Shown here: positions 1 to 64,000 of the stretch, piece after piece
Numbering within the stretch: position 1 is the first letter of the stretch
Layout of the letters: each line of letters opens with the position of its first letter
Virus record (IMG/VR): IMGVR_UViG_3300023371_000005
DNA from: a virus
Taxonomy: Duplodnaviria; Heunggongvirae; Uroviricota; Caudoviricetes
Reading direction: 5' to 3' (one strand)
DNA: 64,000 nucleotides
Program-made: the position numbers and the translations under genes
The notes under the pieces: generated by a model
What the model was told of the DNA's origin: nothing
Database searches by the model: none
Seen by the model: the letters and a program-made list of their open reading frames with translations, nothing else

Positions 1-3000
1 TTTTTGAGTAGAATGGCGAAATCAAAAAGATGGATAACATTCTAAATGAAATGGCTGAAAAATGGGGAACTTTAGCGAAGGATCAACAAATTGCTTTAGC
101 ATAGACTGTTGCTGGCGTTCGTCAATATACTTAGCTAATTGCTTTAATGGATAACTGGAATGCTGGAGATTCTGATAGTATGACAGCTAACTTAAATACT
201 GCTTATAATGCCACTGGCACTTTACAAGAACAAGCAGATATTTATGCAGAATCTTGGGAAGCTGCAAAAGATAGAGTTACTGCAGCGGCAGAAGAAATTT
301 ATAACCAATTATTGAACGATGAATTTTTTATTGATTTAAATAATGGTTTTGCAGGTTTCTTAAATATTATCTCTGATACTATCGACACTCTTGGTGGATT
401 ACCTGGAGTACTTACTGTTGCATCTAGCCTCATGATTAAAATGTTTGGTAAAGATATGGCAAAAGCGATTGATGATTGGGGATATAATATTAAATTGCGC
501 TCTAAAGAGGGCGTTTAGTCTTTAATGGAGCTTAGAGAGCAAGCAAAAAATTCTTTAAAAACAATGTATGCAGATAATGTAGACACTGGTCCTATAAATT
601 CTGCATCTCAAATTGCTTTCAGTGAATATGCTTCTTTAACAGATGTAGTATTAGCAAAACAAAAAGAATTAACTGCTCAAGGTTAGATGCTTTCAGAAGA
701 AAATCAAAAGCAAGTTCAATATTTATTACAAGCAAATGAAGCATATGGAGAGCAAGCAATTCTTGCTGCAAAATCTTTAGAGGCAGCTGAACAGTAGACT
801 CGAGAAAATGAGATGCAATTAAGATATGCTGTTTAGAAGCAAAATACAAAAAATCCTGAAGACAAAAAAGTTGATTTTAAAACAACTTTAAAACCTCAGA
901 TTGATGAAGCTCAAAAAGCTTAGATGTAGTATTCTTCTTTGTATGATGTTTTTTTGAAATTAAAACAATTACAAAATAAAGGTTTAGATAGTGCAACAAT
1001 AATTAAAGAACTGACTGAAATGAGTAATTAGGCTAAAGCGGCAGGCCTTGATATTTCACATTTTGATGCCATTTTACACTCTTTAAATAACGGAGATAGC
1101 GTAGTAGTTACTTTAAATGCAATTGAAAGCAATTTAGATGATCTTGCATTGGAAGCTTTAAATACTGCAGAAACTGTTAAAAATTCTTTAACTGGAATGG
1201 GAATGGATGGCACTCAAGTTGATGCAATTCTTGATTAGTTAATTGAATCTTGGAGACAGCAAGGTATTGTTACTGCGGATTTAGCAGAAAAATTAAAAAA
1301 TATAAAAGTTAATGGAGATGCTGCGGCAGAAGCTATTAGTGGAATGCAAGGTCCTCCACCAACTGTCGGCCAGAAATTTATGGCAGTTGCAAATACAATT
1401 AGTAATATTGCTATGAGTATTAATGTAGTAAAAGGATTAATTGATACTTGGAATAATGAAGATATGAGTTTTGGAGAGAAATTACTTTCCACTTTTACAT
1501 CTCTTGGAATGGTTATTCCAATGGTTACAACTGCTTTTACTGGAAACAATCTTGCAATGTTAGGTAGTGTTTCTTCTTCTATTGTTGCAGCAGCAGGTTT
1601 TGATGGTGTTGCTATTTCTGCAAAAGTTGCTGCAGGTGGTGTTGGAGCATTGTGGGCAGCTTTATGGCCTATTGCATTAGTAGTTGCAGGCTTGACGTTA
1701 GTAATTACTGCATTAGCAGCTGGAGTAAAATATTTATCTGATGAATATAATAAAGATGCTATTGCTGCTAACAAAGCTGCTGAAGCAGCAAATAATTTGA
1801 AAGAAGCATATGAAGAAACTAAGAAATCTTATGAAGATATGATTTCTGCTATGGAAAATTATCAAAGTGCTAGAGACAGTCTTGATAATTTAACTAAGGG
1901 TACTGAAGCATATCGAGATGCCTTAAACGGAGCGAATGAAGCAGCTTTACAATTAATTAAAGCTGGTAATTTGATTCGTGGAGAAGATTACGATATTGTC
2001 GGTGGAGAAATCATTATTAAACAAGAATCAATTGATGCGGCTAAAGAAAATCAATATGGAAAAGTTCAAGAAGCATATGCTGCAAGTACAATGGCAAATG
2101 CAAATGCTAGTCGTTTAAAAGCTGAGGCAGATCAAACTAAACTTACTCGAACTGATGATAAATCTATTTGGTAGGGCGTAGTTGAAGGTATGGTCACAGG
2201 AATGGCTGCAATGATGATTACTGGTAATGCTCCAGCAGTTTTAGCAGGTGCATTAACGGGTGGAGTTGTTGGAGCTATTGATACTGCTCTTATAAATAAA
2301 GCTAGTAATGAAGCACAACAAAAACAAATTGATGATTTAGTAGCTCTTTATGATGAAATGGGAGAAGCTGCTTTTGATTCTGTAGAACTTCAAAAATTAG
2401 GCATTGATACTGCTAATGAAGAATATATTAATTCTTTAAAAGAAATTGTTCGTGCTACCCATCAGGCTGCAGAAGAAATGGAAGTCGCCGCTGAGTTAGC
2501 CGCAACCTCTATTTTGAGTCAAGATGAGCGTTTTGCAAAGTCTCAAGATAGTGAAGAATTATATGCAGCAAGTGGAGAAATATATAATAAATTATATCAA
2601 GATAATTTAAAAAAATATCAAGAAGTTGATATTGCCAATTGGGTAGGAGCTGGAACTGAAGATGCTAAAGATTTATGGAATAAATATTTAGAGGCTTCTG
2701 GCTTAGACGAACTAAGAGGAATTAAAGCCACCAATTTTAGAAAAGATAATACTGTTGACTATGAGTATTATGATGAAGAGGGTAAGAAGCAAGAAGCTAA
2801 TGTTGATTTGGCTACAATGGCTGCGGCAGTTGCAGCTGCAGAAGCAAATAATTTATTAGCTGATTCAGCAAATGTATTACTAGGAATATTTAATGAATTA
2901 AATAATTCTGGTAATGAAGCTGCTTAGGCATTAAAAAATATTATCGCTTATGAAAATGTTGAAAAATCAACTAGAGCTGAGTTTGATGATTTAAAAAATG

Positions 3001-6000
3001 AATATGAATCAGCAGAAGATAAAACTGCTTATTTAAATGAAGCTTTTGGTGGTGCTGATGGTGTTATTGATGAAGCTGAATTAAAGGCTTTGGGGTATGA
3101 TTCCATAGAAGCTTTATAGGCAGGAATTGAATAGGCCATTGAAGATGGTGAAGATGCTTGGGATGATGTTGGTAAACATTTAACTAGCACTGCAAAAAAA
3201 GCATTTAAAAATTCTATGGATTCTGGTATTTTTGATGATTTGACTTTAGAACAAACTAATCAAATGGCAGATCTCTTCCAAGATGCTTTCGCCAAGGGTG
3301 GAGTTGAAGGTTTAGATTCTCTATAGAATAGTTTAAATGTAATGTTTGAGAAGTCTGGTCAAGATGCTGGAAAAATGGCTGCAATCTTAGCAAATGTTGA
3401 TTGGCAAACTACTAATATTGAAGATTTAACTGCAATTTTAGAAGACGCAGGCATTGAAACTGATGGTTTTGCTAATGAGCTAGAAAACTTAATAGACTTA
3501 ATGCAAGAGGGTCAAAACATTGGTTTTGACGGTGCGGCCGATATTTATAAAACTGCTCATGAGATTATTGATGATCTTAAAACTGGAGATACTATTTCTA
3601 GTGAAGATTATGATAATCTTAAAACTATGGGCATTAATATGTCTGACTATTTTGTTCAAATGGCAGATGGGTCTTATAAATTAACTGCTGATGCAAAAGA
3701 ATTCTATGATGTTGTTAATGCTAAAACTTTAGAACAATTCCAAAATAATATTGACGCTTTACGCGGTCAAAAAGCAGATGTAAATAATTTACAAAATAGT
3801 ACCTATGATAAGGATTCTATTGCTACAATGGATACTAATATGATAGGTATGATTAAACAAGATAATGATAAATTAGGAGATCAATTAACTTTCTTAAAAG
3901 CAATTGGTTCTGATTTAGAAAATCTTGATAGCTATATTCAAGAGATTGAAGCTGGTAGACAATTAACCCAACGTCAATTAAGAGAAATTCGCAACGAACT
4001 TGAAGAAAATGCTTGGCAATGGGATAATTTATCTCAAGTAACTGAAGGGTTTGATGCAGAAATCCAACGTAATATGGATGCATATGCTATGTCTGCAACT
4101 ACAGTTGGAGATTTAAATGATATGCTTCGCGAAGGATTAATTAATGCTGAAGCATATAATAAAGCAATTGAATCCGTAATGGATGTGGAATTTGAGGCTG
4201 AAGGGTTAGATGTAGAAGCCGCTAATGATGTAGCAGATGCTTTCCGTGAAATGGCAGATGCTGGTGAAGCAGGCACAGAAGCTTTAAAAGACAATGAAGA
4301 AGCTGTTAAAGATGCTACTGTTCGTTATATGGAACTTAACGAAGCTATTACTGATATTTATGATAATTATGATGATTATATAGATGTTTTAAAAGCAGCA
4401 AGAAAAGCTTCAACTCCTTTAGAAAAAGCTAACCTATTAAATGAAAAATCTGCTAGATCTTTAAGAACTTCTTTGGCAGGTTTGCTTGGCACTACAGAAG
4501 ATTTAATTGATGCAGATTTAATGGCAGCAATTAATCCAGCAGATTTCGAAGCAGCTGCAAACGGTAGTGTTGAAGCTATTGATAGAATTAGAGAGGCTTT
4601 TATAAAATTATAGATTGAAGGTATTGATGGAATTACACTTGATGGCTTAATGGCTGAATTAAATGCATTTAATGATGGTGCTTATATTGATTTAGACAAT
4701 ATGCCAATGCTATGGTCTTTAATTGAAGCAAAGGTTGCCGCAGGTGCAACTGCAGCTGACATTGAAGCTTTGTTAAGTGGTTTGAACATCGATGCTGATG
4801 TTAGTGATTTCTATGGTACGATGGAAGAAATGGCAGCTATTGCAGAGCAAGCTGGTTCTCGTGTAGTACAAGCTACTTCTTTCTCTCAAACATCAACGAC
4901 TGAAACTGAAGCTACTCCACGTACAGTTGATAATGTAAATTTCACTGAAACTGTTACAACTACTAATCATCCGTCTATTGCGGCAGTGCCTATGACAAAT
5001 GGTTTTGGACCATTAATTTATGGTACTAATATGGTTAGTTATTAGAAGTCTGTAAGTGTTGATCCAGTAAGTTATCAAACTCAAGATACTGCAACTGCTA
5101 CTGAAGTTGTCACTGAGAACGCTGCGGGTGAAGAAGGTAAAGTTCGTGGTATTTAGATAAATGGTGCTCATAAAGCTCCAACTGCTTCTAGAACTCCAAG
5201 TCCAACTAATACAACCAGAAAACCTGTATCATCAGGCAGTGGCGGTGGTGGTAGTAGTGGTAGTAAAGCAAAAGAACCTTCTAAACCAAAATAGATGGAT
5301 ACCACTAAACAAACTGATGTAGTAAAAAGATATAAAGAAATTGATGATGCGCTTGATGATTTATCTGATGAATATGATAGAGCTTCTAAATCTGCAGATA
5401 GATTATGGGGCGAACATCGTTTAGATGCTCTTCGTGAACAAAATGCTTTAATTGAAGAGTAGCAAGAATTGTTAGCTGAAAAATAGCGTCAAGCAGAACG
5501 CTATATGAAACAAGATCAAGTTGCTTTACAATAGGCTGCAGCTGCAGCGGGATTAGCCTTCTCATTTGATGATAAAGGTAATATTACTAATTACACTGAC
5601 TAGATGACTGTCCTTTATAATCAGTTAGCTGCCGCAGAATCTCGTTACAATTCTCTTGCTACTGGTGAAGCTCAAGAGTCTTATGAAGAAACTATTCTTG
5701 ACCCTCTAAAAAATAAGATCCAAAACATTGAAGATGCAATGGAGTTATACGAAGAGAGTAAAGAATTATTTGAAGAATTGGGTATTAACATTGAAGATCT
5801 TCAAGATTAGATTATGCAAAATAATTATGATATTATAATGGACGGTTTAGAGCTTCATATTGGTTTTAATGAAGAAGATTTAGAAATAATTAATTATTAT
5901 TTATCTAAGATTGAAGATGATTTTTATTCTATGGCTGAAGCTGCTGCTTTAATAGCAAATCCAAAAGGAAATAGTCAATTGACTGAGTATATTTCTAATT

Positions 6001-8312
6001 TAGAAGAATATGAATCTTCTCTTCAAGGATTAAATAAAGCTTATGTCGCAGGAGAAATTACTGAAGCAATGTATCAAGAAGGCTTAGAAGAAGTCCGTTC
6101 TGGTATTAGAGATAATTTAAGTTCTTTAGTTGAATTAGATAATACTATGAAAGAGTATTATAGTAAAACTCTAAATATGGCCTAGGAAGAATTAGCGAAG
6201 TATACTGACCGTATGGAGCATCAAACTGAAGTTCTAGAACATTATCAATCTTTAATGGAAATTCTTGGCAAAGAAACTGACTATAACGGTTTAGGAATTA
6301 TTCTTGAAGGTCAAGCAAAAACTATTGAAAATCAAATGAAGGTTGCTAAAGAAGCATATGCTATGTATCAATCTGAAGCAGATGAAAAGAAGAAATTGCT
6401 TGATTAGGCTATTGCCACAGGAAATACTGAAGCTGCAGAAGTATATCAGAAAGAATGGGAAGCTGCTAATGCTGCTGCCATGGAAGCTCAACAAGATATG
6501 CTTGATAAAACTGAAGAGTGGGCTGATGCATTACGAGCAATACTGGAGAATAAACTATCTGGTTTCGCTCAAAATTTAGAGAACGCTCTGACCGGAGGCA
6601 CATCTTTTGATACTTTAACTACTTCTATGGAGCGAGCAGCTAGTCTACAAGAAGAATATTTAACAACGACTAACCAAATTTATGAGACTAATAAGTTGAT
6701 GCGCGTTGCACAGCAAGCTATTGATAATTCCACTAGTAGTATTGCAAAGCAAAAACTAAAAGGATTTATTAATGAAACTAAGCAATTGCAAGATCAAACA
6801 AAGTTAAGTAAATACGAGTTAGAAATTCAGCAAGCAAAATATAATTTATTATTGGCTGAGATGGCTCTAGAAGATGCTCGTGATGCGAAAACTGTTGTTA
6901 GATTAAAGCGTGATAATGAAGGCAATCTTGGTTATGTATATACCGCAGATCAAGATAAGTTGGCCGAAGCGCAACAAGAGTTAGAAGACGCACAAAATAG
7001 TTTATATAATATTGGATTGGAAGGCGCTAATGAATATAGTGAAAAGTATCAGCAAACCATGAGTGAAATGTATGATACATTTACTGAACTCCAAGAGCAG
7101 TATTTGAGTGGTGAATTCGAAACTGAAGCTGAATATCAAGATGCTATGTTAAAAGCTAAGGAATATTATTATGAAAAATTGAAGAGTTATTCTTCTCTGC
7201 ATCAAATAGCATTGACTACAGATAGTCGAGTCATTGCAGATGCTTGGTCTTCTGATTATAGCGAAATGATTTTCAATACTGAAGATTGGATGCGCGCAGT
7301 TACTGAATATGTTGGTAATGTAAATCTTGCATTTGACGAATGGGAAGAAAATGTTGATACTATTACTAATGAGACTCTTGGACCAAATCTTGATACTCTT
7401 GAAGATAACGTTAAAGATATTACAGATGCTAATGATGCTTTAACTGATTCTATCGTAAAAGATGGCGGCGTTATTGACGCTATTGAGTCTGAATTGGATC
7501 AAGTTAGTGAATTGACTGGTAAATACGCTAATTTAAGACAATAGATTCAGGGACTGATTGCGGATCATGAAACTCTTATGGTACGTATTGGCAATGAACC
7601 TAATCCTTACACTCCTCCTGGAACTGGTACTTCTGGAAGTTCTTCTTCTAGCGGAGGTAGTAGTGGAAGTTCTAATTCTGGTAATTCTTCTAGTGGTAGT
7701 GGTCGAGGTTCTAGTACAGCAAGCACATCTTCTGGAACTAGTACTAAAGAAGCAAGTGCTCCAGAATATAGTGACACTACTAAGCAAGGAGTTGCTCTCG
7801 CAATTTGGAATGGTGGTTTTGGTTGGGGTAACGGTACTACCCGCCGCAACCGGTTGGATGAAAAAGGATTTGATCCCGAAGAAATCCAGCGTATTGTTGA
7901 TATTACTAATCCTAATGGAGATTGGCGTACTCGTTATGGAATTTCTGACTTAAGTAAGTATGCTTATTCTAGTTTTGATACTGGTGGTTATACTGGAGCT
8001 TGGGGTTCTTATGGTAAGTTCGCTATGTTACATGAAAAAGAATTGATTTTGAATCCAGGTGAAACTGAAAACTTTTTAGCAAGTATGGAAGTATTGCGTA
8101 GTATTATCAAGATGATTGACTTACAAAGCACTGCTTCTCAGCTAGGTGGATTGTTACATAGTCCTGGATATTACGCTCCTCAAACTTCTGAGGTATTAGA
8201 GCAAAATGTTCATATTGAAGCTAGCTTCCCTGAAGTAACTGATAGATATGAAATTGAAGCTGCTTTGACTTCTATCGTCAATCGTGCTTCTCAATACGCT
8301 AACCGTAAATAA
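1..8312 (+). CDS. Giant tail tape-measure-like protein, 5' partial, >2770 codons. One continuous frame with about 30 in-frame TAG read as sense, ending at TAA 8310-8312.
   Basis: All track ORFs 147..518, 1344..2174, 2190..2927, 3342..4613, 4650..5045, 5604..5810, 5814..6185, 6213..6407, 6480..7544 and 7578..8312 share one frame (start mod 3 = 0) and are separated only by single TAG codons. Long coiled-coil A/E/K-rich repeats. Hydrophobic TM-like segment (VGALWAALWPIALVVAGLTLVITALAAGV). Ser/Gly-rich linker near the C-terminus. Confidence 0.55.
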
Positions 8313-8318
8313 ATTTTT

Positions 8319-8351
8319 GGGTAGGTTGTAGAAATACAACCTACCCTTTTT
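8319..8351 (+). terminator. Rho-independent terminator after the tape-measure gene
   Basis: GGGTAGGTTGTA-gaaa-TACAACCTACCC perfect 12-bp stem followed by TTTTT. Confidence 0.6.
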
Positions 8352-8374
8352 CTTATTTGGTCTAATATAAAAAA

Positions 8375-8403
8375 TTGACTTTTCTAAATTTTTATGATAT
8401 AAT
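8375..8403 (+). promoter_or_regulatory. Sigma70-like promoter: TTGACT, 17-nt spacer, TATAAT
   Basis: ttgact 8375-8380, 17-nt AT-rich spacer, tataat 8398-8403. AAAGGAG RBS 8418-8424 follows. Confidence 0.55.
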
Positions 8404-8433
8404 AGATTATAAGAGAGAAAGGAGATATTGGTT

Positions 8434-11400
8434 GTGGTAATAGATTATGCTGAGGAACTGTTAAAAGCAGTTGATATAGTTGTAGAATAGCGTATTCGAA
8501 ATATCCAAATGGATACTACAATTATTTGTACTGTTACTGATAATACAGAAAAGAAAAGTGGCATATATCAGGTAACTGATGGTGCCGCAAAATTTACTGC
8601 CAAAACCGATGCCAATAGTAGATATTATAATGTCGGAGATACTGTAAGAGTTCTTGCTATTAAAGGCGATTTGGGTAACTGTTATATTAGTGGTAAATAT
8701 TCTTATAATGATGACAGTGATCCCTTAACTTATATTTCTCCATCTGAAACTGTTGTTGATATGACTGATAATCTGATTCCAGGTAAAGTAGATGCTTGGG
8801 GCATTACCGCAAATGGCGATGAAACTCAACTTCCTCTTTGGAGTGTAAATTTATCTAATTCAGATTATAAAGATTTACAAACTAACAGTATTTATAATAC
8901 TCTTAATCTAAAGGCAGATTTTAAATGTCTTTTATCTAATTATAAAATGAAAACAGGTACTTATGGTTTAATTTTACGATTAGATGTTAGACCAACAAAT
9001 GATAATAGCCAAACAATTAGTCAATGGGTATCATTAGATTCCACAGATATGTTTGGTAATCCATATGCATTTATGGTATATTCTACACAAGAAGCCACAT
9101 TCGATATTTCTGGATTGGGCACAATTGAAAGTCTTCAATTATTTTTATATCAAAATGATGATTTTGAATTTTATAATGATAAAGGTTTCCCTGAGCGGTT
9201 ACCTGCGGTTGATTTCAGTAATATTCTTGTGAAGAATATTTATTTGAGTTTTGGCTCAGATTTAACTAAAGTAGAAGATAATACTTTACAAATTTATACT
9301 GGCGATAGTGCTATTTATAATATTAGCGACGATGGTAGTAATTCTCGTGACATCGGATTGCTATGGTATAATAAAGACGAAGATAATACTTATATTGGTT
9401 TTAGTGATGGTATTTATGACCCCGGTTATGATGAAATTACTTATTTAGAAATAAGTGAAGTTGATAGTCGTTTGGTCGCTCAAATGGGCAAGGACGTTCC
9501 TAATGATGAAATTGCATTAGGGATTTCAGCTGATATTGAAGAGGCTCAACCGATTTTCAAAAATCTTCGTAATGCTTTAACAAGAGATTTAAGAAATAAC
9601 TTAACTTCTTATCGAGATTAGATTCAATCAATTGAGACTTTTAAAGACGATTTTGAACTTCTGTTATCTGAAATTTCAATTGTCGGTTAGCAAATTGAAG
9701 AAGATCAAAAAACTATGACAGAAGAATATGCTACAATTTTATCTGCGGCAAAAAAAATTCAAGATGGTATTGTTGTAGCTAAACCAAATCAAACTGTTAC
9801 AATTGATAAGATAAAAGAAAAAGTAAATTCTGTTATTGGGGATACAGATGCTTTATTGTCAGCAACAGAGACTGAAATAAAAGATAAATATACTGGTTTT
9901 GTAAGTATATATGATACTTATGAGGCTCGTATTGAAAAAGTCAAAAAGTCAATTACTGGTTATATCGATCAGCTGAATGCATTATTAGCTGATGATGCCA
10001 ATAAGATGGATGCTTTCTTCCTGCCAGGTTATAATTTTGAGCCTTATGGAAGAACTGATTTTAGTGAATATGATAATAAATACTGTATTTACTGGTATCG
10101 GTATGAACCTGGTTATGCTAACTTAGAAGAAAGATTCCTTGAAACAGGATGGCATAGATTATCAAAAAAATTAAATGTTGGATTGCCTTCTGCAAAACTA
10201 AGTGAAGATAGTATTTATAATGCTAAAAAAACATTAAATCCAGAAGGAATTTTAGAAGTAGAATTAGATACTCAATACGTAGAAGAAAAATATATGGCAG
10301 TATTATTCTTTAATCATAATATGTATAAGAGTAATATTCTAACTTTTACAAATGCAAATCCTCCTGTAGATGAGAAGATTGTAGACTAGGCTGATGCTTG
10401 TCGCATTGAGCATGGAGATAACTCTCAACCTTCTTATCAAGTTTATGGATTAAATAACTTATTAGTAAATGCGGCCGATGGTTATCGTAAACGCGAACTG
10501 TTATTGCGCTATGAGGGCTTGACCGCAGGTGATGAAGCATTATACGGAGCGCAGATTTTCTGGTACATTCCTAAAAATTCAACTATGTTGAAATATGAAC
10601 TTGAAGATTTTGACAGTTCTTGGTCTAATGATGAAAAGGCTATGCCTGGAGTAACTTCTCCTTATTCTAAGACTGGTTATGTATGCTTCTATAAAACAAT
10701 CGGTGGTACAGAAAGCACTGACGAAGATGGAAAAGTTCATTATGAAATTGCAAATCGAGACAGATATTTTACATACCGCATAAAAGATTATTATTCTCAA
10801 AGTTTTACAAATAATACAATTTATTGTAGAGTTGTAAAACCTAATTATTATGACTGCAATGCAGAGATTTCTTTAATATTTAGTAGCTTTGGTACTTCTG
10901 GAACAGATTATACTTTAGTAATTTCTCCTAATACCGCAAAAGCTGCGGCAGATGGTGTATTAGAAGATGGAGCTAATCTTCCTCTTGGTCTGGCATTATA
11001 TGATTATGATAATAATCGAATTAAGATTTTGGATAGTGCTCCGGCAGTTGATAATCCAGATCCATACTTAGCAAGTTTAGAATGGATTGGTCCTACTGGA
11101 TATTATGCCGCACCAGTCTACAATAGTGATCCTAAAGGATATGGTGTTGAAAGAATTAATATCACCTTAAAAGAGAGCGAAGGTCCATTGCAAAAATACT
11201 ATAATGGTATTTTGAAAGCGACAGTCCCTTACCCTATTGATGAATTAGGTGAAATTATCAATTTAATTTCTATTTATACTGTTCCTTATACAGCTGGAAA
11301 TTATTATATTGAAGGTCCTGGTATTGTAGTTTATAACTCTGATGGAGTTAATCCTACTTATTATAAAAATCCATATAAGATTTTTAGACGTAAGGAAGAA

Positions 11401-14013
11401 ACTGATGCTGATGGTAATGTAATCCATGAAGCTGATTCTGAAGTTACTGGTGTAACTTGGAAGATTATGTATTATAAAGAAAATGGCGATATTATGACTG
11501 CCACAGATTGGGGTCAATCACAATATGCTGTTTTACAAAGTTATATGCCTAAATTGAATGAGCGAAATTGCTTGATTCCTTGTCATATTTTCTTAGAAAA
11601 TAATGGTGGTACAATGGTTTATCCAGTTGTTACTTGTGAAGATGAGGATGCAGTAGTAATTTGGGCTCAGCCAATTTATTGTATGAAAAATAGATACGCT
11701 TCTGCTATGATCAATAAATGGGACGGTAGTCTAGTTATTGATGAAGAGAATGGAACTATTATGTCTACTATGGTAGGTGCGGGCCGCAAGAACTCAGAAA
11801 ACCAATTTGAAGGTGTTTTACTGGGCGATGTAAATACCGCCTCTGAAGATAATGCTACTGGCGTAGGCTTATATGGTTTCCACAAAGGAGCGCAAAGCTT
11901 TAATTTCAATGTTGATGGTACTGCTTTTATCGGTAAATCTGGTAGAGGTAGAATCAAGTTTGATGGAAATACAGGTACTATTACAAGTGCTTCGTATGAA
12001 CAAGCAAAAGATTCTTCTGGAATGAAAATTGATTTAGATGATGGTATCATTGACATGAAGGGAGCTAAAATTGATGCTACTACTGGTAAGTATGTAGCAG
12101 ATACTGCAAGTCATATTCATATTGATGTAAAAAGTCCTTATTTCAAGATTGATAGTGTTAAAGGTAAAACTTTAATGTTTATCGGCGGAGAGAAAGAAGG
12201 ATATTATTTACAATCTGACGAATATAATGAAACAAAATTTACTTTGAATGAGACTGAATCTAATGGCTTAACTACACCAACTACTGATACTACTGGTACC
12301 GGTATGCGATTGGATTTAAAAAATGGTACATTAGATGCATTTGATTTTTATTTAACTTCAAAGAATGTAATGTTAAATTCAAAAGATTCAAGTAAACCTT
12401 ATTTTGTTATTAAAGATAATTGTAACAATATGCTTATGCATATTGGTGGTACTAAGTTCTGGCTAAAATCTGCTGATTATAGTGAGACTGCAGCTGGTGA
12501 ACCTGAATCTGGTATGAAAATTGATTTATCTACTGGTAAAATTGATGCTTTTAATTTTTCATTAGTTTCTAGTAGAGTTAAATTGAGTACTAGCGGAACA
12601 GTAACAAAACCTTATTTAGAAATTGTTGGTAATGATATAACTTTAATGCATATTTCTGAAGCGGGACAATATATTCGTTCTAATACTTTTATTCGAGAGG
12701 CTGCTGGTACTCCTGGAACAGGTATGGAAATTAATCTTGGTACTGGAGAATTTACAGCTTATACATTTAATTTAAAAGCTGGTAATGCTTCTACTGGTCA
12801 ATTAAGAATTGATAGTAGTGCCGCACAATATCCTTTGTGGATAGGTACAATTGATAAAACCTATGATCCTGAAAATGATGATCCAGAAGATATAATTCCT
12901 AATTTTAAAGTTGATTGGGCCGGCAATTTTTATTCACAAGGTGGTAAATTTACCGGAGCAATTCATGCAACTAGCGGTACTCTTGGTAGTTTAACTGTTA
13001 GTGGTGTTTTGACAGGTGGTACTATTTCAGGTGCTACTATTGAAGGTGGCGTGTTAAAAGTAGGTCCAACCTCAGGAGAAACTGGTTATCAGTTATATGC
13101 TGATAACAAAGAGGTTGTAATTAAAAATGCAAAAATTATAAATTGTGATATTTAGAGCGGCGATGGAGCTCCCACAGGTACTGGTGGATTTAGTGTCACT
13201 CCAGCGGGTATTATGAAAGGTTTTGGTTGTAGTTTAACAAATGGATCTTTTACCACTTGTACTGTAATTGATTCTTTATATATCGGAGGAACTGTGGATG
13301 GAAAGACCGTTTCTGGCAATATTTATTTAAATGGTAATAATAAAATATATTTTGGTTCTGGTACTGGTAATTATTTATATTTTTCAGATGATGGTCGTGT
13401 TTCAGTAAGTGCTTTAACGGCTTTTTATGCTAATAAAATAAATGCTTCAAAAATAACTGCTTATCAAATTGTTGGTGCGCTAGAATCGAATGGCATGGAA
13501 GACTATAATACTCAAGTGTTATTTACTTCAGGAGCAAAAGTAAAAGGTCATTATTTATCAGCAGAAAATTCTTCTGGAGCTTTACTATTTTCAGCAGGTG
13601 ATAATACCGCTGGTTTATATGCTAGTAGCGTTTATTTAGGTGGTACTAAGACCGCTTCTGTTAATGTAGCAGATGGTAATGGTAGTGTTGTAAGCTTAGA
13701 GGCATATATAAAATCAATAATAAAAGATAGCGTTACAGTATCTGTGACTTCTGGAGCTAGTGATACAACAGTAACTGGTGGAACAGATGGGGTTTATACA
13801 GTAACAACAACAGATAATAAAACTGTTACAGCATCTTAGACAATTTGTTGTTATACATATACACAACCTTCTGGAGGTTATTTTTCTACTACTGAAACAG
13901 CTGGTAGTCCGCCATCAGGTTCTTACTATACTTATTGTACTAAAGATAAATCTCAAACAAAAGATGTTTCAACTTCTGGTACAATTCAAGTAGCTGTTAC
14001 TATTAAAGATTAA
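8434..14013 (+). CDS. Very large tail/baseplate structural protein, about 1860 aa, 5 in-frame TAG. GTG start; TTG 8428 or ATG 8509 are alternatives.
   Basis: Track ORFs 8509..9621, 9715..10389, 10504..13155 and 13213..13839 are all in frame 1 and joined by single TAGs (8488, 9619, 10387, 13153, 13837). The frame continues to TAA 14011-14013. Gly/Thr-rich beta-type repeats near the C-terminus. Confidence 0.55.
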
Positions 14014-14038
14014 AAAGGAGAAAAAGGAGATATACGTT

Positions 14039-14404
14039 ATGAAAATGACAAATTTAGAAATTTATAATACTGCAAGTCACCTTATGGAGGCTTTCAGTGA
14101 TGGTAATCAAAAATTACCTGTTAAATTGAATTTCTTCTTACAGAAGAATAAAAAGACTTTATTGGGTTTAGCTCAAGAAATTGAAGAGGCTCGTTTGAAT
14201 GTTGCTAAAGAACTCGGCGTTCAAAATGAAAATGGTGGATATACCGTCGAACCTGAAAATGTTGATAAGGCCCAAGCTGAATTAACTCAGTTGTTTAATA
14301 TTGAGCAAGAGGTTGACATTGCTATGATTAGTTATGATGATCTCGATCCTGGTATGACAATGACTGCTGCCCAGATGGAAGCATTATTGTTCATGATTAA
14401 GTAA
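14039..14404 (+). CDS. Hypothetical protein, 121 aa
   Basis: ATG preceded by AAAGGAG repeats. TAA stop. No TAG. Confidence 0.5.
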   Translation: MKMTNLEIYNTASHLMEAFSDGNQKLPVKLNFFLQKNKKTLLGLAQEIEEARLNVAKELGVQNENGGYTVEPENVDKAQAELTQLFNIEQEVDIAMISYDDLDPGMTMTAAQMEALLFMIK

Positions 14405-14410
14405 TTATAT

Positions 14411-14446
14411 GGGCTACTGGAAATTTTCCAGTAGCCCAATTTTTTA
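14411..14446 (+). terminator. Rho-independent terminator
   Basis: GGGCTACTGGAAA / TTTCCAGTAGCCC 13-bp stem followed by a T-run. Confidence 0.55.
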
Positions 14447-14466
14447 GAGAGAAAGGAGTTAGAGTT

Positions 14467-17313
14467 ATGAAATTACATCCACCTGTTATAGATGGTAAAT
14501 TACCTGCTTTTGCGGGAACCTCAATGAATATTCCTTTTATGTTGAATCGTGCAGTTGCTCTATCTGATTTGAATGAAGCCACTCCACTAAAATTGAAAAT
14601 TAAAACTGTAAAAACCAACAGAGAGATTGGTACTTTTAGTGGTCAATATATATACAATAAAGCTACGGGTAATTATCATGCTAACTTTATTTTATCTGAA
14701 AAGAAAAATGAAATAAAATTTGGTACTTTTTATAAAGTTCAAATTGCTTTTGTTTCTAAGGATAATACTGTGGGTTATTATTCTACCGTAGGAATTATTA
14801 AATGTACTACATACCCCATCGTAAAAGTTTAGGGACAAAGTGATAATTTATCTAATAGTTATGAATATGTTGGTGTTTATCAACAGCCAAGCGAAGGTAA
14901 TAAGTATGATACAACAGAAAAAGCTTACTCTTATTGTTTTGAATTAAGGGACATTGATGGAAATATTGTTTCTACAAGCGGAACTCAAATTCATAATAGC
15001 TCTTATGATACGGAGCCAGAAGAGATGCATGACCACTGGGTTTTGCGAAAGAATTTGAAAGAAGGAGTTCCTTATTATCTTACTTATAAAGTAACTACTA
15101 CCAATGGATTAGAATGTGAAAGTCAAAGTTATCCAATTGTTACTCAAGAAAGCGTAGACTCTTCTCTTCAAGAGAAATGTGATTTAATTGCCACTTCTAA
15201 TTTTGAAGATGGTTTTATTCGTTTAAGTTTACGTCCAAAAGTGAAGCATGGTGTTATTGATGGTAGCTTTGTTTTGTCTCGTTCTTCTAGCGAAGATAAT
15301 TTTGATAGCTGGAATGAGATTTACCGATTCTCTTATAAAAATCTTCATGTATATGGAGATATTGGAGAATCTGCGGACTTATTAACAACTCACCCAGATT
15401 TTTGGGATAAGAATGATTTAATCCTTTGGGAAGATTTTACTGTGCAACAAGGTGTTCAATATGTTTATTCTATTCAAGCATTCAATGCTCAAGGATTATT
15501 TTCTAATCGAATGATAAATCATAAATGGACACTAGCTTATCGTGACAATGATATGAATGCCGCAGGCGACTATGAAGAGCCTGATGGTTATGATGAATAC
15601 CGCAGAGGATATTATTTTGACAGCACTCCAGAAACTATTACAGTTGATTTTGAAGATATGTTCTTATTTGATGGCTCTCGTCAATTAAAGATTAGATTTA
15701 ATCCAAAGGTTACTTCTTTTAAGTCTACTGTTTTGGAATCTAAAATTGATACTTTAGGCGGTAAATATCCATTCGTATTTAGAAATGGTAATGTAGAATA
15801 TAAAGAATTCCCTGTATCTGGATTATTATCTCTCATTAGTGATCCAAATGAGTTCTTCTTAAAAGGTATTTAGACTGAGAAGTTATTATATCGTTCTTAG
15901 GCTAATGGCGATGAAATTATCGGTCCAGGAGATACTCATGTAACTATGGATAATTTACGCAGAGAACGCGAATTTAAAATGGAGGCTTTGTCTTGGCTAA
16001 CAAATGGCAAGCCTAAGTTGTTCCGCTCTCCTAGCGAGGGTAATTTTATTGTTCGTATTATGAATGTATCCATGTCTCCACTTGATGTAGTGGGACGTAT
16101 GCTTCATAGCTTTAGCGGAACTGCTTACGAGATTGCGGAATGCACTTTTGATAATCTAAATACATATGGATTTATTTCTGCTCCTGATAGAGATAATCGC
16201 GATCTGAAAATCGGTTAGATTAGACTTGCGGACGCCGCAGATCCCAAAAAAGATGTACAAGGATTTAGTGCAGAAGGTAATAAAATTACCACTCCCGCAA
16301 TTTATCGAGCTAGCTTTACTGGTGTCGCTCCTGGAACAATTTTTGCATTAAACTTTGAAGATGGATATGGTAATGTTGAAATTGAAATTGGCTATACGGG
16401 TACTTATTATGTACAAGTACAGGATAAACCAATTACTTCAATTACTTTATTAAAATCCGCAGATATTGATAAATTAGATTATACTAAGAAACCTGAGACC
16501 GATGATTGGAGAGACGCATATTTAACTTTCTGTTATTATGATAGTAATCCTACTGATAATTTTAGTAAGATTACAAGCATCGCAGTACAAGACGAATTTA
16601 GACAATTTATTGGCACTGGCTTTAATGCTAATCTTATTTCTTTTTTGGAAGATATTCGTCGATAGACTGGTAGATTCCATTATTTGCGAATTAGCGAAAG
16701 ACCAATTCGTCAGATTTATAAAGATAGTAACGGAGTTTGGTTCTTTAATCCACAGTTCACCGATCGTATATATGATACTGAATGGGATGCTAGTGTAATT
16801 TATCAAGTCGGAAATTCAGGAACTTATTATAGCGGTAAACCTCGTTCTCCCATGGGTAAGCCTGATTATCGTCTAAAGATTGTAAATGGTGATGGCGAGT
16901 ATGAGGATGAAATCAAATTCGATGGTAGAAAATCACCTGGCATCGAATTAGATAAATGGTGGCCTACTAATTCTTATAATAATGGTCGTATCAATAAATC
17001 TTCTGGTACTCACAGTAGAATTGATGCGATTACTGGTGTTGATAAAATTGATGGAATTTATATTGGCACTGGTTTAATGGTTGAGATGGCTTATCGTGTT
17101 AAATTCTTAGGATATGATGTTGAGACTAGTAGTAGTGCAGTTAGAAATGCTAAAGCAACTTGGCAGGCTGCAATTGAGAATTGGGAAGCTGTCACTGGTG
17201 ATGCAGAATCTACCAGAGAACAAATTGATGCTAGTTTACAACAAATTGAATCTGCTTATGCAAAATATATAGAAGCACTTGAATATGCTTTGGCACAGGA
17301 GGTTGAAGATTAA
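14467..17313 (+). CDS. Large tail/baseplate structural protein, about 948 aa, 5 in-frame TAG
   Basis: Track ORFs 14467..14832, 15025..15873, 15946..16218 and 16684..17313 share frame 1. TAGs at 14830, 15871, 15898, 16216 and 16663. Ends at TAA 17311-17313. RBS AAAGGAG precedes the ATG. Confidence 0.55.
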
Positions 17314-20210
17314 TGGTTTATGATAAAAATTTTTTATTAGAGTTAGATAGAGATAAAAACAAAACCATTTATGCTCGTATCACAGCTTTGCGCTTTGATG
17401 AATCTCCTATTGAATTTATTGAAGGTCGTGTAACGCAGGGTTCCATCAATATCGATGGAACCTCTGCCATCAGACGCTCTTGTTCTTTAACCATGGTCGC
17501 CGCAGATTTTGATTATCGAAATTATTATTGGGGACTGAATACTAAATTCAAGTTAGAAATTGGATTGGAAAATTATATCAATCCTGCCTACCCAAAAGTA
17601 TGCTGGTTTGATTAGGGTGTCTTTTTAATTACTCAATTTAATACAAGTCGTAATGCCTCAAGTTTTAATATTTCTGTATCTGGTAAAGATAAGATGTGTT
17701 AGCTAAATGGTGAAATTGGTGGTAATTTTGAATCTTCTGTTGATTTCGGTCAAATTGAAGAACAAAATCCTGATGGCTCTTGGAAAATTACTAAACTTCC
17801 AATTCATCGTATTATTCGCGAAATGATTCACCAATACGCCGGAGAGCCTTTTCACAATATTATTATCAATGATTTAGAAGAATATGGTTTAGAGCTTTTA
17901 GAGTATCAATACGATGTTCCAATGTTTTTATACAGACATATTGATTCTCCAATTTATACAAACGCTTTATTAAAAGGTGAAGTCGAATGTAAGGTAGACA
18001 GAGTTAATCCAGAAACAAAAGAAGTAGAGCGAGTATCCATTCAAGTAAAAGATTTAACTAATACAGAATTAGAAATGTTAGTTGATCCATTGACTGGAAC
18101 ACCTAATCCCTCTGAAGTATGGATTTGGGACAGTGAAGAAAAGCAAGATATTCCTTATTATTTTGCTAAGATTGAAACTAATTAGACTGCAGGTTATCGA
18201 ACTACTGAGTTAACTTACCCAGGTGATTTGATTGCGGCCGCAGGTGAAACAGTTACTTCTGTTTTAGATAAGATCGTAAATATGCTTGGTGAATTCGAGT
18301 ATTTTTATGATTTATAGGGACAATTCATTTTCTAGAAAAAGCGTTCTTTTGTCAATACTTTATGGTCTCCATTGGTTGATAGTAGTTCCGATGATGAGGA
18401 TGGTTCTTATGATGAACAATATGTAGAAAGCTTGGCGATTGCTTCCTCTCAAAGTTATGTATTCCATGAAGGAGAGCTAATTACTGCTTTCAATAATAAT
18501 CCTAATTTGACTAATATGAAAAATGATTATTCAATTTGGGGTACTCGTGCTTCCGTTCAAAATACTGAAATTCCAATTCATATGCGCTATGCAATTGATA
18601 AGAAACCAACCTTCTACCGCACATATGACGGAAGTAAATTCTTTACAACTGAGAAAAAAACTGATGAAGATTTATATAATGAAATCTTTAGCGAGCTATA
18701 TGAAGAATTTACTAAAAAGCCAAATCCAAATGGATTACCGGAAGATTGGTGGGATATTATGGATTGGGCTGAAAGATATAAAATGCTAAAAGGTTTTTAT
18801 CCTCCTGGACGTATTGGCCAATACTGTTCTGAAGCAGTAAGTAAAAGAATTGATTTAAATTCTTATTTCCCTGCTCCTCCTGAGGATTAGAATTTGAATG
18901 ATAGTAGAGGTAAATGGAATCATTATCGTGACATTTATATCTTTGATGTAGAAAGTGATGGAACTCTTGGATATTATGGACATTATAATGGATGTACTCA
19001 TTATTATGAATATTTCTTAGAAAGAGCGTTAGAAGGATTAGGAACTTCTTACATTTATAAGCCAGAAATTCCCGAATCTGAAGGCGGCGATGTAAGTAAT
19101 ATTGTTGTTGATATTATGAAAAATCGTGTTTATAATCAAGATTGGCGAGAAATTATTTATCAAATGGCTTTAGACTATTATCAGCATGGTCAAGAAGAAG
19201 ATTTTGAGCAACGGATTATTGAAAATAATTATCCTTATTATCCTACTGGATTGACTGGATATGAATCTTATTATATTGATTTACAAGGCTTTTGGAGACA
19301 GTTATATTATCCCATTGAAAGAACTGTGCAAGAATACCAAGATGAAAAAGCAAAATTAATGGAAGAGAAAGGGTTCATTGGAAATTTTATTTATACTCCT
19401 GAATATATTGAAGAGAACAAAGAAGCATTATCTAACCTAGATAAGAAATTTGATTATTTCTTCTATGTAAGAAAAGAAAAGGACGAAGAAGGCGTAGTGC
19501 ATGAGCTAGATCGATTTGGACCTGAGCAAGAAGAAGATGAAACAGATGACGCTTATGCGGAAAGAATAGACGCATTGTTATTACAATTCCAAGATGCTTT
19601 ATACGTCACTTTAACTGAAATTGAAGAGCTTATTGCGAAGTGCGATACAAAAATTGAAGCAGTTGAAGAAGAAAGCTCTTATTATTATACCAAAGATGAA
19701 CTTTATCCTCATTGGCGTAAAGATGTTTATGAATCTCCTTAGAGCTTGAATTTCTGGTTTGACTTTTTAGATACAGATGGAGAACTGGCACAATTCAATG
19801 TGTAGAATGTCGGTCGTAGGCCAAAAGTTGTAAATGATTCAAGTGTAAAATCCATTTATTTTAGAGATACACCGGACATTATTTTTAGAACTGCTGATGA
19901 GGGAGAAATAATGACTGGTTATAGATACATTTAGGCTCCAATGATTGAGACCATGTTTAAGATTAGTACTCAAGGCAAATCCGCAAAAGATAAGTTAGAT
20001 GAACTAATTTATACTCATGGATATTGCATTGAAAATGCTACAATTACAACTATTCCAATCTATTATTTGGAACCTAATATTCGTGTGCATTTATATGACA
20101 ACGAAACCAATCTATGCGGAGATTATATTATTAGCAAATATACTATTCCATTAGCATATAATGGAACAATGAGTATTACTGCTACTAAAGCCGCAGAAAA
20201 TATTGTTTAA
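17313..20210 (+). CDS. Large tail structural protein, about 965 aa, 10 in-frame TAG. Start overlaps the upstream stop (TAATG).
   Basis: Track ORFs 17313..17615, 17823..18185, 18372..18890, 18894..19742 and 19941..20210 are all in frame 0. In-frame TAGs at 17613, 17700, 18183, 18315, 18333, 18888, 19740, 19803, 19932. Ends at TAA 20208-20210. Confidence 0.55.
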
Positions 20211-20595
20211 AAGGAGGACGGACGAATTGAAAGCTATTAGACAATTTAGATATTATGGATCTGATTTGATTAATAATGAATTTGCCAAAATAAATAATTA
20301 TCCAAATGATCCTTCTTTCCCAGAAAGATTGATCGGTGGTAATATTTTTAATGAATATAGCGCAATCACAAAGCTTGGTATTCAAGGTCGTCCAGGTACA
20401 ATGTTCTATTTGAATGATAGTAATTACCCAATCGTCATTGGCGAGACAGGTATTTATGAGATTGATTTAGAAGGTTATGGACAGATTTTCCGTATCAAAT
20501 TTGACGGTCCTTCATTGAAGTGGTACGATGAAGATGGCAAAGGCGACCGTCTTCTAATTGACATTGTATTTGAAGGGTCAGGTGGAAGCGCATGA
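20203..20595 (+). CDS. Hypothetical small structural protein. More likely initiates at TTG 20227, 8 nt after AGGAGG. TGA stop overlaps the next start (ATGA).
   Basis: ORF in frame 1. AGGAGG at 20213-20218. Stop TGA 20593-20595. Confidence 0.4.
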   Translation: MFKRRTDELKAIRQFRYYGSDLINNEFAKINNYPNDPSFPERLIGGNIFNEYSAITKLGIQGRPGTMFYLNDSNYPIVIGETGIYEIDLEGYGQIFRIKFDGPSLKWYDEDGKGDRLLIDIVFEGSGGSA

Positions 20596-22748
20596 GTTTT
20601 TATGGTAGCATATATTACCAATTAGTTGATGCTTTCAATCGACTATGGTTTAGTAACTAGGGAAAAGACAGCATTATTTTCCCCGGTGAAGATAAATTAG
20701 TAAATCCAAATCCTGCTGAGGGTGTTCCAGAAGATACTTTTGAATATCATTCTCCTGGACGCCAAGGTGTTATCGACTTAAAGTCTGGTAACAGATGGAT
20801 TGTTTTTACTTAGAATGAAGAAGATAAATCTTTCAAGATTTGGCATAGAGAAGCAGATGCCGAGAGTAATGTTCCTGGTAATGGTTTTTATCATGTTCCA
20901 AATATGTATTTGGTTGTTTAGCAAGATGGAGAAAAAATCGAATAGGTTATTGATAGATGTATTCAAGAAACTTCTGACAGAATTGCAGAAGAGGGCGGAA
21001 CTTTTACTTTAGAAGAGGGCTGTAGAGTAGTTGTTGAAATTCCAAGCAAAGAAGATAATGTTGATCCTTCTCATGCAATCTATAAATATACTATTGATGG
21101 TGAATGGGAAGAGGAATTAGAAGCAACTCAAGGAATGGTAACCATTCTAAATCCCGATGATTTCTTTGTAACTACTGAATCTTATGCTGTAGATGGAGCA
21201 GGACATATGATTCCTGGTACTCGTCATTTATACAAGATGCCAAAGTCTGATGTTCAAGAAGAAATTGATGCTCTAAAGGCTCGTATGACGAAGAATGAAG
21301 AGCACGATGGAGAGCAAGACGACGATATTGATCTATTGGAAGAATATGTCGGTGATTGGAATCTATACAGAGGCGCAACCAATGATAAAGGATTTAATTA
21401 TTGGATGCCGGGTGTCTCTGATGCCATTGGCGATATGTGTGAATTAATCGCAGGTCACCAAAATACTTTTAATGAAGATGGAAGCGTCAAAGATGTTTGG
21501 TCTGACTGGGAAGACCATCGTGATGTTAATATTGCTCGTGTTATCGGTAACTTAACACTATTAAGAGAAAGCTTAAAATCTTTTGATAATGCTCATTTTA
21601 GAGTTGATGATACTAAAATGAGTGATATTAGCTTGATTGATGTTATTTTGTATATTAAAGATAATTTAGTTGCGACAAATACAACAACTCTTACTGGTCA
21701 TAAAGGAAGACTTGATAACTTAACTGACGATATTAATAGATTAACTTCAGATACTTTAGCTTTGACAAAACGTGCAGATGACTTAGAAGCAAAAGATATT
21801 GAAATTGAAGCTGATATTGATGCAATTAACGATCCTGCTACTGGCATTTTGATTACTGCTAAAAATTATACTGATAGTTTAGCCAATGGCGCTGTAAAAG
21901 CAAATACTGATGCCATTGCCGCGATTAATGATCCTACTACAGGTATTTTAGCAAATGCTAAGTCTTATACTGATAATTTAGCAAATGGAGCAGTAAAAGA
22001 TAATACTAATGCTATTACCGCAATTAATGATAGTGAAACTGGTATTTTAGCAAAGGCTAATAAGTATACAGATGAATTAGCCAATGGTGCAGTAACAGAT
22101 AATGCTAATGCTATTATTGCAATTAATGATGGCGAAACTGGTATTTTAAAATCTGCAAATAATTACACTGATGATGAAATTGATAAATTAGATTATACTG
22201 ACAGTGCTGCCGATGGACAATATGTCTATTCTGTAAATGAAACTGATGGTATTATTGCAGTTGAGCATAAAGCTCTTCCTACTTATACTTTAACTTCTGG
22301 TAGTACCAATGGTACAGTCGCTTTCAATGGATCTGATGTAATTGTAAAAGGATTAGGTACTGCTGCTTATTCTAATACAGACGCTTTTGATGCGGCTGGT
22401 GCGGCCGCAACTGCCAAGAACGAGGCAATTGCTGCAGCTAAAACCGAAACTGAAAATCAGATATAGGCATTAACTGAAGGCGCTATTGCAACTGCCAAGA
22501 GTGAAGCAATTGCTGAAGCCAAAACTGAAACTGAAAACCAAGTAAAAGCATTGGCTGAAGGTGCTGTTGCAGACAACAGTGCAGCAATTGAAGATTTAGA
22601 ATTATTGCTTCAAAATTACAATGAACTGGTTGCGAAGGTAGCTGAGCTAGAAGGCAGAATTGCTGCCCTAGAACCCGCACCCGAAGAACCAGATCCAGAA
22701 GAACCAGATCCCACTCCAGGAGATGAAGGTTCTGAACCCACTACATAA
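20592..22748 (+). CDS. Tail fiber protein, about 718 aa, 5 in-frame TAG. Contains four tandem 33-aa repeats and a C-terminal EEPDP repeat.
   Basis: ATG 20592 overlaps the upstream TGA. Track ORFs 21135..22466 and 22551..22748 are in the same frame. TAGs near 20658, 20811, 20919, 20943 and 22464. Ends at TAA 22746-22748. Confidence 0.55.
21822..22217 (+). repeat. Four tandem 99-nt (33-aa) repeats inside the fiber gene. Unit: AINDPATGILITAKNYTDSLANGAVKANTDAIA.
   Basis: Units start at 21822, 21921, 22020 and 22119. Units are roughly 75-80% identical at nucleotide level. The fourth unit diverges after about 18 aa. Confidence 0.7.
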
Positions 22749-22811
22749 TTTCTTTCTATTGAGAAATTAATATATATAAGTAAATAATTTTTAGGAAGGA
22801 GAGAGATTATA

Positions 22812-24299
22812 TTGGCAAGATACGTTAAGTTTATGCGAGGTACTCCTACACAGTACGCCGCTTTGGTTGAAAAAGATATTGATACCCTGTATTTTATTGC
22901 TGAACCTACTGCTAGTGAAGGTTGCTTGTACTTAGGTAATAAGTTAATTGCTGGTAATGGCGAAAGCAATAGCGGAGATCTATCTGAATTACTAAGTTTA
23001 AACGACTTATCTGATGTCATTGTAAATTCCTTAGACTTATCTGATGCTTCCTTTCTAATCTACAATCAATCTCAAGGTGCTTGGGTAAATTGTAGTAAAG
23101 AAGCATTAGTATTTGTTGGCTCTTCTTCTTTGTCCGACGGTAAGGCTGGCCTAGTGCCAGCCCCCGCAAAGGGCGAAGAAAATATGTTCTTGCGTGCGGA
23201 CGGCACTTGGGCCGTTCCTGAAGGCGCAGGAGCTGCTTCTAATGCTGTTGTTTATCAAGTAACCGCAGAAGCAGATGAGAGCAAGGAGGCCGCAATCGTT
23301 CGCATCGTAAATGGTGCTGAATTGCATAAAAATGATGTAGCAATCGTAAGAGTCTTAATTGCTAATGATATGTATGAGCATACTGCTTATGTATATGACG
23401 GTACAAATTGGGCCGCCATGGATGGCAATTATAACGCTGAAAATGTTTACTTCAAAAGCGATTTTGTATTTACTGAAAATGTAGGTACAGTAAAAATTCC
23501 AGAGTCTGGTAATATTGAAGTTCAGGCCGCAGGTTTGAATGTTGCTGAGTTCTTTAATAAGTTGTTCTCTGAGGTAAAAGATCCAACAATTACCGATGTA
23601 GAGTTCACTGTCTCCTGGGATGGAACTAAGACTTCTTATGAAGTTGGCACTTCTGTAATTCCTAAGTATACTTCTACTTTCACTCCTGGTAGTTATGAAT
23701 TTGGCCCTGAAAGTACTGGCGTAACTGTTAGTAGTTATAGTGTTGTTGATACCAATAACAATACTGCTAATACAGCTTCTGGCTCCATGCCAGAAATTAC
23801 CATTACTGATGATACTAAGTATTCTGTAGCAATTACTGCTACTTATACTGATGGTGTTAAAGCCTATAATAACTTACAGCAAGAAAGCGCAGAATATATC
23901 AAGGGTGGTTCCGTAACTAAGGCTACTAGTTCTATTATTGGTTATCGCGCTTCTTTTGTTGGTGTTGATAATGGTACTGGAGCTATTGACTCTGCTGTAA
24001 TTAGAGGTTTAGCTACTTCTTGGAATTATAATGCCGGTAAGGTTATTACTGTTGACGCAGAAACTATTAATAATCCTACTCGTATTATTATTGCTATTCC
24101 TGCTTCTAATACTCGTAATGGTATTAAAGAAATTATTATGCCTGAATCTATGAATTATAATTGCACTGCTGACTATGTACAGCAAGATAATGTTATGGTT
24201 GAAGGTGCTAATGGTGCTACCGCTGCTGAGTATGAAGTTTGGGTTTATGCTCCAAGTAAAATGGGTGTTGATGAAGTCCATAAAATTACTTTGAACTAA
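22812..24299 (+). CDS. Hypothetical structural or fiber protein, 495 aa. TTG start, no TAG.
   Basis: Continuous ORF. RBS AGGAAGGAGAG upstream. TAA stop. Confidence 0.5.
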   Translation: MARYVKFMRGTPTQYAALVEKDIDTLYFIAEPTASEGCLYLGNKLIAGNGESNSGDLSELLSLNDLSDVIVNSLDLSDASFLIYNQSQGAWVNCSKEALVFVGSSSLSDGKAGLVPAPAKGEENMFLRADGTWAVPEGAGAASNAVVYQVTAEADESKEAAIVRIVNGAELHKNDVAIVRVLIANDMYEHTAYVYDGTNWAAMDGNYNAENVYFKSDFVFTENVGTVKIPESGNIEVQAAGLNVAEFFNKLFSEVKDPTITDVEFTVSWDGTKTSYEVGTSVIPKYTSTFTPGSYEFGPESTGVTVSSYSVVDTNNNTANTASGSMPEITITDDTKYSVAITATYTDGVKAYNNLQQESAEYIKGGSVTKATSSIIGYRASFVGVDNGTGAIDSAVIRGLATSWNYNAGKVITVDAETINNPTRIIIAIPASNTRNGIKEIIMPESMNYNCTADYVQQDNVMVEGANGATAAEYEVWVYAPSKMGVDEVHKITLN

Positions 24300-24313
24300 G
24301 GAGGAATTGAAGA

Positions 24314-25735
24314 ATGGCTGTAATTAGACAAGATTTTAATGTCATGTACTTGCCTGCTGCTATTCAGAGAAATAATCCAATTCCTCTGGATAGTACTGCC
24401 TTATGGTATGACTATGATTTGATGGCTGCTTATGCAGCTAGTGATCCTACTGCCTATGTAGGTCAGATTTTAAGCTTGGTTGTTGATGATGTAGCTAATG
24501 CTTATATTATTACTAACTTAGCTGGAGATTTAGAAAAAGTTGGCTCTGCTGTTGTTGCTGATAACAAAACTATTGTTTTGGATAATGGCGCAGTAGCTTT
24601 CAAAGATTTTGGTAAGCGTTATTATAAATATGACGCAGAAACCGAAGAATATACTTTACAGGAAGTTGATGAAAACCATCCTTGGATTGCTGGTCTAGAA
24701 CCAAAAGTAACTAGTGAAGCCGGTCAATTGGTATTAGGTTGGTTTGAGCCAAATTCAACTACATTGGAAGGTGTAAATAGTTCTTTAAGCACTTTACAGA
24801 CTTCTGTAAGTGATTTACAGGGTACTGTTGAGAGCTTGGGTATCCAGGTTTCTTTGAATGAGAAGGCTTTAGAGAATGTTTATACTAAAGAAGAGACCTT
24901 AGCTGAAATTGCTAAGGCTGGACATCTAGTATATAAAAAAGTTGATAGTTTAGATGACATTCAGGCGGATATTGATAATGAAGATGCTAATGTTTCTAAT
25001 ACTATTTACTTAGTTCCTGTTTTAGAAGGCTTAGTAAATGACGTATATGATGAATATATGGTTATTGATGGTGGGATTGAAAGATTAGGTTCTTGGGAAG
25101 TTAATCTTGATAATTATGCCACCAAGGATGATCTTGATGGAAAAGTTGATAAAGTTGATGGCTATGGACTAATGTCTACAGCTCAGACTGCTAAATTAGC
25201 TACCATTGAAGAAGGCGCTCAAAAGAACGTTATCAATGAAGTTAGTGATGAGTTTGAAATTACTGATGGTAAGTTAAAACTTATCAGCTTACCTGATACT
25301 GCTAATATTGCAAATCATACAACTATTTTATCTTTACAGTCTGGTATTGACTCTAAAGTCACTATTGTCCCAGGCAAGAGCTTAGTTGATGATACTCTAA
25401 TTGCAAAGTTAGAGGCAATGAATGCAGAGGGCGAGAAAAATGTTATCAATGCGGTTGATGAAAATGAATTAGCAATTGATGAAAACCGCACTTTATCTAT
25501 TGTTTCCGTAAGTGGTTCTAAGATTGCTGAATTGGATTTAAATGAAGATTTTAAGAATTTGTCTAATAATGTAGATAGTTTATCTACTGACTTAGCTGCT
25601 TTAAATGCTTCTTTACAATCTTTGGATACAACTTTAACTGCTTATAAGATTGAAGTTTCTCAAACTTATTTAACTAAGTCTGAGTTTGAGGATCGTTTTG
25701 CTTGGCATGAGTTATCTGACTTTGTCACTACTTAA
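24314..25735 (+). CDS. Fiber-like structural protein, 473 aa, no TAG
   Basis: AAGGAGG RBS 7 nt upstream. Continuous ORF. TAA stop. Confidence 0.55.
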   Translation: MAVIRQDFNVMYLPAAIQRNNPIPLDSTALWYDYDLMAAYAASDPTAYVGQILSLVVDDVANAYIITNLAGDLEKVGSAVVADNKTIVLDNGAVAFKDFGKRYYKYDAETEEYTLQEVDENHPWIAGLEPKVTSEAGQLVLGWFEPNSTTLEGVNSSLSTLQTSVSDLQGTVESLGIQVSLNEKALENVYTKEETLAEIAKAGHLVYKKVDSLDDIQADIDNEDANVSNTIYLVPVLEGLVNDVYDEYMVIDGGIERLGSWEVNLDNYATKDDLDGKVDKVDGYGLMSTAQTAKLATIEEGAQKNVINEVSDEFEITDGKLKLISLPDTANIANHTTILSLQSGIDSKVTIVPGKSLVDDTLIAKLEAMNAEGEKNVINAVDENELAIDENRTLSIVSVSGSKIAELDLNEDFKNLSNNVDSLSTDLAALNASLQSLDTTLTAYKIEVSQTYLTKSEFEDRFAWHELSDFVTT

Positions 25736-25755
25736 TATAAGGAGGATTACTAATA

Positions 25756-27885
25756 ATGGCTGATGAAAAATTAAGTTTATTATTTAGAAGAGGTACAATC
25801 GACCAGATTTTAGCTGGCGATAATATTGTTCCTGGTGCCGTTTCTTTCTGTACTGATGAGCCTGGTATTTATCTAGATTTAACTACTGATGAAGGCGGCG
25901 GTGTTGCTAAGAGAGTCCGTGTCGGTGATTTCATCTCTGTTGCTAGCTTTGACGATATCAAGGCTGCTGCCGCAGCTGCTACAGATCCTGACAAAGCTTT
26001 CTCTGAGCATTGCTTATACTACTCTATCCAAGAGAATGCTTTGATGAAGTACAAGAAGAGCGAAAAGACTTTTGTACTTATCAATGATTTAAGTGATGTA
26101 AATGCTGATATTGCGGCCCTTGATGTTAGAATTACTACTAATGAGGGCTATATTAAGACCTTGCAAACTAATTTAGCTACTGAGACTACTCGTGCTACTA
26201 ACGCTGAAGCCGCCCTAAGAAATCGTATTGATGCTTTAACTGGCGGTGGAGATGGCTCTACTGATTCTTTAACCCAATTAAGAGCAGATTTAAATGCTGA
26301 AATTGAGGCTAGAGAAGATGGCGATGAGGCTTTACAAGGCAGTATTACCACTCTAAGTGGACGTGTTAGTACCAATGAGGGTGATATCTCTAACTTAAAG
26401 ACTTTGTTTGGTCAATTACCAGATGGAGTTGCTACTAACATTGTTGATTATGTAAATGCTAAGGTTCTTGCAGAGCAGGAACGTGCAACTGGTATTGAAA
26501 ATGGCTTACGTACCGATGTAGATAAGAATACTGGTAATATCAGTACCTTAACAACTGGTTTGACTGATGAAGCTGCTCGTGCTAAGGCTGCTGAGCAAGC
26601 TAATGCGACTGCTGCTGCTAATGCTCAGTCTAAGGCTGATGAAGCTGCCACAGCTGCCGCCAATGAAGCTTCTCGTGCTATTGGAGTTGAAGGCAAGTTA
26701 AGAACACTTATTACTAACCTAACTAATACTCACACTACTGATAAGAATGCTTTAGAGCAGTCTATTACTGGTTTAACTAGTAGCTTAGCTGCCACTACTG
26801 GTATTGCTAACGATGCTAAGACTCAGTCTGACACTAATAAAGCTGGTTTAGCTCAAGAATTGGTAGACCGTGCCACTGGCGATCAAGCTAATGCTGATGC
26901 TATTGAAGCCTTGGATGGCGAATTGGCCGAAGAAGTCGAAAGACTGGAAGGTTTGATTGGTGAGGCTGGCTCTAGTGCTGATGCTGTTCGGTTGAATTTG
27001 AATAAAGAAATTGCAGACCGTCAAGCAGCTGATCAGGCTAATGCTCAAGCTATCGCTAATGTCGATACTGCTTTAGAACAGGAAAAGACAGCTCGTACTA
27101 ATGCCGATACTGAGTTAGACGGAAAGATTACTACTGTTTCTAATGGTTTGGCTGCAACTGATGGTAAAGTTTCTACTTTAGAAAATTGGAAGACAACTGC
27201 TTCAAAACAAATTAAAGATTTAGAGGATTGGGCAACTGATACTGATGACACAATTCAGCAGGAAGCTCAAGCCCGTCAGACTGCTATCAATAATTTAAAC
27301 AATGCTTTGACTTCTGAAACTGAGGCTCGTGAGAAGAGAGACGAAGAGTTAACTAATTTAATTAGTGCTGAAACCAAGGATCGTGAAGATGCTATTGCCG
27401 ATGCTTTAACTCAGGCTGCTAATACTGCTGACGAAAAAGACCAGGCTTTGCTAGATCTGATTAATGAGAATATGGCTGCCGCAAACTCCATGTCCTTCAA
27501 GGGTAGCGTAACCGGTTATGACAGCTTACCTGCTTCTGGAATCCAGGCTGGTGACACTTACGTTGTAACTACTGCTTTTAGTAACGCTGAAACTGAGCCT
27601 CAGATTGGTGACTTATTGGTTGCTAGAGATGATCAGGCAGACGGTGCTACTTTAGCTGATGCTAATGCTAAGAAGGATTTCTTCATCTGGGTTAAGACTG
27701 GTTATTCTACTTTCAATGATCCTGAATTGGTTGTTGAAGATGCCAAGATCAAGATGAAGAGCCATTTAGGTGAAGTTTTAGGAACTGTTTCTGTTATTTC
27801 TGCTAGCGAGAATATTGTAACTAATATTTCTGGCGAAGGAAAAGACTGCACCGTAAATGTTAGCTTCGTATGGGGAACATTCTAA
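25756..27885 (+). CDS. Coiled-coil fiber protein, 709 aa, no TAG
   Basis: AAGGAGG RBS. Long heptad-like repeats (ATNAEAALRNRIDAL etc). TAA stop. Confidence 0.55.
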   Translation: MADEKLSLLFRRGTIDQILAGDNIVPGAVSFCTDEPGIYLDLTTDEGGGVAKRVRVGDFISVASFDDIKAAAAAATDPDKAFSEHCLYYSIQENALMKYKKSEKTFVLINDLSDVNADIAALDVRITTNEGYIKTLQTNLATETTRATNAEAALRNRIDALTGGGDGSTDSLTQLRADLNAEIEAREDGDEALQGSITTLSGRVSTNEGDISNLKTLFGQLPDGVATNIVDYVNAKVLAEQERATGIENGLRTDVDKNTGNISTLTTGLTDEAARAKAAEQANATAAANAQSKADEAATAAANEASRAIGVEGKLRTLITNLTNTHTTDKNALEQSITGLTSSLAATTGIANDAKTQSDTNKAGLAQELVDRATGDQANADAIEALDGELAEEVERLEGLIGEAGSSADAVRLNLNKEIADRQAADQANAQAIANVDTALEQEKTARTNADTELDGKITTVSNGLAATDGKVSTLENWKTTASKQIKDLEDWATDTDDTIQQEAQARQTAINNLNNALTSETEAREKRDEELTNLISAETKDREDAIADALTQAANTADEKDQALLDLINENMAAANSMSFKGSVTGYDSLPASGIQAGDTYVVTTAFSNAETEPQIGDLLVARDDQADGATLADANAKKDFFIWVKTGYSTFNDPELVVEDAKIKMKSHLGEVLGTVSVISASENIVTNISGEGKDCTVNVSFVWGTF

Positions 27886-27948
27886 TTCGGACAGAAAAGG
27901 ACAATAAATAAGTTGTTATTTTCAAATCCTTATGAAGGATGATTATAT

Positions 27949-27985
27949 GGAGAGGATAATATAATTATCCTCTCCATTTTTTTTA
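27949..27985 (+). terminator. Rho-independent terminator
   Basis: GGAGAGGATAAT-ata-ATTATCCTCTCC 12-bp perfect stem followed by a T-run. Confidence 0.6.
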
Positions 27986-28010
27986 TATTTGGATAGAAAG
28001 GAGAGCAACA

Positions 28011-31000
28011 ATGGTAGATCAAAAAAATGTTTTACAATCTATTGGCGCCCGTGAGACCGGCAATGTTTTTAGACCTGTAAATTGTACTGAGCAAGACATG
28101 AAGAGAAAACGTGCTATTCCAGGCTACTTATACTTCACACAAGATTCTCATAAGATTTATCAAGGCTTAGGCTCTGGTGAATACCAGATGGTCGGCGGCA
28201 GTTCTAGTATTTTCTACGGCAAATATCCTATGACCGATGATGAAAAATACGGAACTAATGTTTTCTTTACTTTCTCTATGACTGAACATATTGAAGGAGA
28301 AAATGTTCCTGCCTTAGATTCTTTGATTTTGAATATACCTGATGGCGGTTTTTACAGAGTATTAAATGTTGATGGTGACGCCATTGCTGTAGAAAGACTG
28401 GCTATGTCTGGCGGCGGTGGAGATAACACTGGTCCTGGCTCTAATCAAAAAGGTAATATTACTATTGAATATTACAATGGCGCTGACGTTGATACTAATA
28501 TCACTATCTTAAATGGTGTTGAGCATTGGATTGAGTTTACTATTACTGCAACTGATGAAGTTGGAGATATCTTAACTGAAACTGGTACCGCAAGTTGGGC
28601 TATTAATGGTAAGACTTATACTCAATCTGTAACTACTGGCTATAATAAATTCAGAGTTGATGAACTTTTACCCATGGCAAAAGATGGTAACTATACTCGT
28701 ATTAACTTGATGGTCTATATGAATACTGGCGGTATCACTGATAACTATGCTAGTAAGCAATGGAATATCCAAAAAGTTGATTTGCGTTTAGAGTGGCCTT
28801 TCACTTATTCTGAAGATGAATATCGTAAAGATTCAACCTTTACTTTAGTATTCAAACCTTTTGGTGGTATTAATTGTACCGCTCATATTACTTTTGACAA
28901 TGGTTCTACTCTAGGACAAGATTACTTCGAGGAAGATATTCCTGCTAATCGCGCAAACGGTAATGAATTTACTACTCAAGCAATGAAGAGTCTGTCTTAT
29001 GGTGAGCATACTTGTTCTATTTATTTGGATGCCACTATCAATGAAGATACTGGAAAGCCAATTACTGTTAGAACACAAGAAATTGTTCATAGAATCACTT
29101 TCACCGAAGGTGGTACTTCTACAATTTTAACCGTCCCATTTGATCAAAAGACTGCTACTCAATATGACACTATTGAGATTCCATTCTTAGTTTATGACCC
29201 AGATACAACTGAATGTAGTGTTACTTTCTCTGTTAATGATAACGTAATTTCTACTCGTAGCTACAACAGAGATAAGCAATCTATTCCTTACACAATTACC
29301 ACTCATGGTACTATTAAGTTAGCTTTAGAGTCTACTAATGGTGATACTAAGAGAGAATTCAATATCACTGTTGAACCTTTGGATTTGAACAGAGAAGAAG
29401 TTAGTGGTGCAGCTTTTAGCTTAAAAGCAATTAATTTCTCTGGTAATGATGAAGTTATTAACTGGGTTGGCGGTAGTGAAACTAAGCCTGTAAGATTGAA
29501 CTTCTCTGATAATTTTGACTGGCGTAATGGCGGTCTAAAATATGAAGTTCTTGCAGATGGAAGCATTGAAAAGTTTATCTGTGTGCGCCAGGGTACTTGG
29601 ATGGAAATTGACTATAAGTTATTTGAAAATTTCAAAACTGGTACTACCGGTGGTAAGAACTTTAAGTTCTGCTTCAAGGCAGCCAACTGTTATGATTATG
29701 AAGCTCCAGTTTTAAGCTGTATCCATTATAATTATAACGAAATTGAATTGACTGAAGATACTTATAGAACTAATAAGTATTATATCCTTTCTGGCTCTGA
29801 TTATATTATTTCTAGAAATCCATTTGATGAAACTGCTACTTATTTTGAGAAAGTAAGAGTCGCTGAAATTGGTCTAGAATTTGATGCTCAGAAAGCAACT
29901 TTCTCTTCTGCTACTTATCCTAATTTCGCAACTCAGTATTGTGAAAACTCTTATATTGAAGTTGAAACTGAAATTTGGCCCAATGTAGGAGATAGACAGC
30001 AAGGTAGTAAAACCGTTTATGGTGATCGCTACTTAATGATTTGGGTTGATGGTGTTCCTGCAGGTGCTAAGCCTTACAGCCAAAACATGGCTTTACAGCA
30101 AAATGATGCTCAAACCATTCGCATTGGTTCTGATTCTTGTGACGTCTATGTATATACCGCAAAAGCATATGAACGTAGATTAACAAATGATGAACATTTA
30201 AATAACTTCGTTATGGATGCTCCTAGCGTTAATAAGATGCTAGAGCGCCATCGCCGCAATGATATTATTGACTCCAGTACCGGCGAAATTTCTTATGAGC
30301 TTTTGGTGCAGAAAAATCCTGGATGCCATGCTTATTTGTATGATATTCCAGAATTAACTACTAATAAAGAAGATAAGATTGATGGCTGTACTTATTATGA
30401 GTTGATTAATGAATATGATAATTTAGGTAAGCCATTTATGAGAGCAGATAAAGTTAGAACTTATGTTCAGGGCACTTCTTCTGCCGCTTATGGTGTTGCC
30501 GCATTTAACTTACGTTCTGATTTTACTAAAAAAGGTAAAATTTATGATAAGAATGGTAATGAAATCCCTGGATGGAGACCTTCTGATGAAGATGAATATA
30601 TTGACATTGCTTGTACTAAAGTTAATGTTGCTTCTTGTGAAAATGCCAATAACGTTGTAAACGCAGAATGGTATAACAGATTCCAGCCTTACTGGGATGC
30701 TCACAGAAGAAAAGGTACTCGTTATGACAGTGATGGTAATTTATTATACAATCCTATGCGTGACTGTATGAAATTCCACTCTGGCGTTGTCTTCTTGAGA
30801 GACCACAATACACAATTCAAATATTTAGATGACAATGGAGATCCTAAGAGTGAAATCTATTTGGAGTCCAATGCATTTATCAACCCAACTAACCCTGATT
30901 GGGAAGCAAAATATGCCGCAGAACCTTATTTTAAGATGTATTCTATCGGCAATATGGGTAATGATAAGAAGAATTTGAATGTTTTCCATGATACTACCAA

Positions 31001-34000
31001 TCCACGTGCGGCCTGTGTCGAAGTTCTAGATAACCAGAACGCAGAACACTGGATGACTATTTTCAATGAAAAAGCTTTTGAAAAAGAAGTTGTAGGTCAG
31101 GACGAAGAAGGTAAAGATATTACCAAGGGTCCATACTATGAGTTCCGTTATGGTCTTGTAGAAAATGAAGACTTGTTAGAAAATGAGCAGGGCATTACCG
31201 TAGAACAACAAGAACAAGATTTCTTGAGACTGGCTGAATGGTTCGCAATGAATGATCCAAGTCCATATGATGAGTTGTCTCACCCCAATGGATATACTGG
31301 TGAAGAATTGCCTGAACCTGTAACCTTTACTGATGATTTTGTGTTTGAAGGCTTCGATCCTCCTGGATACGAAGGCCAGCCAAATCCAACTGAAATTAGT
31401 CTAAAGGGTCAGAAAATTAGTCGTTACAAAGGTACTTATACCCACGACACTAAAGATTATCGTATCGCTAAAATGTTGTATGAATGTGAAGATTACTTGG
31501 TTATGGATTCTGTTGTATTCCATTATTTGTATATCTCTCGTCACACCATGGTTGATAACGTTGCTAAGAACACTTTCTGGAGCACCGAAGATGGATTCCA
31601 CTGGGATCTAACTAAAAACTACGATAATGATACTTCTGATGGTAATGATAATACTGGTAACTTGACTTATACATATGGTCTAGAAGTCGGTGATATTAAC
31701 CCCAATGGTAAAGATGTTTTCAATGCTTCTCCTTCCGTATGGTTGAATTTCATTCATGAATTAAGAGAGGCTCAGCAATATCTATTCCAGGAGTTGAGTA
31801 AGAAGGGTGCTTGGGATGCTGATGATTATCTAGCTGAATTTAAGGCTCACCAAGATATTATTCCCGAAATTTGCTGGATTCAGGACTATGAAAGAAAATA
31901 TATTCGTCCTAGACGCTTAGGTCTTGATGAAACTACTTTCTTAAGTCGTCTAGAGGGTGGTCGTAAGACTCACCAGAGAAAGCAATATGAAACTTATCAA
32001 GAGTTCTATCTGAACTCTAAATATGTTGCAAGTACTGCTTTCACAGACAGTGCTGGTATCGAATTCCGTTTCAATAAAGACGGTGATTTCGCATTGCAAC
32101 CAACTGACGTTCTTCCCATGACTTTCTATATTGATTGTTATGGCACTATCCACTTAGGTGGTCAGAAGAGAACTTCTACTCGTATTAAGAGAGGTAATTA
32201 TTATAATGCCCCTGTCGGTGAATTGATTTCTGCCGCAAGCGATGCTACTTGCTATATTTATGGTGCAAGTATGATTCAAACAATTAAAGACTTGTATAAG
32301 TTGTATCCTGGTTATGCCAAGATGACTAATGCAAGTAAATTGCGTGAATTTGAAATCGGTTCTGATATAGAAGGTTATTATAACCCTCGTTTGAGCGAAG
32401 TTAGCGTTGGTACTAACGCAATGTTACAAAAATTCCAGGCTAGAAATGTCGGTAACCCCGAGAATATTTCTATCCTAAGCTTAACTAACGCAACTCAGCT
32501 AGAAACTGTTCTAATGAGTGGTAGTGCTTTCAAAGAATTGTCTTTGGCTCCTAACGCAACTACCAAAGAACTTGAATTAAACCCATTAGCAATCTTCTCT
32601 GCAACAAATCTTCTTGATTTGGAAACTGTTAGATTGGATGATGGAATTTATGATTCAATTCAGCAGGCTTACATTAATAACTGCCCTGGCTTAGATGTTT
32701 ACACTTATCGCTTCGCAAAAGCTCCTTCTTTAACTAACTATCAATTTACCGATGTAAATTGGGTTATTAATGATGAGACTGAAGATGATTTCGTCTTAGA
32801 TGCCGATAATAATGTTGTAGCCTTTGCCGCTCTTGAAAACTTAACTGATAATAATACTGGTCCTAGACTTGGTACTACTACTGTTACTGCTTTAAGCGGT
32901 ACATTAACAGTTGATAAGGCTTGCGCTATTGATGAATATAAGATTTACAAAACTTATGCAAAAACTTATCCAAACTTGATTTTCAAGTACACTGATAAAG
33001 TTGGTGCTAATTTCAACCCCGCAGTTGAATTAATTTTCTTAACCAATGAAAATTCTGAGGAACAATATTACAGAGTATTGGGTAGCGGTGATACCTCTGG
33101 AGAAAATGCTCACAGTATTGCTTATCTAACTTCCGCACAAGGTCCTTTAGGTTTTGCTATTGGTACTCCTCACAAGGAATCTACTTCTTCTCATGATTTT
33201 GCATTTACTGGCTATTGGATTCATAAAAAGGATAATGTAATTACTAAGTATTACAATACAAAAGATTTGCCAGATGGAGCAGTTCCAGAAGCATCTGCAA
33301 TCTCCTTTGAAGATATTACTCCAACTGAAAGTATGACATTCTATCCAGAGTATATTACTACTGATAGAGAGTACAAAGTTCGCTTCTGCGACTGGGCTGG
33401 TAATATTATCTTACAGAATGGTGAAGAGTATTGGCCTGTTCCTTATGGTAAGACTTACGTCGAGGCCGCAGGTCCAATGACTAATTTCCACTATCGTGAT
33501 AATACAGGTCTACAAGATCATATGAGATGGGCATTCCAAGGTTGGTCTAAGAACCAATACAAGGATAAGGAAATTAAGAATCCTGTTTATGAAGATTTGG
33601 CAACAATGGTAGTTACTAATGATGTGACTTTACATGGTCACTATTTAACTGAAGACTGCCGTGATGTCGCTTCTAAATTGGAATATTTCAATTTCAGCGA
33701 GCGTGGTAAGATCTCAATCGCTGAGGAATATCGTGAAACTTTACAAGGTAAAATTACTTTACCTAGTGAATATGATGGTATCCCTCTAACTCAGGTAAAA
33801 GACTTTAAGAATATGGCTCGTGTTACTCACGTATTCTTCTTGAGAACCAATACTTCTTATACAAGTATTTTCCAACAAGCCTTCGAAGGAGCTTTAGCTT
33901 TGCAATATGTTGATTTGCCTATTGGAATTACTCATATCGGAACATATGCTTTCAAGAGTATCAAGAGTTTAACTACTGTTGATATGAAATCTAATGTTGA

Positions 34001-34481
34001 AGAAATTGGTAGCCAGGCATTCTATGAAACCAACATTAACTTAACTTCTTTACCTGCTAAACTAAAACTTCTAAAGTCTGGTGCATTCATGGATTGTCGT
34101 GAATTGACTTTGTCTGCTTTACCAGCTTCTTTAGAGACTATCGAAAGCCACGTATTTTTCTTATGTCCTAAGATTAGTATTAATCAATTGGGTGGCGGTG
34201 ACGCTAAATTGAGTTATATCGGTATGCAAGCTTTTGGCGGCGGTTCTGGCGCTAATGGCACTGTTACTGATATTTACTTCGGCTCAACGGTTAACTTCAT
34301 TGGTGAAAACGCCTTCAAGGGATATGGTAAAAATGGTCGTGTAAGTACTATTAGCTTTGCTAAACAAAGTGTTGAAGATTATCTAATGACTGATACAGCC
34401 TACCATACTAGTATTTCTACTATGGGATTTGATAATCCTCCTTACACTGAAGTTTGGGATTGGAAAGGAGAAGGTTCTTAA
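28011..34481 (+). CDS. Giant virion-associated protein, 2156 aa, with C-terminal BspA-type leucine-rich repeats. No TAG.
   Basis: RBS AAAGGAGAG. Continuous ORF ending at TAA. The last roughly 250 aa carry repeated motifs typical of BspA/TpLRR: xIGxxAFxxCxxLTSLxLPxxLxxIxxxAF. Confidence 0.6.
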   Translation: MVDQKNVLQSIGARETGNVFRPVNCTEQDMKRKRAIPGYLYFTQDSHKIYQGLGSGEYQMVGGSSSIFYGKYPMTDDEKYGTNVFFTFSMTEHIEGENVPALDSLILNIPDGGFYRVLNVDGDAIAVERLAMSGGGGDNTGPGSNQKGNITIEYYNGADVDTNITILNGVEHWIEFTITATDEVGDILTETGTASWAINGKTYTQSVTTGYNKFRVDELLPMAKDGNYTRINLMVYMNTGGITDNYASKQWNIQKVDLRLEWPFTYSEDEYRKDSTFTLVFKPFGGINCTAHITFDNGSTLGQDYFEEDIPANRANGNEFTTQAMKSLSYGEHTCSIYLDATINEDTGKPITVRTQEIVHRITFTEGGTSTILTVPFDQKTATQYDTIEIPFLVYDPDTTECSVTFSVNDNVISTRSYNRDKQSIPYTITTHGTIKLALESTNGDTKREFNITVEPLDLNREEVSGAAFSLKAINFSGNDEVINWVGGSETKPVRLNFSDNFDWRNGGLKYEVLADGSIEKFICVRQGTWMEIDYKLFENFKTGTTGGKNFKFCFKAANCYDYEAPVLSCIHYNYNEIELTEDTYRTNKYYILSGSDYIISRNPFDETATYFEKVRVAEIGLEFDAQKATFSSATYPNFATQYCENSYIEVETEIWPNVGDRQQGSKTVYGDRYLMIWVDGVPAGAKPYSQNMALQQNDAQTIRIGSDSCDVYVYTAKAYERRLTNDEHLNNFVMDAPSVNKMLERHRRNDIIDSSTGEISYELLVQKNPGCHAYLYDIPELTTNKEDKIDGCTYYELINEYDNLGKPFMRADKVRTYVQGTSSAAYGVAAFNLRSDFTKKGKIYDKNGNEIPGWRPSDEDEYIDIACTKVNVASCENANNVVNAEWYNRFQPYWDAHRRKGTRYDSDGNLLYNPMRDCMKFHSGVVFLRDHNTQFKYLDDNGDPKSEIYLESNAFINPTNPDWEAKYAAEPYFKMYSIGNMGNDKKNLNVFHDTTNPRAACVEVLDNQNAEHWMTIFNEKAFEKEVVGQDEEGKDITKGPYYEFRYGLVENEDLLENEQGITVEQQEQDFLRLAEWFAMNDPSPYDELSHPNGYTGEELPEPVTFTDDFVFEGFDPPGYEGQPNPTEISLKGQKISRYKGTYTHDTKDYRIAKMLYECEDYLVMDSVVFHYLYISRHTMVDNVAKNTFWSTEDGFHWDLTKNYDNDTSDGNDNTGNLTYTYGLEVGDINPNGKDVFNASPSVWLNFIHELREAQQYLFQELSKKGAWDADDYLAEFKAHQDIIPEICWIQDYERKYIRPRRLGLDETTFLSRLEGGRKTHQRKQYETYQEFYLNSKYVASTAFTDSAGIEFRFNKDGDFALQPTDVLPMTFYIDCYGTIHLGGQKRTSTRIKRGNYYNAPVGELISAASDATCYIYGASMIQTIKDLYKLYPGYAKMTNASKLREFEIGSDIEGYYNPRLSEVSVGTNAMLQKFQARNVGNPENISILSLTNATQLETVLMSGSAFKELSLAPNATTKELELNPLAIFSATNLLDLETVRLDDGIYDSIQQAYINNCPGLDVYTYRFAKAPSLTNYQFTDVNWVINDETEDDFVLDADNNVVAFAALENLTDNNTGPRLGTTTVTALSGTLTVDKACAIDEYKIYKTYAKTYPNLIFKYTDKVGANFNPAVELIFLTNENSEEQYYRVLGSGDTSGENAHSIAYLTSAQGPLGFAIGTPHKESTSSHDFAFTGYWIHKKDNVITKYYNTKDLPDGAVPEASAISFEDITPTESMTFYPEYITTDREYKVRFCDWAGNIILQNGEEYWPVPYGKTYVEAAGPMTNFHYRDNTGLQDHMRWAFQGWSKNQYKDKEIKNPVYEDLATMVVTNDVTLHGHYLTEDCRDVASKLEYFNFSERGKISIAEEYRETLQGKITLPSEYDGIPLTQVKDFKNMARVTHVFFLRTNTSYTSIFQQAFEGALALQYVDLPIGITHIGTYAFKSIKSLTTVDMKSNVEEIGSQAFYETNINLTSLPAKLKLLKSGAFMDCRELTLSALPASLETIESHVFFLCPKISINQLGGGDAKLSYIGMQAFGGGSGANGTVTDIYFGSTVNFIGENAFKGYGKNGRVSTISFAKQSVEDYLMTDTAYHTSISTMGFDNPPYTEVWDWKGEGS

Positions 34482-34693
34482 TGACTAAAGATAGAAAATA
34501 CAGATACCTTGGCCGCAATGGTATTTTAGATACTAAGGTCCTTCTAGATGGTATCAATCATATCAATATCGTAACTATCAATGCTGATCCCGGCAAGATT
34601 TTAACTAATGGTGAGCGTACTCAGTACAGCGTCACTGTTGAAGAGGCCGAGGAACATAAGTGGAGAGAAATTACGGACAATACCAAAAAATAA
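34481..34693 (+). CDS. Small hypothetical protein, about 70 aa. ATG overlaps the upstream TAA.
   Basis: ATG 34481 is in frame with track ORF 34454..34693. AAGGAGAAGG precedes it. Confidence 0.4.
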   Translation: MTKDRKYRYLGRNGILDTKVLLDGINHINIVTINADPGKILTNGERTQYSVTVEEAEEHKWREITDNTKK

Positions 34694-34711
34694 GGTTATT
34701 TGATTTTTCAG

Positions 34712-34743
34712 TTCTAGGGAAGGGAAATTCCTTCCCTAGAACA
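34712..34743 (+). other. Perfect 13-bp hairpin GTTCTAGGGAAGG / CCTTCCCTAGAAC without a T-run
   Basis: Inverted repeat seen directly. No U-tract on either strand, so not an intrinsic terminator. Possible RNA stability or processing element. Confidence 0.4.
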
Positions 34744-34769
34744 ATATTATAAAGAAAGGAAGATATAAC

Positions 34770-36782
34770 GTGATTACAGTCTATAATAAAGATTATAAAG
34801 ACCAATATACCGTTCTATTCCAAGACGCATATAACGTTTTATTGGATATGCAGGCTAAAGATCCTCTTGGTGTAAAGATTAATCAGTCTGTTTTGGATAA
34901 AGGCAAAATCAGTTCTCTTGAAGAGTATTTTGCTCATATTGGTTATTTAGCAGATTATCACACTGAAAATATTAGAAATAATCCACCTTCTAATGTTGCA
35001 TATCAAAACTCTGCTAAGTTCTTGATGCTTCCTATGGATGAAAAATACGATGTCAAGTCTGGCTGTTTTTACATTGACCTAAATACTAGAAATATTCAGG
35101 TTCCTGATATTTATAGTAAATATGGTGTTAGTGTTACTGGTGATCAGTTAGCCGAGACTTTGATGTTTAAGGTTCCTCGCTATTTCGATTATACTGACTT
35201 GGCTTCTACTGAAATTTATGTTCAGTGGACTAACCCAGCAGGAGACGAAGGTGCTTCTCGTATTGTCTTAGTTGACTTTGAAGCAGAAGAAGGTTATCTA
35301 TTATTTGGTTGGCCTTTGACCAGTAAGGTTACTGTTGAAGGTAAAAATCCTTTGAAGTTCTCTGTTCGTTTCTTCGTAAGAAATGAAGAGAAAGAAATTC
35401 AGTACAGCTTAAATACTTTGGCTAGTTCTGTTATGATTAAGCAAGCTCTATATACTCATTTCAATGCTGACCTAGACATTGATGATCCATCTTTGTTGTT
35501 TGCGGCCGCAGTTGAAAATGGCGTTGACTCCAACATGACTCTACCTCAGATTCCTGTCTTCTTCTATGATTGGAAATTGGGTAATGACGAAGGAAAAGCT
35601 TTCTTAAAGAATGATGCAATTAAGCTATATGCTAGCGGTGCCACTGCTGATGCAGGTCAGTTGTGCTACAAGTGGTATTATACTCCTCGATTCATCGAAA
35701 ATAATGTCGCTGTAACTAAAGATACTGAAGAAGTTTTCAAGGCTTACGCTGATGTAGATACTATCTTCAAGCCCACAAATGATACTGAAAAAGAAGCTGG
35801 CAAGACTTATTATGTTGAAGAAATCGAAGCTGAAACTGGCAATCAGATTTATACTGTTTTCCTAGGCGATGCTTTTGAAGAGCCAGAAGAGGGAGAAGCT
35901 GCTCCTGTTTATTATGAGCAGGTAAGTGTTTATACCATTTTGGCTGTTGATGATGATGCTGAGGATTTGGGTGCTTCTACTGCGCTAGCACCTAATAAGA
36001 GATATTGGCCTCACGTCACCGGTGAATACAAGCTAACTTTGAACAATCAAGTTGGTAGTAGCAAATCTGCAGAGAGCGTTGATTCTTTGAAGTGCGTAAT
36101 TCCTTGTGTTGAAAAAGTTGAGTTCACCGCAGATTTACCTAAGAACAAAGTTCTATCTACTATTGGCGAAGGCGAAGAGACTGTTAGCCAGGCTATTTTA
36201 ACTGTTACTGTTGATGCAAATGACGGTGCTGAAAAGAGCTATGTATGGTATGAAGCTGCTTCTTCTGACGCTGAATATGTTGAAGTTCCCAATGCTTCTA
36301 ATGCTAGTATGACTGCTACTCAGCCAGGCTGGTATAAAGTTAAGGCTATCGGTACTTTGAACAGAGAGAGTATGTGGAAAGAAAGTTCTGAATGTAAGGT
36401 TACTTATCCTGCTGAAGCTCCTGAAATCGTCAAGTATCTAGTTGATGGTATCGAGTATCCTATTACAGATGATGACCCAACTTTAGAGAATGTTCCTGGC
36501 TTGAATACTCCTATTACCTTCAAGATTGAAATTGAAGAAATGAATGAGTTCCAGACTGACGGTGTCACTTACAAGTGGTTCCGCAATACTCCTAACCAGA
36601 ATGGTACTCCTATTAAGGATTCTGATCTAGATATTATTAGTGTAAATGGCAGTGAAATTACTGTTAAGCTATTAGCTAATAATGACTTGCCTGTTAATAT
36701 TGCCTTCTATTACTGTGAAATCACTAATACTCTAGCAGGAGAAGAAAAGAAAACTACTTCTAAGGTATTCCAGATTTCTTAA
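34770..36782 (+). CDS. Hypothetical structural protein, 670 aa. GTG start, no TAG.
   Basis: RBS AAAGGAAG. Continuous ORF. TAA stop. Confidence 0.5.
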   Translation: MITVYNKDYKDQYTVLFQDAYNVLLDMQAKDPLGVKINQSVLDKGKISSLEEYFAHIGYLADYHTENIRNNPPSNVAYQNSAKFLMLPMDEKYDVKSGCFYIDLNTRNIQVPDIYSKYGVSVTGDQLAETLMFKVPRYFDYTDLASTEIYVQWTNPAGDEGASRIVLVDFEAEEGYLLFGWPLTSKVTVEGKNPLKFSVRFFVRNEEKEIQYSLNTLASSVMIKQALYTHFNADLDIDDPSLLFAAAVENGVDSNMTLPQIPVFFYDWKLGNDEGKAFLKNDAIKLYASGATADAGQLCYKWYYTPRFIENNVAVTKDTEEVFKAYADVDTIFKPTNDTEKEAGKTYYVEEIEAETGNQIYTVFLGDAFEEPEEGEAAPVYYEQVSVYTILAVDDDAEDLGASTALAPNKRYWPHVTGEYKLTLNNQVGSSKSAESVDSLKCVIPCVEKVEFTADLPKNKVLSTIGEGEETVSQAILTVTVDANDGAEKSYVWYEAASSDAEYVEVPNASNASMTATQPGWYKVKAIGTLNRESMWKESSECKVTYPAEAPEIVKYLVDGIEYPITDDDPTLENVPGLNTPITFKIEIEEMNEFQTDGVTYKWFRNTPNQNGTPIKDSDLDIISVNGSEITVKLLANNDLPVNIAFYYCEITNTLAGEEKKTTSKVFQIS

Positions 36783-36800
36783 TAAAGGAGGTCAATAATT

Positions 36801-37448
36801 ATGTCACAGTTAAGTCAAACTGCTATTGACAAATTATATGAAATCCAAAGAAGTAATCCTCCAAAGATGGCTTCCATTCCATATGCGGAGGATTACATTG
36901 AAGTTGATTGGCGTACTCGCTCAATTGGAGAACGTGATATCCTAAGCACTGCTCGTGACCATAAATCCGAAAATTTATACTTTATCATGGATAGATATTG
37001 GGATTATATGGACTTGTCTACCACCACCTGTGTTATTTCTTATAAGACTTATCCCGCAGACCCCCAGAAGCAAGGTGTGACTGGTTTATATGCCGTTCCA
37101 TATTACGACATTTATACTCATAAAGCTACTCCTGGCACTTTGGAAAAGGATAAGATGGTTATTCCATGGTGTATTGATGGACGAGTAACTCAAGACGAAG
37201 CAGAAGTAGAATATGCCATTCGTTTTTATCGTGTTGATGCTGATGGAAAGAAAATCCTCTATAATATCAGCACCATGCCAAATGTTGGCAAAGTCCTATA
37301 TGGACTAAACGTTCAGCCAAACGGCCTTGAAGACGCCGGAGATCTAGCTGGTGATTATGATATTGCTAGTAGTATGTATGAACATTTTACTGACGAAATC
37401 AGAAAATTAAATCAGCAAGATATTTTTTGGATTGAATTTGTTTCATAA
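36801..37448 (+). CDS. Hypothetical protein, 215 aa, no TAG
   Basis: AAAGGAGG RBS. TAA stop. Confidence 0.5.
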   Translation: MSQLSQTAIDKLYEIQRSNPPKMASIPYAEDYIEVDWRTRSIGERDILSTARDHKSENLYFIMDRYWDYMDLSTTTCVISYKTYPADPQKQGVTGLYAVPYYDIYTHKATPGTLEKDKMVIPWCIDGRVTQDEAEVEYAIRFYRVDADGKKILYNISTMPNVGKVLYGLNVQPNGLEDAGDLAGDYDIASSMYEHFTDEIRKLNQQDIFWIEFVS

Positions 37449-37455
37449 CTTTTAT

Positions 37456-37490
37456 GGGTGGAAGTAATTTTTACTTCCACCCATTTTTTT
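37456..37490 (+). terminator. Rho-independent terminator closing the TAG-free block
   Basis: GGGTGGAAGTAA / TTACTTCCACCC 12-bp stem followed by a T8 run. Confidence 0.6.
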
Positions 37491-37599
37491 TGTTATTGGC
37501 CGAATAAAAATAATATACTAATCTCTTTTTTTATTTATATTAGAAAATAAAAAGAGATACTCTTTTTTTATAAAAATTTTTAGAAAAGGAGGAACATAT

Positions 37600-39705
37600 A
37601 TGGCAACTCTTCCACCCGATGGGATTTATAGTGGTTTTTATATTCGTTATTTTTTTGAAGGCGAAGAAATGACAGGCTACTATGGATCTAGTATGGGCAT
37701 TTATAAAAGTGGAGATCCCGTCGAAGCGACAGTTACTTCAGATTGGATTATTAATGGGCCTAATGGCGAAGCTGCTTTATGGTATTGGGATTCAAATTAT
37801 TAGAATGAAATTCAAATTGGTAGTTCATTAAGTTTTCAAGCTCATATTTATTTAGATGATGGAATCTCCTTTGGAATTATCATATATGGAAAGAGAATGG
37901 ATATCAAATTAAAGATGGGTGCGAAGACTGATCTTCCATCCAGTAAAAATAAAGGCACAGTATATTTTGCTAAAGATGGAGATAAAAACTTTGGTGAATT
38001 ATATTATGATGATGAAAATGGCAATCGAGTAAAAATTGGCGGTAGCAATATTAGCAGCGCTAAATTTAAAATTTAGTATAATTCTAGCAATATTGATTTA
38101 GTTGATGGCCTTAGATTAGATTTAACTTTTGAAGATGGAACTGTAATAGCTTCTAATTTTTTCCCTGAAGCAACAATATATAACCCTGGTTTAATGATGC
38201 CTGCCAAGAATAGTATTACAGAAATCCAATAGATGCCATTAGGATTGAAATCTTTTTATCCAGGCATTATAATTGGTACAATGCCTGCATTAGAATTAAA
38301 TAACGGTTATGCCATTGGAATTGGAGATGCTGCAGTTTTATTTGGAGATGATAGTACAGAATATAATAAAGTAGGAATAATTCAAAGTCCAGAAACTTTA
38401 ATATTAGCTACAGAGGATTAGACCGCAGTGTTTAGTGTAAGCAATTAGGATAATACTCCAGGAATAGTGGCTATGGCTGGTGATGCAAGTTTTACGCTTG
38501 CAGAAGGTTATTTTTGGACAGGTTCCTTAGGAGCTGAATCTAATTATATTCCTACTGCTTATATTGAAGAACTTCATTCCACTTCAATCAATGCAGCCCA
38601 GTTTGAAGGAGCTTTTGCTGGAGATTTAGAAGGTACAGCTAGAGATGCAACTTCTTGGACCAATGCAATTCTTTTAAATGGCACTGAAGTTAAAGGCGGA
38701 GAAACTGAAGCAATTACTACTGCTAAATGGGGTGCTGAACGCAATATCTCTATTTCTGGCACTGCCGGCACAACTGGAACTATTGTTGATGGTTCTAATG
38801 AAGATGGTTATACTCTAATCATTCCCGCAACTATGATTGGTTTCACTAGCATCACTTCTACTAATTTATTGGCAACTAACTTAGGAGCTGCTGGAGCCCC
38901 AGTTGAAGTTGCTCATTTTAAAGAAACTTATTTCCATAATCCTAATAATAATAACTATAAGCATAAGCTAACAAGTAATGCTGGTTCTGCTGATTGTGAA
39001 TTACAGCTACCTAATACTTCTGGCTTAATTGTTACTAAGGCTAGCACTACTGCGGCCGTTGGTGGTCTGAATGCACCAGTGTTTGTTGCTGCGAGCGGTG
39101 AAGTTACTGCTTGTTCTACTGTCTCTGTCGAGCATGGTGGTACTGGCGCTAACTCTTTAAGTGCTTATTCTTTATTATATGGCAATGGAACTAATGCAGT
39201 AGGACAGGTTACTCCTATGGCCGCAGGCCGTATTTTAGTATCTGGCGGTACTACTTCTGCTCCTCTATATGCTAGCCCAAGTTTAAGTTTCAGCACAGGC
39301 GCTTCTAATCCAACTATTAGTTTTGTCATTAATGGTGCTACTTATACTTCTACTAATGGCATTCAATCTGCTACTGGCGAAAATCCTGGTCTAGTTTCTA
39401 CTACTACTCAGACTTTTGCAGGAGCAAAGACTTTTACTGGAGCTGTTAATTTTAGCGCTGGTATCACAAGTACAACAGGTACATTCTCTGGACAAATCAA
39501 TGCTACAAACATCAAGTTGAGTGGTCAATTGAAGAGTCATTCCGCAGGTACTTCTTATCTAACTTTGACTGATACTAAAGCAACTGTGACTTCTCCAACT
39601 GTTTATTTAAATGGTACAACTATCGTTCTAAATTCTAGTAATTATGGTCCTACTTTACCAACTACTAATTTAGAAGAAGGTCGAATTTTCTTCTTATTGA
39701 CTTAA
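37600..39705 (+). CDS. Tail fiber protein, about 701 aa, 5 in-frame TAG, with the conserved phage-fiber HGGTGA motif
   Basis: Track ORFs 37600..37803, 38233..38421 and 38467..39705 are all in frame 1. TAGs at 37801, about 38074, about 38230, 38419 and about 38446. Motif VEHGGTGANSLSAYSLLYG. AAAAGGAGG RBS. Confidence 0.6.
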
Positions 39706-39737
39706 TAAAATCTAGGTGAGAAAGGAGAAAATATACA

Positions 39738-41912
39738 ATGGCAACTTATGATTGCACTATAAATGGTGTTCGTGCAAGAGTTGCTGCCACTGGAGTCTAC
39801 TGGTTTGGACCCTCTGGCGGCAACCTAGGCACTTCTACAACTGACGATGAAGGTTGGGGCGTTAATGATGGAGAAGATTTCTTCGGTGGAAATGTCAACC
39901 CCATGGCTTGTGATCCAAGCGGTAATAGTAAATTTACAGTTGCTATCAAAGTAACTACTCCAAATTTATCAAATGTTACTATTAGTGCTTTAACAATTAC
40001 AGTTCAAGGTTTTGACCATACTTACAAAGGTCTTACTTCTACTTATCCATTATATGCTAGTTTAAGAACTACTTCTACAAGTAGTAGTAGTGATACTTAC
40101 AGCACTTTTAGAAATTACGCAATTGGAAGTGAGGCTAGTACCAGTTCTCTTACTGGAAATTCTCTAAATCTTAATACTTGGTCTCCTACTTTCTACGGAT
40201 CTTTTTCCCCAAATACTTCATATTATTTATTCTTATATACTAAATCTACAAGCCAAATTTATGGTTTTTATCACAGTGGCGCAATTTGCACTGATGCTTA
40301 TGTTACTTATACTCAAAATGCAGCATCTTATACTGTAAGTTTGAGTAAAGGTACTGGTATCAGTTCTGTAAGTGGCGGTGGCACTTATACAGAAGGCGAT
40401 TTAGTAACCATTAGAGCTACTCCATCTTCTGGATATAGCTTTGTAAACTGGACAGGTTCAGAAACTTCAACCGCAAACCCTTATAGTTTTTATATTTATG
40501 GTAATAAGTCTTATACTGCTAACGCAAGTTCTGCGACTTATTTAGTTCAATATAAAGCTGGTACTTATGGTTCTGGTACAGAGAGTTCTGTTTATAAAAC
40601 TCATGGTACAAATTTAACCTTAAAAGGAGTGCAATTCACTCGTTCTGGTTATACTCAAACTGATTGGGCTTCTGACGCCGCAGGTACGGTATGGGTAAAT
40701 ACCTTAAATGGAACTTATCAGACAGATGCTCCTGCAACTTTTTATCCATATTGGACACCCAATGTATATACATTAACCATTAATCCAAATGGTGGTACAA
40801 TGTATAACGGTGACAATACTACTTCAAGTCCTTTTACCACAGAATTCTCTTATGGTACTCTAACTTATATTGGTAATTTAGATAGTTACGAAGGATACTA
40901 GCCAGACAATAAGCCAACAAAACCTGGTTATACTTGTACTGGATTTACTTTCTCTGGAGGCTCAGGTCAATAGAATACTAGTGGTGCTACTTTCTATTTT
41001 ATGGGCGATAATCCAGCCGCCGCAATGGTTACTGCTTCTGATACTCGCTCTTGGGTTTTCAATGGTAATTATGCTGGCAATGTAACTGCGACTGCAGAAT
41101 GGGTTGGAAATACTTATACTGTTGTTTATAATGCTAATGGTGGTACTGGTTCTATGGCTAATACATCTCATACTTATGGTGAAGGCTCTAGTTTAAGAAC
41201 TAATAGTTTTACCCATTCTGGTTATACCTTTACCGGATGGAATACCAAAGAAGATGGAACAGGAACTACATATGCTAATAATGCTGTAGTAACTGATTTA
41301 ACAACTACTGCCGGAGGAACTGTTACTTTATACGCTCAATGGGGTGAAGCCACTTATACAGTTATTTTCAATCTAAATGGTGGTAGTATTCAAAGTGGTG
41401 ATTTTAGTAATATGACTTGTGCTCGTAATACTAATTATACCATTCCTACTGGAACCATTGCAGCCAATGGCTTAATCTTCTTAGGATGGTCTACATCATC
41501 TTCTGCTACGACTGCGACTTATGAAGCTGGAGATACTTTCAATAATATTGGAGCCGCAGGCGCAACAGTTATTTTATATGCAGTTTGGGATACAAAAGAG
41601 TTTACAATTAAATATCATGACAATAGCAATGGTAATACATTAAGTGTTAGTTGTATTCCTGCAGCTACCACCAATACTTTTAGAACTCTTCCTTCTGGAT
41701 GGACGAAGGATGGCTATGAAGCTATTGGTTGGAGTAGATCTGCATCTGCCACTTCTCCTGACTATCGATTTGGTCAAGGATTTGTTGATGATTTAGGCGT
41801 AGCAGATGGAGCTACTTTAAATTTATATGTTGTTTGGACCCTGTAGCAACCATGGACTCTGACTCAATTATATATGTATATTGATTCTAGAGATTCATTT
41901 GTTCAATTCTAA
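39738..41912 (+). CDS. Fiber/adhesin protein with 4 Listeria-Bacteroides repeat domains (Flg_new type). About 724 aa, 3 in-frame TAG.
   Basis: Track ORFs 39738..40901 and 41001..41846 are in frame 0. TAGs at 40899, about 40971 and 41844. The frame continues to TAA 41910-41912. Repeats of the form TYTVxFNxNGG...GYTFTGW...TLYAxW. Confidence 0.6.
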
Positions 41913-41933
41913 TAAAAAAAAGGGGGATATAAT

Positions 41934-42341
41934 ATGGACTGGATGGTTATGTTATATCAAATTTTTGAACTTTGCGTTATTCCTCTCTTGGGTGTATTGA
42001 CTATGTACTTAGTTCAATTCATTAAAATGAAGAGCCAAGAAATCGCAGATAAGACTGATAGTGAATTAGCAGATAAGTACATTCAAATGCTTGCTGATAC
42101 TATCACTACTTGCGTTATCGCAACTAATCAGACTTATGTTGAATCTTTGAAGAAGCAAGGTAAGTTTGATGCAGAAGCTCAGAAGGAAGCTTTCAATTTG
42201 ACTTATAATGCAGTTATGTCTGTATTAACTGATGAAGCTAAGCATTATTTGGCTTCCATTTATGGCGACTTGACCGCCTACATTACTAGTCGTATTGAGG
42301 CTGAGGTTAATGTAAGTAAGATTGTTCCTGTTACTGAGTAA
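41934..42341 (+). CDS. Small membrane protein with one N-terminal TM helix, 135 aa. Possible holin-like protein.
   Basis: AAGGGGGA RBS. Hydrophobic segment VIPLLGVLTMYLVQFI. TAA stop. Confidence 0.4.
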   Translation: MDWMVMLYQIFELCVIPLLGVLTMYLVQFIKMKSQEIADKTDSELADKYIQMLADTITTCVIATNQTYVESLKKQGKFDAEAQKEAFNLTYNAVMSVLTDEAKHYLASIYGDLTAYITSRIEAEVNVSKIVPVTE

Positions 42342-42351
42342 TTGCGGAGAT

Positions 42352-42394
42352 ACCCGAAAAATACCTAAAAAGTATTTTTCGGGTATTTTTTTTT
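42352..42394 (+). terminator. Strong rho-independent terminator ending the structural operon
   Basis: ACCCGAAAAATAC-ctaaaaa-GTATTTTTCGGGT 13-bp perfect stem followed by a T9 run. Confidence 0.7.
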
Positions 42395-42436
42395 GTCATT
42401 CGCAGGACCTCAAAAAGTTATGTCCCGGTATTCTTA

Positions 42437-42541
42437 CGGTCCATTTTTGGTTATTTTTCATTCCAGTCGCGGTCCATTTTCGGTTAGGGTTCGGTCCTCG
42501 TTTGGACAAATTAGGGTAATTTTTCGGTCCTAATTTTCATA
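42437..42541 (+). repeat. Array of 4 direct repeats sharing the core CGGTCC. Core starts at 42437, 42470, 42492 and 42525, i.e. spacings of 33, 22 and 33 nt.
   Basis: Units: CGGTCCATTTTTGGTTA, CGGTCCATTTTCGGTTA, CGGTCCTCGTTTGGACA, CGGTCCTAATTTTCATA. Located in a 250-nt non-coding region between a terminator and the next gene. Confidence 0.6.
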
Positions 42542-42595
42542 AAGCTATGAGGGGATTGGATAAAATATTTTTTGTATGGAGAGGAGACCTTACAT

Positions 42596-43030
42596 ATGTA
42601 CTCAAACTATAATTATTATCCACAACAACCCTAGCAAGTCGCCCAATAGCAACCAGTGTACCAACCATTGTCTTACTTACGACAGGCGCCGCCGCAAGCA
42701 GGACTGAAAGGACGCTTGGTAGCATCATTGGAAGAGGCCCGTGCAACCTCTATTGACTTTGATGGTTCTGTATTCTACTTCCCAGATTTAGCGAACAGAC
42801 GAATCTACACAAAACAAATAAATATGGATGGCACCGCATCACTGTGTGTGTATGAATTAAGGGAAATGCCCGTTTAGAGAGAAGAGAGCGGTTCTGTTCC
42901 ATCCGTTGAGAAATTTGTAACGAGAGAAGAGTTTGAGCAGGTCCTGGCGCAACTACAAATGCTCCAGAAGCCAACCGAGCCGGCCGTATCTGCCCCCGCA
43001 AAAGAAAAAGTAGAATTAATGTCATTCTAA
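42596..43030 (+). CDS. Gln-rich hypothetical protein, about 144 aa, 3 in-frame TAG. Two of them fall inside the poly-Q run.
   Basis: ATG 42596 preceded by GGAGAGGAG. Reads MYSNYNYYPQQP-TAG-QVAQ-TAG-QPVYQ. Third TAG at 42875. TAA 43028-43030. Confidence 0.55.
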
Positions 43031-43040
43031 GGAGGTATGA

Positions 43041-43295
43041 ATGATGTATCCAGTAAACCCAAATAAATTAATCCAAATGATTAAATCCGGGCAAAATCCT
43101 CAGCAATTGATGTTATCAATTTTGAAAGGACAAGCCTATGATAATCCCCTCGGAAAAAATCTCCTAAATTTAGCTCAATCTGGTCGCACTGTCGAATTAG
43201 AGAAAGTAATTCGCAACCTTTACGCCCAGTAGGGCGGTCAAAATTTCGACCAGGAGTTCGAAGCCTTTAAACGTGCATTAGGCTACAACACTTAA
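43041..43295 (+). CDS. Small hypothetical protein, about 84 aa, one in-frame TAG (43230)
   Basis: TAAGGAGG RBS. ORF continues through the TAG to TAA 43293-43295. Confidence 0.5.
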
Positions 43296-43316
43296 AATTT
43301 AAGGAGGAAAAAAATT

Positions 43317-44033
43317 ATGTTCAATGGAAAAGGTTATAATTTATCTGATATCGCTGCTGTAACCCGTGGAAGTGGTACTGGTTTCGGTGGAGATGGCGAC
43401 GGCGCATGGTGGCTGTTACTGTTATTCCTGTTTGCGGGATGGGGTAATGGTGGCTATGGCGGCGGCCTTGGCGCAGGTAACGCTCGCGACGCTGTTTCTT
43501 ATGGCTTTGATATCAACAATCTAGAAAATGGAATCCGTGGACTAGAGCATGGTCTATGCGATGGTTTCTATGACATGAACACTTCTTTGCTAACTGGTTT
43601 TGGTAATGTTACTATGGGTAATATGCAGAACACTAACGCCATTATGGGCCGTTTGTGTGATATGTCCGCAGAGCAAGCTGCTTGTTGCTGCGAAACTCAG
43701 CGCTTGATTGAGAGAGGTTTGTGCGAAGTCAACTATAATATCTTGACTCAATCTAACGCAACTAATACTAATATTGCCAATGCCGCGAGAGATATTATTG
43801 AAAACAATAATAATGGTGTTCGCTCTATCTTAGACTTCTTGACTCAGGATAAGATTGCTACTTTGCAGGCTGAAAATCAGGCTTTGCGCTTGACCGCTTC
43901 TCAGCAAGCTCAGAACGCTTTCTTGATCGACCAGTTAGGAACTAAGGCTCCTATTCCTGCATACATGGTAGCTAATCCATATGCTAGCTATGGTTGTGGT
44001 ATGAACTACTATGCTGGATGTGGCTGCAACTAA
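43317..44033 (+). CDS. Gly-rich membrane protein with a Cys-rich C-terminus, 238 aa
   Basis: AAGGAGGA RBS. GGDGDGAWWLLLLFLFAGWGNGGYGGGLGAGN TM segment flanked by Gly runs. CCCE and YGCGMNYYAGCGCN motifs. Confidence 0.5.
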   Translation: MFNGKGYNLSDIAAVTRGSGTGFGGDGDGAWWLLLLFLFAGWGNGGYGGGLGAGNARDAVSYGFDINNLENGIRGLEHGLCDGFYDMNTSLLTGFGNVTMGNMQNTNAIMGRLCDMSAEQAACCCETQRLIERGLCEVNYNILTQSNATNTNIANAARDIIENNNNGVRSILDFLTQDKIATLQAENQALRLTASQQAQNAFLIDQLGTKAPIPAYMVANPYASYGCGMNYYAGCGCN

Positions 44034-44052
44034 TATCTAAGGAGGAAAGTAT

Positions 44053-44475
44053 ATGGAAATTATTGCTAATGCTGTTCAAACAGTTCCCGCAAATCAGAAT
44101 GTTTATTTCACTGATTCTGTTACTTCTGGAAATTATTCTATCGAGCATCGTGATGGTAGTGGATTGGTGACTCTTCGCGGAGTCACCAATACTCAGTGCC
44201 GCGCCCGTTTTAGAGTACATTTCGGCGCAAATGTCGCGATTGCAGAAGGTGGCACCGTCGGACCAATTTCCTTAGCTATCTCTTTGGATGGTGAAGCGGT
44301 TCCAGCTACAATTATGACTGTCACCCCTGCCGCAGTTGGAGATTTCTTCAATGTGAGCGCATCTATCTTTATTGATATTCCAAAAGGATGCTGCTCTCAT
44401 GTGGCCGTGAAGAATATTTCTACTCAGCCAATTGATGTACAAAATGCAAATCTAATTGCTGAACGTTCTGCGTAA
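44053..44475 (+). CDS. Hypothetical beta-rich protein, 140 aa. Loosely C1q/TNF or BclA C-terminal-like.
   Basis: AAGGAGG RBS. TAA stop. Confidence 0.4.
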   Translation: MEIIANAVQTVPANQNVYFTDSVTSGNYSIEHRDGSGLVTLRGVTNTQCRARFRVHFGANVAIAEGGTVGPISLAISLDGEAVPATIMTVTPAAVGDFFNVSASIFIDIPKGCCSHVAVKNISTQPIDVQNANLIAERSA

Positions 44476-44486
44476 GGAGGGATAGT

Positions 44487-45068
44487 ATGGACCACGAAAG
44501 ATTAAAACACATGAAAGAAACTTTAATGTGTGCTGTTGAAGTACAATTATGTGATTTGGGTGAAGTAGATACTAAAGAGCTTGGAGAAGCTATTGATATG
44601 ATTAAAGATTTAGAAGAGGCAATCTACTATTGCACCGTTACAGAAGCTATGAACAACTCTTCACACGAAATGGAGTTTGAAATGAAAAAAGGCGGCCATC
44701 ACCAGTAGGAAAATGGTGACAGCCGCATGTATTATGACAGAAATCGTAGAAGTGATGGTACATTCTATGCTGACAATGATAATTCTTCTTCTTCTGGAAT
44801 GAATAGTTCTAATGGAAGAAATTATTACGATGACCCAGGTATGTGGCGCGATGAGCGCGAAGGCCGCAGTTATAATAGTCGTAGAATGTATATGGAAGCC
44901 AAGGATATGAAACGAGATAAAGCTACTCAATTGCGTGAGTTAGAAAAGTATATGCAAGAGCTATCTCTGGATATTACCGAAATGATTGCGGATGCTTCTC
45001 CAGAAGAAAAAGCATATCTTGAAAAGAAGATAACCGCATTGGCTTCTAAAATTGGTCAAATGAAATGA
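44487..45068 (+). CDS. Hypothetical charged protein, about 193 aa, one in-frame TAG (44706). TGA stop followed one codon later by TAA.
   Basis: Track ORFs 44487..44708 and 44727..45068 are in the same frame. AAGGAGGG RBS. Confidence 0.5.
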
Positions 45069-45376
45069 TTATAAATGGCGTGCGCTGGCGGGTCCGGTTG
45101 GTCTCGCCAGCCCATCCAATGCTACTTACGCCTTGGAGAACTCACGCTCTTGGAGTTTGTGATAAAGTCACATAGACTATATGTATAGACAAGACTCTTT
45201 CCCCTCAACAACTAAAAGAAGTCTTATGTCATGAATTAGTTCATGCTTTTATGTTTAGCTATGCTGTGGATTTATCATATGATGAAGAGGAAATGGTAGC
45301 AGAGCTTATGACTGAATATGGAGAAGATATATTAGAACGGACAAACGCGATTTATAATGGTATAAAAATGAAATAA
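45065..45376 (+). CDS. Small HExxH metallopeptidase-like protein (ImmA/IrrE or SprT-like fold), 104 aa, one in-frame TAG
   Basis: Frame 2 reading: MIINGVRWRVRLVSPAHPMLLTPWRTHALGVCDKVT-TAG-TICIDKTLSPQQLKEVLCHELVHAFMFSYAVD... The motif I.ID..L....LKEVLCHELVHAF follows the ImmA-type pattern. Start ATG overlaps the end of the upstream gene. TAA 45374-45376. Confidence 0.45.
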
Positions 45377-45419
45377 GGGTCGATTATGAATAATCATAAT
45401 CGACCCCTTATTTTTTTTT
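45377..45419. terminator. Bidirectional rho-independent terminator at the convergence of the + and - arms
   Basis: GGGTCGATTATGA-ataa-TCATAATCGACCC 13-bp perfect stem. T-run on the + side and a T-rich tract on the - side. Confidence 0.7.
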
Positions 45420-45422
45420 GGT

Positions 45423-45881
45423 TTAATCAACAACGTCGTCATTATCAACTTTTAAGTCTAAAGCCATAGCCTTATCATAATAGATTTTAGCTTGACCGTT
45501 GCCACCCAAACCAGTATATAATTTATAGAACTCGGTTAACTGTTCCATCTGTGCAGGAGTAATATATCCCTGAGCTAAGAATCCTTTGCATAATTGTACT
45601 AAGCGGAAACGATAAGAAGCAATAATCAGATTCATATGAGTCTTCTCGATGTTCTCAGTTTCTCTGATATATTTTCTTAGTTCCTCTAATTCCTGATATA
45701 CTGGTTCTAAATGGATCTCAATGGTGTCCTCGACATGTTGTCTCTCTTGGGCGGCGGCTAATTCTCTAGCGTTTCTTAATTCACGATTCAATTCACGAGT
45801 TTTGAACTTAGCATAACCAATTACACCGGCACTGATAAGAGCAAACAAAATCTCCATACCCCACTCAGCTAATAATTCCAT
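45423..45881 (-). CDS. Hypothetical protein with an N-terminal TM helix, 152 aa
   Basis: Continuous ORF. ILFALISAGVIGYAKF hydrophobic segment. RBS GGGGGA lies inside the hairpin at 45890-45940. Confidence 0.45.
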   Translation of the reverse strand: MELLAEWGMEILFALISAGVIGYAKFKTRELNRELRNARELAAAQERQHVEDTIEIHLEPVYQELEELRKYIRETENIEKTHMNLIIASYRFRLVQLCKGFLAQGYITPAQMEQLTEFYKLYTGLGGNGQAKIYYDKAMALDLKVDNDDVVD

Positions 45882-45889
45882 TTAAAGTA

Positions 45890-45940
45890 TCCCCCTTTCT
45901 AACTTCTCTGACATTTATAAGAAGTTGGATAGGGGGATTT
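45890..45940 (-). promoter_or_regulatory. Long imperfect hairpin (19 bp, 2 mismatches, C5/G5 clamps) overlapping the RBS of gene 45423..45881
   Basis: ATCCCCCTATCCAACTTCT...AGAAGTTAGAAAGGGGGAT on the - strand. No U-tract. Confidence 0.35.
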
Positions 45941-45945
45941 ATTAG

Positions 45946-46431
45946 TTAGGACCAATCGAATACTTCGACCTTATTTTTGGTATAATGAGCGCCAATACAA
46001 ATAGCATCACATTCATCCTGTGTTGGTTTTACATTATAGGTTTTTACAACCCAATCTTGTGCGGCTTTCTTCTAGGCTGGACGATCTTTTCCCTTGATAC
46101 CAAGAGAAGATTTCCAGACGGTAGAAAGAACGGCGGTTCGAGGCATTTTCATTTCAACAAATAATTCATGTAAAACGCCAAATACCTCAGCCAATGCTTT
46201 AAAGGTGGCTACATTATTGACAACATTATTTTGAAGTTGAATATCTTCAAAGACGACTTCGTCAATATCAAACTTCTCAATTAAACCAATAACTTCCTTG
46301 CGAATAAAGTGAAGTCTATCTCCAACATCGGTTTGAGTTGCGGAGAACTTGCCATAATTGTAAAGTTCACCATCATCAAATACTGCCCAACCAGTCACGC
46401 GACTGGCCTGGTCCAATGCAAGAGTTCTCAC
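45946..46431 (-). CDS. ruvC: RuvC-type Holliday junction resolvase, about 161 aa, with one in-frame TAG (46074-46072) upstream of the catalytic C-terminal motif
   Basis: N-terminus MRTLALDQASRVTGWAVFDDGEL (GTG start overlapping the dut stop). After the TAG the frame continues as KKAAQDWVVKTYNVKPTQDECDAICIGAHY...*. The DxxDAxxIxxH pattern matches the RuvC C-terminal acidic/His motif. Stop TAA 45948-45946. Confidence 0.65.
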
Positions 46432-46967
46432 TTAGAAGTAGAACCGAATCCGCCAGTGCGTTCGCCCATTACCACATCATCAGAAGTGATACCATATGGA
46501 AGAATGGTTGCCTGACCGATTGCGTCACCTTTCTTAATTTGAATATTAAATGGAGATAGATTGTAAATCTGGAAGAAAATCTCACCTTCATTATCGGGGT
46601 TATTGTAGTAATCAGCATCGATAATACCAATGCCGTTACCCAACATCAACCAATATTTCAAGGGAGAGGAACTGCGGACACTTAGTTGTAACCAAGAGCC
46701 AGGATCTAACTTACACTTCATTCCAGTAGAAACAAGAGTTGGCTTGAAACCAATCTTCTTAGTAAAGTCAGCCATTTGTTCCAGACTTACATATTCATCG
46801 ACCTCAACAGGCCATAATAATTTTGCTTCTTCACACATCAAAGGAAGAGAAGGAATTACATAATCCTCTGCGGCGACCATGTCATATCCTGCGGATTGAC
46901 TGGTTTTACGGACCGGCATAGCTAAGTCCGCGTCCGCATACTTAGAAACTTTTTCAAAATGTGCCAT
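46428..46967 (-). CDS. dut: dUTP diphosphatase
   Basis: dUTPase motifs AGYDM, GIIDADY and RTGGFGSTSK. TGA stop. Confidence 0.7.
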   Translation of the reverse strand: MAHFEKVSKYADADLAMPVRKTSQSAGYDMVAAEDYVIPSLPLMCEEAKLLWPVEVDEYVSLEQMADFTKKIGFKPTLVSTGMKCKLDPGSWLQLSVRSSSPLKYWLMLGNGIGIIDADYYNNPDNEGEIFFQIYNLSPFNIQIKKGDAIGQATILPYGITSDDVVMGERTGGFGSTSK

Positions 46968-46972
46968 GATGA

Positions 46973-47215
46973 TTAACCCCTTTCATAAGTGACGGTATAA
47001 ACATCCTCGGGGTCTTTCTCATTAGTGAAAATCTTAGTAGCAGTAACTACTTGATATTCTTCAATAACTTCACCCTTAGCCTTAATTTGCTTAGTCTTAT
47101 AACTAAAAGCAGTTAGGTCAAAAGTGGGATCATCTAGTAATTGTTCATGAAGAGCCTCAACATCGGCAATGGTGGGAACTCTATAAGTATCAACAGCTTT
47201 TAATAAATATTTCAT
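46973..47215 (-). CDS. Hypothetical protein, 80 aa
   Basis: Continuous ORF tightly packed in the operon. Confidence 0.4.
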   Translation of the reverse strand: MKYLLKAVDTYRVPTIADVEALHEQLLDDPTFDLTAFSYKTKQIKAKGEVIEEYQVVTATKIFTNEKDPEDVYTVTYERG

Positions 47216-47490
47216 CTTATTACCTCTACAACAATATTATTTCGACTATAATTCATTTTTGAGTAAGCAAGAATATCTTCGGAAACAGCATTACCGAAAA
47301 CACTATTGCCACTCAAATATACATGATCAATTTTCTTTTCATTACTGATTGTACTGATTACCTCTGGAAGTCCTTCCATGGTGGTAATTGCTACGCACTC
47401 TTTATCTCCAGTATCTGTATCAACGATATAGACTCTCTGGTGCAAATCGAACATATGTAATTCACAATAAATTCTTTTCATTTCATTCAC
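47212..47490 (-). CDS. Hypothetical protein, 92 aa, GTG start
   Basis: Continuous ORF. Overlaps its neighbours by 4 nt. Confidence 0.4.
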   Translation of the reverse strand: MNEMKRIYCELHMFDLHQRVYIVDTDTGDKECVAITTMEGLPEVISTISNEKKIDHVYLSGNSVFGNAVSEDILAYSKMNYSRNNIVVEVIR

Positions 47491-47980
47491 CTACCTGAAC
47501 TAAGCCACTATCATAAGGGAACAGATATAGACAGGTTGGGCCGTCATCTGTTTCCACCCAAATCTCCACGGCAGTGCCAGGTTCGTCGGGGTCAATGGCT
47601 TTAATTTTTCCCACATTTCGCAGACAATCAAGAACCTCTTGTGCGAAATACTGAGGCTCAATTAGTTTGAATACAGTAAAATAAGAAATCTCTTTACCGT
47701 AAAGCATATAGTATTTATTACGATACATTTCATGTAATGCTTCAATGGTTTGGATTGCCTTATTTAAATCAGCCAACTCAGGAAGCTGGGCGATAATTTG
47801 TTTATTCAAATCATATAGACCTAAATTCAAGCCTGCGCCATCAGTTCTCATTGTAACCCAATGACCGTCATGATATACGCGAATTTCACCTGAAATGGAA
47901 TCTTGAATTACTTCTCCTTCCATTGGTTCAAAATTGACTTGTGAAAGGTCCATTTTCTTGACAGTGAGTTTACTTCCCAT
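47483..47980 (-). CDS. Hypothetical protein, 165 aa
   Basis: AAAAGGAGG RBS. Lies downstream of the promoter at 48010-48038. Confidence 0.45.
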   Translation of the reverse strand: MGSKLTVKKMDLSQVNFEPMEGEVIQDSISGEIRVYHDGHWVTMRTDGAGLNLGLYDLNKQIIAQLPELADLNKAIQTIEALHEMYRNKYYMLYGKEISYFTVFKLIEPQYFAQEVLDCLRNVGKIKAIDPDEPGTAVEIWVETDDGPTCLYLFPYDSGLVQVGE

Positions 47981-48009
47981 ATCAAGACCTCCTTTTACTC
48001 TTTATACTA

Positions 48010-48038
48010 AATTATATCAATTTTTTTTATGTAAGTCA
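48010..48038 (-). promoter_or_regulatory. Sigma70-like promoter on the - strand: TTGACT, 17-nt spacer, TATAAT. Copy 1 of a duplicated 39-nt element.
   Basis: On the - strand: TTGACT (48038-48033), spacer TACATAAAAAAAATTGA, TATAAT (48015-48010). The 39 nt at 48001-48039 match 55591-55629 almost exactly. Confidence 0.6.
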
Positions 48039-48499
48039 ATTATACGCTGGTTGCGAGAGCCTCTCATTTCTAGAGTCAAATCTCGCTCTGCTTCAATATA
48101 TGGACCGTCGATTAGGACGTCCGCTAATTCCAGACATGATTTGACATGAGGGTCGCCAGACCGCAATAATTCTTCATAAGTGTAGCCGCTCCAAATATAT
48201 ATCTTCACTTCTGGAAGCTTATGTCTTACCTCTTGGAGAATCAAATTTACCAGAAAAGCATTTGCTTCACACAAAGGTTCACCGCCCATAATACATAAAT
48301 TACGCTTGATTCCTTGTGCGGTTAGTCCTTCTAAAATCTTATGTAAAGTATTATTTGTAAACTCCTTACCTCCATCAAAGGCCCAGGTGCCAGGATTATG
48401 ACACCCAGGACAATGATGAGGACAGCCTTGTGTAAAAAAGCTTACACATAAACCTGGAGCAGCGGTGATATCATTTAGTATCAATCCACTGTATCTCAT
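48017..48499 (-). CDS. nrdG: Anaerobic ribonucleotide reductase activating protein (radical SAM)
   Basis: CPHHCPGCHNP radical-SAM cysteine motif. About 160 aa. Adjacent to nrdD. Confidence 0.7.
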   Translation of the reverse strand: MRYSGLILNDITAAPGLCVSFFTQGCPHHCPGCHNPGTWAFDGGKEFTNNTLHKILEGLTAQGIKRNLCIMGGEPLCEANAFLVNLILQEVRHKLPEVKIYIWSGYTYEELLRSGDPHVKSCLELADVLIDGPYIEAERDLTLEMRGSRNQRIIDLHKKN

Positions 48500-48546
48500 A
48501 GTTATCTCTCTTTCTTATAGCGTAGCTAAGTTGTAGTTAGCAACAG

Positions 48547-50751
48547 TTAGGAAAATTGAGAATGCTTGACGCGGTGTTCAACCTCTGCTTGTTTTCCGTT
48601 GTTGAAATGGCGATAGTCAGTAGTCAAATAACCAGTTACACGACGAAGCTGTTGAATATTCTGGCTTCCGCACTCGGGACAAGCATCATTGAACTCGCCT
48701 TGATAACCACAATCTAAGCAAGAGTCGATTGGGAAGTTGAAAGCTAAATAAGGGATATCTAGCTCTTTGAAAGCATAATCAATAATCTGCTCGATAGCCT
48801 TAGTATTCTTTACGAAAGTAGAATCCAATTCTACATAAGTGATACAACCACCAGTAGGATACTTACAGAAAGGAGCTTCAATAGCTAACTTCTCAAAGAT
48901 ACCAACTTCCTGCCAAACAGGAACATGGTGACTGTTAGTCAAGAACTCCTTATCAGTAACATTAGGAATGATTCCATATTGCTTACGTAAGCCCTTCAGC
49001 GCGGTATGGCATAGACCTTCCGCAGGAGTAGCATAACAAGAGAAATTCAAATCGTGACGCTCGGAAGCTTCCTTAGCGTATTCATTGATTCTCTTGACAA
49101 CCTTCAAAGCGAAAGCATGAACTTCGGAGTCTTCTGCGTGATTCTTACCAAACAGAGCCTGGCACATTTCAGCAATACCGATATAACCCATAGCTAAAGT
49201 GCCGTGCTTCAATGCTTCATAGTTAGACATTTTGCACTTCTGAGCATCCTTCATAGTACCATTTTGATACATAAATGGAGCGGCCTCAGGTGGCTGATTA
49301 ACCATAATATCAAAGCGCTCTAATAAACCTTGTTCACATAGCATCAATAAATCCTCAAACGCAGACCAGAAGCCGTCTAAGTCTGGGGTCTCACGCTCAC
49401 CAAGGCAGATACCATATTCGATACCGAGCTTTGGCAAAATCATAGTATTAGGAACAAGGTTACCACGTCCGACGCGATTATAAGATTTGCTGTGTCTGTC
49501 ATAACCCAACATTGTGCGGCAACCCATTGTTGCGAAATATGTGTCAATATTATTTGGGTCTTCATGTGCTTCGGAATAATCACAATTGACAAAGTTGGGA
49601 TAAATGCGCTTACTTAAAGATTCGATAGCCAACTGCTTCAAATCATAGTTAGGATCTTCGGGATTAGCATTACAACCCTGCTTATATTGGAAAATACTAA
49701 TTGGGAAAATAGGAGTTAGATGATGCTTACCAATACCAGACAAGGAAGCCTCTAACATCTTGCGAGATACGAAACGACCTTCAACAGATTCGTCTCTACC
49801 AAAATTAATAGAAGTGAAAGGAACCTGAGAACCTGCGCGAGACTCTAATGTATTCAAGTTGTGATACATAGCTTCGGCAGCCTGGGTGCCTTCGCGCTCA
49901 ACCTGGCGGACCGCAAACTTATGTGCAGGATCATCTGCATATGCGGGATTACCCATATCCAAATCGGGGAACTTGGCATGAATAACTAATTCAGCATCCT
50001 CTTCACTCATCTCTTGGACGTCAGTATAATACTGCATTAGCTTCTTCTTATAACTCTTCTTTACGAAAGGAGCCAAGTCATAATCCAAGTGAACAGTACC
50101 AACACCACCGAACTGAACTTGAGACTGGCACTGGTCAATAACAGCAGTTTGTTGACAAGCACTACTGAAATTAGAAGGTGGTCTTACATCACCATTACGG
50201 GTTATAAAGCCATCGGTAAATAGCTTCTTCATATCAACGAACAAGCAGTTATGCTGGCCGATATTAGTCTTTTCCATATCATGTTGATATAACAACATAT
50301 TCTTGTGAGCATTTGAGACTTCTGGAGACAAAGTATAATCGAGGGCAATAATCTTCTGAATATCTGCGGAAGCCTCTTTCTCTCTACCAGAGAAGCTCTT
50401 TTCGTCAACATTAGCATTAGCATTTTCTACTGCAGTAGCTTCAATGCGCTTCATTACTGCTTTGACTAACTTGCTGCGACGAGTGCGCTCTTTACTACGC
50501 TGGTCGCGATATAGGATATATTCTTTTGCTACTTCTGGATACTCGCTCTTCATCAAGTATCCTTCAACTAAATCTTGGATTTGCTCAACGCTCATATCAA
50601 CATTGCGCTGACCAATTAAATCGGCAATCTCTTCGGCAGTTTCAGTCTCATAGACTGCGCCGTAAGTGCTAATCATAGCTTTGTTGATAGCTTGAACAAT
50701 CTTATCGGGATTGAATAGAACTCTTGTTCCATCTCGTTTAATTACATACAT
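48547..50751 (-). CDS. nrdD: Anaerobic ribonucleoside-triphosphate reductase, class III. Likely initiates at the second ATG, 50751.
   Basis: N-terminal ATP-cone (YVIKRDGTRVLFNPDKIVQAI). C-terminal Zn ribbon CLDCGYQGEFNDACPECGS. Glycyl-radical motif RVTGYL. GGAGG lies 8 nt before ATG 50751. Confidence 0.75.
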   Translation of the reverse strand: MYVIKRDGTRVLFNPDKIVQAINKAMISTYGAVYETETAEEIADLIGQRNVDMSVEQIQDLVEGYLMKSEYPEVAKEYILYRDQRSKERTRRSKLVKAVMKRIEATAVENANANVDEKSFSGREKEASADIQKIIALDYTLSPEVSNAHKNMLLYQHDMEKTNIGQHNCLFVDMKKLFTDGFITRNGDVRPPSNFSSACQQTAVIDQCQSQVQFGGVGTVHLDYDLAPFVKKSYKKKLMQYYTDVQEMSEEDAELVIHAKFPDLDMGNPAYADDPAHKFAVRQVEREGTQAAEAMYHNLNTLESRAGSQVPFTSINFGRDESVEGRFVSRKMLEASLSGIGKHHLTPIFPISIFQYKQGCNANPEDPNYDLKQLAIESLSKRIYPNFVNCDYSEAHEDPNNIDTYFATMGCRTMLGYDRHSKSYNRVGRGNLVPNTMILPKLGIEYGICLGERETPDLDGFWSAFEDLLMLCEQGLLERFDIMVNQPPEAAPFMYQNGTMKDAQKCKMSNYEALKHGTLAMGYIGIAEMCQALFGKNHAEDSEVHAFALKVVKRINEYAKEASERHDLNFSCYATPAEGLCHTALKGLRKQYGIIPNVTDKEFLTNSHHVPVWQEVGIFEKLAIEAPFCKYPTGGCITYVELDSTFVKNTKAIEQIIDYAFKELDIPYLAFNFPIDSCLDCGYQGEFNDACPECGSQNIQQLRRVTGYLTTDYRHFNNGKQAEVEHRVKHSQFS

Positions 50752-50773
50752 ATATATTACCTCCAATTAAAAA

Positions 50774-50794
50774 CCCTACATCTTGTGTAGAGGG
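50774..50794 (-). terminator. Weak intrinsic terminator between the NMP kinase gene and nrdD
   Basis: On the - strand: CCCTCTACA-caaga-TGTAGGG, a short imperfect stem followed by TTTTTAATT. Confidence 0.35.
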
Positions 50795-50838
50795 CAAAAT
50801 TTCTCTACTAAATATGGGTTTATGGATTGATCACTTAA

Positions 50839-51405
50839 TCAATCTCGTCCTTGGGCGAATGTGGTCTCGGTCTGGTACACAATCTCTTCAGGGCCAGTCC
50901 AACCGTCCAATTCAGTGGCGTTTCTAATTTCAAAAAATGGGAAATCAATCTCGCCAAAATCAGAATAGTCAGCTAAGAAGCGACGACAAACTTCCTTGAC
51001 GTCAGGATCTTCTTCTCGATTCAACTGACGCATTAGACGCAACTTATCGGGCGTCCGCAAACGAATAGCTAGAACTTCACAATCCCCACGAGCCAAGAGA
51101 TCATGGATGCCTTGAGGATTGAAAACTCCAACATTGATATTATCTTCAACCACAGACTCGGTACTTGTGCCGTAATACCAATTATTGAACATTACACATT
51201 CAAGCATTTGGTCATTGTTAATTTTTTCTTTGAACTCATCCATTGTGTGATAAAAATAATTCACACCATGCTGTTCACCCTGTCTCATAGGACGAGTAGT
51301 ACAGCTAATAATTTTATGCCAGTCAGGTCTCATAGCGAGGACCTTATTCAACATAAAGTCCTTGCCGGAGCCTGCCTCGCCAAACAAAGCAACGATTTTA
51401 TACAT
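50839..51405 (-). CDS. Guanylate-kinase-like nucleoside monophosphate kinase. Start at internal ATG 51405 (MYKIVALFGEAGSGKDF).
   Basis: P-loop GEAGSGKDF. TTRPMRQGEQHGVNYFY...YYGT matches the guanylate kinase TTRxPRxGE..G.dY.F...YGT pattern. GAGGA RBS before 51405. Abuts the stop of the upstream Zn-ribbon ORF. Confidence 0.6.
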   Translation of the reverse strand: MYKIVALFGEAGSGKDFMLNKVLAMRPDWHKIISCTTRPMRQGEQHGVNYFYHTMDEFKEKINNDQMLECVMFNNWYYGTSTESVVEDNINVGVFNPQGIHDLLARGDCEVLAIRLRTPDKLRLMRQLNREEDPDVKEVCRRFLADYSDFGEIDFPFFEIRNATELDGWTGPEEIVYQTETTFAQGRD

Positions 51406-51406
51406 T

Positions 51407-51601
51407 TTATTCATCCTCGAACTCATATTCAATACTGCCATTTTTAGTAGTGCTTGTTGTAGTCGTTCCGCAATTCAAACACTCATAGCAGTGCTGTGCA
51501 GGATAAGTACAGAGTGTATGAGTGCAACGCATGGGCTTACCGCACTCTTCACAGACAATCTGCACAACATACATAGCTTTTACTTTTCTTTTTTGGATCA
51601 T
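51407..51601 (-). CDS. Small Zn-ribbon protein, 64 aa
   Basis: CEECG...CTH...C and CYECLNCG cysteine pairs. Immediately downstream of dnaE. Confidence 0.45.
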   Translation of the reverse strand: MIQKRKVKAMYVVQIVCEECGKPMRCTHTLCTYPAQHCYECLNCGTTTTSTTKNGSIEYEFEDE

Positions 51602-54600
51602 TTATTCGTCTCCTTGATAACGAGCATCTAATAGTTTCAAATCACCATTAGGATAAATTTTATCAATTTTATATAACTGGTGTCCACCAGTTGAAGCATA
51701 CTTCTTAGAAATGAAATCATCACCAGAACGAATACCAGTTACCACAATCATATTACCTCGATTGAACCAGGACTTTTCCATGATCTTCTTAGTTCCATCG
51801 GGTTGACGAGCAGAAATCTGCTTATCAAATAATGTGAAATATTCTTTTCTAAATTTCACATTTACAACACCTGTGTTAGTCAAAATAGTAACTGTACTCT
51901 TAGTTTTATTCTTCGCGATACAAGTTCCGCAAATACGATTCAAGTGAAAGATATGGATTTCTTTGTCACCCTTTTTAAAAGTCTTTTCAATTACGGGGTC
52001 TTCTGGCAAAGCAAAGAAATCAACAAAGCCATACTTGTCATTATTTACATGAGCCAATTCGTGCTCATGATAATAGAAGCACAATACTTCCATCTCCCAT
52101 GCGGAGATACTGCCCTGGGCATATTTCTCCCAGTCTTCCATGAAGATTTTTGTATTCAATGCTTCAAGGATTTCTTCCTTATCAGTAGCAATCCAATTTC
52201 TGAAAATGTTCATATACTTCTGATATACATTATCCCAAGTCTTGACTTTGATAAACCAAGCGAGATTATCGCTTTCCATCAAGTCTTCACATTCAATTTC
52301 ATGTAAGAATGAAATTGCTCGTGGATCAAGACTATACATATCTTTGTAAGCACATTCATCAGCCTTTGTAATTGCTTTTAGATAACGATTGAACTCATAA
52401 ACTCTACGAGCCATAATTTGCTCTTCTGTGGATTCAGGTAATAAACCATGCTTGATAAGACCACCCATATTCTGTAAAGTCAAACGGCTCTTCTTATCAC
52501 AAGTCTCCCACAGATACCATGCCATTACGAAACGACGATCTTCCATATCATCAAAGGCACCGCCCTTGATTAGAGAAATCATTGCTTGCTTACCGGGCTT
52601 TACTTTCTGTAAGAAATCCTTGGGAGAAGCATATGGTCTATTTGCGATGATTGCGGCGATAACATCATCGCCGACATTTAGCATACCTTTCAAACCAAAC
52701 AGAATACGATTATTTTCCACGTCGGGAGCAAATCCAAATTGAGATTTATTGATATCAACCAGACTCACCTTGATGCCAGCCGCACGAATATCTCCAATTG
52801 CCTTAGCAATCTTACCATAGTCAGTGCTTGCGGTCTTACGAATCTTACCAGACCGATCGGGCAGATCCTGGAAAGTCACGCCTTCGCTTAGGTCTTGTCC
52901 TTCTGGCTCATAAATATCAACAATCTCTTCTTCACTATTATCTTCCAAAGAACCACTATTGACAATCAGACAAGCTGTATTCCAGTAGATGGGATTGAAA
53001 TTCATGGCAAGATAAATAGATTGCATACCAACGAATGAATAAGGTAATGAGTGATTCAAGCTAAATGCGTATCCTAACTGAGGGGCAACCGCATTTTCCC
53101 AGAAGTAATTCGCAGAATTGACATGGTCAAATCTACTATATACATCCTCGCGCAACTGCGGAATCTTACTCATTTGCTTTTTACCGACAATCTTTCTTGC
53201 GGTATTTGCTTCACCTAATGTGAAGCCAGCGACATCCATCAACAGTTCCATCATTTGCTCCTGGATTGCACAACAACCCCAATATTGATCACAATGCTTA
53301 TGCATCAACGCAATCATATTAGAATCAAGTCCTGCTTGAACCATTTCTCGATGAAACTCAGTCAAACCTTTCCGTTGAATACGGACGTATCTGTCCTGCT
53401 GAGACTCTTTGCCTTTTTCGCTCATCAGTCTCATCATGGCGTTTGCCGCAGTCATCTCCATAGGATTTTGAGGCTTCAACTTTTTCGCAATGGCTAGACC
53501 GACACCTGTGCTGAACTGAAACACGTCCAGAACATCACCGGCCGCAAGGTGATCCCAAATGCGCTGGTCAGTTGTATCCATTACTTCTGGATGGATATAT
53601 TTATTATATAATTCACGCAAACTCAAATCTGGAATTACTTTATCTGCTACCAAAAGTTCAAAACATTTAATAATCTTATCAGAAATTTCAGTAACCAGGA
53701 AGTCGTACTTAGTATCACCTGCGGCCTCAGCTTTATGTAGGTCATAACAGGTAATCAAGTCACCACTAGGAGTTCTCATAAAAGCTGCTGTATCAAATGG
53801 ATCATCACCATATAAGATAACACCAGATGCGTGAGAAGAACATTTATTTACAAGTCCATCAATGGACTTGATAATATTTAGCAAACCAGGATACTGATTT
53901 ACTTCTCGAATGAAAGCAACAACAGGCTTTCTGTCTTTACTTTCATTACCATTAACAACATCATCAATAGACCACAAAAAACCACGTTCCTGTGGGATTA
54001 GAGATGACATATATTGGGCTTGGTCGACATCAATTCCATCAGGAAAATCTTCACTTCGGTATCCTCGGCAGGCGGTAAGGATGGCTGATTTAGTTCCTTC
54101 TGTGCCGAAGGTTCCAACTTGGATAAGTCCAAGTTCACCTCTTTCTTTCCGAATTCTTCGAAAGATTTCTGGTCGCTTTGAGGGAGCGAGGTCAATATCA
54201 ATATCGGGCAACTCAGCTCTTTCTTTGTTAAGAAAGCGCCAATATGGTAACTTCCATCGTACTGGATCAAGTTGGGTGATACCCAAGAGATAGTTAGAGA
54301 GGAATCCAGTCGCTGAACCTCGTCCTGGACCAACGATACTGCCGCACTCCCAGAAGAGGTCAATATAGTGTTTGAATGTGTTGAAATAAGCGAAGAGACA
54401 ATCTTCAAGCTTTCTTCCAATGTCGTCAATTACGTCTGCCTCCGTTTCAAGTCTATCCCAATATTCTCTCTTATCAATGAAGCCTTTTTCGTGCATACTC
54501 TTCAAGCATTCACCCAACCAATATCTCTCTTGATCATTACCCGCACAAATAATGCGATCTAAAGTGGGCCACTGATAAGAATCCCATTGAATATCTTCTG

Positions 54601-55567
54601 GCAATAAATCCCAAAGATTATCATAAAATGGAACTTGAACTTTAGGAATAATCTGCTTACGCTCCAAAGAGTAATCTTCAATTTTACTCTGAGCTTCTAA
54701 GGTCGCCGCAAAAATATCATCAATATCAACATCACTAAATGACTTTGACAATAATGTTCGACACTCTTCTGGACTCATTAAATATGCGAACTCATAGAAG
54801 TCATCAACTTCTCGTTCACCATCTTTTGAGTTCAAATAAGATTTATGGACAAATCTATCTTCTTTTGTCAAATAATGAGAGTCAGTACCAACAACCATAT
54901 TGATACCATATGCTTTCGCAATTCTCATTAGTTTGCGGTTGACCTCACATTGTTGACTTGCGCTTGAGGGAGCGCACTCAATATAAAAATCATCACCAAA
55001 CAAGCCTCGACAATAATCAATAAAATCGCAAATCTGGTCATAATAAACCTTTGCGTTTACCATATCATTTACTCGTTCAGCCTGCGACATATTCCAGGCG
55101 GCGGTAGATAATTCACCACCAAGACAAGCAGAGGTCGCAATTACATGGCCACGATATTTGCTAATGATTTTAGTCATTTCTTCTTTCGTGATTGGCACAC
55201 GCTTCATACCTCTATCAGTATAAGCGTAATACCATGCAATAGAACTCAATTCACGAAGTGCCTTATGTCCGATGGCATCCTTCGCAACTAAAATAAAGTG
55301 ATAATATTTTATACCACTTTCTCGTTTATCTACTAAATAAACCTCATTGCCTAAAGCGATTTTGAAGTCGGGATGGTTCTTTTTAACTTCCTTCGCATAT
55401 TGATTTACTTCCATATGACCACTAATACATTCATGGTCAGTAATCGCAATGCCAGAAAGACCCAACTCAATCGCTTTGTCAATGAGGTCTTTTGGTCTAT
55501 TGATACAATCGAGCAAGCGGATATTAGAATACATAGTATGATTGTGAATATTGAAGTAAGTTGTCAT
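51602..55567 (-). CDS. dnaE: DNA polymerase III alpha subunit (DnaE-type) with an N-terminal PHP domain, 1321 aa
   Basis: PHP motif FNIHNHTMYSNIRLLDCINRPKDLIDKAIELGLSGIAITDHE. Length and architecture of bacterial Pol III alpha. GAGG RBS. No TAG. Confidence 0.75.
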   Translation of the reverse strand: MTTYFNIHNHTMYSNIRLLDCINRPKDLIDKAIELGLSGIAITDHECISGHMEVNQYAKEVKKNHPDFKIALGNEVYLVDKRESGIKYYHFILVAKDAIGHKALRELSSIAWYYAYTDRGMKRVPITKEEMTKIISKYRGHVIATSACLGGELSTAAWNMSQAERVNDMVNAKVYYDQICDFIDYCRGLFGDDFYIECAPSSASQQCEVNRKLMRIAKAYGINMVVGTDSHYLTKEDRFVHKSYLNSKDGEREVDDFYEFAYLMSPEECRTLLSKSFSDVDIDDIFAATLEAQSKIEDYSLERKQIIPKVQVPFYDNLWDLLPEDIQWDSYQWPTLDRIICAGNDQERYWLGECLKSMHEKGFIDKREYWDRLETEADVIDDIGRKLEDCLFAYFNTFKHYIDLFWECGSIVGPGRGSATGFLSNYLLGITQLDPVRWKLPYWRFLNKERAELPDIDIDLAPSKRPEIFRRIRKERGELGLIQVGTFGTEGTKSAILTACRGYRSEDFPDGIDVDQAQYMSSLIPQERGFLWSIDDVVNGNESKDRKPVVAFIREVNQYPGLLNIIKSIDGLVNKCSSHASGVILYGDDPFDTAAFMRTPSGDLITCYDLHKAEAAGDTKYDFLVTEISDKIIKCFELLVADKVIPDLSLRELYNKYIHPEVMDTTDQRIWDHLAAGDVLDVFQFSTGVGLAIAKKLKPQNPMEMTAANAMMRLMSEKGKESQQDRYVRIQRKGLTEFHREMVQAGLDSNMIALMHKHCDQYWGCCAIQEQMMELLMDVAGFTLGEANTARKIVGKKQMSKIPQLREDVYSRFDHVNSANYFWENAVAPQLGYAFSLNHSLPYSFVGMQSIYLAMNFNPIYWNTACLIVNSGSLEDNSEEEIVDIYEPEGQDLSEGVTFQDLPDRSGKIRKTASTDYGKIAKAIGDIRAAGIKVSLVDINKSQFGFAPDVENNRILFGLKGMLNVGDDVIAAIIANRPYASPKDFLQKVKPGKQAMISLIKGGAFDDMEDRRFVMAWYLWETCDKKSRLTLQNMGGLIKHGLLPESTEEQIMARRVYEFNRYLKAITKADECAYKDMYSLDPRAISFLHEIECEDLMESDNLAWFIKVKTWDNVYQKYMNIFRNWIATDKEEILEALNTKIFMEDWEKYAQGSISAWEMEVLCFYYHEHELAHVNNDKYGFVDFFALPEDPVIEKTFKKGDKEIHIFHLNRICGTCIAKNKTKSTVTILTNTGVVNVKFRKEYFTLFDKQISARQPDGTKKIMEKSWFNRGNMIVVTGIRSGDDFISKKYASTGGHQLYKIDKIYPNGDLKLLDARYQGDE

Positions 55568-55602
55568 TCTATTATCCTCTTTCTTTTTACTTATTATACT
55601 AT

Positions 55603-55631
55603 ATTATATCAATTTTTTTTATGTAAGTCAA
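55603..55631 (-). promoter_or_regulatory. Sigma70-like promoter on the - strand in front of dnaE. Copy 2 of the duplicated element.
   Basis: TTGACT (55631-55626), identical 17-nt spacer, TATAAT (55608-55603). Confidence 0.6.
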
Positions 55632-56755
55632 TCTTTGGTGACAATCACCAATTTCTCTGCCGCACGAGTGGCCGCAGTGTATAACCAACGAGCATGATCA
55701 ACGGGCTGGAAGGGGAACTTTTCTTCCAGAACCAAGACGTTATCCCATTCAGAACCCTGCGCTTTATGACAGGTAATGGCATATCCATAAGTAAATTCCT
55801 TTGGCACAACATCGCCAATACGATTTTTTAGCTTATTCAGCTTATACTTATCACGCCATTCAAGCTCGCTTTCGCCGCCCTTCATAATGCGAGGGTCCAT
55901 ATTGATATGACCATAATTCTCACCTAAGTCAGATTCAAATACACCAGTAAGGATATTGATCTTACCCTTCTCATAAGCGTAAAACGGGACATTGATATGA
56001 CTATACTTGGGATCATGTAATGTTCCAATAGTGCCATTTACCAATGGGTCGCCGTTAGTCAAATTACCCCAGTCCCAGTAATTCCGCAGACAAATAACTT
56101 TATCTCCTTCTTCTGGCTCAGGTCCAAAACCTCGTTGCTGACGCATGAAATCATTCATACTGTGCCGTTGTAGATTAGTCGCAACAAGAACCTGGTCTGC
56201 CCAATCAAGCATTCCGGTATTGAGCGCGCTGGCTGGATAAATTTGAACTTGGTCATTCTTTATATATTCCAAAGGCTTCTGGTCTCGAATATCCATAGTC
56301 AAACGGATAATACCAGATTCAGTAGCCTGTCTCATAATTTCATCAAGGAAGATATGAGGATGGTCAAGCAAATGATTATCCTCGTCTTTCTCAATGGGTG
56401 GCAACTGGAACGGGTCGCCAAGACAAATTACATATACATTATGGGAGAATAATTTATCCATAATACTCTTGGGCGCCATGGACACCTCATCAACCACAAC
56501 GACTGTATATTCCAAAGATTTCTTTGGGATTCTAGTAAATCCACCGCCTGGACGAGGCACGCTATCATAAAGCAGACGATGTAGAGTCATTGCGTTCTTA
56601 TTGCCCTTCTTAGCTAGAACCTGGGCGGCCTTGCCTGTAAAAGTAGCAAAGCAAACTTTATTATGTTCTACATCTAATGCTTCAATGATAAATTTTACCA
56701 GAGTGCTCTTTCCTGTACCTGCCTTTAGGCGTAGCCAGCAATCACAGTGTACTTT
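55628..56755 (-). CDS. Dda/RecD-like SF1 helicase. The track ORF 55628..56590 lacks Walker A. The motif lies in frame upstream as far as an in-frame TGA at 56758-56756. No in-frame start codon was found in that 165-nt stretch.
   Basis: In-frame upstream extension reads KVHCDCWLRLKAGTGKSTLVKFIIEALDVEHNKVCFATFTGKAAQVLAKKGNKNA-MTLHRL... (compare T4 Dda GPAGTGKTTLTKFIIEAL). Downstream motifs VVVDEVSM, GDPFQLPPI, YAITCHKAQGSEWDNV and YTAATRAAEKLVIV. Confidence 0.55.
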   Translation of the reverse strand, partial: KVHCDCWLRLKAGTGKSTLVKFIIEALDVEHNKVCFATFTGKAAQVLAKKGNKNAMTLHRLLYDSVPRPGGGFTRIPKKSLEYTVVVVDEVSMAPKSIMDKLFSHNVYVICLGDPFQLPPIEKDEDNHLLDHPHIFLDEIMRQATESGIIRLTMDIRDQKPLEYIKNDQVQIYPASALNTGMLDWADQVLVATNLQRHSMNDFMRQQRGFGPEPEEGDKVICLRNYWDWGNLTNGDPLVNGTIGTLHDPKYSHINVPFYAYEKGKINILTGVFESDLGENYGHINMDPRIMKGGESELEWRDKYKLNKLKNRIGDVVPKEFTYGYAITCHKAQGSEWDNVLVLEEKFPFQPVDHARWLYTAATRAAEKLVIVTKD

Positions 56756-56781
56756 TCATGTGCTCTGTGTCTGGCTACGGC
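56728..56781 (-). other. Strong composite hairpin enclosing the in-frame TGA and a 5-codon mini-ORF (ATG AAA AGT ACA CTG TGA) at the 5' end of the helicase gene
   Basis: GGCGTAGCCAG-caat-CACAG-(17-nt loop)-CTGTG-t-CTGGCTACGGC on the + strand. The helicase-frame TGA sits inside the loop. No U-tract follows on the - strand. Confidence 0.5.
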
Positions 56782-56816
56782 AATTTTCAAACCTTCTTCT
56801 TGCTTTCTTGTAAGAA

Positions 56817-57377
56817 TCACAGTTCTACTTCCTCTCTTTCTTCAATATTCAAATCTTCAATATTCCATAGATTATCATGTAGTTCTTTATGACAATTAGA
56901 ACAAATTAAAATACATTTTTTACTTTCTTCTACTGCTTCTAATAAGTGAAAATGGTCATTGCTAATTGTAAAATCTTTTTTAGAGGGGTCAATGTGATGA
57001 AATTCTAATGCTTTTATACATCTATCATATCCACATCTTATACATTTTCCACCACGAGATTCTTTTATTTTAGCTAAAAACATTCCTCTCGTTAATTGAA
57101 CTCCATTTGGCATACAGTTATAACAACAGGTTCTTTGATGAGCCGTAGAAGTTAAAGGATAAAATTCTTTTCCACAAATGGGACAAATTTTTGGTTTTCC
57201 TTTATAAGAAGTATCTTTTTGATTCTTTTCTTTATTGGCGTATTTTTCTCTGCGCGAAGCGTTTTGACATTCTATACTACAGTATTTTTTAGTAGAACGG
57301 ATTGCCTCAAATTCATTTCCACACATAACACATTTATTTATCATATATTTTCTCCTTTTTTGAAATATTTCTTTCAT
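56817..57377 (-). CDS. HNH endonuclease with N-terminal CxxC zinc-ribbon repeats. Likely a homing-type mobile endonuclease. Probable true start at the internal ATG 57344.
   Basis: C-terminal HHIDPSKKDF...NDHFH...CSNCHKELH HNH motif. Several CxxC pairs. AAAAGGAG RBS 8 nt before ATG 57344. TGA stop. Confidence 0.65.
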   Translation of the reverse strand: MKEIFQKRRKYMINKCVMCGNEFEAIRSTKKYCSIECQNASRREKYANKEKNQKDTSYKGKPKICPICGKEFYPLTSTAHQRTCCYNCMPNGVQLTRGMFLAKIKESRGGKCIRCGYDRCIKALEFHHIDPSKKDFTISNDHFHLLEAVEESKKCILICSNCHKELHDNLWNIEDLNIEEREEVEL

Positions 57378-57468
57378 TATATTTCAAAAATAAGACAAGT
57401 AAATTCGTCAGCTTTGTCCGGAGTTTTACACAACGAACTTACCTAACCAAAGTTGCACAAGCAACTTA

Positions 57469-57702
57469 TCAATCATGCTCTCCTATTGCTTCATCTAAAA
57501 TCTGAATAAAACGCATCATATCTCGTTCATGCCTACGTATGACAGCCTCATGTGCTTTTGGTTCAGAGAACCCTTTACACTTCATCAATTCAATTTTGTC
57601 GTGTTCAAAGGCTTTTGCCTGGTATTCCTTAAAACGGAATACCAGACTATCAAACATATAACCCTTTAAATGCTTATTATCACTAAAATGTACTTTTTCC
57701 AT
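57469..57702 (-). CDS. Hypothetical protein, about 77 aa. The track ORF 57469..57798 is trimmed to the internal ATG that has an RBS.
   Basis: Extended -10 TGGTATAAT (57730-57722) and an AAAAGG RBS upstream of ATG 57702. TGA-TAA tandem stop. Confidence 0.4.
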   Translation of the reverse strand: MEKVHFSDNKHLKGYMFDSLVFRFKEYQAKAFEHDKIELMKCKGFSEPKAHEAVIRRHERDMMRFIQILDEAIGEHD

Positions 57703-57739
57703 ACTAATACCTTTTATTTTTATTATACCAAAATATTTC

Positions 57740-58069
57740 TTATAAATCAATAAGGAACATATTGTTGTCCAATTTAAGAAAATCTTCATCCCACTCAATT
57801 TGGGGAAAAATTTCTAAATCGCTTTTTTGTTTTGGGTTTTCGGCTGGCGCGTCTGGCACCGGTCGGATGGCGTCTTGGAGAGCAATTATATTGGCAATAG
57901 CATTGCTTATCGCTCTTTCAAGTTCATCGACTCTACATTCAAGCACTCGAAAAGAATCACTCAATGTAGTTGCAGTACTAGCCATATCACAAGTTAGCAT
58001 ATCAACTCTATCTTGGATTAGATCAACCATGTACTTTGCGCCATCAGCAGTTAATACTTGTAATGCCAT
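57740..58069 (-). CDS. Hypothetical protein, 109 aa
   Basis: Continuous ORF with a GGAGGA RBS. Confidence 0.4.
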   Translation of the reverse strand: MALQVLTADGAKYMVDLIQDRVDMLTCDMASTATTLSDSFRVLECRVDELERAISNAIANIIALQDAIRPVPDAPAENPKQKSDLEIFPQIEWDEDFLKLDNNMFLIDL

Positions 58070-58078
58070 ATATCCTCC

Positions 58079-59872
58079 TTAGAAGTAATACTTCTGTTCA
58101 CCAACAATTTCATAATCCTCAATAATAATTTGAGGAGAAACACTTCCGTTCCAGACATTGCGTTCACATTTGCCAACTACATTGATGGTGATACAACCCA
58201 TCTCACTCTTCAACTTCTCATATTCTTCTTGAGAAGATTTGAATTTGATAAGACTTGTGCCATTTGGTAAAGTGATCTTCAAAGTAGGACTCTTATCGGG
58301 AGACATGAGCACAATATTACCGCTTGATACATTGATATGTTCAATAGCAACAAATGGTTCATCAACGCCTTGACCCCAAAGAGATTTCAAACCAGCAATC
58401 TCAATGATATCACTACCTCTGAAATCTGCTCCACTGAAAATGAAATCAACTTTATAACAAGGAGTAAAATCAAACTCAGCCAAAGCCTTATTTGAATACT
58501 CCACAAATTCAGAAAATACTTTATCGTAAATGCCAACGCCGAGCGCATTAGCATGGCCTTCCGCATACATTACCAGGCCACTATTTTGTAGGAACTGGCG
58601 CAAATTATCAAACTTAGATTTATCATAACCACGACCAGAGCCTTCCCAGCTTTGCTCCTGTAAAGTCATAATCTTCTTACCATTGGTATCAAATATGTCT
58701 TGCTCAGTAATTGTCTTATTCAGTAGTAAAACTGGACGCTGGTATTTAGCCATAAGTTGGTTGGCGATAAGACCGGTTAGATTGCGATCCGCAGAAAAAG
58801 AATCCAGCTTGATTGCCAGAATTTTATTCTTCAATAAATCTTTTTGCTTGATAATAGCTTCAATAGTCTCAAGCGCAGCATCTCTTGCCTTAGTCTGACG
58901 ATTTTTGATATTCGTACAATTTCGGCACGCCTGCTCTACGCGAGTTTCTTGCTGACCCTTACAGCCTCTCTTGGTTGAAGGAATTAGCTCATATCCACGA
59001 TAATCTAACATCGATTCAAACATCAATAACTTTTCCTCTTGGCTACCCATTCGGATAGTAGCATTGACATATGGAGCAACATAGAACGCAATACCAATAG
59101 GAGTGATACCGTCCTTTAGCGAATACTGTTGCTTATCAACCATGCCTTTGAAATAAGGATTTCTGATATTTTGTAAGCCACGATGAATTAAATGCTTGGT
59201 TTCAAAATCTCTCAAATCCATCATATCGGCAATCATGCCAAGAGCAACCAAATCAAGAAACTGATCGGCATAATCAACATTCATAAGTTCGTCAATATAA
59301 GAACAAAACTTATAAACCATGCCGACACCAGAAAGAGATTTAGTTGGATAATCACATAGCTGGTTATTGATAACGCAAGCATATTCGCTAACTTTTTCAG
59401 CTTCGTGGTGGTCAATAACCAGAACATCTACTCCACGCTCATGGAGCTTTTTATGTTCTTCATAATCATTTGAACTTGAGTCTGGCGCAATTACCAACTT
59501 TACATCAGCTGGAATTGTATTGAGAATAATACCATGTTCTTTACCATTATGGATGCGGTAATAAACATTATTCTGAACATATCCAGGAAATAGGCAGTTC
59601 AAATAATTGATTAGTGTTGCCGCTGAAGTGTAACCATCACAGTCGCTATCAATTTGGATTAGGATCTTGTGTCCTTGCGAGATGTGATAAATCAACAGCT
59701 TTACACCCTACGCGATATTCGCAATAAGGGAGGGTGCTAAAATGTCTTCATCAGTTGTATTTAGATAATGCTCAATTTTATCGGGTTCAATGCCACGATT
59801 TACGAGTACCTGTTCGACCGCAGATAAAACATCCTTGTGCGGGATGCGAGGTACTATTAGTTGATATTCCAA
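58079..59872 (-). CDS. recJ: RecJ-like DHH-family single-strand DNA exonuclease, about 597 aa, with one in-frame TAG (59710-59708) in the conserved N-terminus
   Basis: The track ORF starts at TTG 59695, but the frame extends upstream through the TAG. That gives EYQLIVPRIPHKDVLSAVEQVLVNRGIEPDKIEHYLNTTDEDILAPSLIANIA-TAG-GVKLLIYHISQGHKILIQIDSDCDGYTSAATL, which matches the RecJ N-terminal pattern LxxRGIxxxxxxxxFLxP...KILIxGDxDxDGxTS. DHH motif VLVIDHHEA. AAAGGAGG RBS precedes TTG 59872. Confidence 0.6.
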
Positions 59873-59898
59873 AAGAAATCAACCTCCTTTCATAATCC

Positions 59899-60243
59899 TT
59901 ACCACTCCTTAGGATAAAAAAATTCGTAGTGACGAGGACCAAAAGGACAGCAAAGGGTTCGTAAAATTACAAGATAACAAAATTCCTGAGATACACGAGC
60001 ATCAATCAAAGCATAATTGGCACGAATACCTCTACCGCTTTCATTTGCGGGAGCTACTCTCCAATAATCTCCATTTTCAAATTCAATAAATGAATTACTA
60101 CGGGAATATATTTCTCTAACTGGATTGATACCTTTCCAAATATATTCATCTCGGACGCATTTTAATTGTCTTACACCATCGCCTGCTCTATCACAGGACC
60201 AAATAACACCTTTTATCATTCTTTTTTCCTCGTTCCTGCCCAA
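59899..60243 (-). CDS. Hypothetical protein, 114 aa
   Basis: Continuous ORF. No recognisable motif. Confidence 0.4.
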   Translation of the reverse strand: MGRNEEKRMIKGVIWSCDRAGDGVRQLKCVRDEYIWKGINPVREIYSRSNSFIEFENGDYWRVAPANESGRGIRANYALIDARVSQEFCYLVILRTLCCPFGPRHYEFFYPKEW

Positions 60244-60548
60244 CGGCGCTTACCAATCTCATGTCCTTCTGGACACATGGTGGCCGCTTCAATATGTATT
60301 TCTTTCTCATACTCATAGGGTTCTAGGTAACCCATCAATGGATTGATGCAAGTTGTCTTTTCTTCTTCAAAAAACTTTGTATTACAATCCTTTTTATAGT
60401 ACCAGCGACCGCATCCACTACACCAGTTACCCTGCGCCTGAACATCAGTTTGAAGTTGAAGTAGCGCATCAAATGAATTAGCAATTACATTCATTCGCTC
60501 TTGAATGTCGTCGGGACCATTTTTGAATACTTCTTCTAAAATTAACAT
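60216..60548 (-). CDS. Hypothetical Cys-rich protein, 110 aa
   Basis: CSGCGRWYYKKDC ... C ... CPEGH cysteine cluster. Confidence 0.4.
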   Translation of the reverse strand: MLILEEVFKNGPDDIQERMNVIANSFDALLQLQTDVQAQGNWCSGCGRWYYKKDCNTKFFEEEKTTCINPLMGYLEPYEYEKEIHIEAATMCPEGHEIGKRRWAGTRKKE

Positions 60549-61651
60549 TAGAGAATTATCCTTTCTTTGAATAATTGTAAAAATATCTGCGGGCCGCAGT
60601 CGATCGGTGAGTCCTTGTATCCTGTAACCATATTCTTATCAAAGATAAAAGAAATTGTAGTAAAGTTCTTATATCTATCTCTTAGTCTGATTAGATTAGT
60701 TTTTAGGCGCTTATATTCAGCATCGCCAATTTCCTTGAACTGACGGTCAAAGGCAATGATTACTTCTTCGGCGCCCACATCCAAAAGCATCTGCATCTGG
60801 TGCGAAGATACACTTGAACCGCAACACGCAACAGAAATATCATTTTCCAAACCAAAATAAGATTTATATAATAAACAGGATTTCTCACCTTCAAAGATAA
60901 TAGCCTTTTTCATAAGACTAATATTATCTTTACTAAAATTGAAATTATATAAGTTCATGCCAAGAGGATGATTATATAATACTTTATTGATTTTTAGAGG
61001 TCTATACTTACCATACAACTCGCCCTCTTCTGCGCATACAGTTCGTCCGCGCAAACCAACAAATCTTCCATCCTTATCAAAGTGCGGGATGGTTATTTGA
61101 TCTCCTCCTGGATAAAAACCAATGCGAGCTTGGTCTAATGCGGCCTGGGAAATACCCTCCCGCAACCACGGGCCAATCTTCACCTTGTAGTTGAAGCGTT
61201 CCAATATGTCATTTTCATAATCTTTTAGTAAAATCGTATTAGACTTCACAGAGACTTCTTGAATACGCTCGTAGTTAGCAAGAAACTTCCAATCGTCTAA
61301 TGCTTCATCGTCTGGGCCATCTTCATGTTCGCCAGAAAATCCAAATCTTTGAGCGACCCACCTTACTGCGTCGTTAAGGTCAAAGTCTTTATCCCATTGG
61401 ATTTTCGCAACTTTGATGACTAACTCAAACGGGTCGAAATATTCGTCGCAACCAGTGAAACACTTGAACAGACCTGTATTCTCATAATAATACAATTTAC
61501 GACTACCTTCTCCAGGAGGATTGTGGCAGATAGTAGAAGAGGTGAGCCCGAACGATGTGCGTCCGGGATCACCGCCAAATTCTTGAAGTAAATCGTATAT
61601 ATAGTCAGTTGTAAGTGCTTCTCTGATTTTGACTTTATCAAAGACGAGCAT
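60548..61651 (-). CDS. dnaG: DnaG-type DNA primase with zinc-binding and TOPRIM domains
   Basis: CHC2-type zinc finger ICHNPPGEGSRKLYYYENTGLFKCFTGCDEY. TOPRIM-like IIFEGEKSCLLY. Confidence 0.65.
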   Translation of the reverse strand: MLVFDKVKIREALTTDYIYDLLQEFGGDPGRTSFGLTSSTICHNPPGEGSRKLYYYENTGLFKCFTGCDEYFDPFELVIKVAKIQWDKDFDLNDAVRWVAQRFGFSGEHEDGPDDEALDDWKFLANYERIQEVSVKSNTILLKDYENDILERFNYKVKIGPWLREGISQAALDQARIGFYPGGDQITIPHFDKDGRFVGLRGRTVCAEEGELYGKYRPLKINKVLYNHPLGMNLYNFNFSKDNISLMKKAIIFEGEKSCLLYKSYFGLENDISVACCGSSVSSHQMQMLLDVGAEEVIIAFDRQFKEIGDAEYKRLKTNLIRLRDRYKNFTTISFIFDKNMVTGYKDSPIDCGPQIFLQLFKERIIL

Positions 61652-61962
61652 TAGTTGATGTCAACAAGGACCTTGACGCAATAGCCCTTCAGACCGCACT
61701 CCTGATTTACATACTTACACAGGACTTCCTGGGGAGTGCCAGGCAACTTACCGCTCTTGGACTTAGCTGCCTTCAGAATCTCTTCTGCCATCAGCTTGCC
61801 CATCTTATACTCGATGGTGCCAGCACAAACATCGGGAGCGGGCTGACGAATGTCGCTCTTACTGCCGAAGTCCTTATTACGGGGAGCGTTGTTCTTATTG
61901 CGGTTGAAGTTACCCTTGGTCTTGTTATTTCTCTTGTTGTCATTCTTTACAAACTCTGCCAT
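61651..61962 (-). CDS. Small basic hypothetical protein, about 104 aa. Trimmed from the track ORF to ATG 61962, which has AAGGAG 9 nt upstream.
   Basis: Lys/Asn-rich N-terminus. Cys-containing C-terminus. Sits between the primase and DnaB genes. Confidence 0.4.
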   Translation of the reverse strand: MAEFVKNDNKRNNKTKGNFNRNKNNAPRNKDFGSKSDIRQPAPDVCAGTIEYKMGKLMAEEILKAAKSKSGKLPGTPQEVLCKYVNQECGLKGYCVKVLVDIN

Positions 61963-62041
61963 ATTATTTATCTCCTTTATATTTCCAATTCCAAAATCGG
62001 AATCGTGTAACAAATTTAGTTTAGCTCTCAACCCTCGTTGC

Positions 62042-63580
62042 TTAGTCGCACTCAAAGGCAGATTCTTCGTCGATTCTAATTCGTACATCATCAATACTTA
62101 CCATTTCATAATCATAGGTAGTGCAGAACATTGGCTTGATTCTACATACACCCAAGTCTGCCTTACACCACAAAATTACACCCTTGTATCTTCCTCGTCT
62201 ATTTTTGTAAACCGACATTTTGATTGTAGGTCTTTCAAAAACATTTGTAGACAAGATATTTTCCAGAGCAACAAGGTCATCGTCTTTTACCGCCAATAGA
62301 ATTGAACCATAGTCAATCTTATCCGCAATAGACTTAGCACCACGAAGTAGATTTTGGTCAGGAGTCTTACTGTCTTGATAATCGCCATTTAGCTGAGTAG
62401 CAGACATAATAAATACTCCATATTGATTACAAATATCTTTCAAACGAGTGGATAACATAAATAGAATATTATCTTCTCTCAATTTTACGCCGCCAGATCG
62501 ACGAGTAATTTCTTCCAAGATTTTTAGACTTGTATGAATATAATCATGGAAAATATATTTGACACCATGGTCGCGAATATTCTTCTTGATTTTATTCTCA
62601 ATATCCTGAAGAGAGAAGTCAGGAAGTTCTTCTACATAAATTGGACTCTCTTTTAAGAGTTTTGCGGCCTGAAGCACGCGCTCTTTTTCACCCTCGCCAT
62701 ATTCACTGTAAATGATATGTTCCTCATTTACATTAGACAAGAATGCCAACATCATAGTTTGAATTTCCTCAAGGTCCTGCTCTGTTGCGATGAATAGGAC
62801 TGGTTCCGCAGGACCGCTACCAATCCACCCGAAAGTTTCATCGTAAATCTTATTACAGCCAATATAACAGGCATCCGCAATCATTGAACGAGTCTTACCG
62901 ATACCAGTAGCCGCGGACCGCAAATAAAATTTCTTCAATCTTGCTCCACGAGTGACTGTATTTACCAATGGACCATATAATGGAACACCAGCTTCTGGAT
63001 GCTCAGCAAATCGTTCAATTAGTTCAAAAATACCTTCAGCGGCTTGTTGGGCCTCGCCAAAGGCGTCATCAACATACTGAAGTCGGATAGAGTCAATCTT
63101 GGCATCAACCTTGTCCGCAATCTGTTCCAGCGTCGCATTATCTAATTGGTCCTCCTGTAATTGTTTTTTCTTTGTATCTAAAATATTGTCGGCATCGTAA
63201 ATATCAGATACATCAACACCGCAATTATCATACGCACGAAGCAAAGAGAATTTCTTCAATCGTCCATAATAATAATCAAATGCTGATGGCATACAATTTT
63301 CTGATATTTTTAGTAGCCATTCTTCGCCCTTGCCTTGCTTATAGACTGCCGCACTCTTGGGGCGAGAACTGAAAAAGTCTGATAGACTTTCTAATGTGAT
63401 TTTATTTGCGCCAAGCTCATGGATTTTGTAAATTGCACCGAATACAGTTTTATGGAATGTATCAGCGAAATCTTCATCCACGATTGAATACTTATCAGTG
63501 ATTTCCAAAAGACGAGGATTATTGAACACACAACCAATAACCTGCATTACCGCAGTTGTATCAACATATTTGCTACCCAT
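62042..63580 (-). CDS. dnaB: Replicative DNA helicase, DnaB family
   Basis: DnaB N-terminal domain. Walker A SAATGIGKTRS. Walker B-like KYIFHDYIH. 512 aa. Confidence 0.7.
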   Translation of the reverse strand: MGSKYVDTTAVMQVIGCVFNNPRLLEITDKYSIVDEDFADTFHKTVFGAIYKIHELGANKITLESLSDFFSSRPKSAAVYKQGKGEEWLLKISENCMPSAFDYYYGRLKKFSLLRAYDNCGVDVSDIYDADNILDTKKKQLQEDQLDNATLEQIADKVDAKIDSIRLQYVDDAFGEAQQAAEGIFELIERFAEHPEAGVPLYGPLVNTVTRGARLKKFYLRSAATGIGKTRSMIADACYIGCNKIYDETFGWIGSGPAEPVLFIATEQDLEEIQTMMLAFLSNVNEEHIIYSEYGEGEKERVLQAAKLLKESPIYVEELPDFSLQDIENKIKKNIRDHGVKYIFHDYIHTSLKILEEITRRSGGVKLREDNILFMLSTRLKDICNQYGVFIMSATQLNGDYQDSKTPDQNLLRGAKSIADKIDYGSILLAVKDDDLVALENILSTNVFERPTIKMSVYKNRRGRYKGVILWCKADLGVCRIKPMFCTTYDYEMVSIDDVRIRIDEESAFECD

Positions 63581-63591
63581 GCGCGCCTCCT

Positions 63592-64000
63592 TTATTCATC
63601 TAAAAATGTAAATAATTGACGCTTCTTGACTGTGCTCTGCGGTCTTGGGATAACAATCTCTTTGACTTTTGGAGTGTATAGTTCAATTTGGACGTCCTTG
63701 TTTTTCTGTTGAGTAAGCCATAAGTTATAGTGATAATTGTAAGCATCCTTATATACATAAGGCACAATACCAATACCACCATTTGCCTTCGACTTATCTC
63801 CGCCTTTTATTTCGTAATGATAGTATAATGCTTTTTGGATGCCCGAATAAGTATAATTATATTCCTCCACATATTTTTTGATTTGTGCTTTTACTCTTGG
63901 CTCGATAAAAGAAATTTGGAATAATTCTTTGATATAATCTTCCAACTTTTCTCGATCAGTTTTTTCACGATGCTCTTCTAAATCTTTACAAGCGGCGTGA
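63592..64000 (-). CDS. Hypothetical protein. The ORF stays open upstream to the window edge, so it is 5' partial.
   Basis: Track ORF 63592..63945 begins at a TTG. The same frame has no stop through 64000. Confidence 0.35.
   Translation of the reverse strand, partial: HAACKDLEEHREKTDREKLEDYIKELFQISFIEPRVKAQIKKYVEEYNYTYSGIQKALYYHYEIKGGDKSKANGGIGIVPYVYKDAYNYHYNLWLTQQKNKDVQIELYTPKVKEIVIPRPQSTVKKRQLFTFLDE

Follow-up and report, generated by a model that had tools for sequence, protein, structure and literature searches.

Genomic Context and Probable Host

The window analysed here, a stretch of phage DNA of 64,000 nucleotides, corresponds to positions 80,953–144,952 of the metagenome contig ERZ27248370 k141_2695036 (ENA), which is 202,962 bp long, and it has a GC content of 36.8%. 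With TAG read as a sense codon, 43 genes take up about 95% of the window. They are arranged as a plus-strand tail module (1–45,376), followed by a convergent minus-strand module devoted to replication and nucleotide metabolism (45,423–63,580), and the large terminase gene is located outside the window. The coordinates of the genes and gene groups discussed below are given in Table 1. L008, L038 and L040 are loci from related assemblies.

Table 1. Genes and gene groups of the window, with strand and number of in-frame TAG codons
Feature	Position	Strand	In-frame TAG	Remarks
Tape-measure gene, C-terminal 2769 codons	1..8312 (frame 3-8312)	+	28	Ends TAA
Tail protein, 1861 aa	8428..14013	+	6	Ends TAA; collinear homologues in L038 and L040
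Tail or baseplate protein, 948 aa	14467..17313	+	5	Ends TAA; 94% identical to L038 homologue
Baseplate-like protein, 965 aa	17313..20210	+	9	phrog_32343, phrog_1887 tail protein; ends TAA
Coiled-coil fibre-like protein, 718 aa	20592..22748	+	5	Ends TAA
TAG-free block, seven late genes, five of them large and tail-fibre-like	22812..37448	+	0	149 CAA+CAG
Large TAG-free genes	22812-24299, 24314-25735, 25756-27885, 28011-34481, 34770-36782	+	0	
Fibre-like gene, 701 aa	37600-39705	+	5	Ends TAA
Fibre-like gene, 724 aa	39738-41912	+	3	Ends TAA
Small genes closing the plus-strand module	42596..45376	+	1-3 in each of four genes	
TAG-bearing small genes	42596-43030, 43041-43295, 44487-45068, 45065-45376	+	1-3 each	
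Replication/nucleotide-metabolism module, 20 genes	45423..63580	-	2	DnaB, RecJ, SF1 helicase, PolIII alpha (YorL-like), guanylate kinase, NrdD, NrdG, dUTPase, RuvC
RuvC-like resolvase	45946..46431	-	1	TAG at codon 120 (46072-46074), before C-terminal D..D motif
RecJ-like exonuclease	58079..59872	-	1	TAG at codon 55 (59708-59710), before DHH motifs

The regions flanking the window contain the SPbeta-specific Pfam families YorF, YorH, YonB and YomU_Tube. The YorL-like PolIII alpha subunit shares 38.7% identity, across 99% of its length, with that of the SPbeta-group Bacillus phages, which are the best cultured relatives. No nucleotide-level match to GenBank phages was obtained (megablast, 11.7 kb query), no INPHARED record was found near the PolIII of the window phage, a locus search based on the baseplate gene product alone yielded no match, and an exact 33-mer did not occur in IMG/VR. 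The protein families make the phage, whose genome is about 200 kb, a distant relative of SPbeta only, not a member at the genus level.

Several observations bear on the host. The phage encodes an anaerobic ribonucleotide reductase (NrdD/NrdG), and a Shine-Dalgarno motif was found at 35 of 41 gene starts, in agreement with an earlier note on this DNA, which had remarked on strong signals of this type. Contigs related to the window have been placed in two MAGs, one of Acutalibacteraceae and one of Clostridia obtained from roe deer abomasum, and the contigs of more distant relatives (about 72% on YonB) have human gut metagenome as their title. Together, NrdD/NrdG, the Shine-Dalgarno starts, the MAG bins and the gut-titled contigs point to anaerobic gut Clostridia as the hosts.

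TAG as the Only Interruption of the Reading Frames

In-frame TAG codons number 69 and are carried by 13 of the 43 genes, and there are no in-frame TAA or TGA codons in any gene of the window. Conversely, the genes terminate in TAA (33) or TGA (10), and none ends in TAG. In the seven large TAG-bearing genes of the plus strand, the coding frame holds 61 TAG and no TAA or TGA, whereas the other two frames of the recoded tail genes have 390 and 1124 TAA and TGA codons. A frame of 8.3 kb that is broken by TAG only, with hundreds of TAA and TGA codons in the other frames, excludes chance. The plus-strand frames that had been listed previously are all open when TAG is read as sense, all of them end in TAA, and their coordinates were correct. 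The first of these genes had been credited with about 30 TAGs; 28 were counted in 1–8312, and the full tape-measure gene, which is seen on L008, has 3129 codons and 36 TAGs. Its homologue in L038 contains the Pfam domain PhageMin_Tail.

Independent assemblies of other samples contain identical TAGs; L008, which was derived from a different sample, matches the window with 100% identity along the 10.5 kb in which the two overlap. The TAGs are therefore not sequencing or assembly errors. Homologues align collinearly through the TAG sites, at which TAG alternates with CAA and CAG. Conserved domains had also been described as crossing TAG codons in two proteins. For RecJ this holds, since the alignment to PDB 8y30 covers query residues 19–589 and spans the TAG at residue 55. 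For RuvC the indication is weak: the Pfam match (residues 4–94) scores 20 bits, under the cut-off of 22.2, and a weak alignment to 1hjr (E = 0.22) puts the D..D motif after the TAG.

Assignment of TAG to Glutamine

The amino acid was assigned by a codon-level test restricted to genuine sense codons of related DNA, with substitution frequencies taken from the same alignments. Glutamine was opposite the window TAGs in 45 of 93 cases, followed by E (13), R (11), K (5), T (5) and a few others, and the log-likelihood of the assignment was −198 for Gln, the next best being Lys with −345. In the comparison with a relative whose proteins are 92–94% identical, window TAGs stood opposite TAG (8), CAG (7), CAA (3) and other codons (6), and the CAG and CAA codons of the window paired with that relative in the same manner as TAG. 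The dominant exchange with the closest relative is between TAG and CAG.

Individual genes give the same picture. At the TAG codon of RuvC, the relatives have CAA (9), CAG (4), GAA (4) or TAG (6), so that CAA or CAG is found in 13 of the 17 relatives without TAG. The five TAG sites of the 948-aa tail or baseplate gene are occupied in L038 by two TAG and three CAG codons. In the baseplate-like gene, three conserved Gln columns (aa 101, 291 and 341) have sense CAA or CAG codons in relatives. At column aa 874, the four relatives that were read as DNA all have TAG, and this column therefore provides no independent support for Gln. A tally at the protein level, in which four TAG columns of this gene were Gln in 111–120 of 120 database homologues, was dropped as primary evidence. 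It is partly circular, because the collection contains recoded relatives that had already been translated with code 15 (TAG = Q).

The earlier reading of this DNA as that of a stop-codon-recoded phage with TAG as glutamine is thus borne out by the codons of relatives, by the lack of TAG terminators and by the concentration of TAG in late genes. As far as codon comparison goes, TAG is a third glutamine codon with a fast turnover between strains.

Distribution and Sequence Context of TAG

The use of TAG was expressed as TAG/(TAG+CAA+CAG) for each region and compared with the tail genes by Fisher tests. This share was 0.18 in the tail genes (1–22,748), 0.24 in the two fibre-like genes (37,600–41,912) and 0.10 in the small genes at 41.9–45.4 kb. 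It fell to 0/149 in the TAG-free block (22,812–37,448; p = 3e-11 versus tail genes) and to 0.009 in the replication module (2 TAG versus 213 CAA+CAG; p = 3e-12 versus tail genes). Apart from the single TAGs of RuvC and RecJ, the replication module is compatible with the standard code. The statement in the earlier note that TAG is sense throughout this genome was therefore too broad, as only 13 of the 43 genes carry it and the 20-gene replication module has just two; nor does every large structural gene of the plus strand contain it, since in-frame TAG is lacking from five large genes located between 22,812 and 36,782. One of these five encodes a BspA-type LRR protein of 2156 aa and is the largest complete gene of the window. 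Homologues of the genes of the TAG-free block in L038 have one or two TAGs at sites that are CAA or CAG in the window. Recoding is limited to some modules and is enriched in late and structural genes, the timing of the genes being inferred from their function.

The TAG-carrying genes are poor in CAG, with CAG/(CAG+CAA) values of 0.14–0.20, versus 0.46–0.50 elsewhere, the TAG-free block being CAG-rich. This fits CAG to TAG transitions. The base 3' of the in-frame TAG was A in 33 cases, G in 21, C in 11 and T in 4 (n = 69). T is depleted at this position relative to both Gln codons (p = 0.0013) and true stops (p = 5e-7), after which it was found in 20 of 43 cases. The T-poor context suggests selection for read-through against competition from the release factor, and such an avoidance of T would be expected if suppression competes with RF1.

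Search for the Decoding Agent

Earlier, a phage suppressor tRNA(CUA) had been proposed to read the UAG codons, and phage genes for RF2, an RF1 antagonist or a GlnRS-like enzyme had been put forward as possible partners. The search for tRNA genes proceeded outward from both ends of the window and then through the relatives, by way of gyrA, PhoH, the next gene, YonB, FolD, an exonuclease-like gene, a 184-aa protein and a DEDD exonuclease. ARAGORN, for which the positive control worked, detected no tRNA in the window or in the 10 kb on either side, which together make up about 70,950–154,550 of the contig. It found no tRNA(CUA) in 4.7 Mb of related loci, which represent most of the 170–210 kb genomes of the relatives, a stretch between loci L267 and L270 excepted, and no tRNA of any kind in the loci of the close relatives. 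The only tRNAs were clusters of Gln(UUG), Met and Leu(UAG) in distant relatives, none of which has a CUA anticodon. Rfam searches at the gathering threshold, run on the window and on about 250 kb of related loci tiled across the relatives, gave no hits. The suppressor tRNA was thus found neither in the window and its flanks nor in most of the relatives' genomes.

The search for protein factors had a similar outcome. When the window and all loci were queried by tblastn with the E. coli proteins RF1 and GlnRS, no credible match was obtained, and the 4.7 Mb thus yielded no phage RF2/RF1 or GlnRS-like gene. The precomputed Pfam lists included no release factor or aminoacyl-tRNA synthetase, and no Gln/Glu-tRNA synthetase was found in the window, its 10-kb flanks or the 4.7 Mb of related loci. 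The relatives do encode a stand-alone YqeY (GatB-like) domain protein, which is sited among NAD-salvage genes. An outcome without an agent is typical of such phages, since suppressor tRNAs were detected in only 40% of TAG-recoded genomes (Borges et al., bioRxiv 10.1101/2021.08.26.457843).

A Probable Code Switch and Alternative Readings

The in-frame TAG codons are conserved, are confined to certain modules and correspond to Gln. The best explanation, and in our opinion a quite probable one, is that a distant SPbeta-like phage of gut Clostridia writes its late tail genes with TAG as Gln (code 15) and its replication genes in the standard code of the host, and that the code would be switched during infection. 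Early genes would then be translated with the standard code. At a later stage, an amber-decoding activity might arise, or RF1 might be neutralised, and full-length tail proteins could be produced only after this switch. The decoding of TAG must be nearly complete, because the tape-measure gene has 36 TAGs: a read-through of 90% per site would, according to our own arithmetic, reduce the yield to about 2%. The module-restricted pattern matches the published model of Borges et al.

The activity could also be provided without a phage suppressor tRNA. The phage would neutralise RF1, or otherwise alter translation in the host, such that UAG is accepted as a near-cognate codon by a tRNA-Gln of the host; an amber suppressor supplied by the host would be another route. 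We consider this unlikely. That no tRNA, release factor or synthetase gene turned up in the window, in its flanks or over most of the genomes of relatives argues for it, as do the detection of suppressor tRNAs in no more than 40% of TAG-recoded genomes by Borges et al., the purine-rich, T-poor context after TAG, which fits competition with RF1, and the YqeY protein of the relatives. However, a stretch of the genome between loci L267 and L270, outside the scanned part, may hold a tRNA gene, the 36 TAGs of a single gene require very efficient decoding, and the putative YqeY protein has NAD-salvage genes as its neighbours. We know of no natural phage system that decodes TAG by near-cognate reading. 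A more specific proposal, which we regard as rather doubtful, is that SPbeta-like phages of about 170–210 kb infecting Clostridia decode TAG efficiently without a suppressor tRNA, release factor or synthetase of their own, through a phage factor that would disable RF1 or recruit the host tRNA-Gln. If the absence of tRNA and release factor genes holds genome-wide, this lineage would be a good place to seek the mechanism of the code switch, and, if tRNA-free reading is true, it would offer a tractable example among the approximately 60% of recoded phages without a known code-change mechanism.

Another amino acid for TAG, be it Glu, Lys, Tyr, Trp, pyrrolysine or the like, is very unlikely. Where relatives have a codon other than TAG opposite a TAG of the window, about half of these codons do not encode Gln; they are mostly E, R and K codons, at variable sites, and sites of this kind could be taken to favour another assignment. 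However, E, K and R are also the usual replacements of genuine Gln codons in the same alignments, the likelihood is strongly in favour of Gln, and the exchange with the closest relative is dominated by TAG to CAG. Pyrrolysine was rejected, as the TAG sites match Gln, no tRNA was found and no pyrrolysine-linked Pfam family was present among the subset of window proteins scanned. A-to-I editing was also rejected, because it would give Trp rather than Gln.

A host that itself uses TAG as a sense codon, which the phage merely matches, is more improbable still. None of the 43 genes terminates in TAG, as would be seen in such a case, but the replication genes hardly use TAG at all (2 versus 213 CAA+CAG), which makes this reading unlikely, and the only hints of the host are the Clostridia MAG bins, one of them of Acutalibacteraceae. 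We are aware of no TAG-sense Firmicutes. In phages that match a recoded host, about 90% of the genes contain in-frame recoded stops (Borges et al.).

Pseudogenes, truly split genes and sequencing or assembly errors, suggested by the many pieces into which standard-code callers break these genes, have a negligible probability and are ruled out by the frame statistics: TAG alone, and never TAA or TGA, interrupts the frames, the TAGs are identical in independent assemblies, homologues are collinear with TAG alternating with CAA and CAG, and the genes affected are essential tail genes.

Relationship to Other Recoded Phages and to SPbeta

Ivanova et al. reportedly described phages with TAG to Gln recoding. 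Gut phages recoded in this way include crAss-like and Lak phages and the Jade, Sapphire, Agate, Garnet, Amethyst and Topaz clades (Borges et al., bioRxiv 10.1101/2021.08.26.457843; Peters et al., PMC9523058), and the recoding has been validated by proteomics in crAss-like phages (PMC9523058). The window phage shares with these code-15 phages the in-frame TAG at Gln, the recoding of structural genes with a largely standard replication module, the low GC content, a TAG that is shunned as terminator and a number and position of recoded codons that differ between close genomes. It differs from them in that neither a suppressor tRNA nor RF2 turned up over most of the genome, and in that its large late genes include a 14 kb block wholly without TAG. 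With the larger clades of Borges et al., it has in common a genome of about 200 kb and a Firmicutes-type host; membership of those clades was defined by a terminase tree.

The earlier note had called such recoding rare in phages with strong Shine-Dalgarno signals of the Firmicutes type. This view is not supported, because recoded phages with predicted Firmicutes hosts, several clades in all and some of them of 150–210 kb, have already been reported (Borges et al., bioRxiv 10.1101/2021.08.26.457843). The phenomenon itself, including Firmicutes-infecting recoded clades, is thus already described; what is new is a distantly SPbeta-like lineage together with the finding of no code-change gene over most of the genome. 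This lineage, from ruminant and human gut metagenomes, is added to the phages with TAG to Gln recoding of late genes.

SPbeta, phi3T and their relatives resemble the window phage in their PolIII alpha (YorL) module, in the YorF, YorH, YonB and YomU-tube families, in a very long tape-measure gene and in a large genome. However, the PolIII is only 38.7% identical and there is no nucleotide similarity, and the window phage, unlike this group, has an anaerobic gut Clostridia-type host and NrdD/NrdG. To our knowledge, SPbeta phages use the standard code.

Another gut phage of more than 100 kb, phAss-1 of the proposed Phassvirus, likewise has TAG in many hallmark ORFs (PMC10607447). It carries three suppressor tRNA genes, whereas none was found in the window phage. 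No evidence of kinship between the two was found: no INPHARED record lies near the PolIII of the window phage.

In reading UAG as Gln, the window phage also resembles classical amber suppression (supE-type tRNA-Gln CUA). A purine-rich, T-poor 3' base is said, from the context studies of Bossi and Miller, to favour suppression over RF1, and the TAG context of the window phage resembles this suppression-favouring context. Laboratory suppressors are inefficient and act genome-wide, whereas the window phage would need near-complete decoding that is apparently restricted to one stage of infection.

The alignments of this lineage put on display a fast turnover of TAG, CAG and CAA between strains. 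In annotation under the standard code, the tail genes are shattered into dozens of fragments, including in the public record of the contig to which the window belongs, and gene calling with code 15 is needed.

Extent of recoding and the TAG-free late genes

Closely related lineages differ strongly in the extent of TAG recoding. In L183, which together with L177 represents relatives with 87-89% identity on YonB, three head- or neck-region genes contain 12-16 TAG codons each, and a further 33 are found within the first 850 codons of the tape-measure gene, whereas the corresponding upstream genes of the window's strain have only 0-9.

The window itself includes a block of late genes free of TAG (Table), with a GC content of 0.377, versus 0.343 in the neighbouring tail genes, and glutamine codons rich in CAG, in contrast to these adjoining genes. 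At CAA/CAG sites of this block, the homologues from L038, a relative with 92-94% identical proteins, carry 1-2 TAG codons. The block could have originated by recombination with less recoded relatives, or it could reflect selection. It encodes a 2156-aa BspA-type LRR protein, which is probably a receptor-binding fibre.

In a public protein collection, the related loci L038, L039 and L040 differ from L001 and L008 in the genetic code used for gene calling. Code 15 had been used for some relatives, yielding full-length proteins of 965 aa and 3128 aa, whereas the phage's own contig had been called with the standard code, yielding fragments. Because calling with the two codes is mixed, glutamine at the TAG columns of database homologues can be an artefact of the caller.

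Features of the window and its relatives
Feature	Location	Strand	Remarks
SF1 helicase gene with interrupted P-loop	window 56690-56830	-	also in L001-L004
175-aa Cys-rich ORF, CxxC…CxxC	window 56817-57344	-	directly upstream of helicase
TAG-free late genes, 14 kb block	window 22812-37448		
Gene set of relatives	L270 7200-9478 and 17320-17802; L272; L277		outside window

Interruption of the SF1 helicase gene

The P-loop of the SF1 helicase gene contains eight additional bases (…GGC TAC GCC TAA AG GCA GGT ACA GGA AAG…), an interruption limited to the four assemblies of this strain; the relatives L005-L007 have an uninterrupted gene of 402 aa. A hop of peptidyl-tRNA-Ala from GCC to GCA, past the TAA, would restore exactly the intact helicase sequence, GYA-GTGKST. 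Alternatively, the eight bases could be a plain inactivating insertion. The Cys-rich ORF, joined to the helicase gene by a GTGA stop-start overlap, is absent from the corresponding position in L005-L007 and is possibly an insertion of the mobile or homing type.

tRNA- and RNA-related elements in relatives

The tRNA cluster Gln(UUG)-Met-(Ile/Cys/Phe)-Leu(UAG) is conserved in the distant relatives L105, L112 and L132-L148 (61-63% for a 366-aa protein), whereas in close relatives this relative position is occupied by a vault-protein-like gene. The genes found in L270, L272 and L277 include those for a Thg1-like tRNA-repair enzyme, an RNA ligase and a sigma-70 factor, an NAD-salvage cluster, a major-vault-protein-like gene, and a gene for a stand-alone YqeY domain protein (GatB C-terminal-like, of the tRNA-Gln-binding type). 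This last protein is the sole hint of a translation- or tRNA-Gln-related function found in our analysis. Identical copies of a 50-nt sequence, at L267 908-957 and L095/L096 15372-15421, both intergenic and far apart in the relatives' genomes, may correspond to a repeated regulatory element.

Follow-up and report, generated by a model that had tools for sequence, protein, structure and literature searches.

Why should seven consecutive genes in the middle of a late phage operon that is otherwise rich in reassigned stop codons contain not a single one of them? The question arises from a 64,000-nucleotide stretch of phage DNA (hereafter the window), in which the genes between positions 22812 and 37448 are free of in-frame TAG. 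The original prediction offered two answers: a fiber/adhesin module that a standard-code phage had donated recently, or a module that is kept TAG-free.

The window is best explained as part of a phage of about 203 kb with TAG recoded to Gln and with Firmicutes-like hosts. Its open reading frames are broken by TAG alone, and reading through TAG restores coding density, as under genetic code 15. Under the standard code, open reading frames of at least 150 codons total 50.5 kb, a sum that rises to 66.4 kb when TAG is read through (both strands, overlaps included); the plus strand from 30 to 45376 then becomes a single run of long late genes. Among these, the tape-measure gene (2,760 aa) has 27 in-frame TAG codons and an 1,834-aa gene has 5. 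In alignments, the positions that carry TAG are mostly occupied by CAG or CAA in homologs from other genomes, which indicates that TAG encodes Gln. The minus-strand (early) genes at 45423 to 63580 have no TAG in 5,430 codons. TGA ends 10 of the 22 early genes, and TAA ends all seven block genes, as it does in late genes. No tRNA genes were found within the 64-kb window. The host signals are strong GGAGG ribosome-binding sites, a holin, and BspA-LRR and Flg_new domains, which give no finer host assignment.

Counted from the first ATG of each gene, the seven block genes contain 0 in-frame TAG in 4,755 codons, as had been claimed for them. The remaining late genes contain 66 in 9,897 codons, with 52 in 7,435 (1 in 143) upstream and 14 in 2,462 (1 in 176) downstream, which agrees with the predicted density of one per 100 to 200 codons. 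Relative to Gln codons, the counts are 0/147 in the block versus 66/385 in the flanks. The sole TAG in the stop-to-stop frames of the block, at 34737, lies 5' of a start codon and inside an intergenic hairpin. Some block genes are small, which would favor chance, but both chance and a DNA-level effect (a restriction or methylation motif containing TAG) can be set aside, since the Poisson probability of zero TAG is 1.7e-14, random placement of the 66 TAG among the 532 late Gln codons leaves the block TAG-free with P = 1e-10, and the pattern is repeated in three further genomes. TAG trinucleotides out of frame occur in the block at the same frequency as in other regions, so that the avoidance is frame specific, and avoidance of a DNA motif was ruled out.

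All block genes and their late neighbors are on the plus strand. The upstream tail genes (14467 to 22748; 948, 965, 64, and 718 aa; 19 in-frame TAG) and the downstream genes (37600 to 41912; 701 aa and a 724-aa protein with Flg_new repeats; 8 in-frame TAG) served as context and control, and a holin gene (41934 onward) comes after the 724-aa gene. The upstream edge of the block is marked by a conserved noncoding element (22747 to 22790) that, judged from its sequence, is a candidate promoter or operator. It consists of the AT-rich inverted repeat AATTTCT-TTCTATTG-AGAAATT followed by AATATATATAAGTAAATAAT, overlaps a sigma-70-like TTGAGA-18-AATAAT, and is present as a single copy in the window. 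The element is nearly invariant across a 13-genome alignment that extends to relatives with about 40% amino acid identity.

Block gene 1 ends at 24299 and can start with TTG at 22812, behind the Shine-Dalgarno sequence GGAAGGAGAG (495 aa), or with ATG at 22833 (488 aa). It encodes a conserved tail protein with tandem beta-sandwich domains that matches phrog_35541 and has 993 homologs at E values of 1e-5 or lower; the 120 matches listed have 37 to 92% identity, nearly all over the full length. Its AF2 model (pLDDT of 81) consists of beta-sandwich domains, and a structure search with this model against the PDB gave no significant match. Gene 2 (24314 to 25735; 473 aa) encodes a coiled-coil, fiber-like protein whose orthologs in relatives contain 0 to 2 TAG each, and the L012 ortholog contains 5 TGA. 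Gene 3 (25756 to 27885; 709 aa) encodes an Ala/Thr-rich coiled-coil fiber. It is followed by a terminator-like hairpin (27947 to 27985; hairpin at 27947 to 27977) with a 14-bp stem and T8, preceded by a conserved 60-nt leader. This hairpin is conserved across 12 genomes, three of which (L010, L011, and L012) have compensatory changes in the stem.

Downstream of this hairpin lies the giant gene (28011 to 34481), encoding a 2,156-aa putative adhesin or receptor-binding protein with 43 CAA, 26 CAG, and 0 TAG codons. The leucine-rich repeats predicted for it were confirmed by a C-terminal BspA-type LRR_5 domain at residues 1951 to 2075. The start of a 70-aa ORF (34481 to 34693), which is 96 to 99% conserved in L096, L097, and L099, overlaps its stop. 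The next gene, ending at 36782, encodes 670 aa from a GTG at 34770 or 644 aa from an ATG at 34848, and no family match was found for its product; this protein and the gene 3 fiber are among the most variable, with 55 to 82% amino acid identity across the four TAG-free genomes described below. The final gene (36801 to 37448) encodes 215 aa, and its L096 ortholog holds the single CAG-to-TAG change in the block of that genome. The downstream edge is formed by a strong terminator-like hairpin (37454 to 37492; hairpin at 37454 to 37484), also with a 14-bp stem and T8, that is kept in L096, L097, and L099. Similar hairpins occur elsewhere in the late region at 8319, 14410, 42346, and 45377. Both terminators of the original prediction, one internal and one after the last block gene, exist as the hairpins at 27947 and 37454; no terminator-like hairpin was found at the upstream edge. 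Sequence searches against PHROGs, Pfam, and the PDB left five of the seven block proteins without a functional assignment, and none of the block proteins matched an integrase or transposase in Pfam or PHROGs.

The composition of the block clearly differs from that of its surroundings. GC3 is 0.275 versus 0.19 upstream, and the GCT fraction is 0.61 versus 0.47, which bears out the claim of an enrichment in GCT/GCC-type codons; CAG makes up 0.50 of Gln codons versus 0.11 upstream. Codon usage does not match that of the late flank (chi-square of 488, 41 df), and in a principal-component analysis the block genes form a separate cluster. Codons ending in A are few, ATA is nearly gone, and TTC, AAG, and CAG are raised; besides TAG, the codons avoided are ATA, TCA, CGA, ACA, and GGA. 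This contrast recurs in 13 of 13 TAG-recoded genomes compared, in which the block has fewer A-ending four-fold codons, more TTC, and less ATA, while AAG is raised in 12 and unchanged in one. Atypical composition is therefore not diagnostic of import.

The seven genes have syntenic orthologs in all relatives fetched (L004, L007, L008, L010 to L013, L015, L096, L097, and L099). TAG is absent from them in L099 and occurs once each in L096 and L097, with 11 to 13 TAG in the flanks of these genomes, on both sides. The window and these three genomes, which are not independent samples, share identical block boundaries and together contain 2 TAG in about 19,000 block codons. They differ among themselves at 9 to 40% of four-fold sites, far too much time for neutral CAG codons to have remained TAG-free. 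The loci L001 to L003 are 100% identical to the window and therefore uninformative on microdiversity.

These comparisons make it very unlikely that the block recombined in lately from a standard-code phage and is simply too young to have acquired TAG codons. Tail-fiber modules are classic recombination units, tailed phages exchange tail-fiber and receptor-binding modules in a mosaic manner, and transferred DNA ameliorates. The position and function of the block, its variable coiled-coil fibers, and its deviating codon usage fit this picture, as does the comparison with L096, in which four-fold sites have diverged less within the block (0.13) than in the flanks (0.24), with a patchy pattern along the block. 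The latter indicates that close relatives have exchanged segments of the block to some extent. Unlike exchanged fiber modules, however, the block genes are orthologous and syntenic in every relative examined and co-diverge with their flanks. The tree (window,L013),L015 is identical in block and flank, synonymous divergence between the window and L013 is similar in both, and four-fold-site differences between the window and L097 are 0.30 to 0.40 in the block and 0.38 to 0.51 in the flank. The composition contrast is ancient, lineage-wide, and present even where blocks carry TAG, rather than decaying as amelioration would have it, and the uniform TAA stops of the block also argue against a recent arrival. 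Protein searches and scans of IMG/VR and GTDB gave no donor closer than the vertical relatives. Apparently standard-code homologs of gene 1 reach at most about 42% identity, and the GTDB scan returned distant homologs only (identity of 44% or lower), most of them on long, phage-like contigs that had been assigned to metagenome-assembled genomes of many taxa. Megablast of 20 kb against GenBank phages and an IMG/VR scan with the 718-aa upstream protein alone gave no match, and a repeat search found no direct or att-like repeats at the block borders.

CAG/TAG turnover was compared pairwise, as one-way changes, in the four genomes; this replaced a strict three-outgroup CAG-to-TAG test, which left 8 to 18 sites, too few. 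As a baseline, 0.31 to 0.64 of ancestral four-fold C sites had become T, and C/T changes at the first position of Leu codons gave similar values (0.20 to 0.74). CAG/TAG differences in the flanks followed this synonymous C/T rate, with 4 to 6 observed versus 5 to 7 expected. In the block, 0 or 1 mismatch was observed per genome pair versus 16 to 22 expected (P of 1e-8 to 1e-11). Polarization of third-position changes by parsimony with L015 as the outgroup proved uninformative, in that W>S was above S>W in every lineage, which is probably an outgroup artifact. The depletion of the recoded codon in the block thus persists across diverged relatives in spite of neutral turnover in the flanks, and the second of the two predicted answers, a module kept TAG-free, is the one that this test supports. 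We consider it probable that the block is a host-recognition module native to this phage and passed on vertically, in which purifying selection acts against the recoded codon.

The depletion extends beyond these four genomes in weaker form. The TAG-per-Gln ratio of block to flank ranges from 0 to 0.51 in all 13 TAG-recoded genomes compared, with partial depletion in the nine that do not belong to the group of four. Outside this TAG-free group, the nearest relatives sampled are L013 and L015, whose blocks hold 10 and 13 TAG, respectively, over the portion covered, and in more distant relatives the TAG density of the block is about half that of the flanks. The constraint is thus lineage dependent and graded, not absolute. 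In the three TGA-recoded relatives, it is TGA that is depleted in the block, partially in all and significantly in two. The ratio TGA/(TGA+TGG) is 0.10 in the block versus 0.46 in the flank of L051 (p = 4e-5) and 0.26 versus 0.55 in L054 (p = 0.006).

This gradation would also be expected if the block were selected for general translational efficiency, with higher expression or error sensitivity leading to the avoidance of all poorly decoded codons, of which TAG would be the extreme case, and no role for timing or independence from the suppressor. Host-adapted codon bias in phage structural genes is a form of translational selection, and the synonymous bias of the block is likewise stronger than, and distinct from, that of its neighbors. 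It extends to ATA, TCA, CGA, ACA, and GGA, and TAG depletion tracks the GC3 shift across TAG-recoded genomes (Spearman rho of -0.83). We nevertheless regard this explanation as improbable. Unlike in ordinary host-adapted bias, a reassigned stop is totally excluded here, along a line that splits the tail genes of one operon; under such bias, disfavored codons still occur at 1 to 15%, a weaker avoidance than that of TAG in the four genomes. An adhesin of 2,156 aa would hardly be the protein present in most copies in the virion. Furthermore, the TAG codons of the tape-measure gene and the ancient, shared TAGs in baseplate-like genes indicate that to decode TAG late in infection cannot carry a very high cost.

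Another possibility, also unlikely, is that for most of their history the alleles of the block reside in unsampled standard-code or mixed-code relatives, where TAG is purged, and are swapped repeatedly into recoded genomes. The lineage does mix TAG-recoded, TGA-recoded, and apparently standard-code members, and Borges et al. (10.1101/2021.08.26.457843) report genomes that use different codes at >90% ANI. The block TAGs of L013 and L015 are nearly all private, block TAGs in relatives being mostly young, while flank TAGs are common to up to five genomes; the patchy divergence along the block and the TAG-poor, CAG-rich giant gene in a separate lineage (L011 and L048) point in the same direction. 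On the other hand, the flanks are TAG-recoded in L096, L097, and L099 and in each of the eight genomes sampled whose gene 1 is at least 46% identical. Across the deep split between the window and L097, the block has diverged together with the flank, and the shared block boundaries and late-gene-like stop usage also speak against this possibility.

If purifying selection on a resident module is the correct reading, the block would comprise fibers, a giant LRR adhesin, and partner proteins of host recognition, in which TAG would not replace CAG neutrally, in contrast to the neighboring tail genes, and new CAG-to-TAG changes would be purged by selection on translation. The reason for this selection may be translation that is suppressor independent or earlier: the block would have to be translatable at a time when the phage lacks, or has too little of, its suppressor tRNA and perhaps other tRNAs. 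One possible time is the onset of late expression, before the TAG-rich tape-measure, baseplate, and downstream genes are made, in which case the late genes would be translated in stages set by their TAG density. Punctuation of its own, all of it conserved, accompanies the block: the upstream element (22747), the internal hairpin (27947), and the downstream terminator (37454). It is conceivable, although we propose it only tentatively, that the code acts in this way as a second-level timer, with a universal-code module behind its own upstream element and terminators and with TAG-rich genes that await the suppressor. Codons ending in A are commonly served by the tRNA sets of phages in general, so that with the universal code and few A-ending codons the block could be translated by the unmodified host apparatus. 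Against this, genes 1 to 3 share a terminator-bounded unit with TAG-containing genes, unless the element at 22747 is a promoter. The 27 TAG tolerated by the tape-measure gene imply that suppression is efficient once it is on, which weakens an argument from the cost of TAG alone. As a by-product, such a timer, if it exists, would keep the module open to exchange between sister phages of codes 11, 15, and 4.

The phage resembles the code-15 gut phages of Borges et al. (10.1101/2021.08.26.457843) and Peters et al. (2022; PMC9523058), which have standard-code early genes and recoded late genes. Its TAG aligns with Gln, its early genes are TAG free and its structural genes recoded, its clade mixes codes 11, 15, and 4, and its genome is close to 200 kb. 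It differs from them in that a 14.6-kb stretch within the late tail operon is TAG free like the early genes. In the Borges preprint (10.1101/2021.08.26.457843), structural and lysis modules are presented as alternatively coded units, and a keyword search of that text found no mention of a TAG-free island of this kind. The same source (10.1101/2021.08.26.457843) describes Garnet and Topaz prophage integrases and a Jade phage code-change module that avoid recoded stops, and interprets such avoidance as selection for translation before or without the code switch. The block is likewise a set of genes compatible with the standard code in a recoded genome. Unlike those regulatory, lysogeny, and code-change genes, however, whose need for the standard code is obvious, it consists of virion host-recognition genes, and the constraint on it is graded.

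For annotation, gene callers and annotators that apply a single code to a whole genome or block would handle the region in an inconsistent way. The locus also offers a natural test case, with CAG/TAG turnover neutral in the neighbors and forbidden in the block, that could be used to gauge the cost of an in-frame TAG and the timing of the suppressor. Host-range modules of this type could be moved between phages of different codes. Stop-codon recoding in phages is currently viewed as a coarse switch between early and late genes; if our interpretation is correct, a structural module that selection holds to the standard code amid recoded late genes of the same operon would mean that recoding is tuned gene by gene even among the virion genes.

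When TAG is read through, the + strand between 30 and 45376 becomes an unbroken run of long late genes. A tape-measure-like protein (2,760 aa, with 27 in-frame TAG codons) is followed by a 1,834-aa protein, baseplate/tail proteins of 948 and 965 aa (phrog_1887, "tail"), and a coiled-coil fiber of 718 aa; directly after these come the seven tail-fiber/adhesin genes that form the block, 701-aa and 724-aa proteins (the latter with Flg_new repeats), and finally the holin and several small genes. Alignment columns with TAG in the window pair with CAG or CAA in relatives, and TAG therefore encodes Gln. The early-type genes, on the minus strand from 45423 onward, contain no TAG in 5,430 codons, and no tRNA gene was found in the 64-kb window. 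The window's sequence recurs unchanged on a contig of 202,962 bp (the 203-kb genome is ENA ERZ27248370, k141_2695036) and in further samples; some IMG/VR relatives are 160 to 208 kb long. Strong GGAGG ribosome-binding sites, the holin, and the BspA-LRR and Flg_new domains, all sequence features, point to a Firmicutes-type host.

Stop codon usage splits by gene class, with TGA ending 10 and TAA 11 of the 22 early genes (45423-63945, minus strand) and TAA ending 21 of the 23 late genes (30-45376, + strand). The sole early-strand ORF with a terminal TAG lies at 46072-46431 (minus strand), and reading this codon as Gln adds 42 codons, to 45946; the ORF may yield one product before the code switch and another after it, or it may be spurious. 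The gene for the 718-aa fiber carries tandem in-frame repeats, three of 99 nt and two of 81 nt (21816-22112 and 22407-22568), in which TAG in one copy stands opposite AAA in the other.

As the original prediction held, the seven consecutive block genes are free of TAG. Their ORFs, all on the + strand, lie at 22812/22833-24299 (gene 1, a conserved tail protein), 24314-25735, 25756-27885, 28011-34481 (the giant gene, for a 2,156-aa LRR protein), 34481-34693, 34770/34848-36782 (a 644-aa protein from the ATG at 34848), and 36801-37448. Together they contain 0 in-frame TAG in 4,755 codons versus 66 in 9,897 codons of the other late genes (Poisson P = 1.7e-14), and random placement of the 66 TAG codons over the 532 late Gln codons leaves the block empty with a probability of 1e-10. 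Off-frame TAG trinucleotides are as frequent in the block as elsewhere, and the effect therefore concerns the reading frame, not the DNA as such. The atypical composition that had been predicted was also borne out: GC3 is 0.275 versus 0.19 upstream, and CAA, CAG, and TAG make up 0.50, 0.50, and 0 of the Gln codons versus 0.71, 0.11, and 0.18. ATA and A-ending four-fold codons are strongly shunned in the block, TTC and AAG are more frequent, and in codon usage the block genes form a cluster of their own, apart from early genes and late flanks alike. The full set of shunned codons is TAG, ATA, TCA, ACA, GGA, CGA, AAA, and CAA.

Three more genomes that span the whole block and both flanks, L099, L096, and L097, emerged when the giant protein was used as a query; their giant proteins are 98%, 97%, and 81% identical to that of the window. 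In L097, the 644-aa protein is 58% and the flanking 965-aa protein 75% identical. These seven genes contain 0, 1, and 1 TAG in L099, L096, and L097, respectively, and the adjoining genes contain 11 to 13 per genome. Summed over the window and these three, four mutually related genomes that are the only ones covering the whole block, the counts are 2 TAG in 19,022 codons for the block and 62 in 12,544 for the flanks. The window and L097 differ at 30 to 40% of four-fold sites in the block and 38 to 51% in the flanks, a similarity that implies long joint divergence of the module and its neighbors.

Were TAG freely synonymous with CAG, first-position C/T differences between CAG and TAG would be expected at roughly the rate of synonymous C/T differences. 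In pairwise genome comparisons, 0.31 to 0.64 of four-fold sites with an ancestral C are now T, and the synonymous first position of Leu codons gives similar values (0.20 to 0.74). The flanks behave neutrally, with 4 to 6 CAG/TAG mismatches per pair versus 5 to 7 expected, whereas the block has 0 or 1 versus 16 to 22 expected (P = 1e-8 to 1e-11). Our results thus show selection against in-frame TAG within this module and neutrality of TAG in the adjoining genes.

The same tendency extends across the lineage. TAG per Gln codon is lower in the block than in the flanks in 13 of 13 TAG-recoded genomes (ratio, 0 to 0.51), all of which also have fewer A-ending four-fold codons, more TTC, and less ATA there; AAG is raised in 12 and unchanged in 1. 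Depletion correlates with the GC3 shift (Spearman rho, -0.83; 13 genomes, not independent). In TGA-recoded relatives, TGA as a fraction of TGA plus TGG is 0.10 in the block and 0.46 in the flank of L051 (P = 4e-5), 0.26 and 0.55 in L054 (P = 0.006), and 0.38 and 0.58, not significantly different, in L012. The depletion of TGA in these relatives implies that the effect targets whichever codon has been reassigned. The syntenic tail module occurs in a lineage that mixes TAG-recoded, TGA-recoded (L012, 1-21497; L051; L054), and apparently standard-code members, and that also includes L016, L017, L021 to L026, L029, L033, and L035. A sub-lineage (L011, 14813-21460; L048, 14866-21453) has a gene 1 about 42% identical and a giant gene of 22 to 24% identity that looks non-orthologous; over about 2,200 codons this giant gene contains 1 and 0 TAG, respectively, with abundant CAG and an elevated GC3, and TAG is present in the flanks.

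The suggestion that the block was recently imported from a standard-code phage is not supported. Gene 1 has 993 homologs at an E value of at most 1e-5, and the 120 listed are 37 to 92% identical and nearly all full length. Gene order is kept on both sides of the block in every relative whose context was compared (89, 88, 80, 66, 57, 47, 43, and 40% identity), among them the TGA-recoded L012, and the recoded codon is present in the relatives' orthologous block genes. TAG counts in genes 1, 2, and 3 and the giant gene are 0, 1, 3, and 6 in L013 and 0, 2, 4, and 7 in L015, whose coverage breaks off after most of the giant gene, 2, 0, 2, and 10 in L004, and 2, 1, 3, and 12 in L008. Flank and block genes alike pair the window with L013, to the exclusion of L015, and four-fold-site divergence among these three is about the same in block and flanks. 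No repeats were found at the block borders, all seven block genes end in TAA like late genes in general, and the apparently standard-code homologs of gene 1 found in IMG/VR and GTDB scans are at most about 42% identical. Recent import is unsupported because of this synteny, shared tree, similar divergence, lack of border repeats, TAA usage, and lack of a close standard-code homolog; the codon-usage contrast that hinted at foreign origin is an old property of the module. Nearly all block TAG codons of L013 and L015 are private to a single genome, and flank TAG codons are often common to three to five. Such a pattern marks purifying selection against TAG within the module, loosened to varying degrees by lineage.

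The youth of block TAG codons in relatives would also fit repeated re-seeding of the module from a reservoir of sister phages that use the standard code, as would the mixed codes of the clade and the lower, patchy divergence between the window and L096 in the block (0.13 versus 0.24). We consider such re-seeding unlikely, however: among the sampled relatives, all whose gene 1 is at least 46% identical are TAG-recoded, and the block has diverged in step with its flanks. Plain selection on expression level is weakened as an explanation by the tape-measure gene, which tolerates its many TAG codons.

The block coincides with conserved, putatively regulatory punctuation, as judged from the conservation of three elements. 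A non-coding element (22747-22790) in the gap upstream of gene 1 combines an AT-rich inverted repeat with a -10-like AT stretch and overlaps a TTGAGA-18-AATAAT match; it occurs once in the window and is retained in relatives down to about 40% protein identity. In L012, its place is taken by a hairpin that is longer, contains GC, and has a T run. Both hairpins predicted at the block are present. The one before the giant gene is kept in 12 genomes with compensatory stem changes, 3' of a conserved 60-nt leader; the terminator 3' of the last block gene is kept in the four TAG-free genomes. Comparable terminators occur throughout the late region, and the upstream block edge lacks one. Within 27886-28010, the leader includes a small hairpin (ATCCTT-ATGA-AGGAT) and a possible extended -10, and the terminator-like hairpin follows directly, with compensatory changes in distant relatives; a promoter and then an immediate terminator, so close upstream of the giant gene, would suggest attenuation or antitermination control. 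Elsewhere, the terminator 3' of the tape-measure gene precedes a sigma-70 promoter that is close to consensus and has an extended -10 (8319-8403; TTGACT-17-TG-TATAAT), which indicates a host-type promoter within the late region. The 254-nt gap after the holin terminator (42342-42595) contains four CGGTCC(A/T) copies (42438, 42471, 42493, and 42526) with T-rich tracts following; these are candidate regulator binding sites ahead of the last late unit.

The preprint by Borges et al. on recoded gut phages (10.1101/2021.08.26.457843), searched by keyword, presents structural and lysis modules as alternatively coded, and the avoidance it reports is confined to integrases, the code-change module, and early genes; here avoidance concerns virion tail-fiber genes. 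A keyword search of that preprint found no description of a tail-fiber island held in standard code. As gene-specific avoidance of recoded stops, the pattern belongs to a known kind, here in virion genes. As for the reason, we favor scarcity of the suppressor: host-recognition proteins would have to be translatable at times of low supply of the suppressor tRNA and perhaps of further phage tRNAs, which might be right at the onset of late expression. TAG density would thus stage translation among the late genes themselves, a reading that extends the idea in Borges et al. that recoding holds back lysis genes but leaves integrases and code-change genes exempt.

Follow-up and report, generated by a model that had tools for sequence, protein, structure and literature searches.

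What do the short direct repeats in the non-coding interval ahead of the accessory cassette of this phage do, and what exactly is repeated? The window, by which we mean the whole 64,000-nt stretch of DNA analyzed, belongs to a single gut phage of ~200 kb that reads TAG as glutamine and was assembled from many samples. The original prediction described four 17-nt direct repeats with a CGGTCC core, placed between a strong terminator and a Gln-rich gene, and read them as phased binding sites in a regulated promoter or as iteron-like sites. The features considered below are as follows.

41934 to 42341: upstream gene, a holin matching phrog_13712.
42346 to 42394, + strand: intrinsic terminator of the holin gene, a hairpin at 42346 to 42390 with a 19-pair stem, then nine T to 42394.
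42405 to 42541, unstranded: full 11.0-bp lattice of GG pentamers, nodes k11 to k0 plus k−1, which contains the four 17-nt repeats (lattice scan, Tandem Repeats Finder, and a lattice table of the window and 46 relatives).
42405 to 42409, unstranded: GGACC, strong node k11, the inverted form of the palindromic core (from the sequence; kept in strain variants).
42427 to 42519, unstranded: weaker nodes of the lattice, interspersed among the strong ones: GGTAT at 42427, GGTTA at 42449, ATTCC at 42460, GGTTA at 42482, GGACA at 42504, and GGTAA at 42515.
42437 to 42453, + strand: 17-nt repeat 1, CGGTCCATTTTTGGTTA.
42438 to 42442, unstranded: GGTCC, strong node k8, core of repeat 1, homologous to the GGTATTCTTCAGGTCC element of most relatives.
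42470 to 42486, + strand: 17-nt repeat 2, CGGTCCATTTTCGGTTA.
42471 to 42475, unstranded: GGTCC, strong node k5, core of repeat 2 (sequence and lattice table).
42492 to 42508, + strand: 17-nt repeat 3, CGGTCCTCGTTTGGACA.
42493 to 42497, unstranded: GGTCC, strong node k3, core of repeat 3 and the most widely conserved GGTCC node (GGTCC-N6-GGACA).
42501 to 42541, + strand: rigid, highly conserved proximal block, TTTGGACAA...TAATTTTTC-GGTCC-TAATTTTCA (alignment).
42525 to 42541, + strand: 17-nt repeat 4, CGGTCCTAATTTTCATA.
42526 to 42530, unstranded: GGTCC, proximal node k0, core of repeat 4 (sequence and alignment).
42559 to 42566, + strand: candidate −10 region with the best −10-like hexamers in the window's own copy of the interval, GATAAA (42559 to 42564) and TAAAAT (42561 to 42566).
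42573 to 42594, + strand: invariant small hairpin UGUAUGG/CCUUACA with the Shine-Dalgarno sequence AGAGGAGA in its loop (RNAalifold).
42596 to 43030, + strand: P3, first cassette gene, 144 amino acids, phrog_21718, ending with TAA at 43028 to 43030.
43041 to 45376, + strand: rest of the cassette, P4 (84 amino acids), P5 (238 amino acids, Gly-rich with a Cys-rich C terminus, reads as a membrane protein), P6 (140 amino acids, phrog_20016), P7 (193 amino acids), and P8 (103 amino acids, M78/ImmA-like peptidase).

The four CGGTCC copies lie on the + strand at 42437, 42470, 42492, and 42525, with starts 33, 22, and 33 nt apart as described, and repeats 1 and 2 differ at a single position out of 17. 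This description understated the pattern. A fifth GGWCC copy, GGACC at 42405, extends the core spacing to 33, 33, 22, and 33 bp, and the four CGGTCC copies mark strong nodes in a lattice of pentamers that begin with GG and recur every 11.0 bp from 42405 to 42530. The copies of the 17-nt repeat are thus real, but the repeating unit is the 11-bp lattice: the flanking C varies, GGACC swaps in for GGTCC and, by sequence comparison, what is conserved as the core is GGWCC, a palindrome of five bases, rather than CGGTCC. In the array, GG pentamers are paired with T tracts (GGTCC with ATTTTT, GGTTA with TTTTTC, GGTAA with TTTTTC, and so on).

When the window was scanned for GG at 12 nodes with a period of 11, 10 of the 12 nodes were occupied starting from 42405. 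Outside the array the best + strand score was ~6 or less and the − strand maximum was 6; other periods gave 4 to 7, and 20 shuffled sequences gave 4 to 6. The 11-bp GG lattice at 42405 is without equal anywhere in the 64 kb. At low stringency, Tandem Repeats Finder also reported a period of 11, with the unit CGGTCCATTTT and a unit identity of 51%. The stem of the holin terminator, whose presence ahead of the array had been correctly called, is itself made of 11-bp units (ATACC at 42350 and 42361; GTAT at 42372 and 42383).

Outside the array the GGWCC core is not enriched. CGGTCC occurs 11 times in 64 kb, with 4 copies in the array, against a shuffle mean of 5.2, while GGWCC is found 49 times against ~46 expected from base-composition arithmetic; the remaining 44 GGWCC copies lie nearly all within coding sequence and have no extended motif in common. 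A search of the window for a second copy of the conserved block gave best other nhmmer matches with E values of 0.2 to 1.6 and no common motif by eye. In 1.29 Mb of phage loci, relatives included, the lattice scan found no second 11-bp array besides the homologous sites and one other score of 8, on L077, an unrelated GC-rich contig that we took as a chance match; in lower-GC loci, scores of at least 8 were seen at the homologous array only. Three small open reading frames over the array (42322 to 42519, 42393 to 42533, and 42396 to 42509 on the − strand) were rejected as genes, as they are not conserved because indels in relatives are of 11 bp or 1 bp.

Close relatives were absent from the annotated phage collection, where only four short weak matches were obtained, while 47 distinct homologous upstream regions were recovered from metagenomes, plus one from a genome bin (L159). 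In every one of these relatives the array is followed by the conserved block and gene P3, while the gene on its upstream side varies (holin, tail-fibre-like, and others). The relatives carry from zero to five GGWCC nodes, nearly every copy on the lattice, at 33, 44, 55, 66, 77, 88, 99, 110, or 121 bp from the promoter-proximal node (33, 55, and 121 bp in the genome bin). Exact GGWCC is absent in 12 of 47 relatives, so that either the strong nodes are dispensable or the true recognition rule is looser. Phases of GGW triplets across the 47 regions, which share ancestry and hence are not independent events, were counted as 124 at phase 0, 46 and 28 at the two adjacent phases (±1), and 4 to 20 at each other phase. 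Measured from a fixed reference, 34 of 53 exact GGWCC copies fall at 8 mod 11, and the others are off by 1 to 2 nt.

Indels within the array occur in steps of 11. A relative 94% identical to the window (L058) differs from it by exactly 11 bp; node k5 has been lost by an 11-bp deletion, and its k11 GGACC sits 11 bp closer. At the same node, GGACC may replace GGTCC and ATACC may replace GGTAT, orientation swaps that are as expected for a symmetric site on duplex DNA. All five cores are retained in five strain variants whose flanking bases have changed, including the C before GGTCC. The lattice is kept across lineages whose spacers cannot be aligned, and typical relatives (L036, for example) keep their GG nodes on the grid although the spacers upstream do not consist of T tracts. 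Most relatives carry ATACCT at a lattice position, and the lattice is in register with the proximal block and the ATACCT palindrome up to 198 bp away. It is coherent up to ~200 bp in relatives and reaches the terminator hairpin in the type represented by the window. That the number of strong nodes varies among lineages while the grid persists is the behavior that would be expected of a site on duplex DNA. The array is missing from two distant phages that bear the cassette, Butyrivibrio virus Ceridwen and Dulem virus 33, and the first genes of their cassettes differ. The original prediction had named two findings that would speak against it, lack of genome-wide enrichment of the core and lack of conservation in related phages; the first is what we see, and it is outweighed by the second comparison, in which the lattice is kept in ~47 relatives.

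Immediately 5′ of the ribosome-binding site, the grid is phase-locked to the rigid proximal block, which is probably the core promoter or a nucleation region. The consensus of the block is ttGGaCaa..gtTAATTTTcCcaTCCTAATTTTtAc, and in relatives it reads TGGACA-N17-CATCCT, a pair that ranks within the top three σA-like pairs in ~20 of 47 sequences in a weight-matrix scan. The equivalent of CATCCT in the window is GGTCCT, with no A at position 2, and k0 is CATCC or CGTCC in most relatives, TCC alone being conserved. Promoter and weight-matrix scans together gave σA candidates at three positions, none conserved in all sequences. The earlier remark that there is no good −35 element and only a weak TAAAAT box held: a promoter scan of 42400 to 42600 returned no + strand promoter, and GATAAA and TAAAAT, our putative −10 assignments, each pair with TTCATA (42536 to 42541) over a spacer of 17 or 19 nt at a score of only 4.6. 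That no good σA promoter was detected is as expected for a factor-dependent promoter. In an alignment inspected for σ54 elements (TGGCAC-N5-TTGCW), TGGACA/TGGGCG was conserved, and the −12 element read CATT, GGAT, or GGGT, with no GC. In a comparison of motifs by eye, no consistent fit was found for ECF, TcdR-like (TTTACA), σ54, or sporulation sigma factors, nor for boxes of SpoIIID (TAGGACAAGC-like in L115), Spo0A, or CodY.

The start of the Gln-rich gene at 42596 was confirmed; three in-frame TAG codons (at 42632, 42647, and 42875) are read as Gln. An upstream in-frame ATG in “CTATGAGG” was rejected as an alternative start, being in frame in some relatives and out of frame in the window. P3 has 4248 homologues among public metagenome proteins, and one (P0001) is 100% identical over 144 amino acids. 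No DNA-binding domain was detected in the cassette or window with Pfam, PHROGs, or NCBIfam. A resemblance of P3 to an AbrB-like swapped hairpin, suspected from “GRLVASLEEAR” and a predicted strand-helix-strand-strand pattern, was rejected: its AlphaFold model is poor (pLDDT 53.7), and a PDB profile search and Foldseek against the PDB gave no significant, AbrB-like, or DNA-binding match.

With moderate confidence, we propose that the array is a helically phased multi-site protein-binding platform with a cis-regulatory role in the putative promoter region of the P3 to P8 cassette. Phase conservation and linkage to the cassette in relatives lend strong comparative support to the regulated-promoter half of the original prediction, while its iteron half fared less well (see below). 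An oligomeric DNA-binding protein would contact successive turns on one side of the helix, the binder probably being a twofold symmetric dimer centered on the W of each pentamer. From the sequence pattern we infer that binding would be cooperative, with ~130 bp bent or wrapped; a period of 11.0 rather than 10.5 bp would set a gently superhelical, underwound path. The complex would either aid or impede RNA polymerase at this core promoter, a weak one for σA, and how strong the response is would depend on the number of strong nodes (zero to five among relatives). We lean toward activation over repression, since no usable −35/−10 pair was detected here and the in-frame TAG codons of the cassette genes point to late expression. 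Two findings speak against this reading: no protein with a recognizable DNA-binding domain was detected in the cassette or window, and no second array was seen in the window or in the scanned loci of relatives, which would leave a dedicated regulator with a single visible target.

The same pattern could arise from DNA shape alone. The array would then be intrinsically curved, UP-element-like DNA, in which phased T tracts alternate with G/C pentamers and the bend stimulates RNA polymerase with no dedicated protein. T tracts do lie in phase between the G/C pentamers along the window array, and a wedge model places 42451 to 42580 fourth in predicted curvature among the loci of the window, with an end-to-end/contour ratio of 0.796 (about the 0.1 percentile). 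However, curvature is not conserved: at the equivalent site in relatives the median ratio is 0.92 against a background of 0.96, and only 16 of 46 fall in the top 5%. Moreover, L036 and similar relatives keep the GG nodes phased with spacers devoid of T tracts. We therefore regard curvature as an unlikely explanation of the array. Curvature and protein binding are not mutually exclusive.

Repeated slippage, through 11-, 22-, or 33-bp duplications and deletions in a non-coding spacer with no function of its own, could also leave a periodicity as its by-product. Slippage between 11-bp units could create and maintain part of the periodicity without selection, and the degenerate 11-bp tandem repeat reported by Tandem Repeats Finder, the single 11-bp unit that separates the window from L058, the 16 of 17 identity of repeats 1 and 2, and the zero-to-five range of node occupancy are all consistent with it. 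Against slippage, units are only 51% identical, with the pentamer retained and the spacer not; the grid persists where spacers cannot be aligned; all cores survive in the five strain variants despite changed flanks; and the proximal block and the ATACCT palindrome, the latter as far as 198 bp off, keep to its register. Slippage does not produce the inversion of a core at a fixed node. Slippage as the whole explanation is, in our estimate, quite improbable.

A DNA-transaction site, that is, iterons of a replication origin, a parC-type partition centromere, or a pac site, in place of transcriptional control, was the other half of the original prediction. Repeats of 17 nt at 22- and 33-bp spacing in helical phase resemble plasmid iterons, and R1 parC is characterized by iterons with a period of 11 bp. 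In addition, one perfect DnaA box (TTATCCACA) lies at 42616 to 42624, 90 bp downstream of the array. This box, however, encodes the conserved YYPQ of P3, and DnaA boxes with one mismatch occur at chance frequency (21 against 20.7) with no cluster. Cumulative GC skew has a maximum, not a minimum, at ~45 to 46 kb, where transcription converges, which looks like a terminus. No Rep, ParA, ParM, TubZ, or terminase gene is adjacent by Pfam, NCBIfam, or PHROGs, the replication genes are 3 to 20 kb away on the other strand, and the element moves with the cassette into different genome contexts. These observations make a DNA-transaction site very unlikely.

Nor is action at the level of RNA, as a structured 5′ leader, a riboswitch-like or antitermination signal, or a set of sites for an RNA-binding protein, easily reconciled with the data. 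The ~100 nt before the ATG are unusually conserved, the array follows a terminator, and an invariant hairpin displays the Shine-Dalgarno sequence; all pairs of this hairpin are invariant, so that RNAalifold gives no covariation evidence for it. Over the array itself RNAalifold found no conserved pairing, folding z-scores against shuffled sequences ranged from +0.8 to −2.3 on both strands, and Rfam 15 gave no match at the gathering score or at E ≤ 1. In the alignment inspected by eye, several relatives disrupt a tentative CCAUCC/GGAUGG stem and show no compensating change. An 11-nt period has no rationale in RNA, and GGACC/GGUCC and AUACC/GGUAU, which are not equivalent in RNA, nevertheless interchange at fixed nodes. 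We give an RNA-level role hardly any credence. Last, the array is not CRISPR-like, as had been stated, since its repeats are 5 to 17 nt long, degenerate, and 5 to 16 nt apart, whereas the repeats of a CRISPR array are identical and ≥23 nt long, and its spacers are unique and much alike in length.

Returning to a protein-binding platform in a putative promoter region, we compared the array with known systems. The phage activators RinA, LtrC, and ArpU bind direct repeats that lie ahead of late promoters; in this Ltr superfamily two to four short repeats are needed for activation, and each activator is repeat-specific (PMC3753634). The Ltr systems and the TP901-1 Alt late-promoter system likewise belong to phages of Firmicutes and combine short non-coding direct repeats with a factor-dependent promoter, a dependence that for the present array is predicted. 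The two arrangements differ in context: Ltr repeats come right after the activator gene and before terS, whereas here a holin or tail-fibre-like gene is upstream and the accessory cassette is downstream. A domain search near the array revealed no Ltr-like domain or gene, and the downstream genes do not form a terS or morphogenesis-lysis operon, P3 to P8 not being terminase. Compared with Ltr repeats, the array has more nodes (up to 12), a strict 11-bp grid over 130 to 200 bp, and a palindromic core.

In R1 parC, which ParR binds, degenerate boxes on an ~11-bp grid with A/T-rich spacers extend over ~100 bp, overlap the operon promoter, and form a cooperative curved or superhelical complex. Like parC/ParR, the array is an ~11-bp iteron lattice that runs into a conserved proximal block. 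The related ribbon-helix-helix system parH/ParG of TP228 likewise has its boxes in a regular array (PMC3130281). Since neither a partition NTPase nor a ribbon-helix-helix adaptor was found in P3 to P8 with Pfam, NCBIfam, and PHROGs, a segregation function is unlikely.

Among transition-state regulators, AbrB binds pairs or multiples of GG-containing pentamers (TGGNA), tandem or inverted, with A/T-rich spacers of 4 to 5, and its long footprints, often >40 bp, are attributed to several tetramers (PMC3025583). The array shares GG-containing pentamers with A/T-rich spacers, but its nodes read (C/T)GGTCC, GGTTA, or GGACA, the strong ones being GGTCC/GGACC and not TGGNA, with a fifth base other than A. 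Its spacers measure 6 nt (period 11), and the searches of the cassette and window revealed nothing AbrB-like. Winged-helix regulators offer a further comparison, with Pho boxes, SARP heptamers, and ArcA direct repeats all spaced by 11 bp (PMC5930380, PMC4173790, PMC11825685). The array resembles these sites in its 11-bp center-to-center period and in running into the −35 position of a putative promoter that has no good −35 element. Theirs are asymmetric and head to tail, whereas the present core is a 5-bp palindrome able to flip, the arrays are longer, with a usual distance of 22 or 33 bp from one strong node to the next. Winged-helix sites spaced by 11 bp reach into the −35 region, and repeat number and quality tune their affinity.

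We also entertain, as a rather doubtful extension, that the GGWCC lattice could betray an undescribed DNA-binding protein of phage or clostridial-host origin that forms filaments or wraps DNA. It would build a left-handed nucleoprotein superhelix from where the lysis operon ends to the cassette, with the number of strong nodes acting as an evolvable gain control. The cassette occurs in thousands of gut phages, and the array is a precise handle on its control: it is a short fragment with a clear rule (an 11-bp grid and a GGWCC core) and natural variants with zero to five strong nodes. The array is usable as bait for the regulator, could show the timing of cassette expression in recoded gut phages of Clostridia, and illustrates cleanly how, in nature, helical phase can be conserved while sites turn over. 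In a variant of the doubtful extension above, node occupancy could be readable through DNA methylation, GGWCC being also the target of AvaII/SinI-type restriction-modification systems.

The four CGGTCC copies of the original prediction are present at 42437, 42470, 42492, and 42525. The terminator placed ahead of them was confirmed with an extent of 42346-42394, and the TAAAAT box lies at 42561-42566. The poor promoter noted for this region was also borne out, as a promoter scan found no + strand sigma-70-type promoter from the terminator to the ATG. The elements of the region are as follows:

41934-42341, + strand, holin gene upstream of the array
42346-42394, terminator
42405-42541, array
42501-42541, conserved proximal block of the array
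42596-43030, + strand, P3, first gene of the cassette
42596-45376, + strand, accessory cassette P3-P8

The earlier observation is correct as written, yet understated. On an 11-bp grid from 42405, the nodes k11 to k0 read GGACC, AGTTA, GGTAT, GGTCC, GGTTA, ATTCC, GGTCC, GGTTA, GGTCC, GGACA, GGTAA, and GGTCC, and GG stands at the start of 10 of the 12. When both strands were scanned at periods 9-13, the array was the sole locus with such a GG-lattice score; the runners-up scored 4-7, those at periods 9 and 12 stemming from codon periodicity, and shuffled sequences (n = 20) scored 4-6. Independently of the lattice scan, Tandem Repeats Finder at low stringency reported a period of 11 with the unit CGGTCCATTTT. 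The original prediction had tied the array to genome-wide enrichment of its core and to conservation of the repeats in related phages. The repeats are kept in relatives, but the core is not enriched: GGWCC (the strong core, GGTCC or GGACC) is neither enriched nor avoided, with 49 copies in the 64 kb versus ~46 expected from base composition. Because of this, and because the copies outside the array, nearly all of them coding, have flanks unlike each other, the cluster is local within these 64 kb and not a genome-wide motif family.

Protein-anchored and DNA-pattern searches yielded 47 distinct homologous upstream regions, including that of the window, and a genome bin supplied one more (locus L159). 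All have a ribosome-binding site, the same first gene, and a conserved ~100-nt block with the consensus ..ttGGaCaa..gtTAATTTTcCcaTCCTAATTTTtAc...ATGaGGGGatGGAtAag..AATTTTTTGTATGGA.AGGAGACC. The gene 5′ of the array varies, being a holin in some relatives and a tail-fiber-like or other gene in the rest, and in relatives it is always ended by a strong terminator. Since the first gene and the block are constant while the upstream gene changes, the array element belongs to the cassette and not to the preceding operon. The terminator and its equivalents are also conserved in sequence (ATACC[C/T]GAAA..AT.CT.AAAA.GTAT.TTTC.GGTAT followed by a T run), and the hairpin consists of 11-bp units akin to those of the array, two of them direct and two inverted.

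Sequences differ in how many exact GGWCC copies they have 5′ of the proximal block: 12 have none, and the window has the maximum of 5. The positions of these copies are quantized at 19/20, 29-31, 41/42, 50-52, 63, 74, 85, 96, and 107 nt from a fixed reference in the proximal block, i.e., 33, 44, 55, ... 121 bp from the proximal node, with a single off-series copy at 39 nt. Exactly on the grid are 34 of the 53 copies, and the remainder deviate by 1-2 nt at most. GGW triplets within 125 nt upstream fall in phase 0 124 times, at ±1 46 and 28 times, and in the other phases 4-20 times each, counts that come from sequences of shared ancestry and not from independent trials. At least a dozen distinct occupancy patterns obey this one grid. 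In L159, nodes lie at 33, 55, and 121 bp and weak ones of the GGTTA type stand in between, and L058, a relative 94% identical to the window, differs from it by one 11-bp unit. In several lineages GGTCC is replaced by GGACC at the same node, and the window itself has GGACC at 42405. All five cores are retained in five strain-level variants, in which the C that flanks the core in CGGTCC varies, as do neighboring bases. The grid reaches further to ATACCTAAACAGGTAT, a 16-bp palindrome in most relatives that lies within the terminator loop in the window type: its two halves are offset by 11 bp and still fall on the grid, although they lie 154-198 bp away from the proximal node. In relatives with another terminator, ATACCTAAACAGGTAT is a separate palindrome 3′ of the terminator. 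Overall, the array is real, statistically unambiguous, and evolutionarily conserved.

The strict helical period, the indifference of the palindromic core to orientation, and the phase-lock to the rigid promoter-proximal block argue for recognition of duplex DNA from one side of the helix. With moderate confidence, we thus read the region from its sequence as a putative array of multiple, phased protein-binding sites within the control region for a widespread accessory cassette. The period is 11.0 bp and not 10.5, which over 121 bp leaves a gap of about half a turn on relaxed B-DNA, so that a long-range complex would need underwound or left-handedly wrapped DNA. Adjacent strong nodes, 22 or 33 bp apart, are by our own calculation offset by ~35-50 degrees or less. 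No recognizable DNA-binding domain was found in any protein of the cassette or the window, beyond which about 140 kb of the genome extends. An AbrB-like segment considered in P3 was supported neither by structure prediction (pLDDT 53.7) nor by PDB-sequence profile search or Foldseek.

A wedge model predicts that the window array ranks with the most strongly curved 130-bp segments in the 64 kb. That it is simply intrinsically curved DNA is nevertheless unlikely, as relatives do not show conserved curvature at the corresponding position; curvature may contribute, but it is not the feature that has been conserved. The same scan predicted curvature equal to or above that of the array region at 6471-6660, 19571-19710, and 44141-44280, all coding. 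Neutral slippage is a plausible source of 11-bp indels, yet as the origin of the periodicity it is slightly harder to accept still, since it leaves unexplained the retention of pentamers only, their in-place flipping, and the register of the grid with distant conserved elements. An origin, partition, or packaging site is improbable given the nearby GC skew maximum, the lack of an adjacent initiator, partition, or terminase gene, and DnaA boxes at chance level save one perfect box. This sole perfect box of the window (42616-42624, TTATCCACA), 90 bp 3′ of the array, lies in the YYPQ codons of P3 and is probably kept in relatives for coding reasons. An RNA-level element is the least credible, with no match in Rfam even when the cutoff was relaxed to E ≤ 1, no pairing conserved across the array, folding z-scores that are not significant, and node swaps that make no sense in RNA.

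For a phased protein-binding array, several known systems would by analogy be the closest mechanistic precedents. ParR binds the 11-bp iterons of R1 parC, to which the array can be likened, together with related ribbon-helix-helix arrays. One of these is parH (PMC3130281). AbrB sites consist of paired GG pentamers with A/T spacers between them (PMC3025583), a likeness that extends to the pentamers and their joining. Winged-helix regulators share 11-bp-spaced repeats reaching into the −35 region. RinA, LtrC, and ArpU late activators bind repeat regions in phages of Gram-positive bacteria (PMC3753634), where they offer the closest precedent. None of these provides a home family, as the contexts or motifs that define them were looked for at the array and not found.

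Three candidate sigma-A-like pairs precede P3:

(a) TGGACA-N17-CATCCT, coinciding with nodes k2 and k0
(b) TTTTCC-17-TACTAT or TATAAT, ending 46-48 nt before the ATG
(c) TTCATA-17-GATAAA or TTCATA-19-TAAAAT, ending 29-31 nt before the ATG, in the window and near relatives

Candidate (a) is among the three best pairs for ~20 of the 47 relatives and is good in the relative L114 (TGGACA-17-TATCCT); the window has GGTCCT, without the critical A at position 2. Candidate (b) occurs in about a dozen relatives, and the window has AGCTAT at that place. Under (c), the center of the proximal GGTCC would lie near −45, and those of the other copies near −78, −100, −133, and −166; under (a), node k3 lies near −43. 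In either case, the layout would be like that of an activator extending to the −35 region. Where k0 is GGTCC, sequences also have the largest number of upstream nodes and the strongest −10-like hexamer downstream, and they may represent a lineage relying more on the factor. Directly 5′ of the P3 start codon, a small putative hairpin (42573-42594), all of whose pairs are invariant, holds the Shine-Dalgarno AGAGGAGA in its loop. Elsewhere, intergenic 27873-27956 (TCGGACAGAAAAGGACAATAAAT...TTATTTTCAAATCC), before a 2156-aa gene, has weak nhmmer similarity to the proximal block (E 0.22), which may be chance; a terminator-like hairpin follows it.

The cassette is very widespread, with 4248 P3 homologues. 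In temperate phages, homologues of the cassette are located between lysis genes on one side and integrase or lysogeny-control genes on the other. They lie between lysis genes and integrase in Dulem virus 33, and between lysis genes and an XRE regulator with antirepressor in Butyrivibrio virus Ceridwen. Such a slot is the usual place for independently expressed accessory genes. In these two distant carriers the array is absent and the first gene is different. Among the cassette products, P5 looks like a membrane protein, Gly-rich in its N-terminal part and Cys-rich at the C terminus, P6 is a conserved protein of 140 aa that contains a CC motif, and P8 is an M78/ImmA-like peptidase with no partner repressor visible.

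The window comes from a large phage genome in which TAG is a sense codon, read as Gln. On this reading, 30-8312 is a single frame of 2760 codons that includes 27 TAGs, and several further + strand genes up to 45376 have 1-9. Frames with 5-9 each are:

8428-14013
14467-17313
17313-20210
20592-22748

There are none in 22812-37448 and in most − strand replication genes, and no tRNA genes, suppressor or other, were found in the 64 kb. P3 has three in-frame TAGs and stops at TAA; translated with Gln at the TAG codons, it matches the database protein P0001 at 100% identity. Read alongside published work on recoded phages, the in-frame TAGs suggest late translation of the cassette, after suppression has become active.

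The + strand genes, which include tail-fiber-like proteins with Listeria-Bacteroides repeats, extend to 45376; from 45423 onward, − strand genes encode dUTPase, anaerobic ribonucleotide reductase, DNA polymerase III alpha, helicases, and primase. The two transcription units converge at 45377-45422 on a hairpin (AAGGGTCGATTATGAATAATCATAATCGACCCCTT) followed by a T run, where the cumulative GC skew is maximal. Past the right window edge, the replication module continues in the neighboring locus L179 (1-10000), which has no GGWCC cluster. Its replication and nucleotide-metabolism proteins include SPbeta-like YorF and YorH domains, AAA_24, DHFR, thymidylate synthase, a GIY-YIG endonuclease, NAD-dependent DNA ligase, and a gyrase A-like protein.

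Relatives binned with Clostridia (Acutalibacteraceae, Oscillospiraceae, and Eubacterium) and the homologue carried by Butyrivibrio virus Ceridwen suggest that the host is clostridial. The identical P3 protein is found on at least 22 assembled contigs, the longest of 202,962 bp. Strains with identical P3 differ in the tail-fiber region (4657-5322 in L173 and 4887-5546 in L175 versus ~37600-39705 in the window), which indicates that receptor-binding modules are mosaic among them; some have a ~220-aa gene with weak Hint/intein-type matches and other neighboring fiber genes.

Follow-up and report, generated by a model that had tools for sequence, protein, structure and literature searches.

The DNA under analysis is a stretch of 64,000 nucleotides from a virus of the class Caudoviricetes (IMG/VR record IMGVR_UViG_3300023371_000005), hereafter the window. 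Its GC content is 36.8%, and its genes are arranged in two blocks of opposite orientation. From position 1 to ~45 kb, the + strand encodes a protein of >2760 aa, large tail and fiber proteins, and small late genes. These labels are putative, as read from the sequence; the >2760-aa protein is probably tape-measure-like. Between 45.4 and 64 kb, the - strand encodes proteins that Pfam identifies as dUTPase, NrdG, NrdD, guanylate kinase, Pol III alpha, helicases, a RecJ-like protein and DnaB, and a 367-aa protein of the same block, which has no family match, is read as a putative primase. The Pol III alpha of the window shares 38-39% identity with YorL of SPbeta phages. Identical proteins are found on ENA contigs of 183-209 kb, and in contig k141_1895590 the coordinates of DnaB and of the 144-codon gene described below fit a circle of about 183.3 kb. 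The source is a large SPbeta-like tailed phage from gut metagenomes, with a genome of ~183 kb that is circular or circularly permuted. A megablast search with positions 40-46 kb of the window found no nucleotide match among GenBank phages.

The + strand block contains a gene of 144 codons interrupted by in-frame TAGs, whose features are listed in Table 1. Its translation is identical to the peptide quoted in an earlier sequence-only reading of the same DNA (MYSNYNYYPQQP-TAG-QVAQ-TAG-QPVYQPLSYLRQAPPQAG..., 144 codons plus TAA). The TAGs at codons 13 and 18 were placed exactly in that reading, and a third one at codon 94 had escaped it. The first two had also been described as lying in a poly-Gln run of CAA and CAG codons. 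Gln codons do flank them, but all the flanking ones are CAA, and the tract (PQQP-Q-VAQ-QPVYQP) is a low-complexity sequence rich in Gln, Pro and Tyr rather than pure poly-Gln. The gene as a whole has 10 CAA and 3 CAG codons.

Table 1. Features of the 144-codon gene and its surroundings (positions in the 64,000-nt window).
Feature	Position	Strand	Remarks
Terminator-like hairpin, then T run	42346..42390	+	Consensus scan and inverted repeat I1; just after gene 41934-42341
Shine-Dalgarno-like AGAGGAG	42581..42587	+	8 nt upstream of ATG; read from sequence
TAG-bearing gene	42596..43030	+	144 codons, ATG to TAA; three in-frame TAGs; PHROG 21718
Gln/Pro/Tyr-rich low-complexity tract, codons 9-24	42620..42667	+	Holds TAG 13 and TAG 18; predicted disordered
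TAG codon 13 (P-TAG-Q)	42632..42634	+	Sequence, translation
TAG codon 18 (Q-TAG-Q)	42647..42649	+	Sequence, translation
Conserved core, codons 37-90, LKGRLVASLEEARATSIDFDGSVFYFPDLANRRIYTKQINMDGT...	42704..42865	+	Near-invariant in 56 unique IMG/VR sequences
TAG codon 94 (PV-TAG-REE)	42875..42877	+	Translation; adjoins low-confidence linker in model
Next gene, 84 codons	43041..43295	+	In-frame TAG at 43230-43232 (codon 64)

Because a hairpin and a T run lie behind the preceding gene, the TAG-containing gene probably opens a new transcription unit. The gene that follows shows the same recoding and belongs to the same small-gene operon; among its relatives, 35 loci keep TAG at the column of codon 64 and four have CAA instead.

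The 144-codon gene is a genuine and conserved late gene. It matches PHROG 21718, a family of unknown function, with E = 2.8e-12, and its product has 4221 database homologues; a Pfam search with the protein matched no family. Across the IMG/VR members, the core of the family (LKGRPVSSLEEARATSIDFDGSVFYFPDLANKRIYTKQINMDGT) shows almost no variation. An AlphaFold2 model of the protein has low confidence (pLDDT 59.6). The core is predicted to form a small beta sheet and a short helix (pLDDT 67-83), while pLDDT falls below 50 at residues 10-12, 14-33 and 96-104, and a BFVD fold search with the model matched only uncharacterised phage proteins. All three TAGs are thus predicted to lie in, or next to, weakly constrained segments that are modelled as disordered. 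Hence, the gene alone says little about the residue inserted at these codons.

The window genes of at least 80 aa contain 66 in-frame TAGs. Stop-free stretches of at least 100 codons sum to 65 kb if the standard code is used, and to 86 kb if TAG is read as sense. One such stretch of 2770 codons holds 28 in-frame TAGs, and the protein of >2760 aa has 27. Of the 40 genes that reach 80 aa, 31 terminate with TAA and nine with TGA, and no called gene requires TAG as terminator; in this tally, the ORF caller took TAG as sense by construction. The distribution of TAG is also uneven: TAGs are restricted to the structural and late block of the + strand, and the - strand block between 45.4 and 64 kb has almost none (0 in genes of at least 80 aa). 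Within the late block, the portion comprised between 22833 and 37448 is free of TAG.

Codon usage follows the distribution of TAG. The CAA:CAG ratio is 251:44 in TAG-containing genes versus 83:86 in TAG-free genes of the + strand (Fisher p = 3e-16). CAG is therefore specifically depleted where TAG is used, as expected if TAG arose from CAG by transition, and the UAG codons appear to be mostly derived from CAG via C-to-T changes. As a side observation, the late region alternates recoded modules that are CAG-poor and AT-rich with unrecoded modules that are CAG-rich.

The Gln-rich surroundings of TAG 13 and TAG 18 had been presented as direct evidence for the identity of the amino acid. Within the 144-codon gene, such context is only suggestive. 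Four Gln codons are found within two codons on either side of these two TAGs (permutation p = 0.009), and the value rises to p = 0.033 when all three TAGs of the gene are considered. The effect is significant across the window: the 66 TAGs have a mean of 0.36 Gln neighbors within two codons, versus 0.134 for all codons (permutation p = 5e-5). The figure for TAG exceeds that of any amino acid, Gln itself reaching 0.20.

For codon-level comparison, we fetched 80 IMG/VR and 80 metagenome loci around the 144-codon gene, as well as 80 IMG/VR loci around a structural protein of 965 aa encoded at 17313-20210. The alignments were made by tblastn on 252 loci, with X at the window TAGs, and the subject codons were read directly from the DNA. 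Columns were counted only if they had gap-free flanks with at least 5 of 8 identical residues, and log-likelihoods (natural log) were calculated from substitution profiles measured on the same alignments. The Gln that database homologues show at all three TAG positions was discarded as evidence: the DNA of these homologues does not translate, in the standard code, to the protein listed, which indicates that the proteins were called with code 15 and makes the argument circular.

Of the window's own TAGs, 19 gave informative columns; the residue prevailing among relatives is Gln at 10 of these, Glu at four, Asp and Lys at two each, and Leu at one. The share of sites with a Gln majority (53%) is close to that of true Gln codons of the window (55%). 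The log-likelihood for the window TAGs is -33.6 for Gln and -48.2 for Glu, a gap of 14.6, and all the other residues perform worse. A reciprocal test considered 215 columns with TAG in relatives. The window has Gln at 71 of them (33%), which may be compared with 31% at columns where relatives carry true Gln codons and with a background of 3.6%; the log-likelihood is -517.7 for Gln and -632.6 for the runner-up, Lys (gap 115). On these alignments, TAG columns vary in the way that Gln columns do, a pattern matched by no other residue.

Individual columns can also be examined. In the 144-codon family, TAG, CAG and CAA interchange at codons 17, 18, 23, 30, 119 and 124. The column of Gln74 (IYTKQINMDGT) is occupied by TAG in one locus (L071) and by Gln in 55 of 55 other sequences. 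In the 965-aa protein, a structural protein of tail or baseplate type, the window TAG at residue 101 (WFD-Q-G) falls on a column of CAA/CAG Gln codons in 12 loci, and the TAG at residue 341 (FIF-Q-KK) does so in 30 loci; the relatives of this protein in IMG/VR, none of which was found by a single-protein scan, were found with an alignment. Of the 27 unique relatives of the 144-codon gene, 15 have TAG at codon 18, two have CAG and one has CAA. Codon 13, located in a tract that aligns poorly, is CAG in five of them, CAA in one and Pro, Thr or Val in 12 others. The latter observation contradicts the view that any residue other than Gln would be incongruous there.

Codon 94 behaves differently. 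TAG is found in 4 of the unique relatives and other codons in 21. When loci are counted one by one, near-identical assemblies included, the column holds GAA (Glu) in 15, TAG in 13 and GTA in 2. Residues different from Gln are also aligned with other window TAGs, for example Glu with codon 74 of gene 44487-45068, and Leu/Met with residue 130 in the 965-aa protein. The sequence-only reading had proposed alignment with relatives as a check, and had reasoned that consistent non-Gln residues at TAG columns would speak against Gln. Codon 94 alone shows just that and would point to Glu; over all columns, the best fit is Gln. The proposed assignment of TAG to Gln therefore stands, and is backed by the codon comparison far more strongly than by the context argument initially put forward.

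The behavior of codon 94 raises the question of whether UAG is read as glutamate, or as a mixture of Gln and Glu. Such an outcome could occur if the host used a non-discriminating GluRS together with GatCAB, and if the suppressor tRNA was poorly amidated. Many Firmicutes lack GlnRS, and the SPbeta-like nature of the phage points to Firmicutes. Glu is indeed second to Gln at TAG columns (4 of the 19 window sites and 24 of the 215 columns of relatives); however, Glu is also what most often replaces Gln at true Gln codons. The Gln share at TAG columns equals that of true Gln codons in both directions of the comparison. Gln stays ahead of Glu not only at the window TAGs but also at those of relatives, by ~125 log-likelihood units in the latter, and the codon depleted where TAG is used is CAG, not GAG. 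We consider a Glu reading improbable.

If UAG is decoded as Gln, a suppressor tRNA would be expected, and tRNA genes were sought. ARAGORN and Rfam detected none in the 64-kb window, where no other Rfam family was found either. In identical genomes, the 10 kb to the right of the window end had none, and of the 252 loci retrieved for the marker genes, only Phass-1 had any. Two scans of IMG/VR with generic tRNA(CUA) patterns were unspecific among the matches listed, and a pattern derived from the Phass-1 tRNA matched Phass-like phages only. The tRNA clusters of relatives could be reached via a nuclease-like gene that adjoins them; a link between the tRNA(CUA) locus and the window's own contigs was sought through DUF2828 homologues and DnaB, and was not found.

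The relevant relative is IMGVR_UViG_3300032167_000002, which carries the closest IMG/VR homologues of the 144-codon gene (74% and 79% identity) and appears to consist of two ~190-kb genomes joined. This record (locus L566) has a cluster of 18 tRNAs in which two tandem tRNA(CUA) genes are followed by tRNA-Leu(UAA). The same cluster is found on 202-kb ENA contigs (L575 and L577); the cohort that yielded L577 also yielded two contigs on which exactly the 144-codon protein is encoded. In these relatives, the trio lies within a large tRNA cluster beside a DUF2828 gene, ~70 kb from the 144-codon gene. Hence, tRNA(CUA) genes are seen in close relatives only, and we infer that the window's own phage genome probably carries one as well.

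One of the two tRNA(CUA) species is 75 nt long. Its acceptor stem begins with a U1-C72 mismatch, followed by G2-C71, G3-C70, G4-C69 and G5-C68, and the discriminator is G73. Positions 1-6 of the 5' acceptor strand read UGGGGG in L566 and UGGGGA in L575, and in both loci these positions and G73 match the phage tRNA-Gln(UUG)/(CUG) of the same locus. As the match is in each case with the tRNA-Gln of its own genome, the acceptor stem of tRNA(CUA) changes together with that of tRNA-Gln. The anticodon (C34-U35-A36) is one base away from CUG, as in a supE-type suppressor. The partner tRNA(CUA) differs among genomes; in many relatives it is ~90 nt long and has a long extra arm. By whole-sequence similarity, the nearest neighbors of the tRNA(CUA) genes of relatives are Trp, Gln, Ser and Asn tRNAs, and the isotype is therefore ambiguous on this measure. 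It might even be that each of the two tRNA(CUA) species is charged with its own amino acid, for instance one with Gln and the other with Glu.

These properties bear on the possibility that UAG stands for yet another residue: pyrrolysine, or Trp, Tyr, Lys, Leu or Ser inserted by a different suppressor tRNA. The presence of tRNA-Trp and tRNA-Ser among the nearest neighbors and the long extra arm of many of these tRNAs, which resembles that of class II tRNAs, might be taken in its favor, as might the label 'tRNA-Pyl' that ARAGORN gives by default to every CUA anticodon. At the window TAGs, however, Lys, Ser, Tyr, Trp and Leu lie 28 to 79 log-likelihood units below Gln. Furthermore, the tRNA(CUA) genes of relatives have ordinary D and T arms, and their 75-nt form combines the acceptor stem of tRNA-Gln with G73; ordinary arms and a Gln-like acceptor stem are presumably not features of a tRNA-Pyl. 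Insertion of any of these residues is very unlikely. Pyrrolysine decoding in particular is disfavored, as Lys fits at least 28 log-likelihood units worse than Gln and the tRNA(CUA) genes of relatives have a standard, Gln-like architecture.

A last alternative is that the TAGs are true stops. The gene would then be a decayed or fragmented pseudogene, or the real gene would be a 177-codon antisense ORF (42537-43067) that overlaps it; any full-length product would arise from rare near-cognate read-through, with no dedicated tRNA. In the standard code the 144-codon ORF does stop after 12 codons, and no tRNA was found in the 64-kb window. The pattern of sequence change in the 27 unique close relatives argues otherwise. 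Differences at codon positions 1/2/3 amount to 32/23/71 in codons 1-12, 299/201/644 in codons 19-93 and 212/172/314 in codons 95-144. Synonymous changes predominate before TAG 13 and between TAG 18 and TAG 94, and the third-position excess is weaker after TAG 94. Change is thus dominated by third positions of the + frame in all segments, a frame-specific pattern that disfavors the antisense ORF, and judging from this pattern the gene is coding on both sides of its TAGs and conserved in frame across them. The first in-frame Met beyond codon 18 is codon 77; as a consequence, codons 37-76, which belong to the most conserved part of the protein, could not be made unless the TAGs are read. Codon 18 is still TAG in 15 of the 27 diverged relatives, and the identical TAGs are present in independent assemblies (L081, L161-L166), which excludes sequencing error. 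Inefficient read-through is ruled out by the 66 in-frame TAGs that long, conserved structural genes contain, a single ORF accounting for 27. Altogether, a genuine-stop reading has hardly any probability left.

The interpretation that we favor is that UAG is very probably a sense codon for glutamine (genetic code 15) in many late genes of this phage, and that the 144-codon gene is read through as Gln13, Gln18 and Gln94, likely with the help of a late phage tRNA(CUA). A phage-encoded amber-suppressor tRNA(CUA), derived from tRNA-Gln or mimicking it, would accumulate late in infection. A host enzyme that recognizes the identity elements of tRNA-Gln would charge it with Gln, and the charged tRNA would outcompete release factor 1 at UAG. 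Earlier, under the standard code of the host, late genes that contain UAG would end prematurely, the 144-codon gene after its first dozen codons. Late genes that stay untranslated until the suppressor is made have been discussed in the literature (bioRxiv 10.1101/2021.08.26.457843; PMC9523058), and the split between early and late genes in TAG usage across the window agrees with that reading of timing.

A more speculative reading, to which we would assign a rather low probability, goes one step further: beyond being synonymous Gln codons, the UAGs might be a maintained translational gate, placed by selection near the start of specific late operons, which would remain silent as long as the tandem pair of tRNA(CUA) genes is not expressed. 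In that case, the TAG-free fiber block would be deliberately exempt, or a recent import from a standard-code relative. In favor of a gate, TAG is kept at codon 18 in more than half of the diverged relatives (15/27) even if CAA is strongly preferred for Gln, and UAGs seem to be enriched in the first fifth of genes. The position of the 144-codon gene behind a terminator, where it probably starts a new transcription unit, is also in line with this idea, as is the alternation of recoded and unrecoded modules in the late region.

Recoding of TAG to Gln in late phage genes is well known, and the precedent of code 15 invoked in the sequence-only reading is sound. Alignments and suppressor tRNAs led to its prediction across many phage clades (Borges et al., bioRxiv 10.1101/2021.08.26.457843), and mass spectrometry and metaproteomics confirmed it in crAss-like phages (Peters et al. 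2022, PMC9523058). It has also been described in the Phass-1 group, which is a distant relation of the window phage (Babkin et al. 2023, PMC10607447). NCBI taxonomy holds a 'Caudoviricetes code 15 clade' that includes Phass-1, of the proposed Phassvirus (OQ749652.1), and the public protein collection already translates the contigs of the present lineage with code 15. The window phage is therefore a further case of a documented recoding and not a new phenomenon; what is specific is the lineage. Existing knowledge on the identity of the recoded amino acid is unchanged. In practical terms, table 15 must be used to translate the window and the ~183-kb genome: without it, tail, fiber and small late genes are shattered and the 144-codon gene is reduced to a 12-residue peptide.

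The gut phages that use code 15 (crAss-like, Lak, Garnet, Amethyst, Topaz and others) resemble the window phage in that TAGs accumulate mainly in structural and late genes while replication genes follow the standard code. They also share TAG columns that align with Gln, a suppressor tRNA(CUA) in the lineage, and the use of TAA and TGA as terminators. The window phage belongs, however, to a different lineage: it has a genome of ~183 kb, an SPbeta-like replication module and no nucleotide match among GenBank phages, and it also differs in having a late portion devoid of TAG. In comparison with crAss-like phages, where proteomics is available, recoding in the window phage is known from sequence, and suppressor tRNA genes are seen in its relatives. 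A large SPbeta-like lineage of gut phages is thus added to the amber-recoded phages. Its recoded late, unrecoded late and unrecoded early genes provide an internal contrast for testing whether recoding times lytic expression.

Phass-1, probably a phage of Clostridia, is similar in being large and in having an SPbeta-type Pol III alpha (38% identical to that of the window), NrdD and NrdG, and TAGs in structural genes. Phass-1 and the relatives of the window phage also share the trio made of two tRNA(CUA) genes and tRNA-Leu(UAA). The location of the trio is, however, different: in Phass-like genomes it is found directly upstream of nrdD, a place where the window has a gap of 87 nt without any tRNA, whereas in the window's relatives it is embedded in the large tRNA cluster next to the DUF2828 gene.

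A second useful comparison is with supE-type amber suppressors, which are tRNA-Gln species whose anticodon has become CUA. The 75-nt tRNA(CUA) of relatives is supE-like: its acceptor stem, G73 and U35 are those of the tRNA-Gln encoded alongside it, which fits an origin by a G36A change. Unlike supE, it is encoded by a phage and tandemly duplicated, and at its first pair U1 is mismatched with C72 where U1-A72 would be expected; several relatives combine it with a 90-nt tRNA(CUA) that has a long extra arm. Lastly, supE provides partial suppression, while the tRNA(CUA) of these phages would support wholesale reassignment of a codon.

TAG codons read as glutamine are unevenly distributed along the late region of the window. 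When late genes of at least 80 aa are considered, six in a row lack TAG completely, and the block that they form is flanked on both sides by TAG-rich late genes (see table). CAG and CAA are used evenly in the six genes (73:73), whereas the CAA:CAG ratio in TAG-containing genes is 251:44; the GC content of the six is also slightly higher (35-41%, compared with 33-37%). Recoded and unrecoded modules thus seem to alternate along the late region in a mosaic fashion, and one possibility is that the mosaic originated by recombination with a relative that uses the standard code. When termination codons were examined in genes of at least 80 aa, late genes of the + strand were found to use TAA almost exclusively (20 TAA, 1 TGA), and TGA was frequent in early genes of the - strand (11 TAA, 8 TGA).

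Certain TAG codons remain TAG in diverged relatives. Of 27 unique relatives with a protein identity of about 73-82%, 15 have TAG at codon 18 of the 144-codon gene at 42596-43030, and codon 64 of the next gene (43041-43295) is TAG in 35 loci versus CAA in 4. The favoured glutamine codon in both genes is CAA; the persistence of TAG may stem from selection or simply from common descent. TAGs also look enriched close to gene starts, with 22 of the 66 in-frame TAGs of the window lying within the first 20% of their ORFs; this trend is not firm, as the largest contributor, ORF 30-8312, is cut off by the window edge, which biases the relative positions of its TAGs.

An antisense ORF of 177 codons, which contains one TAG, covers the entire 144-codon gene and is the one chosen by naive longest-ORF calling. 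As a real gene it was discarded, since both codon-position statistics and homologues identify the + strand ORF as the true gene.

The intergenic region upstream of the 144-codon gene harbors at least four direct copies of a CGGTCC(A/T)TTT(T/C)GG-like motif, placed between a terminator-like hairpin and the ribosome-binding site of the gene. The array may be bound by a regulator; alternatively, the region may act as a late promoter.

Coordinates of the features described (window positions unless a locus fetched from a related phage or contig is named)
Feature	Sequence	Coordinates	Strand	Details
TAG-free late genes	window	22833-37448	+	488, 473, 709, 2156, 644, 215 aa
Variable fibre region / extra ORF	L161; L163	4657-5322; 4887-5546		corresponds to window about 37.2-37.9 kb
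Terminator-like hairpin	window	42346-42390
Intergenic region with motif array	window	42400-42540
AGGACC, inverted	window	42404
CGGTCC(A/T)TTT(T/C)GG-like direct copies	window	42437, 42470, 42492, 42524
Antisense ORF	window	42537-43067	-	177 codons
Persistent TAG, codon 18	window	42647-42649
Persistent TAG, codon 64 of next gene	window	43230-43232
PF11978-matching protein	L574; L577	6671-9196; 14623-17097		824-841 aa
tmRNA	L298	2404-2752		ARAGORN prediction; IMGVR_UViG_3300031555_003801

Among contigs that encode an identical 144-aa protein, the tail-fibre region just 5' of the gene differs and fibre gene lengths vary; some of these contigs carry an extra ORF of roughly 220 aa with weak matches to Hint/intein-type domains. 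The fibre module is variable inside one species.

Two diverged copies of the 144-codon gene, located at 124 kb and 314 kb and spaced by 190 kb, were detected in IMGVR_UViG_3300032167_000002 (402 kb; loci L001, L007, L252 and L566). This record is probably made of two related phage genomes of roughly 190 kb joined during assembly. Relatives of the window phage also encode a protein that matches the Major Vault Protein shoulder domain (PF11978), and its gene lies close to a tRNA cluster and a DUF2828 gene.

A class of phage tRNA(CUA) of about 85-95 nt with a long extra arm is widespread among IMG/VR loci (examples are L298, L395, L400, L430, L438, L496, L530, L536 and L575, together with many others). 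The extra arm bears a conserved C(C/T)(C/T)CTGA(A/G)GG-like motif, and in several genomes the long-arm tRNA(CUA) is found in tandem with a normal tRNA(CUA) of 75 nt. In the tRNA cluster of the 188-kb phage contig represented by L298, ARAGORN predicts a tmRNA with the tag peptide AKPYRLAA*, adjoining the tRNA(CUA) of that contig.

Follow-up and report, generated by a model that had tools for sequence, protein, structure and literature searches.

The stretch of DNA that was analysed, here called the window, comprises 64,000 nucleotides of a virus genome of the Caudoviricetes. When TAG is translated, positions 42596-45376 are filled by six ORFs on the + strand, g1 to g6 (Table 1), and all descriptive points that the earlier note had made about these six genes are borne out with TAG read as Gln. 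The intergenic gaps amount to 10-21 nt, and g5 and g6 overlap in an ATGA, through which g6 is translationally coupled to g5. Ribosome-binding sites of the AAGGAGG type (Shine-Dalgarno) precede g1 to g5, and the start of g6 lies inside the overlap.

Table 1. Features of the cassette and its flanks (positions in the window).
Feature	Position	Strand	Description
Holin, context gene closing the tail/lysis operon	41934..42341	+	135 aa; one N-terminal TM segment, helical C-terminal part
Intrinsic terminator ending the structural/holin operon	42346..42390	+	19-bp stem, 7-nt loop, T-run
Leader/operator-promoter region	42405..42549	+	From repeat finder; conserved element
g1	42596-43030	+	144 aa; TAG codons 13, 18, 94
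g2	43041-43295	+	84 aa; TAG codon 64; small helical protein, NPQQ motif
g3	43317-44033	+	238 aa; no TAG; Gly-rich N-terminus
g4	44053-44475	+	140 aa; no TAG
g5	44487-45068	+	193 aa; TAG codon 74
g6	45065-45376	+	103 aa; TAG codon 37; HELVH motif
Bidirectional intrinsic terminator	45377..45408/45419	both	13-15-bp stems and T-runs on each strand

The cassette is laid out as an independent transcription unit. Upstream it is set off by the terminator of the structural/holin operon, a layout that recurs in relatives, and downstream the bidirectional terminator separates it from the convergent early/replication genes of the - strand. The leader contains four CGGTCC boxes (at 42437, 42470, 42492 and 42525, with spacings of 33, 22 and 33 nt), GGACC in inverted orientation at 42405, and further the box TTGGACAAA (42502-42510) and TTTTCATAAAGCTATG, which is -10-like (42534-42549). 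CGGTCCNNNTTT has three matches, all of them in the leader, compared with 0.17 expected. No canonical sigma-70 promoter was found in the leader, and a promoter-like TTGGACAAA ... TTTTCATATAATAATG element is kept across ten type-A loci. The separate regulation proposed in the earlier note is thus supported by the terminator together with a leader of ~200 nt, whose repeated boxes and promoter-like element are conserved in relatives. The leader was also considered as a structured or known RNA, which was rejected, as it gave neither an Rfam match nor an unusual RNA fold.

The recoding of TAG in the cassette is real. Four of the six genes (g1, g2, g5 and g6) contain TAG in frame, which supports the proposed expression under the recoded regime; homology is continuous across every TAG of g1, g2 and g6, standard-code homologues are uninterrupted, and the TAG at codon 74 of g5 corresponds to Gln in a relative with 94% identity. 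The late genes of the + strand include a frame of 2,760 codons that contains 27 TAGs, compared with zero TAGs in the genes of the - strand. A suppressor tRNA was not found within the window. Across relatives, each of the cassette genes is found with recoded codons, the recoding of a locus being judged by in-frame stops inside the cassette orthologues, as a crude ORF-sum test was too noisy. Recoding is a mark of late genes, namely those for structure and lysis (bioRxiv 10.1101/2021.08.26.457843). Genes that depend on the suppression of TAG at a late stage are unlikely to serve host takeover, which the earlier note had also considered. The dN/dS values of the six genes are 0.03-0.49 against the related locus L004 and 0.10-0.38 against L008, and therefore all six are real genes under purifying selection and not chance ORFs. 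Individual values are 0.03-0.10 for g6, 0.08-0.14 for g5, ~0.25 for g2 and 0.16-0.38 for g1.

Among the six proteins, only g3 has a membrane-targeting feature, a hydrophobic anchor (residues 29-43) that is bracketed by Gly/Trp and has a Gly-zipper-like flank; the hydrophobic span measures only 16 residues on average, and by the positive-inside rule the charge gives no clear orientation. Behind it follow a long helix (66-207, ~140 residues) with an invariant CCC at 123-125 and a Pro/Cys-rich, near-invariant C-terminal tail (PxPAY...GCGC) ending with GCGCN. The AF2 model, whose pLDDT of 59 denotes low confidence and was too low for a fold search, has a helix at 31-40 and a single helix at 66-207. 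A classical coiled coil is unsupported because the hydropathy periodicity of the helix is 3.6-3.7 rather than 3.5, where the power is at shuffle level, and a canonical heptad coiled coil was accordingly rejected. An i-spanin was rejected likewise, since no lipobox or signal peptide was visible in the six sequences, the loci are nearly all from Bacillota MAGs and the periodicity is not heptad. g3 matches phrog_16490 (E 7e-34) and belongs to a family with at least 8,000 search matches that has neither a Pfam domain nor a name. Homologues are present in Clostridium phage CPD1 (3e-36) and in Bacteroides phage C3_41T2LP (1e-43), where the depositor labelled the protein “viral fiber”. In g1, g2, g4, g5 and g6, read by eye, no signal peptide is evident, so that an extracellular complex would need lysis or another export route.

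The neighboring g4 has the fold of a stand-alone BclA/ExsF (C1q-TNF) type jelly roll, which is ten-stranded and superposable on BclA-CTD, C1q and TNF, and in this point the loose resemblance of the beta-rich protein to C1q/TNF or BclA C-terminal folds held up. No Pfam match was obtained for g4 at E<=1, with the gathering scores of BclA_C, C1q and TNF not reached, and only two of 33 family members matched BclA_C, at a sub-threshold best E of 0.002. The motifs P-x-GCC and VQNANL are invariant. With a mean column identity of 53% versus 32% for g3, g4 is the most conserved component, and its family, which comprises at least 848 clusters at 50% identity and at least 8,000 matches, is again without a Pfam domain or name. 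Among the best 150 cluster representatives the lengths are 83-196 aa and g4 is never fused to a stalk. The closest known system is ExsFA/BxpB (ExsF; PDB 7r1m, 9h3d), which forms stand-alone TNF/C1q-like trimers in the exosporium of the Bacillus cereus group. The C-terminal domain of BclA or F-BclA (BclA_C PF18573; PDB 1wck, 9h38) is also close; however, the chain of BclA also contains a leader at the N-terminus and a long collagen stalk of GXY, whereas g4 has neither, lacking GXY repeats and a match to the NCBIfam exosporium-leader. Further differences to BclA are the invariant GCC motif and the length of at most 196 aa among the best 150 cluster representatives.

The last gene, g6, encodes a minimal HExxH zincin that is M78/selecase-like and a predicted protease. 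The residues H56, E57, H60, E75 and E76 are the same in all 16 sequences compared, and the zinc-site residues align to the HExxH...EE of selecase. The ImmA-type motif noted earlier was recovered as Pfam Peptidase_M78 (PF06114), whose score of 23.4 bits just exceeds the gathering cut-off of 22, a marginal match that spans only 36 residues; matches to DUF6782 and SprT-like were sub-threshold, and phrog_1233 and phrog_87, both “metallo-protease”, matched as well. By profile the best PDB relative is the selecase MJ1213, although the similarity is weak (E 0.013); the value for IrrE is 0.63. Like ImmA/IrrE and the minigluzincins (selecase MJ1213, PDB 4qhf-4qhj), g6 combines HExxH with a downstream Glu, and like the latter it is a single domain of ~100-110 aa, its profile aligning along most of selecase. 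ImmA/IrrE, however, adjoin and cleave an HTH repressor, whereas g6 stands behind the non-HTH, disordered g5 in a late operon: no HTH (XRE/ImmR-type) partner lies beside it, its neighbors being g5 and the terminator, and the type-A module contains no HTH gene.

Of the remaining proteins, g1 combines a Gln-rich N-terminus, in which two Gln are TAG-encoded, with a conserved core of ~55 aa and a C-terminal helix. It matches phrog_21718 (E 3e-12), has a homolog in CPD1 (E 1e-21) and was found in 21 loci by tblastn, or in 47 of 69 when the divergent clusters c2 and c12 are added (hhalign 99.9% and 99.2%, respectively). g2 is likewise present in 21 loci, with a CPD1 homolog at E 3e-10. In temperate relatives its slot is occupied by c4, a Gln-rich protein of 75 aa, for which homology to g2 was not demonstrable (hhalign 2.4%). 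In g5, conserved helical N- and C-terminal domains surround an Asn/Ser/Arg/Tyr-rich low-complexity linker; it occurs in 28 loci, including all 26 that have g6, and shares its N-domain with c1 of the temperate modules (hhalign 91.6%). PDB searches with single sequences and profiles returned nothing for g1, g3, g4 and g5. Scans of all six proteins against Pfam, PHROGs, NCBIfam and PADLOC yielded only PHROGs of unknown function and the M78/“metallo-protease” matches of g6, and a literature search found no functional description of the cassette genes.

The cassette is a conserved operon that is horizontally mobile in gut phages. Of 69 related loci, about 20 have the genes in the identical order g1 to g6, even where identity falls to 25-50%, and g3 and g4 are neighbors in 62 of the 69; the six genes are therefore one operon and not a grab-bag of unrelated passengers, in which sense the “morons” considered in the earlier note are not supported. 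Nearly all of these loci come from Bacillota MAGs, and they include TAG-recoded, TGA-recoded and standard-code phages, from ~40-kb temperate phages, where the module lies beside integrases, to contigs of up to ~200 kb. Among type-A relatives the module is constant and not sporadic. A holin homolog is located directly upstream of g1 in nine related loci; a tenth locus, L043, has the match on the other strand. Twelve loci have the module at a prophage end, between lysis genes and an opposite-strand integrase, two (L059 and L062) have it between a 975-aa tail gene and a lysin, and in temperate versions a small sigma-r4-like HTH gene is located upstream. In these temperate relatives the place of g6 is filled by c0, a candidate peptidase unrelated to g6. 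The two are mutually exclusive: across 70 loci, 26 have only c0, 26 only g6, 18 neither and none both. c0 has an invariant D-C...H...D pattern and is labelled “putative peptidase” by some depositors; neither Pfam nor PDB searches supported its identity as a peptidase, and it does not resemble CHAP. Among cultured phages, Butyrivibrio phage Ceridwen has the type-B form, whereas Clostridium phage CPD1 and Bacteroides phage C3_41T2LP contain g3-centred variants; the hosts of phages with the module are Gram-positive as well as Gram-negative. In these two distant variants the neighbors are recombination genes, not lysis genes, and other small beta proteins occupy the g4 slot; homology of the positional counterparts to g4, g5 and g6 was undetectable, and the Bacteroides-phage module ends with a third, PolyVal-type HExxH protein.

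Our best explanation, which we hold only tentatively, is that the cassette is a late accessory operon making a protease-matured, Cys-linked g3-g4 complex at the membrane of the infected cell. The six genes would act as a self-contained mobile operon that is transcribed alone late in infection and translated only when TAG is read as Gln. Its core would be the Cys-rich helical stalk of g3 with the hydrophobic anchor, together with g4 as a trimeric jelly roll that may dock onto g3, most plausibly on the Pro/Cys-rich C-terminal tail. The model for such docking is ExsF, a stand-alone TNF-like trimer which docks terminal Pro-rich stalk peptides, clamping the leaders of BclA and F-Anchor, and BclA is in addition proteolytically trimmed (PMC12357932). 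g4 is stand-alone, and the adjacent g3 has a conserved Pro-rich tail that it may bind in its inter-subunit clefts as ExsF would. The Cys clusters (CCC and GCGC of g3, GCC of g4) might hold the complex together through disulfides or a metal that they share, the disordered g5 and the two small Gln-rich proteins, g1 and g2, could be assembly partners or substrates, and the mini-zincin g6 may mature one of the components. We infer both the location and the biological role of the complex: it would act at the membrane when the holin does, or near that time, as a late/lysis accessory rather than in the virion. In favor of this explanation are the coherence and mobility of the operon, its own transcription unit, the fold and stand-alone state of g4, the ExsF precedent, the invariant Cys/Pro motifs of g3, a peptidase slot with g6, c0 or the PolyVal-type protein, late expression, and the canonical lysins beside the module. 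Several observations speak against it: a jelly-roll knob with a helical stalk is equally a signature of virion fibres, the distant modules stand beside recombination genes and have other small beta proteins in the g4 slot, g3 has a short hydrophobic span, a helix off the coiled-coil periodicity and a low-confidence model, the other five proteins show no evident signal peptide, and the searches did not support c0 as a peptidase.

It had also been suggested that the cassette is a non-canonical lysis module which supplies the missing endolysin, with g6 as wall-degrading enzyme and g3 as holin-like membrane effector, and this we consider very improbable. As stated in the earlier note, the window is without a recognisable endolysin: of the sizeable ORFs that were scanned, none had a Pfam domain of a peptidoglycan hydrolase, the set comprising all but residues 1-2454 of the tape measure, the 146-aa ORF at 13964-14404, NrdD and the Pol III alpha subunit, the last two being recognised solely through precomputed Pfam hits of a relative. 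Nor was an endolysin found within 10 kb to the right of the window, where all genes are replication genes; an SPbeta-like replication module is present in the window phage. The possible holin-like protein at 41934 is a holin by annotation (phrog_13712 “holin”, E 8.8e-35), and the position of the module directly after a holin, in nine type-A loci and in the window, would fit a lysis function, as would the membrane-type anchor of g3 with its Gly-zipper-like flank. However, the window is only about a third of a genome of probably near 180-200 kb, and in related recoded phages the lysis genes are scattered over several modules (bioRxiv 10.1101/2021.08.26.457843). Searches of g1 to g6 against Pfam, PHROGs and NCBIfam gave no amidase, muramidase, CHAP/NlpC-P60, M15/M23 or transglycosylase domain. 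g6 resembles regulatory and processing zincins (M78, selecase) and not peptidoglycan hydrolases, and it is present in only 26 of the 70 loci, being absent from the 26 modules that contain c0. Moreover, the module coexists with canonical lysins in standard-code relatives, including temperate ones, where CHAP+PG_binding_1, GH73 and PGRP lysins adjoin it. Since canonical endolysins occur alongside the module and c0 replaces g6 in temperate relatives, a non-canonical lysin is unlikely; the claims that the cassette replaces the endolysin or that the HExxH protein is the lytic enzyme are not supported, and the cassette is unlikely to be the missing endolysin of this phage.

A role in the virion is possible, if rather doubtful. 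Here the g3 stalk and the g4 knob would form a head or tail fibre, a whisker or a decoration, or g3 would be a packaged ejection protein, with a hydrophobic segment, while g1, g2 and g5 would be adaptors or chaperones and g6 a maturation protease that cuts off the hydrophobic N-terminal part. Tail/lysis genes in the same direction directly precede the module, in L059 and L062 even between the tail gene and the lysin, its recoded codons are present as in structural genes, the hosts are both Gram-positive and Gram-negative, and the depositor label of the Bacteroides-phage g3 homolog points to a fibre; besides, PolyVal-type zincins are known to process packaged proteins (PMC5512222). On the other hand, the module has a terminator and a leader of its own as insulation and is portable across unrelated phage backbones, although a docking site on the virion would be needed, and in contrast to receptor-binding knobs g4 is the most conserved and not the most variable component, never fused to a stalk among the best 150 cluster representatives. 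Its site next to the integrase at the prophage end in 12 loci, and among early-type genes in CPD1 and the Bacteroides phage, argues against the virion as well. Improbable, in our view, is a moron for lysogenic conversion or superinfection exclusion, i.e., a membrane-anchored g3-g4 fibre on lysogens or infected cells which masks a receptor, blocks DNA entry or alters adhesion, as a surface layer like the exosporium nap. The own leader and terminators, the location between lysis genes and opposite-strand integrase in 12 loci, the dedicated HTH gene of the temperate versions and a parts list like that of the BclA/ExsF/Cys-rich exosporium assemblies are consistent with it. Against it stands that recoded phages need stop-codon suppression for every cassette gene, which leaves no expression in a prophage that is quiescent or at an early stage of infection. 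Furthermore, a membrane-targeting feature is present in g3 only, and the PADLOC defence/exclusion models gave zero matches at E<=0.1 for all six proteins. Butyrivibrio, one host of the module, is not known to sporulate, which counts against this reading as well.

Returning to the late membrane complex as preferred reading, a more speculative and rather unlikely extension is that the module represents a new phage machine, widespread in gut Bacillota phages and at least one Bacteroides phage, in which an interchangeable peptidase matures g3, as a membrane-inserting, Cys-rich helical protein, and an ExsF-like hub (g4 or, in its slot, other small beta proteins with Cys), which then build a covalently locked envelope or particle structure for the last step of infection. 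If true, the structure might serve to release the progeny, to control lysis, or to protect or target the new particles, and the module would have to be ranked with holins, endolysins and spanins as a functional class of its own. The co-travel of g3 and g4 across phage sizes and three genetic codes suggests an important function that is missed by current phage annotation; both families are large and entirely unnamed, and the literature search found no paper on them. The exosporium-like parts list of TNF-like hub, Cys-rich partner and trimming peptidase provides a concrete, testable assembly hypothesis, and the recoding field gains with the cassette a well-defined late operon that is non-structural and that must rely on TAG suppression to be expressed.

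The cassette proteins can be compared with accessory proteins from the lysis cassettes of Bacillus prophages, XhlA and XepA of PBSX and YomS of SPbeta, which are likewise small and poorly understood and are encoded between the tail genes and the holin/lysin of Bacillota phages. XhlA is helical and anchored in the membrane, and XepA/YomS form oligomers of beta-sandwiches, XepA being a pentameric double beta-sandwich and not a TNF-like jelly roll; no sequence relationship was detected, as the Pfam families XhlA and XepA were not found in the six cassette proteins. With phage morons the cassette has in common that it is a terminator-bounded unit with its own leader where the late region ends, which in temperate relatives is beside the integrase. 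It differs from them as a co-evolving operon of six genes, not one passenger gene, that is conserved in type-A relatives and needs late recoded translation. As three cultured phages harbor the module or a g3-centred variant, it is experimentally tractable.

The cassette proves to be a single operon of six genes, conserved, mobile and expressed late, whose products have recognisable folds, and it is more coherent than the earlier note supposed. When TAG is read through, six small ORFs (g1-g6) fill the interval and match the list that had been drawn up from the sequence, including the claim that four of them contain TAG. The genes are separated by 10-21 nt, g1-g5 are each preceded by an AAGGAGG-type Shine-Dalgarno sequence, and the start codon of g6 lies inside an ATGA overlap with g5. 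Sequence comparison supports TAG as Gln within the cassette, because codon 74 (TAG) of g5 corresponds to Gln in a relative of 94% identity, homology of g1, g2 and g6 is continuous over every TAG, and the g6 homolog of the standard-code Dulem virus 39 is uninterrupted. The dN/dS values of the six genes range from 0.03 to 0.49 against the related locus L004 and from 0.10 to 0.38 against the related locus L008, and therefore none of them is a chance ORF. Across 41934-45376 the dS against L004 is mosaic, with 0.02-0.06 for g1, g2 and g4 and 0.15-0.31 for the holin, g3, g5 and g6, which suggests recent recombination of gene-sized operon segments.

Coordinates of the features in the window and in related loci
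Feature	Coordinates	Strand	Remarks
Late region of a large tailed phage	30-45376	+	Firmicutes-type ribosome-binding sites
Tape-measure protein	30-8312	+	2,760-codon frame, 27 in-frame TAGs; extends beyond the left window edge
146-aa ORF	13964-14404
Apparent intergenic gaps	20211-20591; 34482-34847
Fibre-like protein	39738-41912		724 aa, 3 TAG
Terminator 3' of holin	42346-42390		19-bp stem
CGGTCC boxes in leader	42437, 42470, 42492, 42525		four direct copies; inverted copy at 42405
g1, g2	within 42596-45376	+	144 aa, 3 TAG; 84 aa, 1 TAG
g3, g4	within 42596-45376	+	238 aa, 0 TAG; 140 aa, 0 TAG
g5, g6	within 42596-45376	+	193 aa, 1 TAG; 103 aa, 1 TAG
Bidirectional terminator closing the cassette	45377-45408		plus T-runs
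Early/replication genes	from 45423	-	no in-frame TAG
TM protein (cluster c10)	45423-45881	-	152 aa
RuvC-like resolvase	46072-46431	-	called as 119 aa
Module of Clostridium perfringens phage CPD1 (MH999280)	L072:2906-5928		g1, g2, HNH-like insertion, g3, 125-aa protein, c9
Module of Bacteroides phage C3_41T2LP (OR296439)	L073:4057-7302		g3, KCCG-motif protein, RD/RG-repeat protein, HExxH peptidase
c0, example	L030:6027-6404		126 aa; type-B loci with c0 modules: L001, L024, L028-L069
Sigma-r4-like protein, examples	L030:5736-5948; L063:5715-5921		about 70 aa

PHROG profiles without assigned function are matched by g1 (3e-12), g3 (7e-34), g4 (1e-54) and g6 (4e-14). Using tblastn, g4 was found in 16 deposited phage records, which include Dulem viruses from the lemur gut and the isolate Butyrivibrio phage Ceridwen (MN882553); Dulem virus 39 carries g2-g3-g4-g5-g6 in order, and Dulem virus 33 and Ceridwen carry g3-g4. 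When an alignment of g4 was run against species-representative genomes, 63 loci were obtained, almost all from Bacillota gut MAGs and including a few obviously mis-binned contigs. Synteny in related phages, which had been proposed as a check, is indeed conserved: the gene order is constant and g3 lies immediately 5' of g4 in 62 of 69 loci, most of the others being short or truncated contigs, while g5 is present in 28, g6 in 25, and g2 and g1 in 21 each. A holin homolog stands directly 5' of g1 in nine loci and on the opposite strand in the related locus L043. Orthologs occur under TAG recoding, TGA recoding (loci L020 and L022) and the standard code, and in recoded relatives the recoded codons are present even in g3 and g4. 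In L020 and L022 in-frame TGA replaces TAG in g3, g5 and g6, thus the same operon is found under all three codes.

Two architectures were separated by clustering the flanking ORFs and by profile comparison. Type A comprises the window and 25 loci from large phages, many of them recoded, with the order holin, terminator, g1-g6 and convergent RuvC/dUTPase genes. Type B comprises 26 standard-code loci, several with an integrase, in the order lysin (CHAP+PG_binding_1), 70-aa sigma-r4-like HTH protein, c0, g1, c4, g3, g4, c1 and c9. Here g1 was identified by hhalign (99.9%), the N-domain of c1 is that of g5 (91.6%), and c4 is a 75-aa Gln-rich protein occupying the g2 slot. An integrase on the opposite strand follows the type-B module in 12 loci; in loci L059 and L062 the module has a 975-aa tail gene on one side and the lysin on the other. 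The HExxH protein g6 and c0 are mutually exclusive (both in 0, c0 only in 26, g6 only in 26, neither in 18 loci). c0, located 5'-terminally in the modules of temperate phages, has an invariant D-C...H...D pattern and a near-invariant CPxC; no family assignment was obtained for it, and its homologs occur in Prevotella phages and in Tsamsa-like Bacillus phages, where some depositors labelled it "putative peptidase". The protein of about 70 aa, which weakly resembles sigma-70 region 4 (E 0.0055), lies 5' of c0 in nine type-B loci, often between c0 and the lysin, and is a candidate for a dedicated module regulator.

More distant versions in cultured phages were found by a g3 profile search. The CPD1 module matches g1 (1e-21), g2 (3e-10), g3 (3e-36) and c9 (3e-8), and its g4 slot is occupied by another protein, 125 aa long, that carries a CNRRCNCC cluster at its N-terminus. 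In C3_41T2LP, g3 (1e-43) has the same anchor, CCC and tail and is followed by a 180-aa KCCG-motif protein, Val/Thr/Pro-rich and beta-rich by eye, then by a charged protein with RD/RG repeats and an HExxH peptidase of the PolyVal type. No homology was detectable between these positional counterparts and g4, g5 or g6. g3 is therefore the most widespread component of the module; its small beta partner with Cys residues seems to be exchangeable, and so does the peptidase. Both modules adjoin recombination/replication genes; the association with lysis genes is not absolute, and likewise that with Gram-positive hosts.

The g3 protein has a conserved hydrophobic stretch bracketed by Trp/Gly (mean uncharged span 16 residues), whose flanking charges give no topology call, and one long predicted helix (66-207) with an amphipathic periodicity of 3.6-3.7 residues, not heptad; CCC is invariant and the tail PxPAY..P.P..CC..GCGC near-invariant. 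For g6, the HExxH/ImmA-type motif holds up, with H56, E57, H60, E75 and E76 invariant and a score slightly over the Pfam M78 cut-off; among solved structures the minigluzincin selecase (110 aa, E 0.013) comes closest, and IrrE ranks lower. g5 consists of two small helical domains and an Asn/Ser/Arg/Tyr-rich linker and is always accompanied by g6. Searches with g1, g2 and g5 gave no known relative, and defense-system models matched none of the six proteins.

The claim of separate regulation is reasonable, since the cassette has its own terminators, including the predicted bidirectional one at its end, and a leader of about 200 nt (42391-42595) with repeated boxes. The leader contains no canonical sigma-70 promoter, Rfam match or unusual fold. 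The spacings of its CGGTCC boxes (33, 22 and 33 nt) correspond to whole helical turns, and the extended motif has three matches against 0.17 expected, all in the leader and none elsewhere in the 64 kb. Three of the boxes are kept in the close relative L004; more distant relatives keep the terminator-leader layout with other repeated boxes in the same place, and relatives share a TTGGACAAA ... TTTTCATATAATAATG element 45-60 nt 5' of the start codon. The boxes look like an operator array for some regulator, and the cassette is probably regulated via a phage-specific factor.

A literature search gave no description of the six-gene operon. Its parts would be a stand-alone TNF-like putative trimer (g4), an elongated, Cys-rich partner whose Pro-rich terminal peptide is conserved (g3) and a dedicated, replaceable peptidase. 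This parts list parallels that of the exosporium, where the Pro-rich leaders of both F-Anchor and BclA are held by trimers of ExsF and BclA undergoes proteolytic trimming (PMC12357932). By this analogy we favor a g3-g4 complex that may be protease-matured and Cys-locked, assisted by g1, g2 and g5. Should this complex turn out to represent a new functional class among the late machinery of phages, the finding would be considerably more interesting.

Where such a complex might act can be proposed only tentatively, the membrane of the infected cell being our leading suggestion: this would fit the anchor of g3, the moron-like insulation of the module and its portability over unrelated phage backbones, and also a g4 that is the most conserved part, not the most variable. 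That the complex is instead a component of the virion is somewhat less likely; late recoded expression, the fibre-knob fold of g4, the location of some modules inside the late region and the presence of modules in phages of Gram-positive and Gram-negative hosts alike speak for it. A role in lysogenic conversion or exclusion appears improbable. The earlier note proposed the cassette as a candidate non-canonical lysis module. Its observation that the window has no recognisable endolysin stands, as no peptidoglycan-hydrolase domain was found in any sizeable ORF scanned (all but tape-measure residues 1-2454, the 146-aa ORF, NrdD and Pol III alpha). However, canonical lysins adjoin the same module in relatives and half of the modules are without g6, which makes this role very improbable.

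The phage is TAG-recoded in its late genes, as has been described for clades of recoded phages from the gut (bioRxiv 10.1101/2021.08.26.457843); a tRNA search of the 64-kb window found none. The tape-measure protein has a Ser/Gly-rich low-complexity segment and, close to the C-terminus, a cell-wall-binding repeat of the CW_7 type, and is followed by very large tail and fibre proteins with LRR_5 and Flg_new repeats. The last gene of the late region before the cassette encodes a 135-aa holin (phrog_13712, E 9e-35). The final fibre-like protein 5' of it has Flg_new/Flg_new_2 (Listeria-Bacteroides repeat) domains, about 195 N-terminal residues without assignment and no recognisable lysin. The minus-strand genes encode RuvC-like, dUTPase, NrdD/NrdG, guanylate kinase, Pol III alpha, UvrD-like helicase, RecJ-like and DnaB proteins, NrdD and Pol III alpha being identified via a relative's precomputed Pfam hits alone. 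In relatives, the 10 kb beyond the window's right edge encode SPbeta-type YorF and YorH, ThyA, DHFR, ligase and GyrA. The window's DnaB is present on contigs of 183 kb to >200 kb and indexed in 63 blocks of the collection, and near-identical and related g4 and g3 proteins occur on 190-207-kb contigs from dozens of samples; therefore the whole genome is probably near 180-200 kb and the window about one third of a prevalent gut phage. The 152-aa protein converging on the cassette terminator begins with a TM segment, and its body is helical (phrog_4105/4257, function not annotated), and its position is kept in about ten type-A loci. The RuvC-like resolvase has 161-165 aa in L004 and the related locus L016, and the shorter call could mean that the gene is truncated or that the start codon or the calling differs. 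ORF calling accepted ATG starts only; both apparent intergenic gaps have a coding look, the first opening with AAGGAGG and then TTG, and the genes at 20592 and 34848 probably start further upstream, or small extra genes exist.
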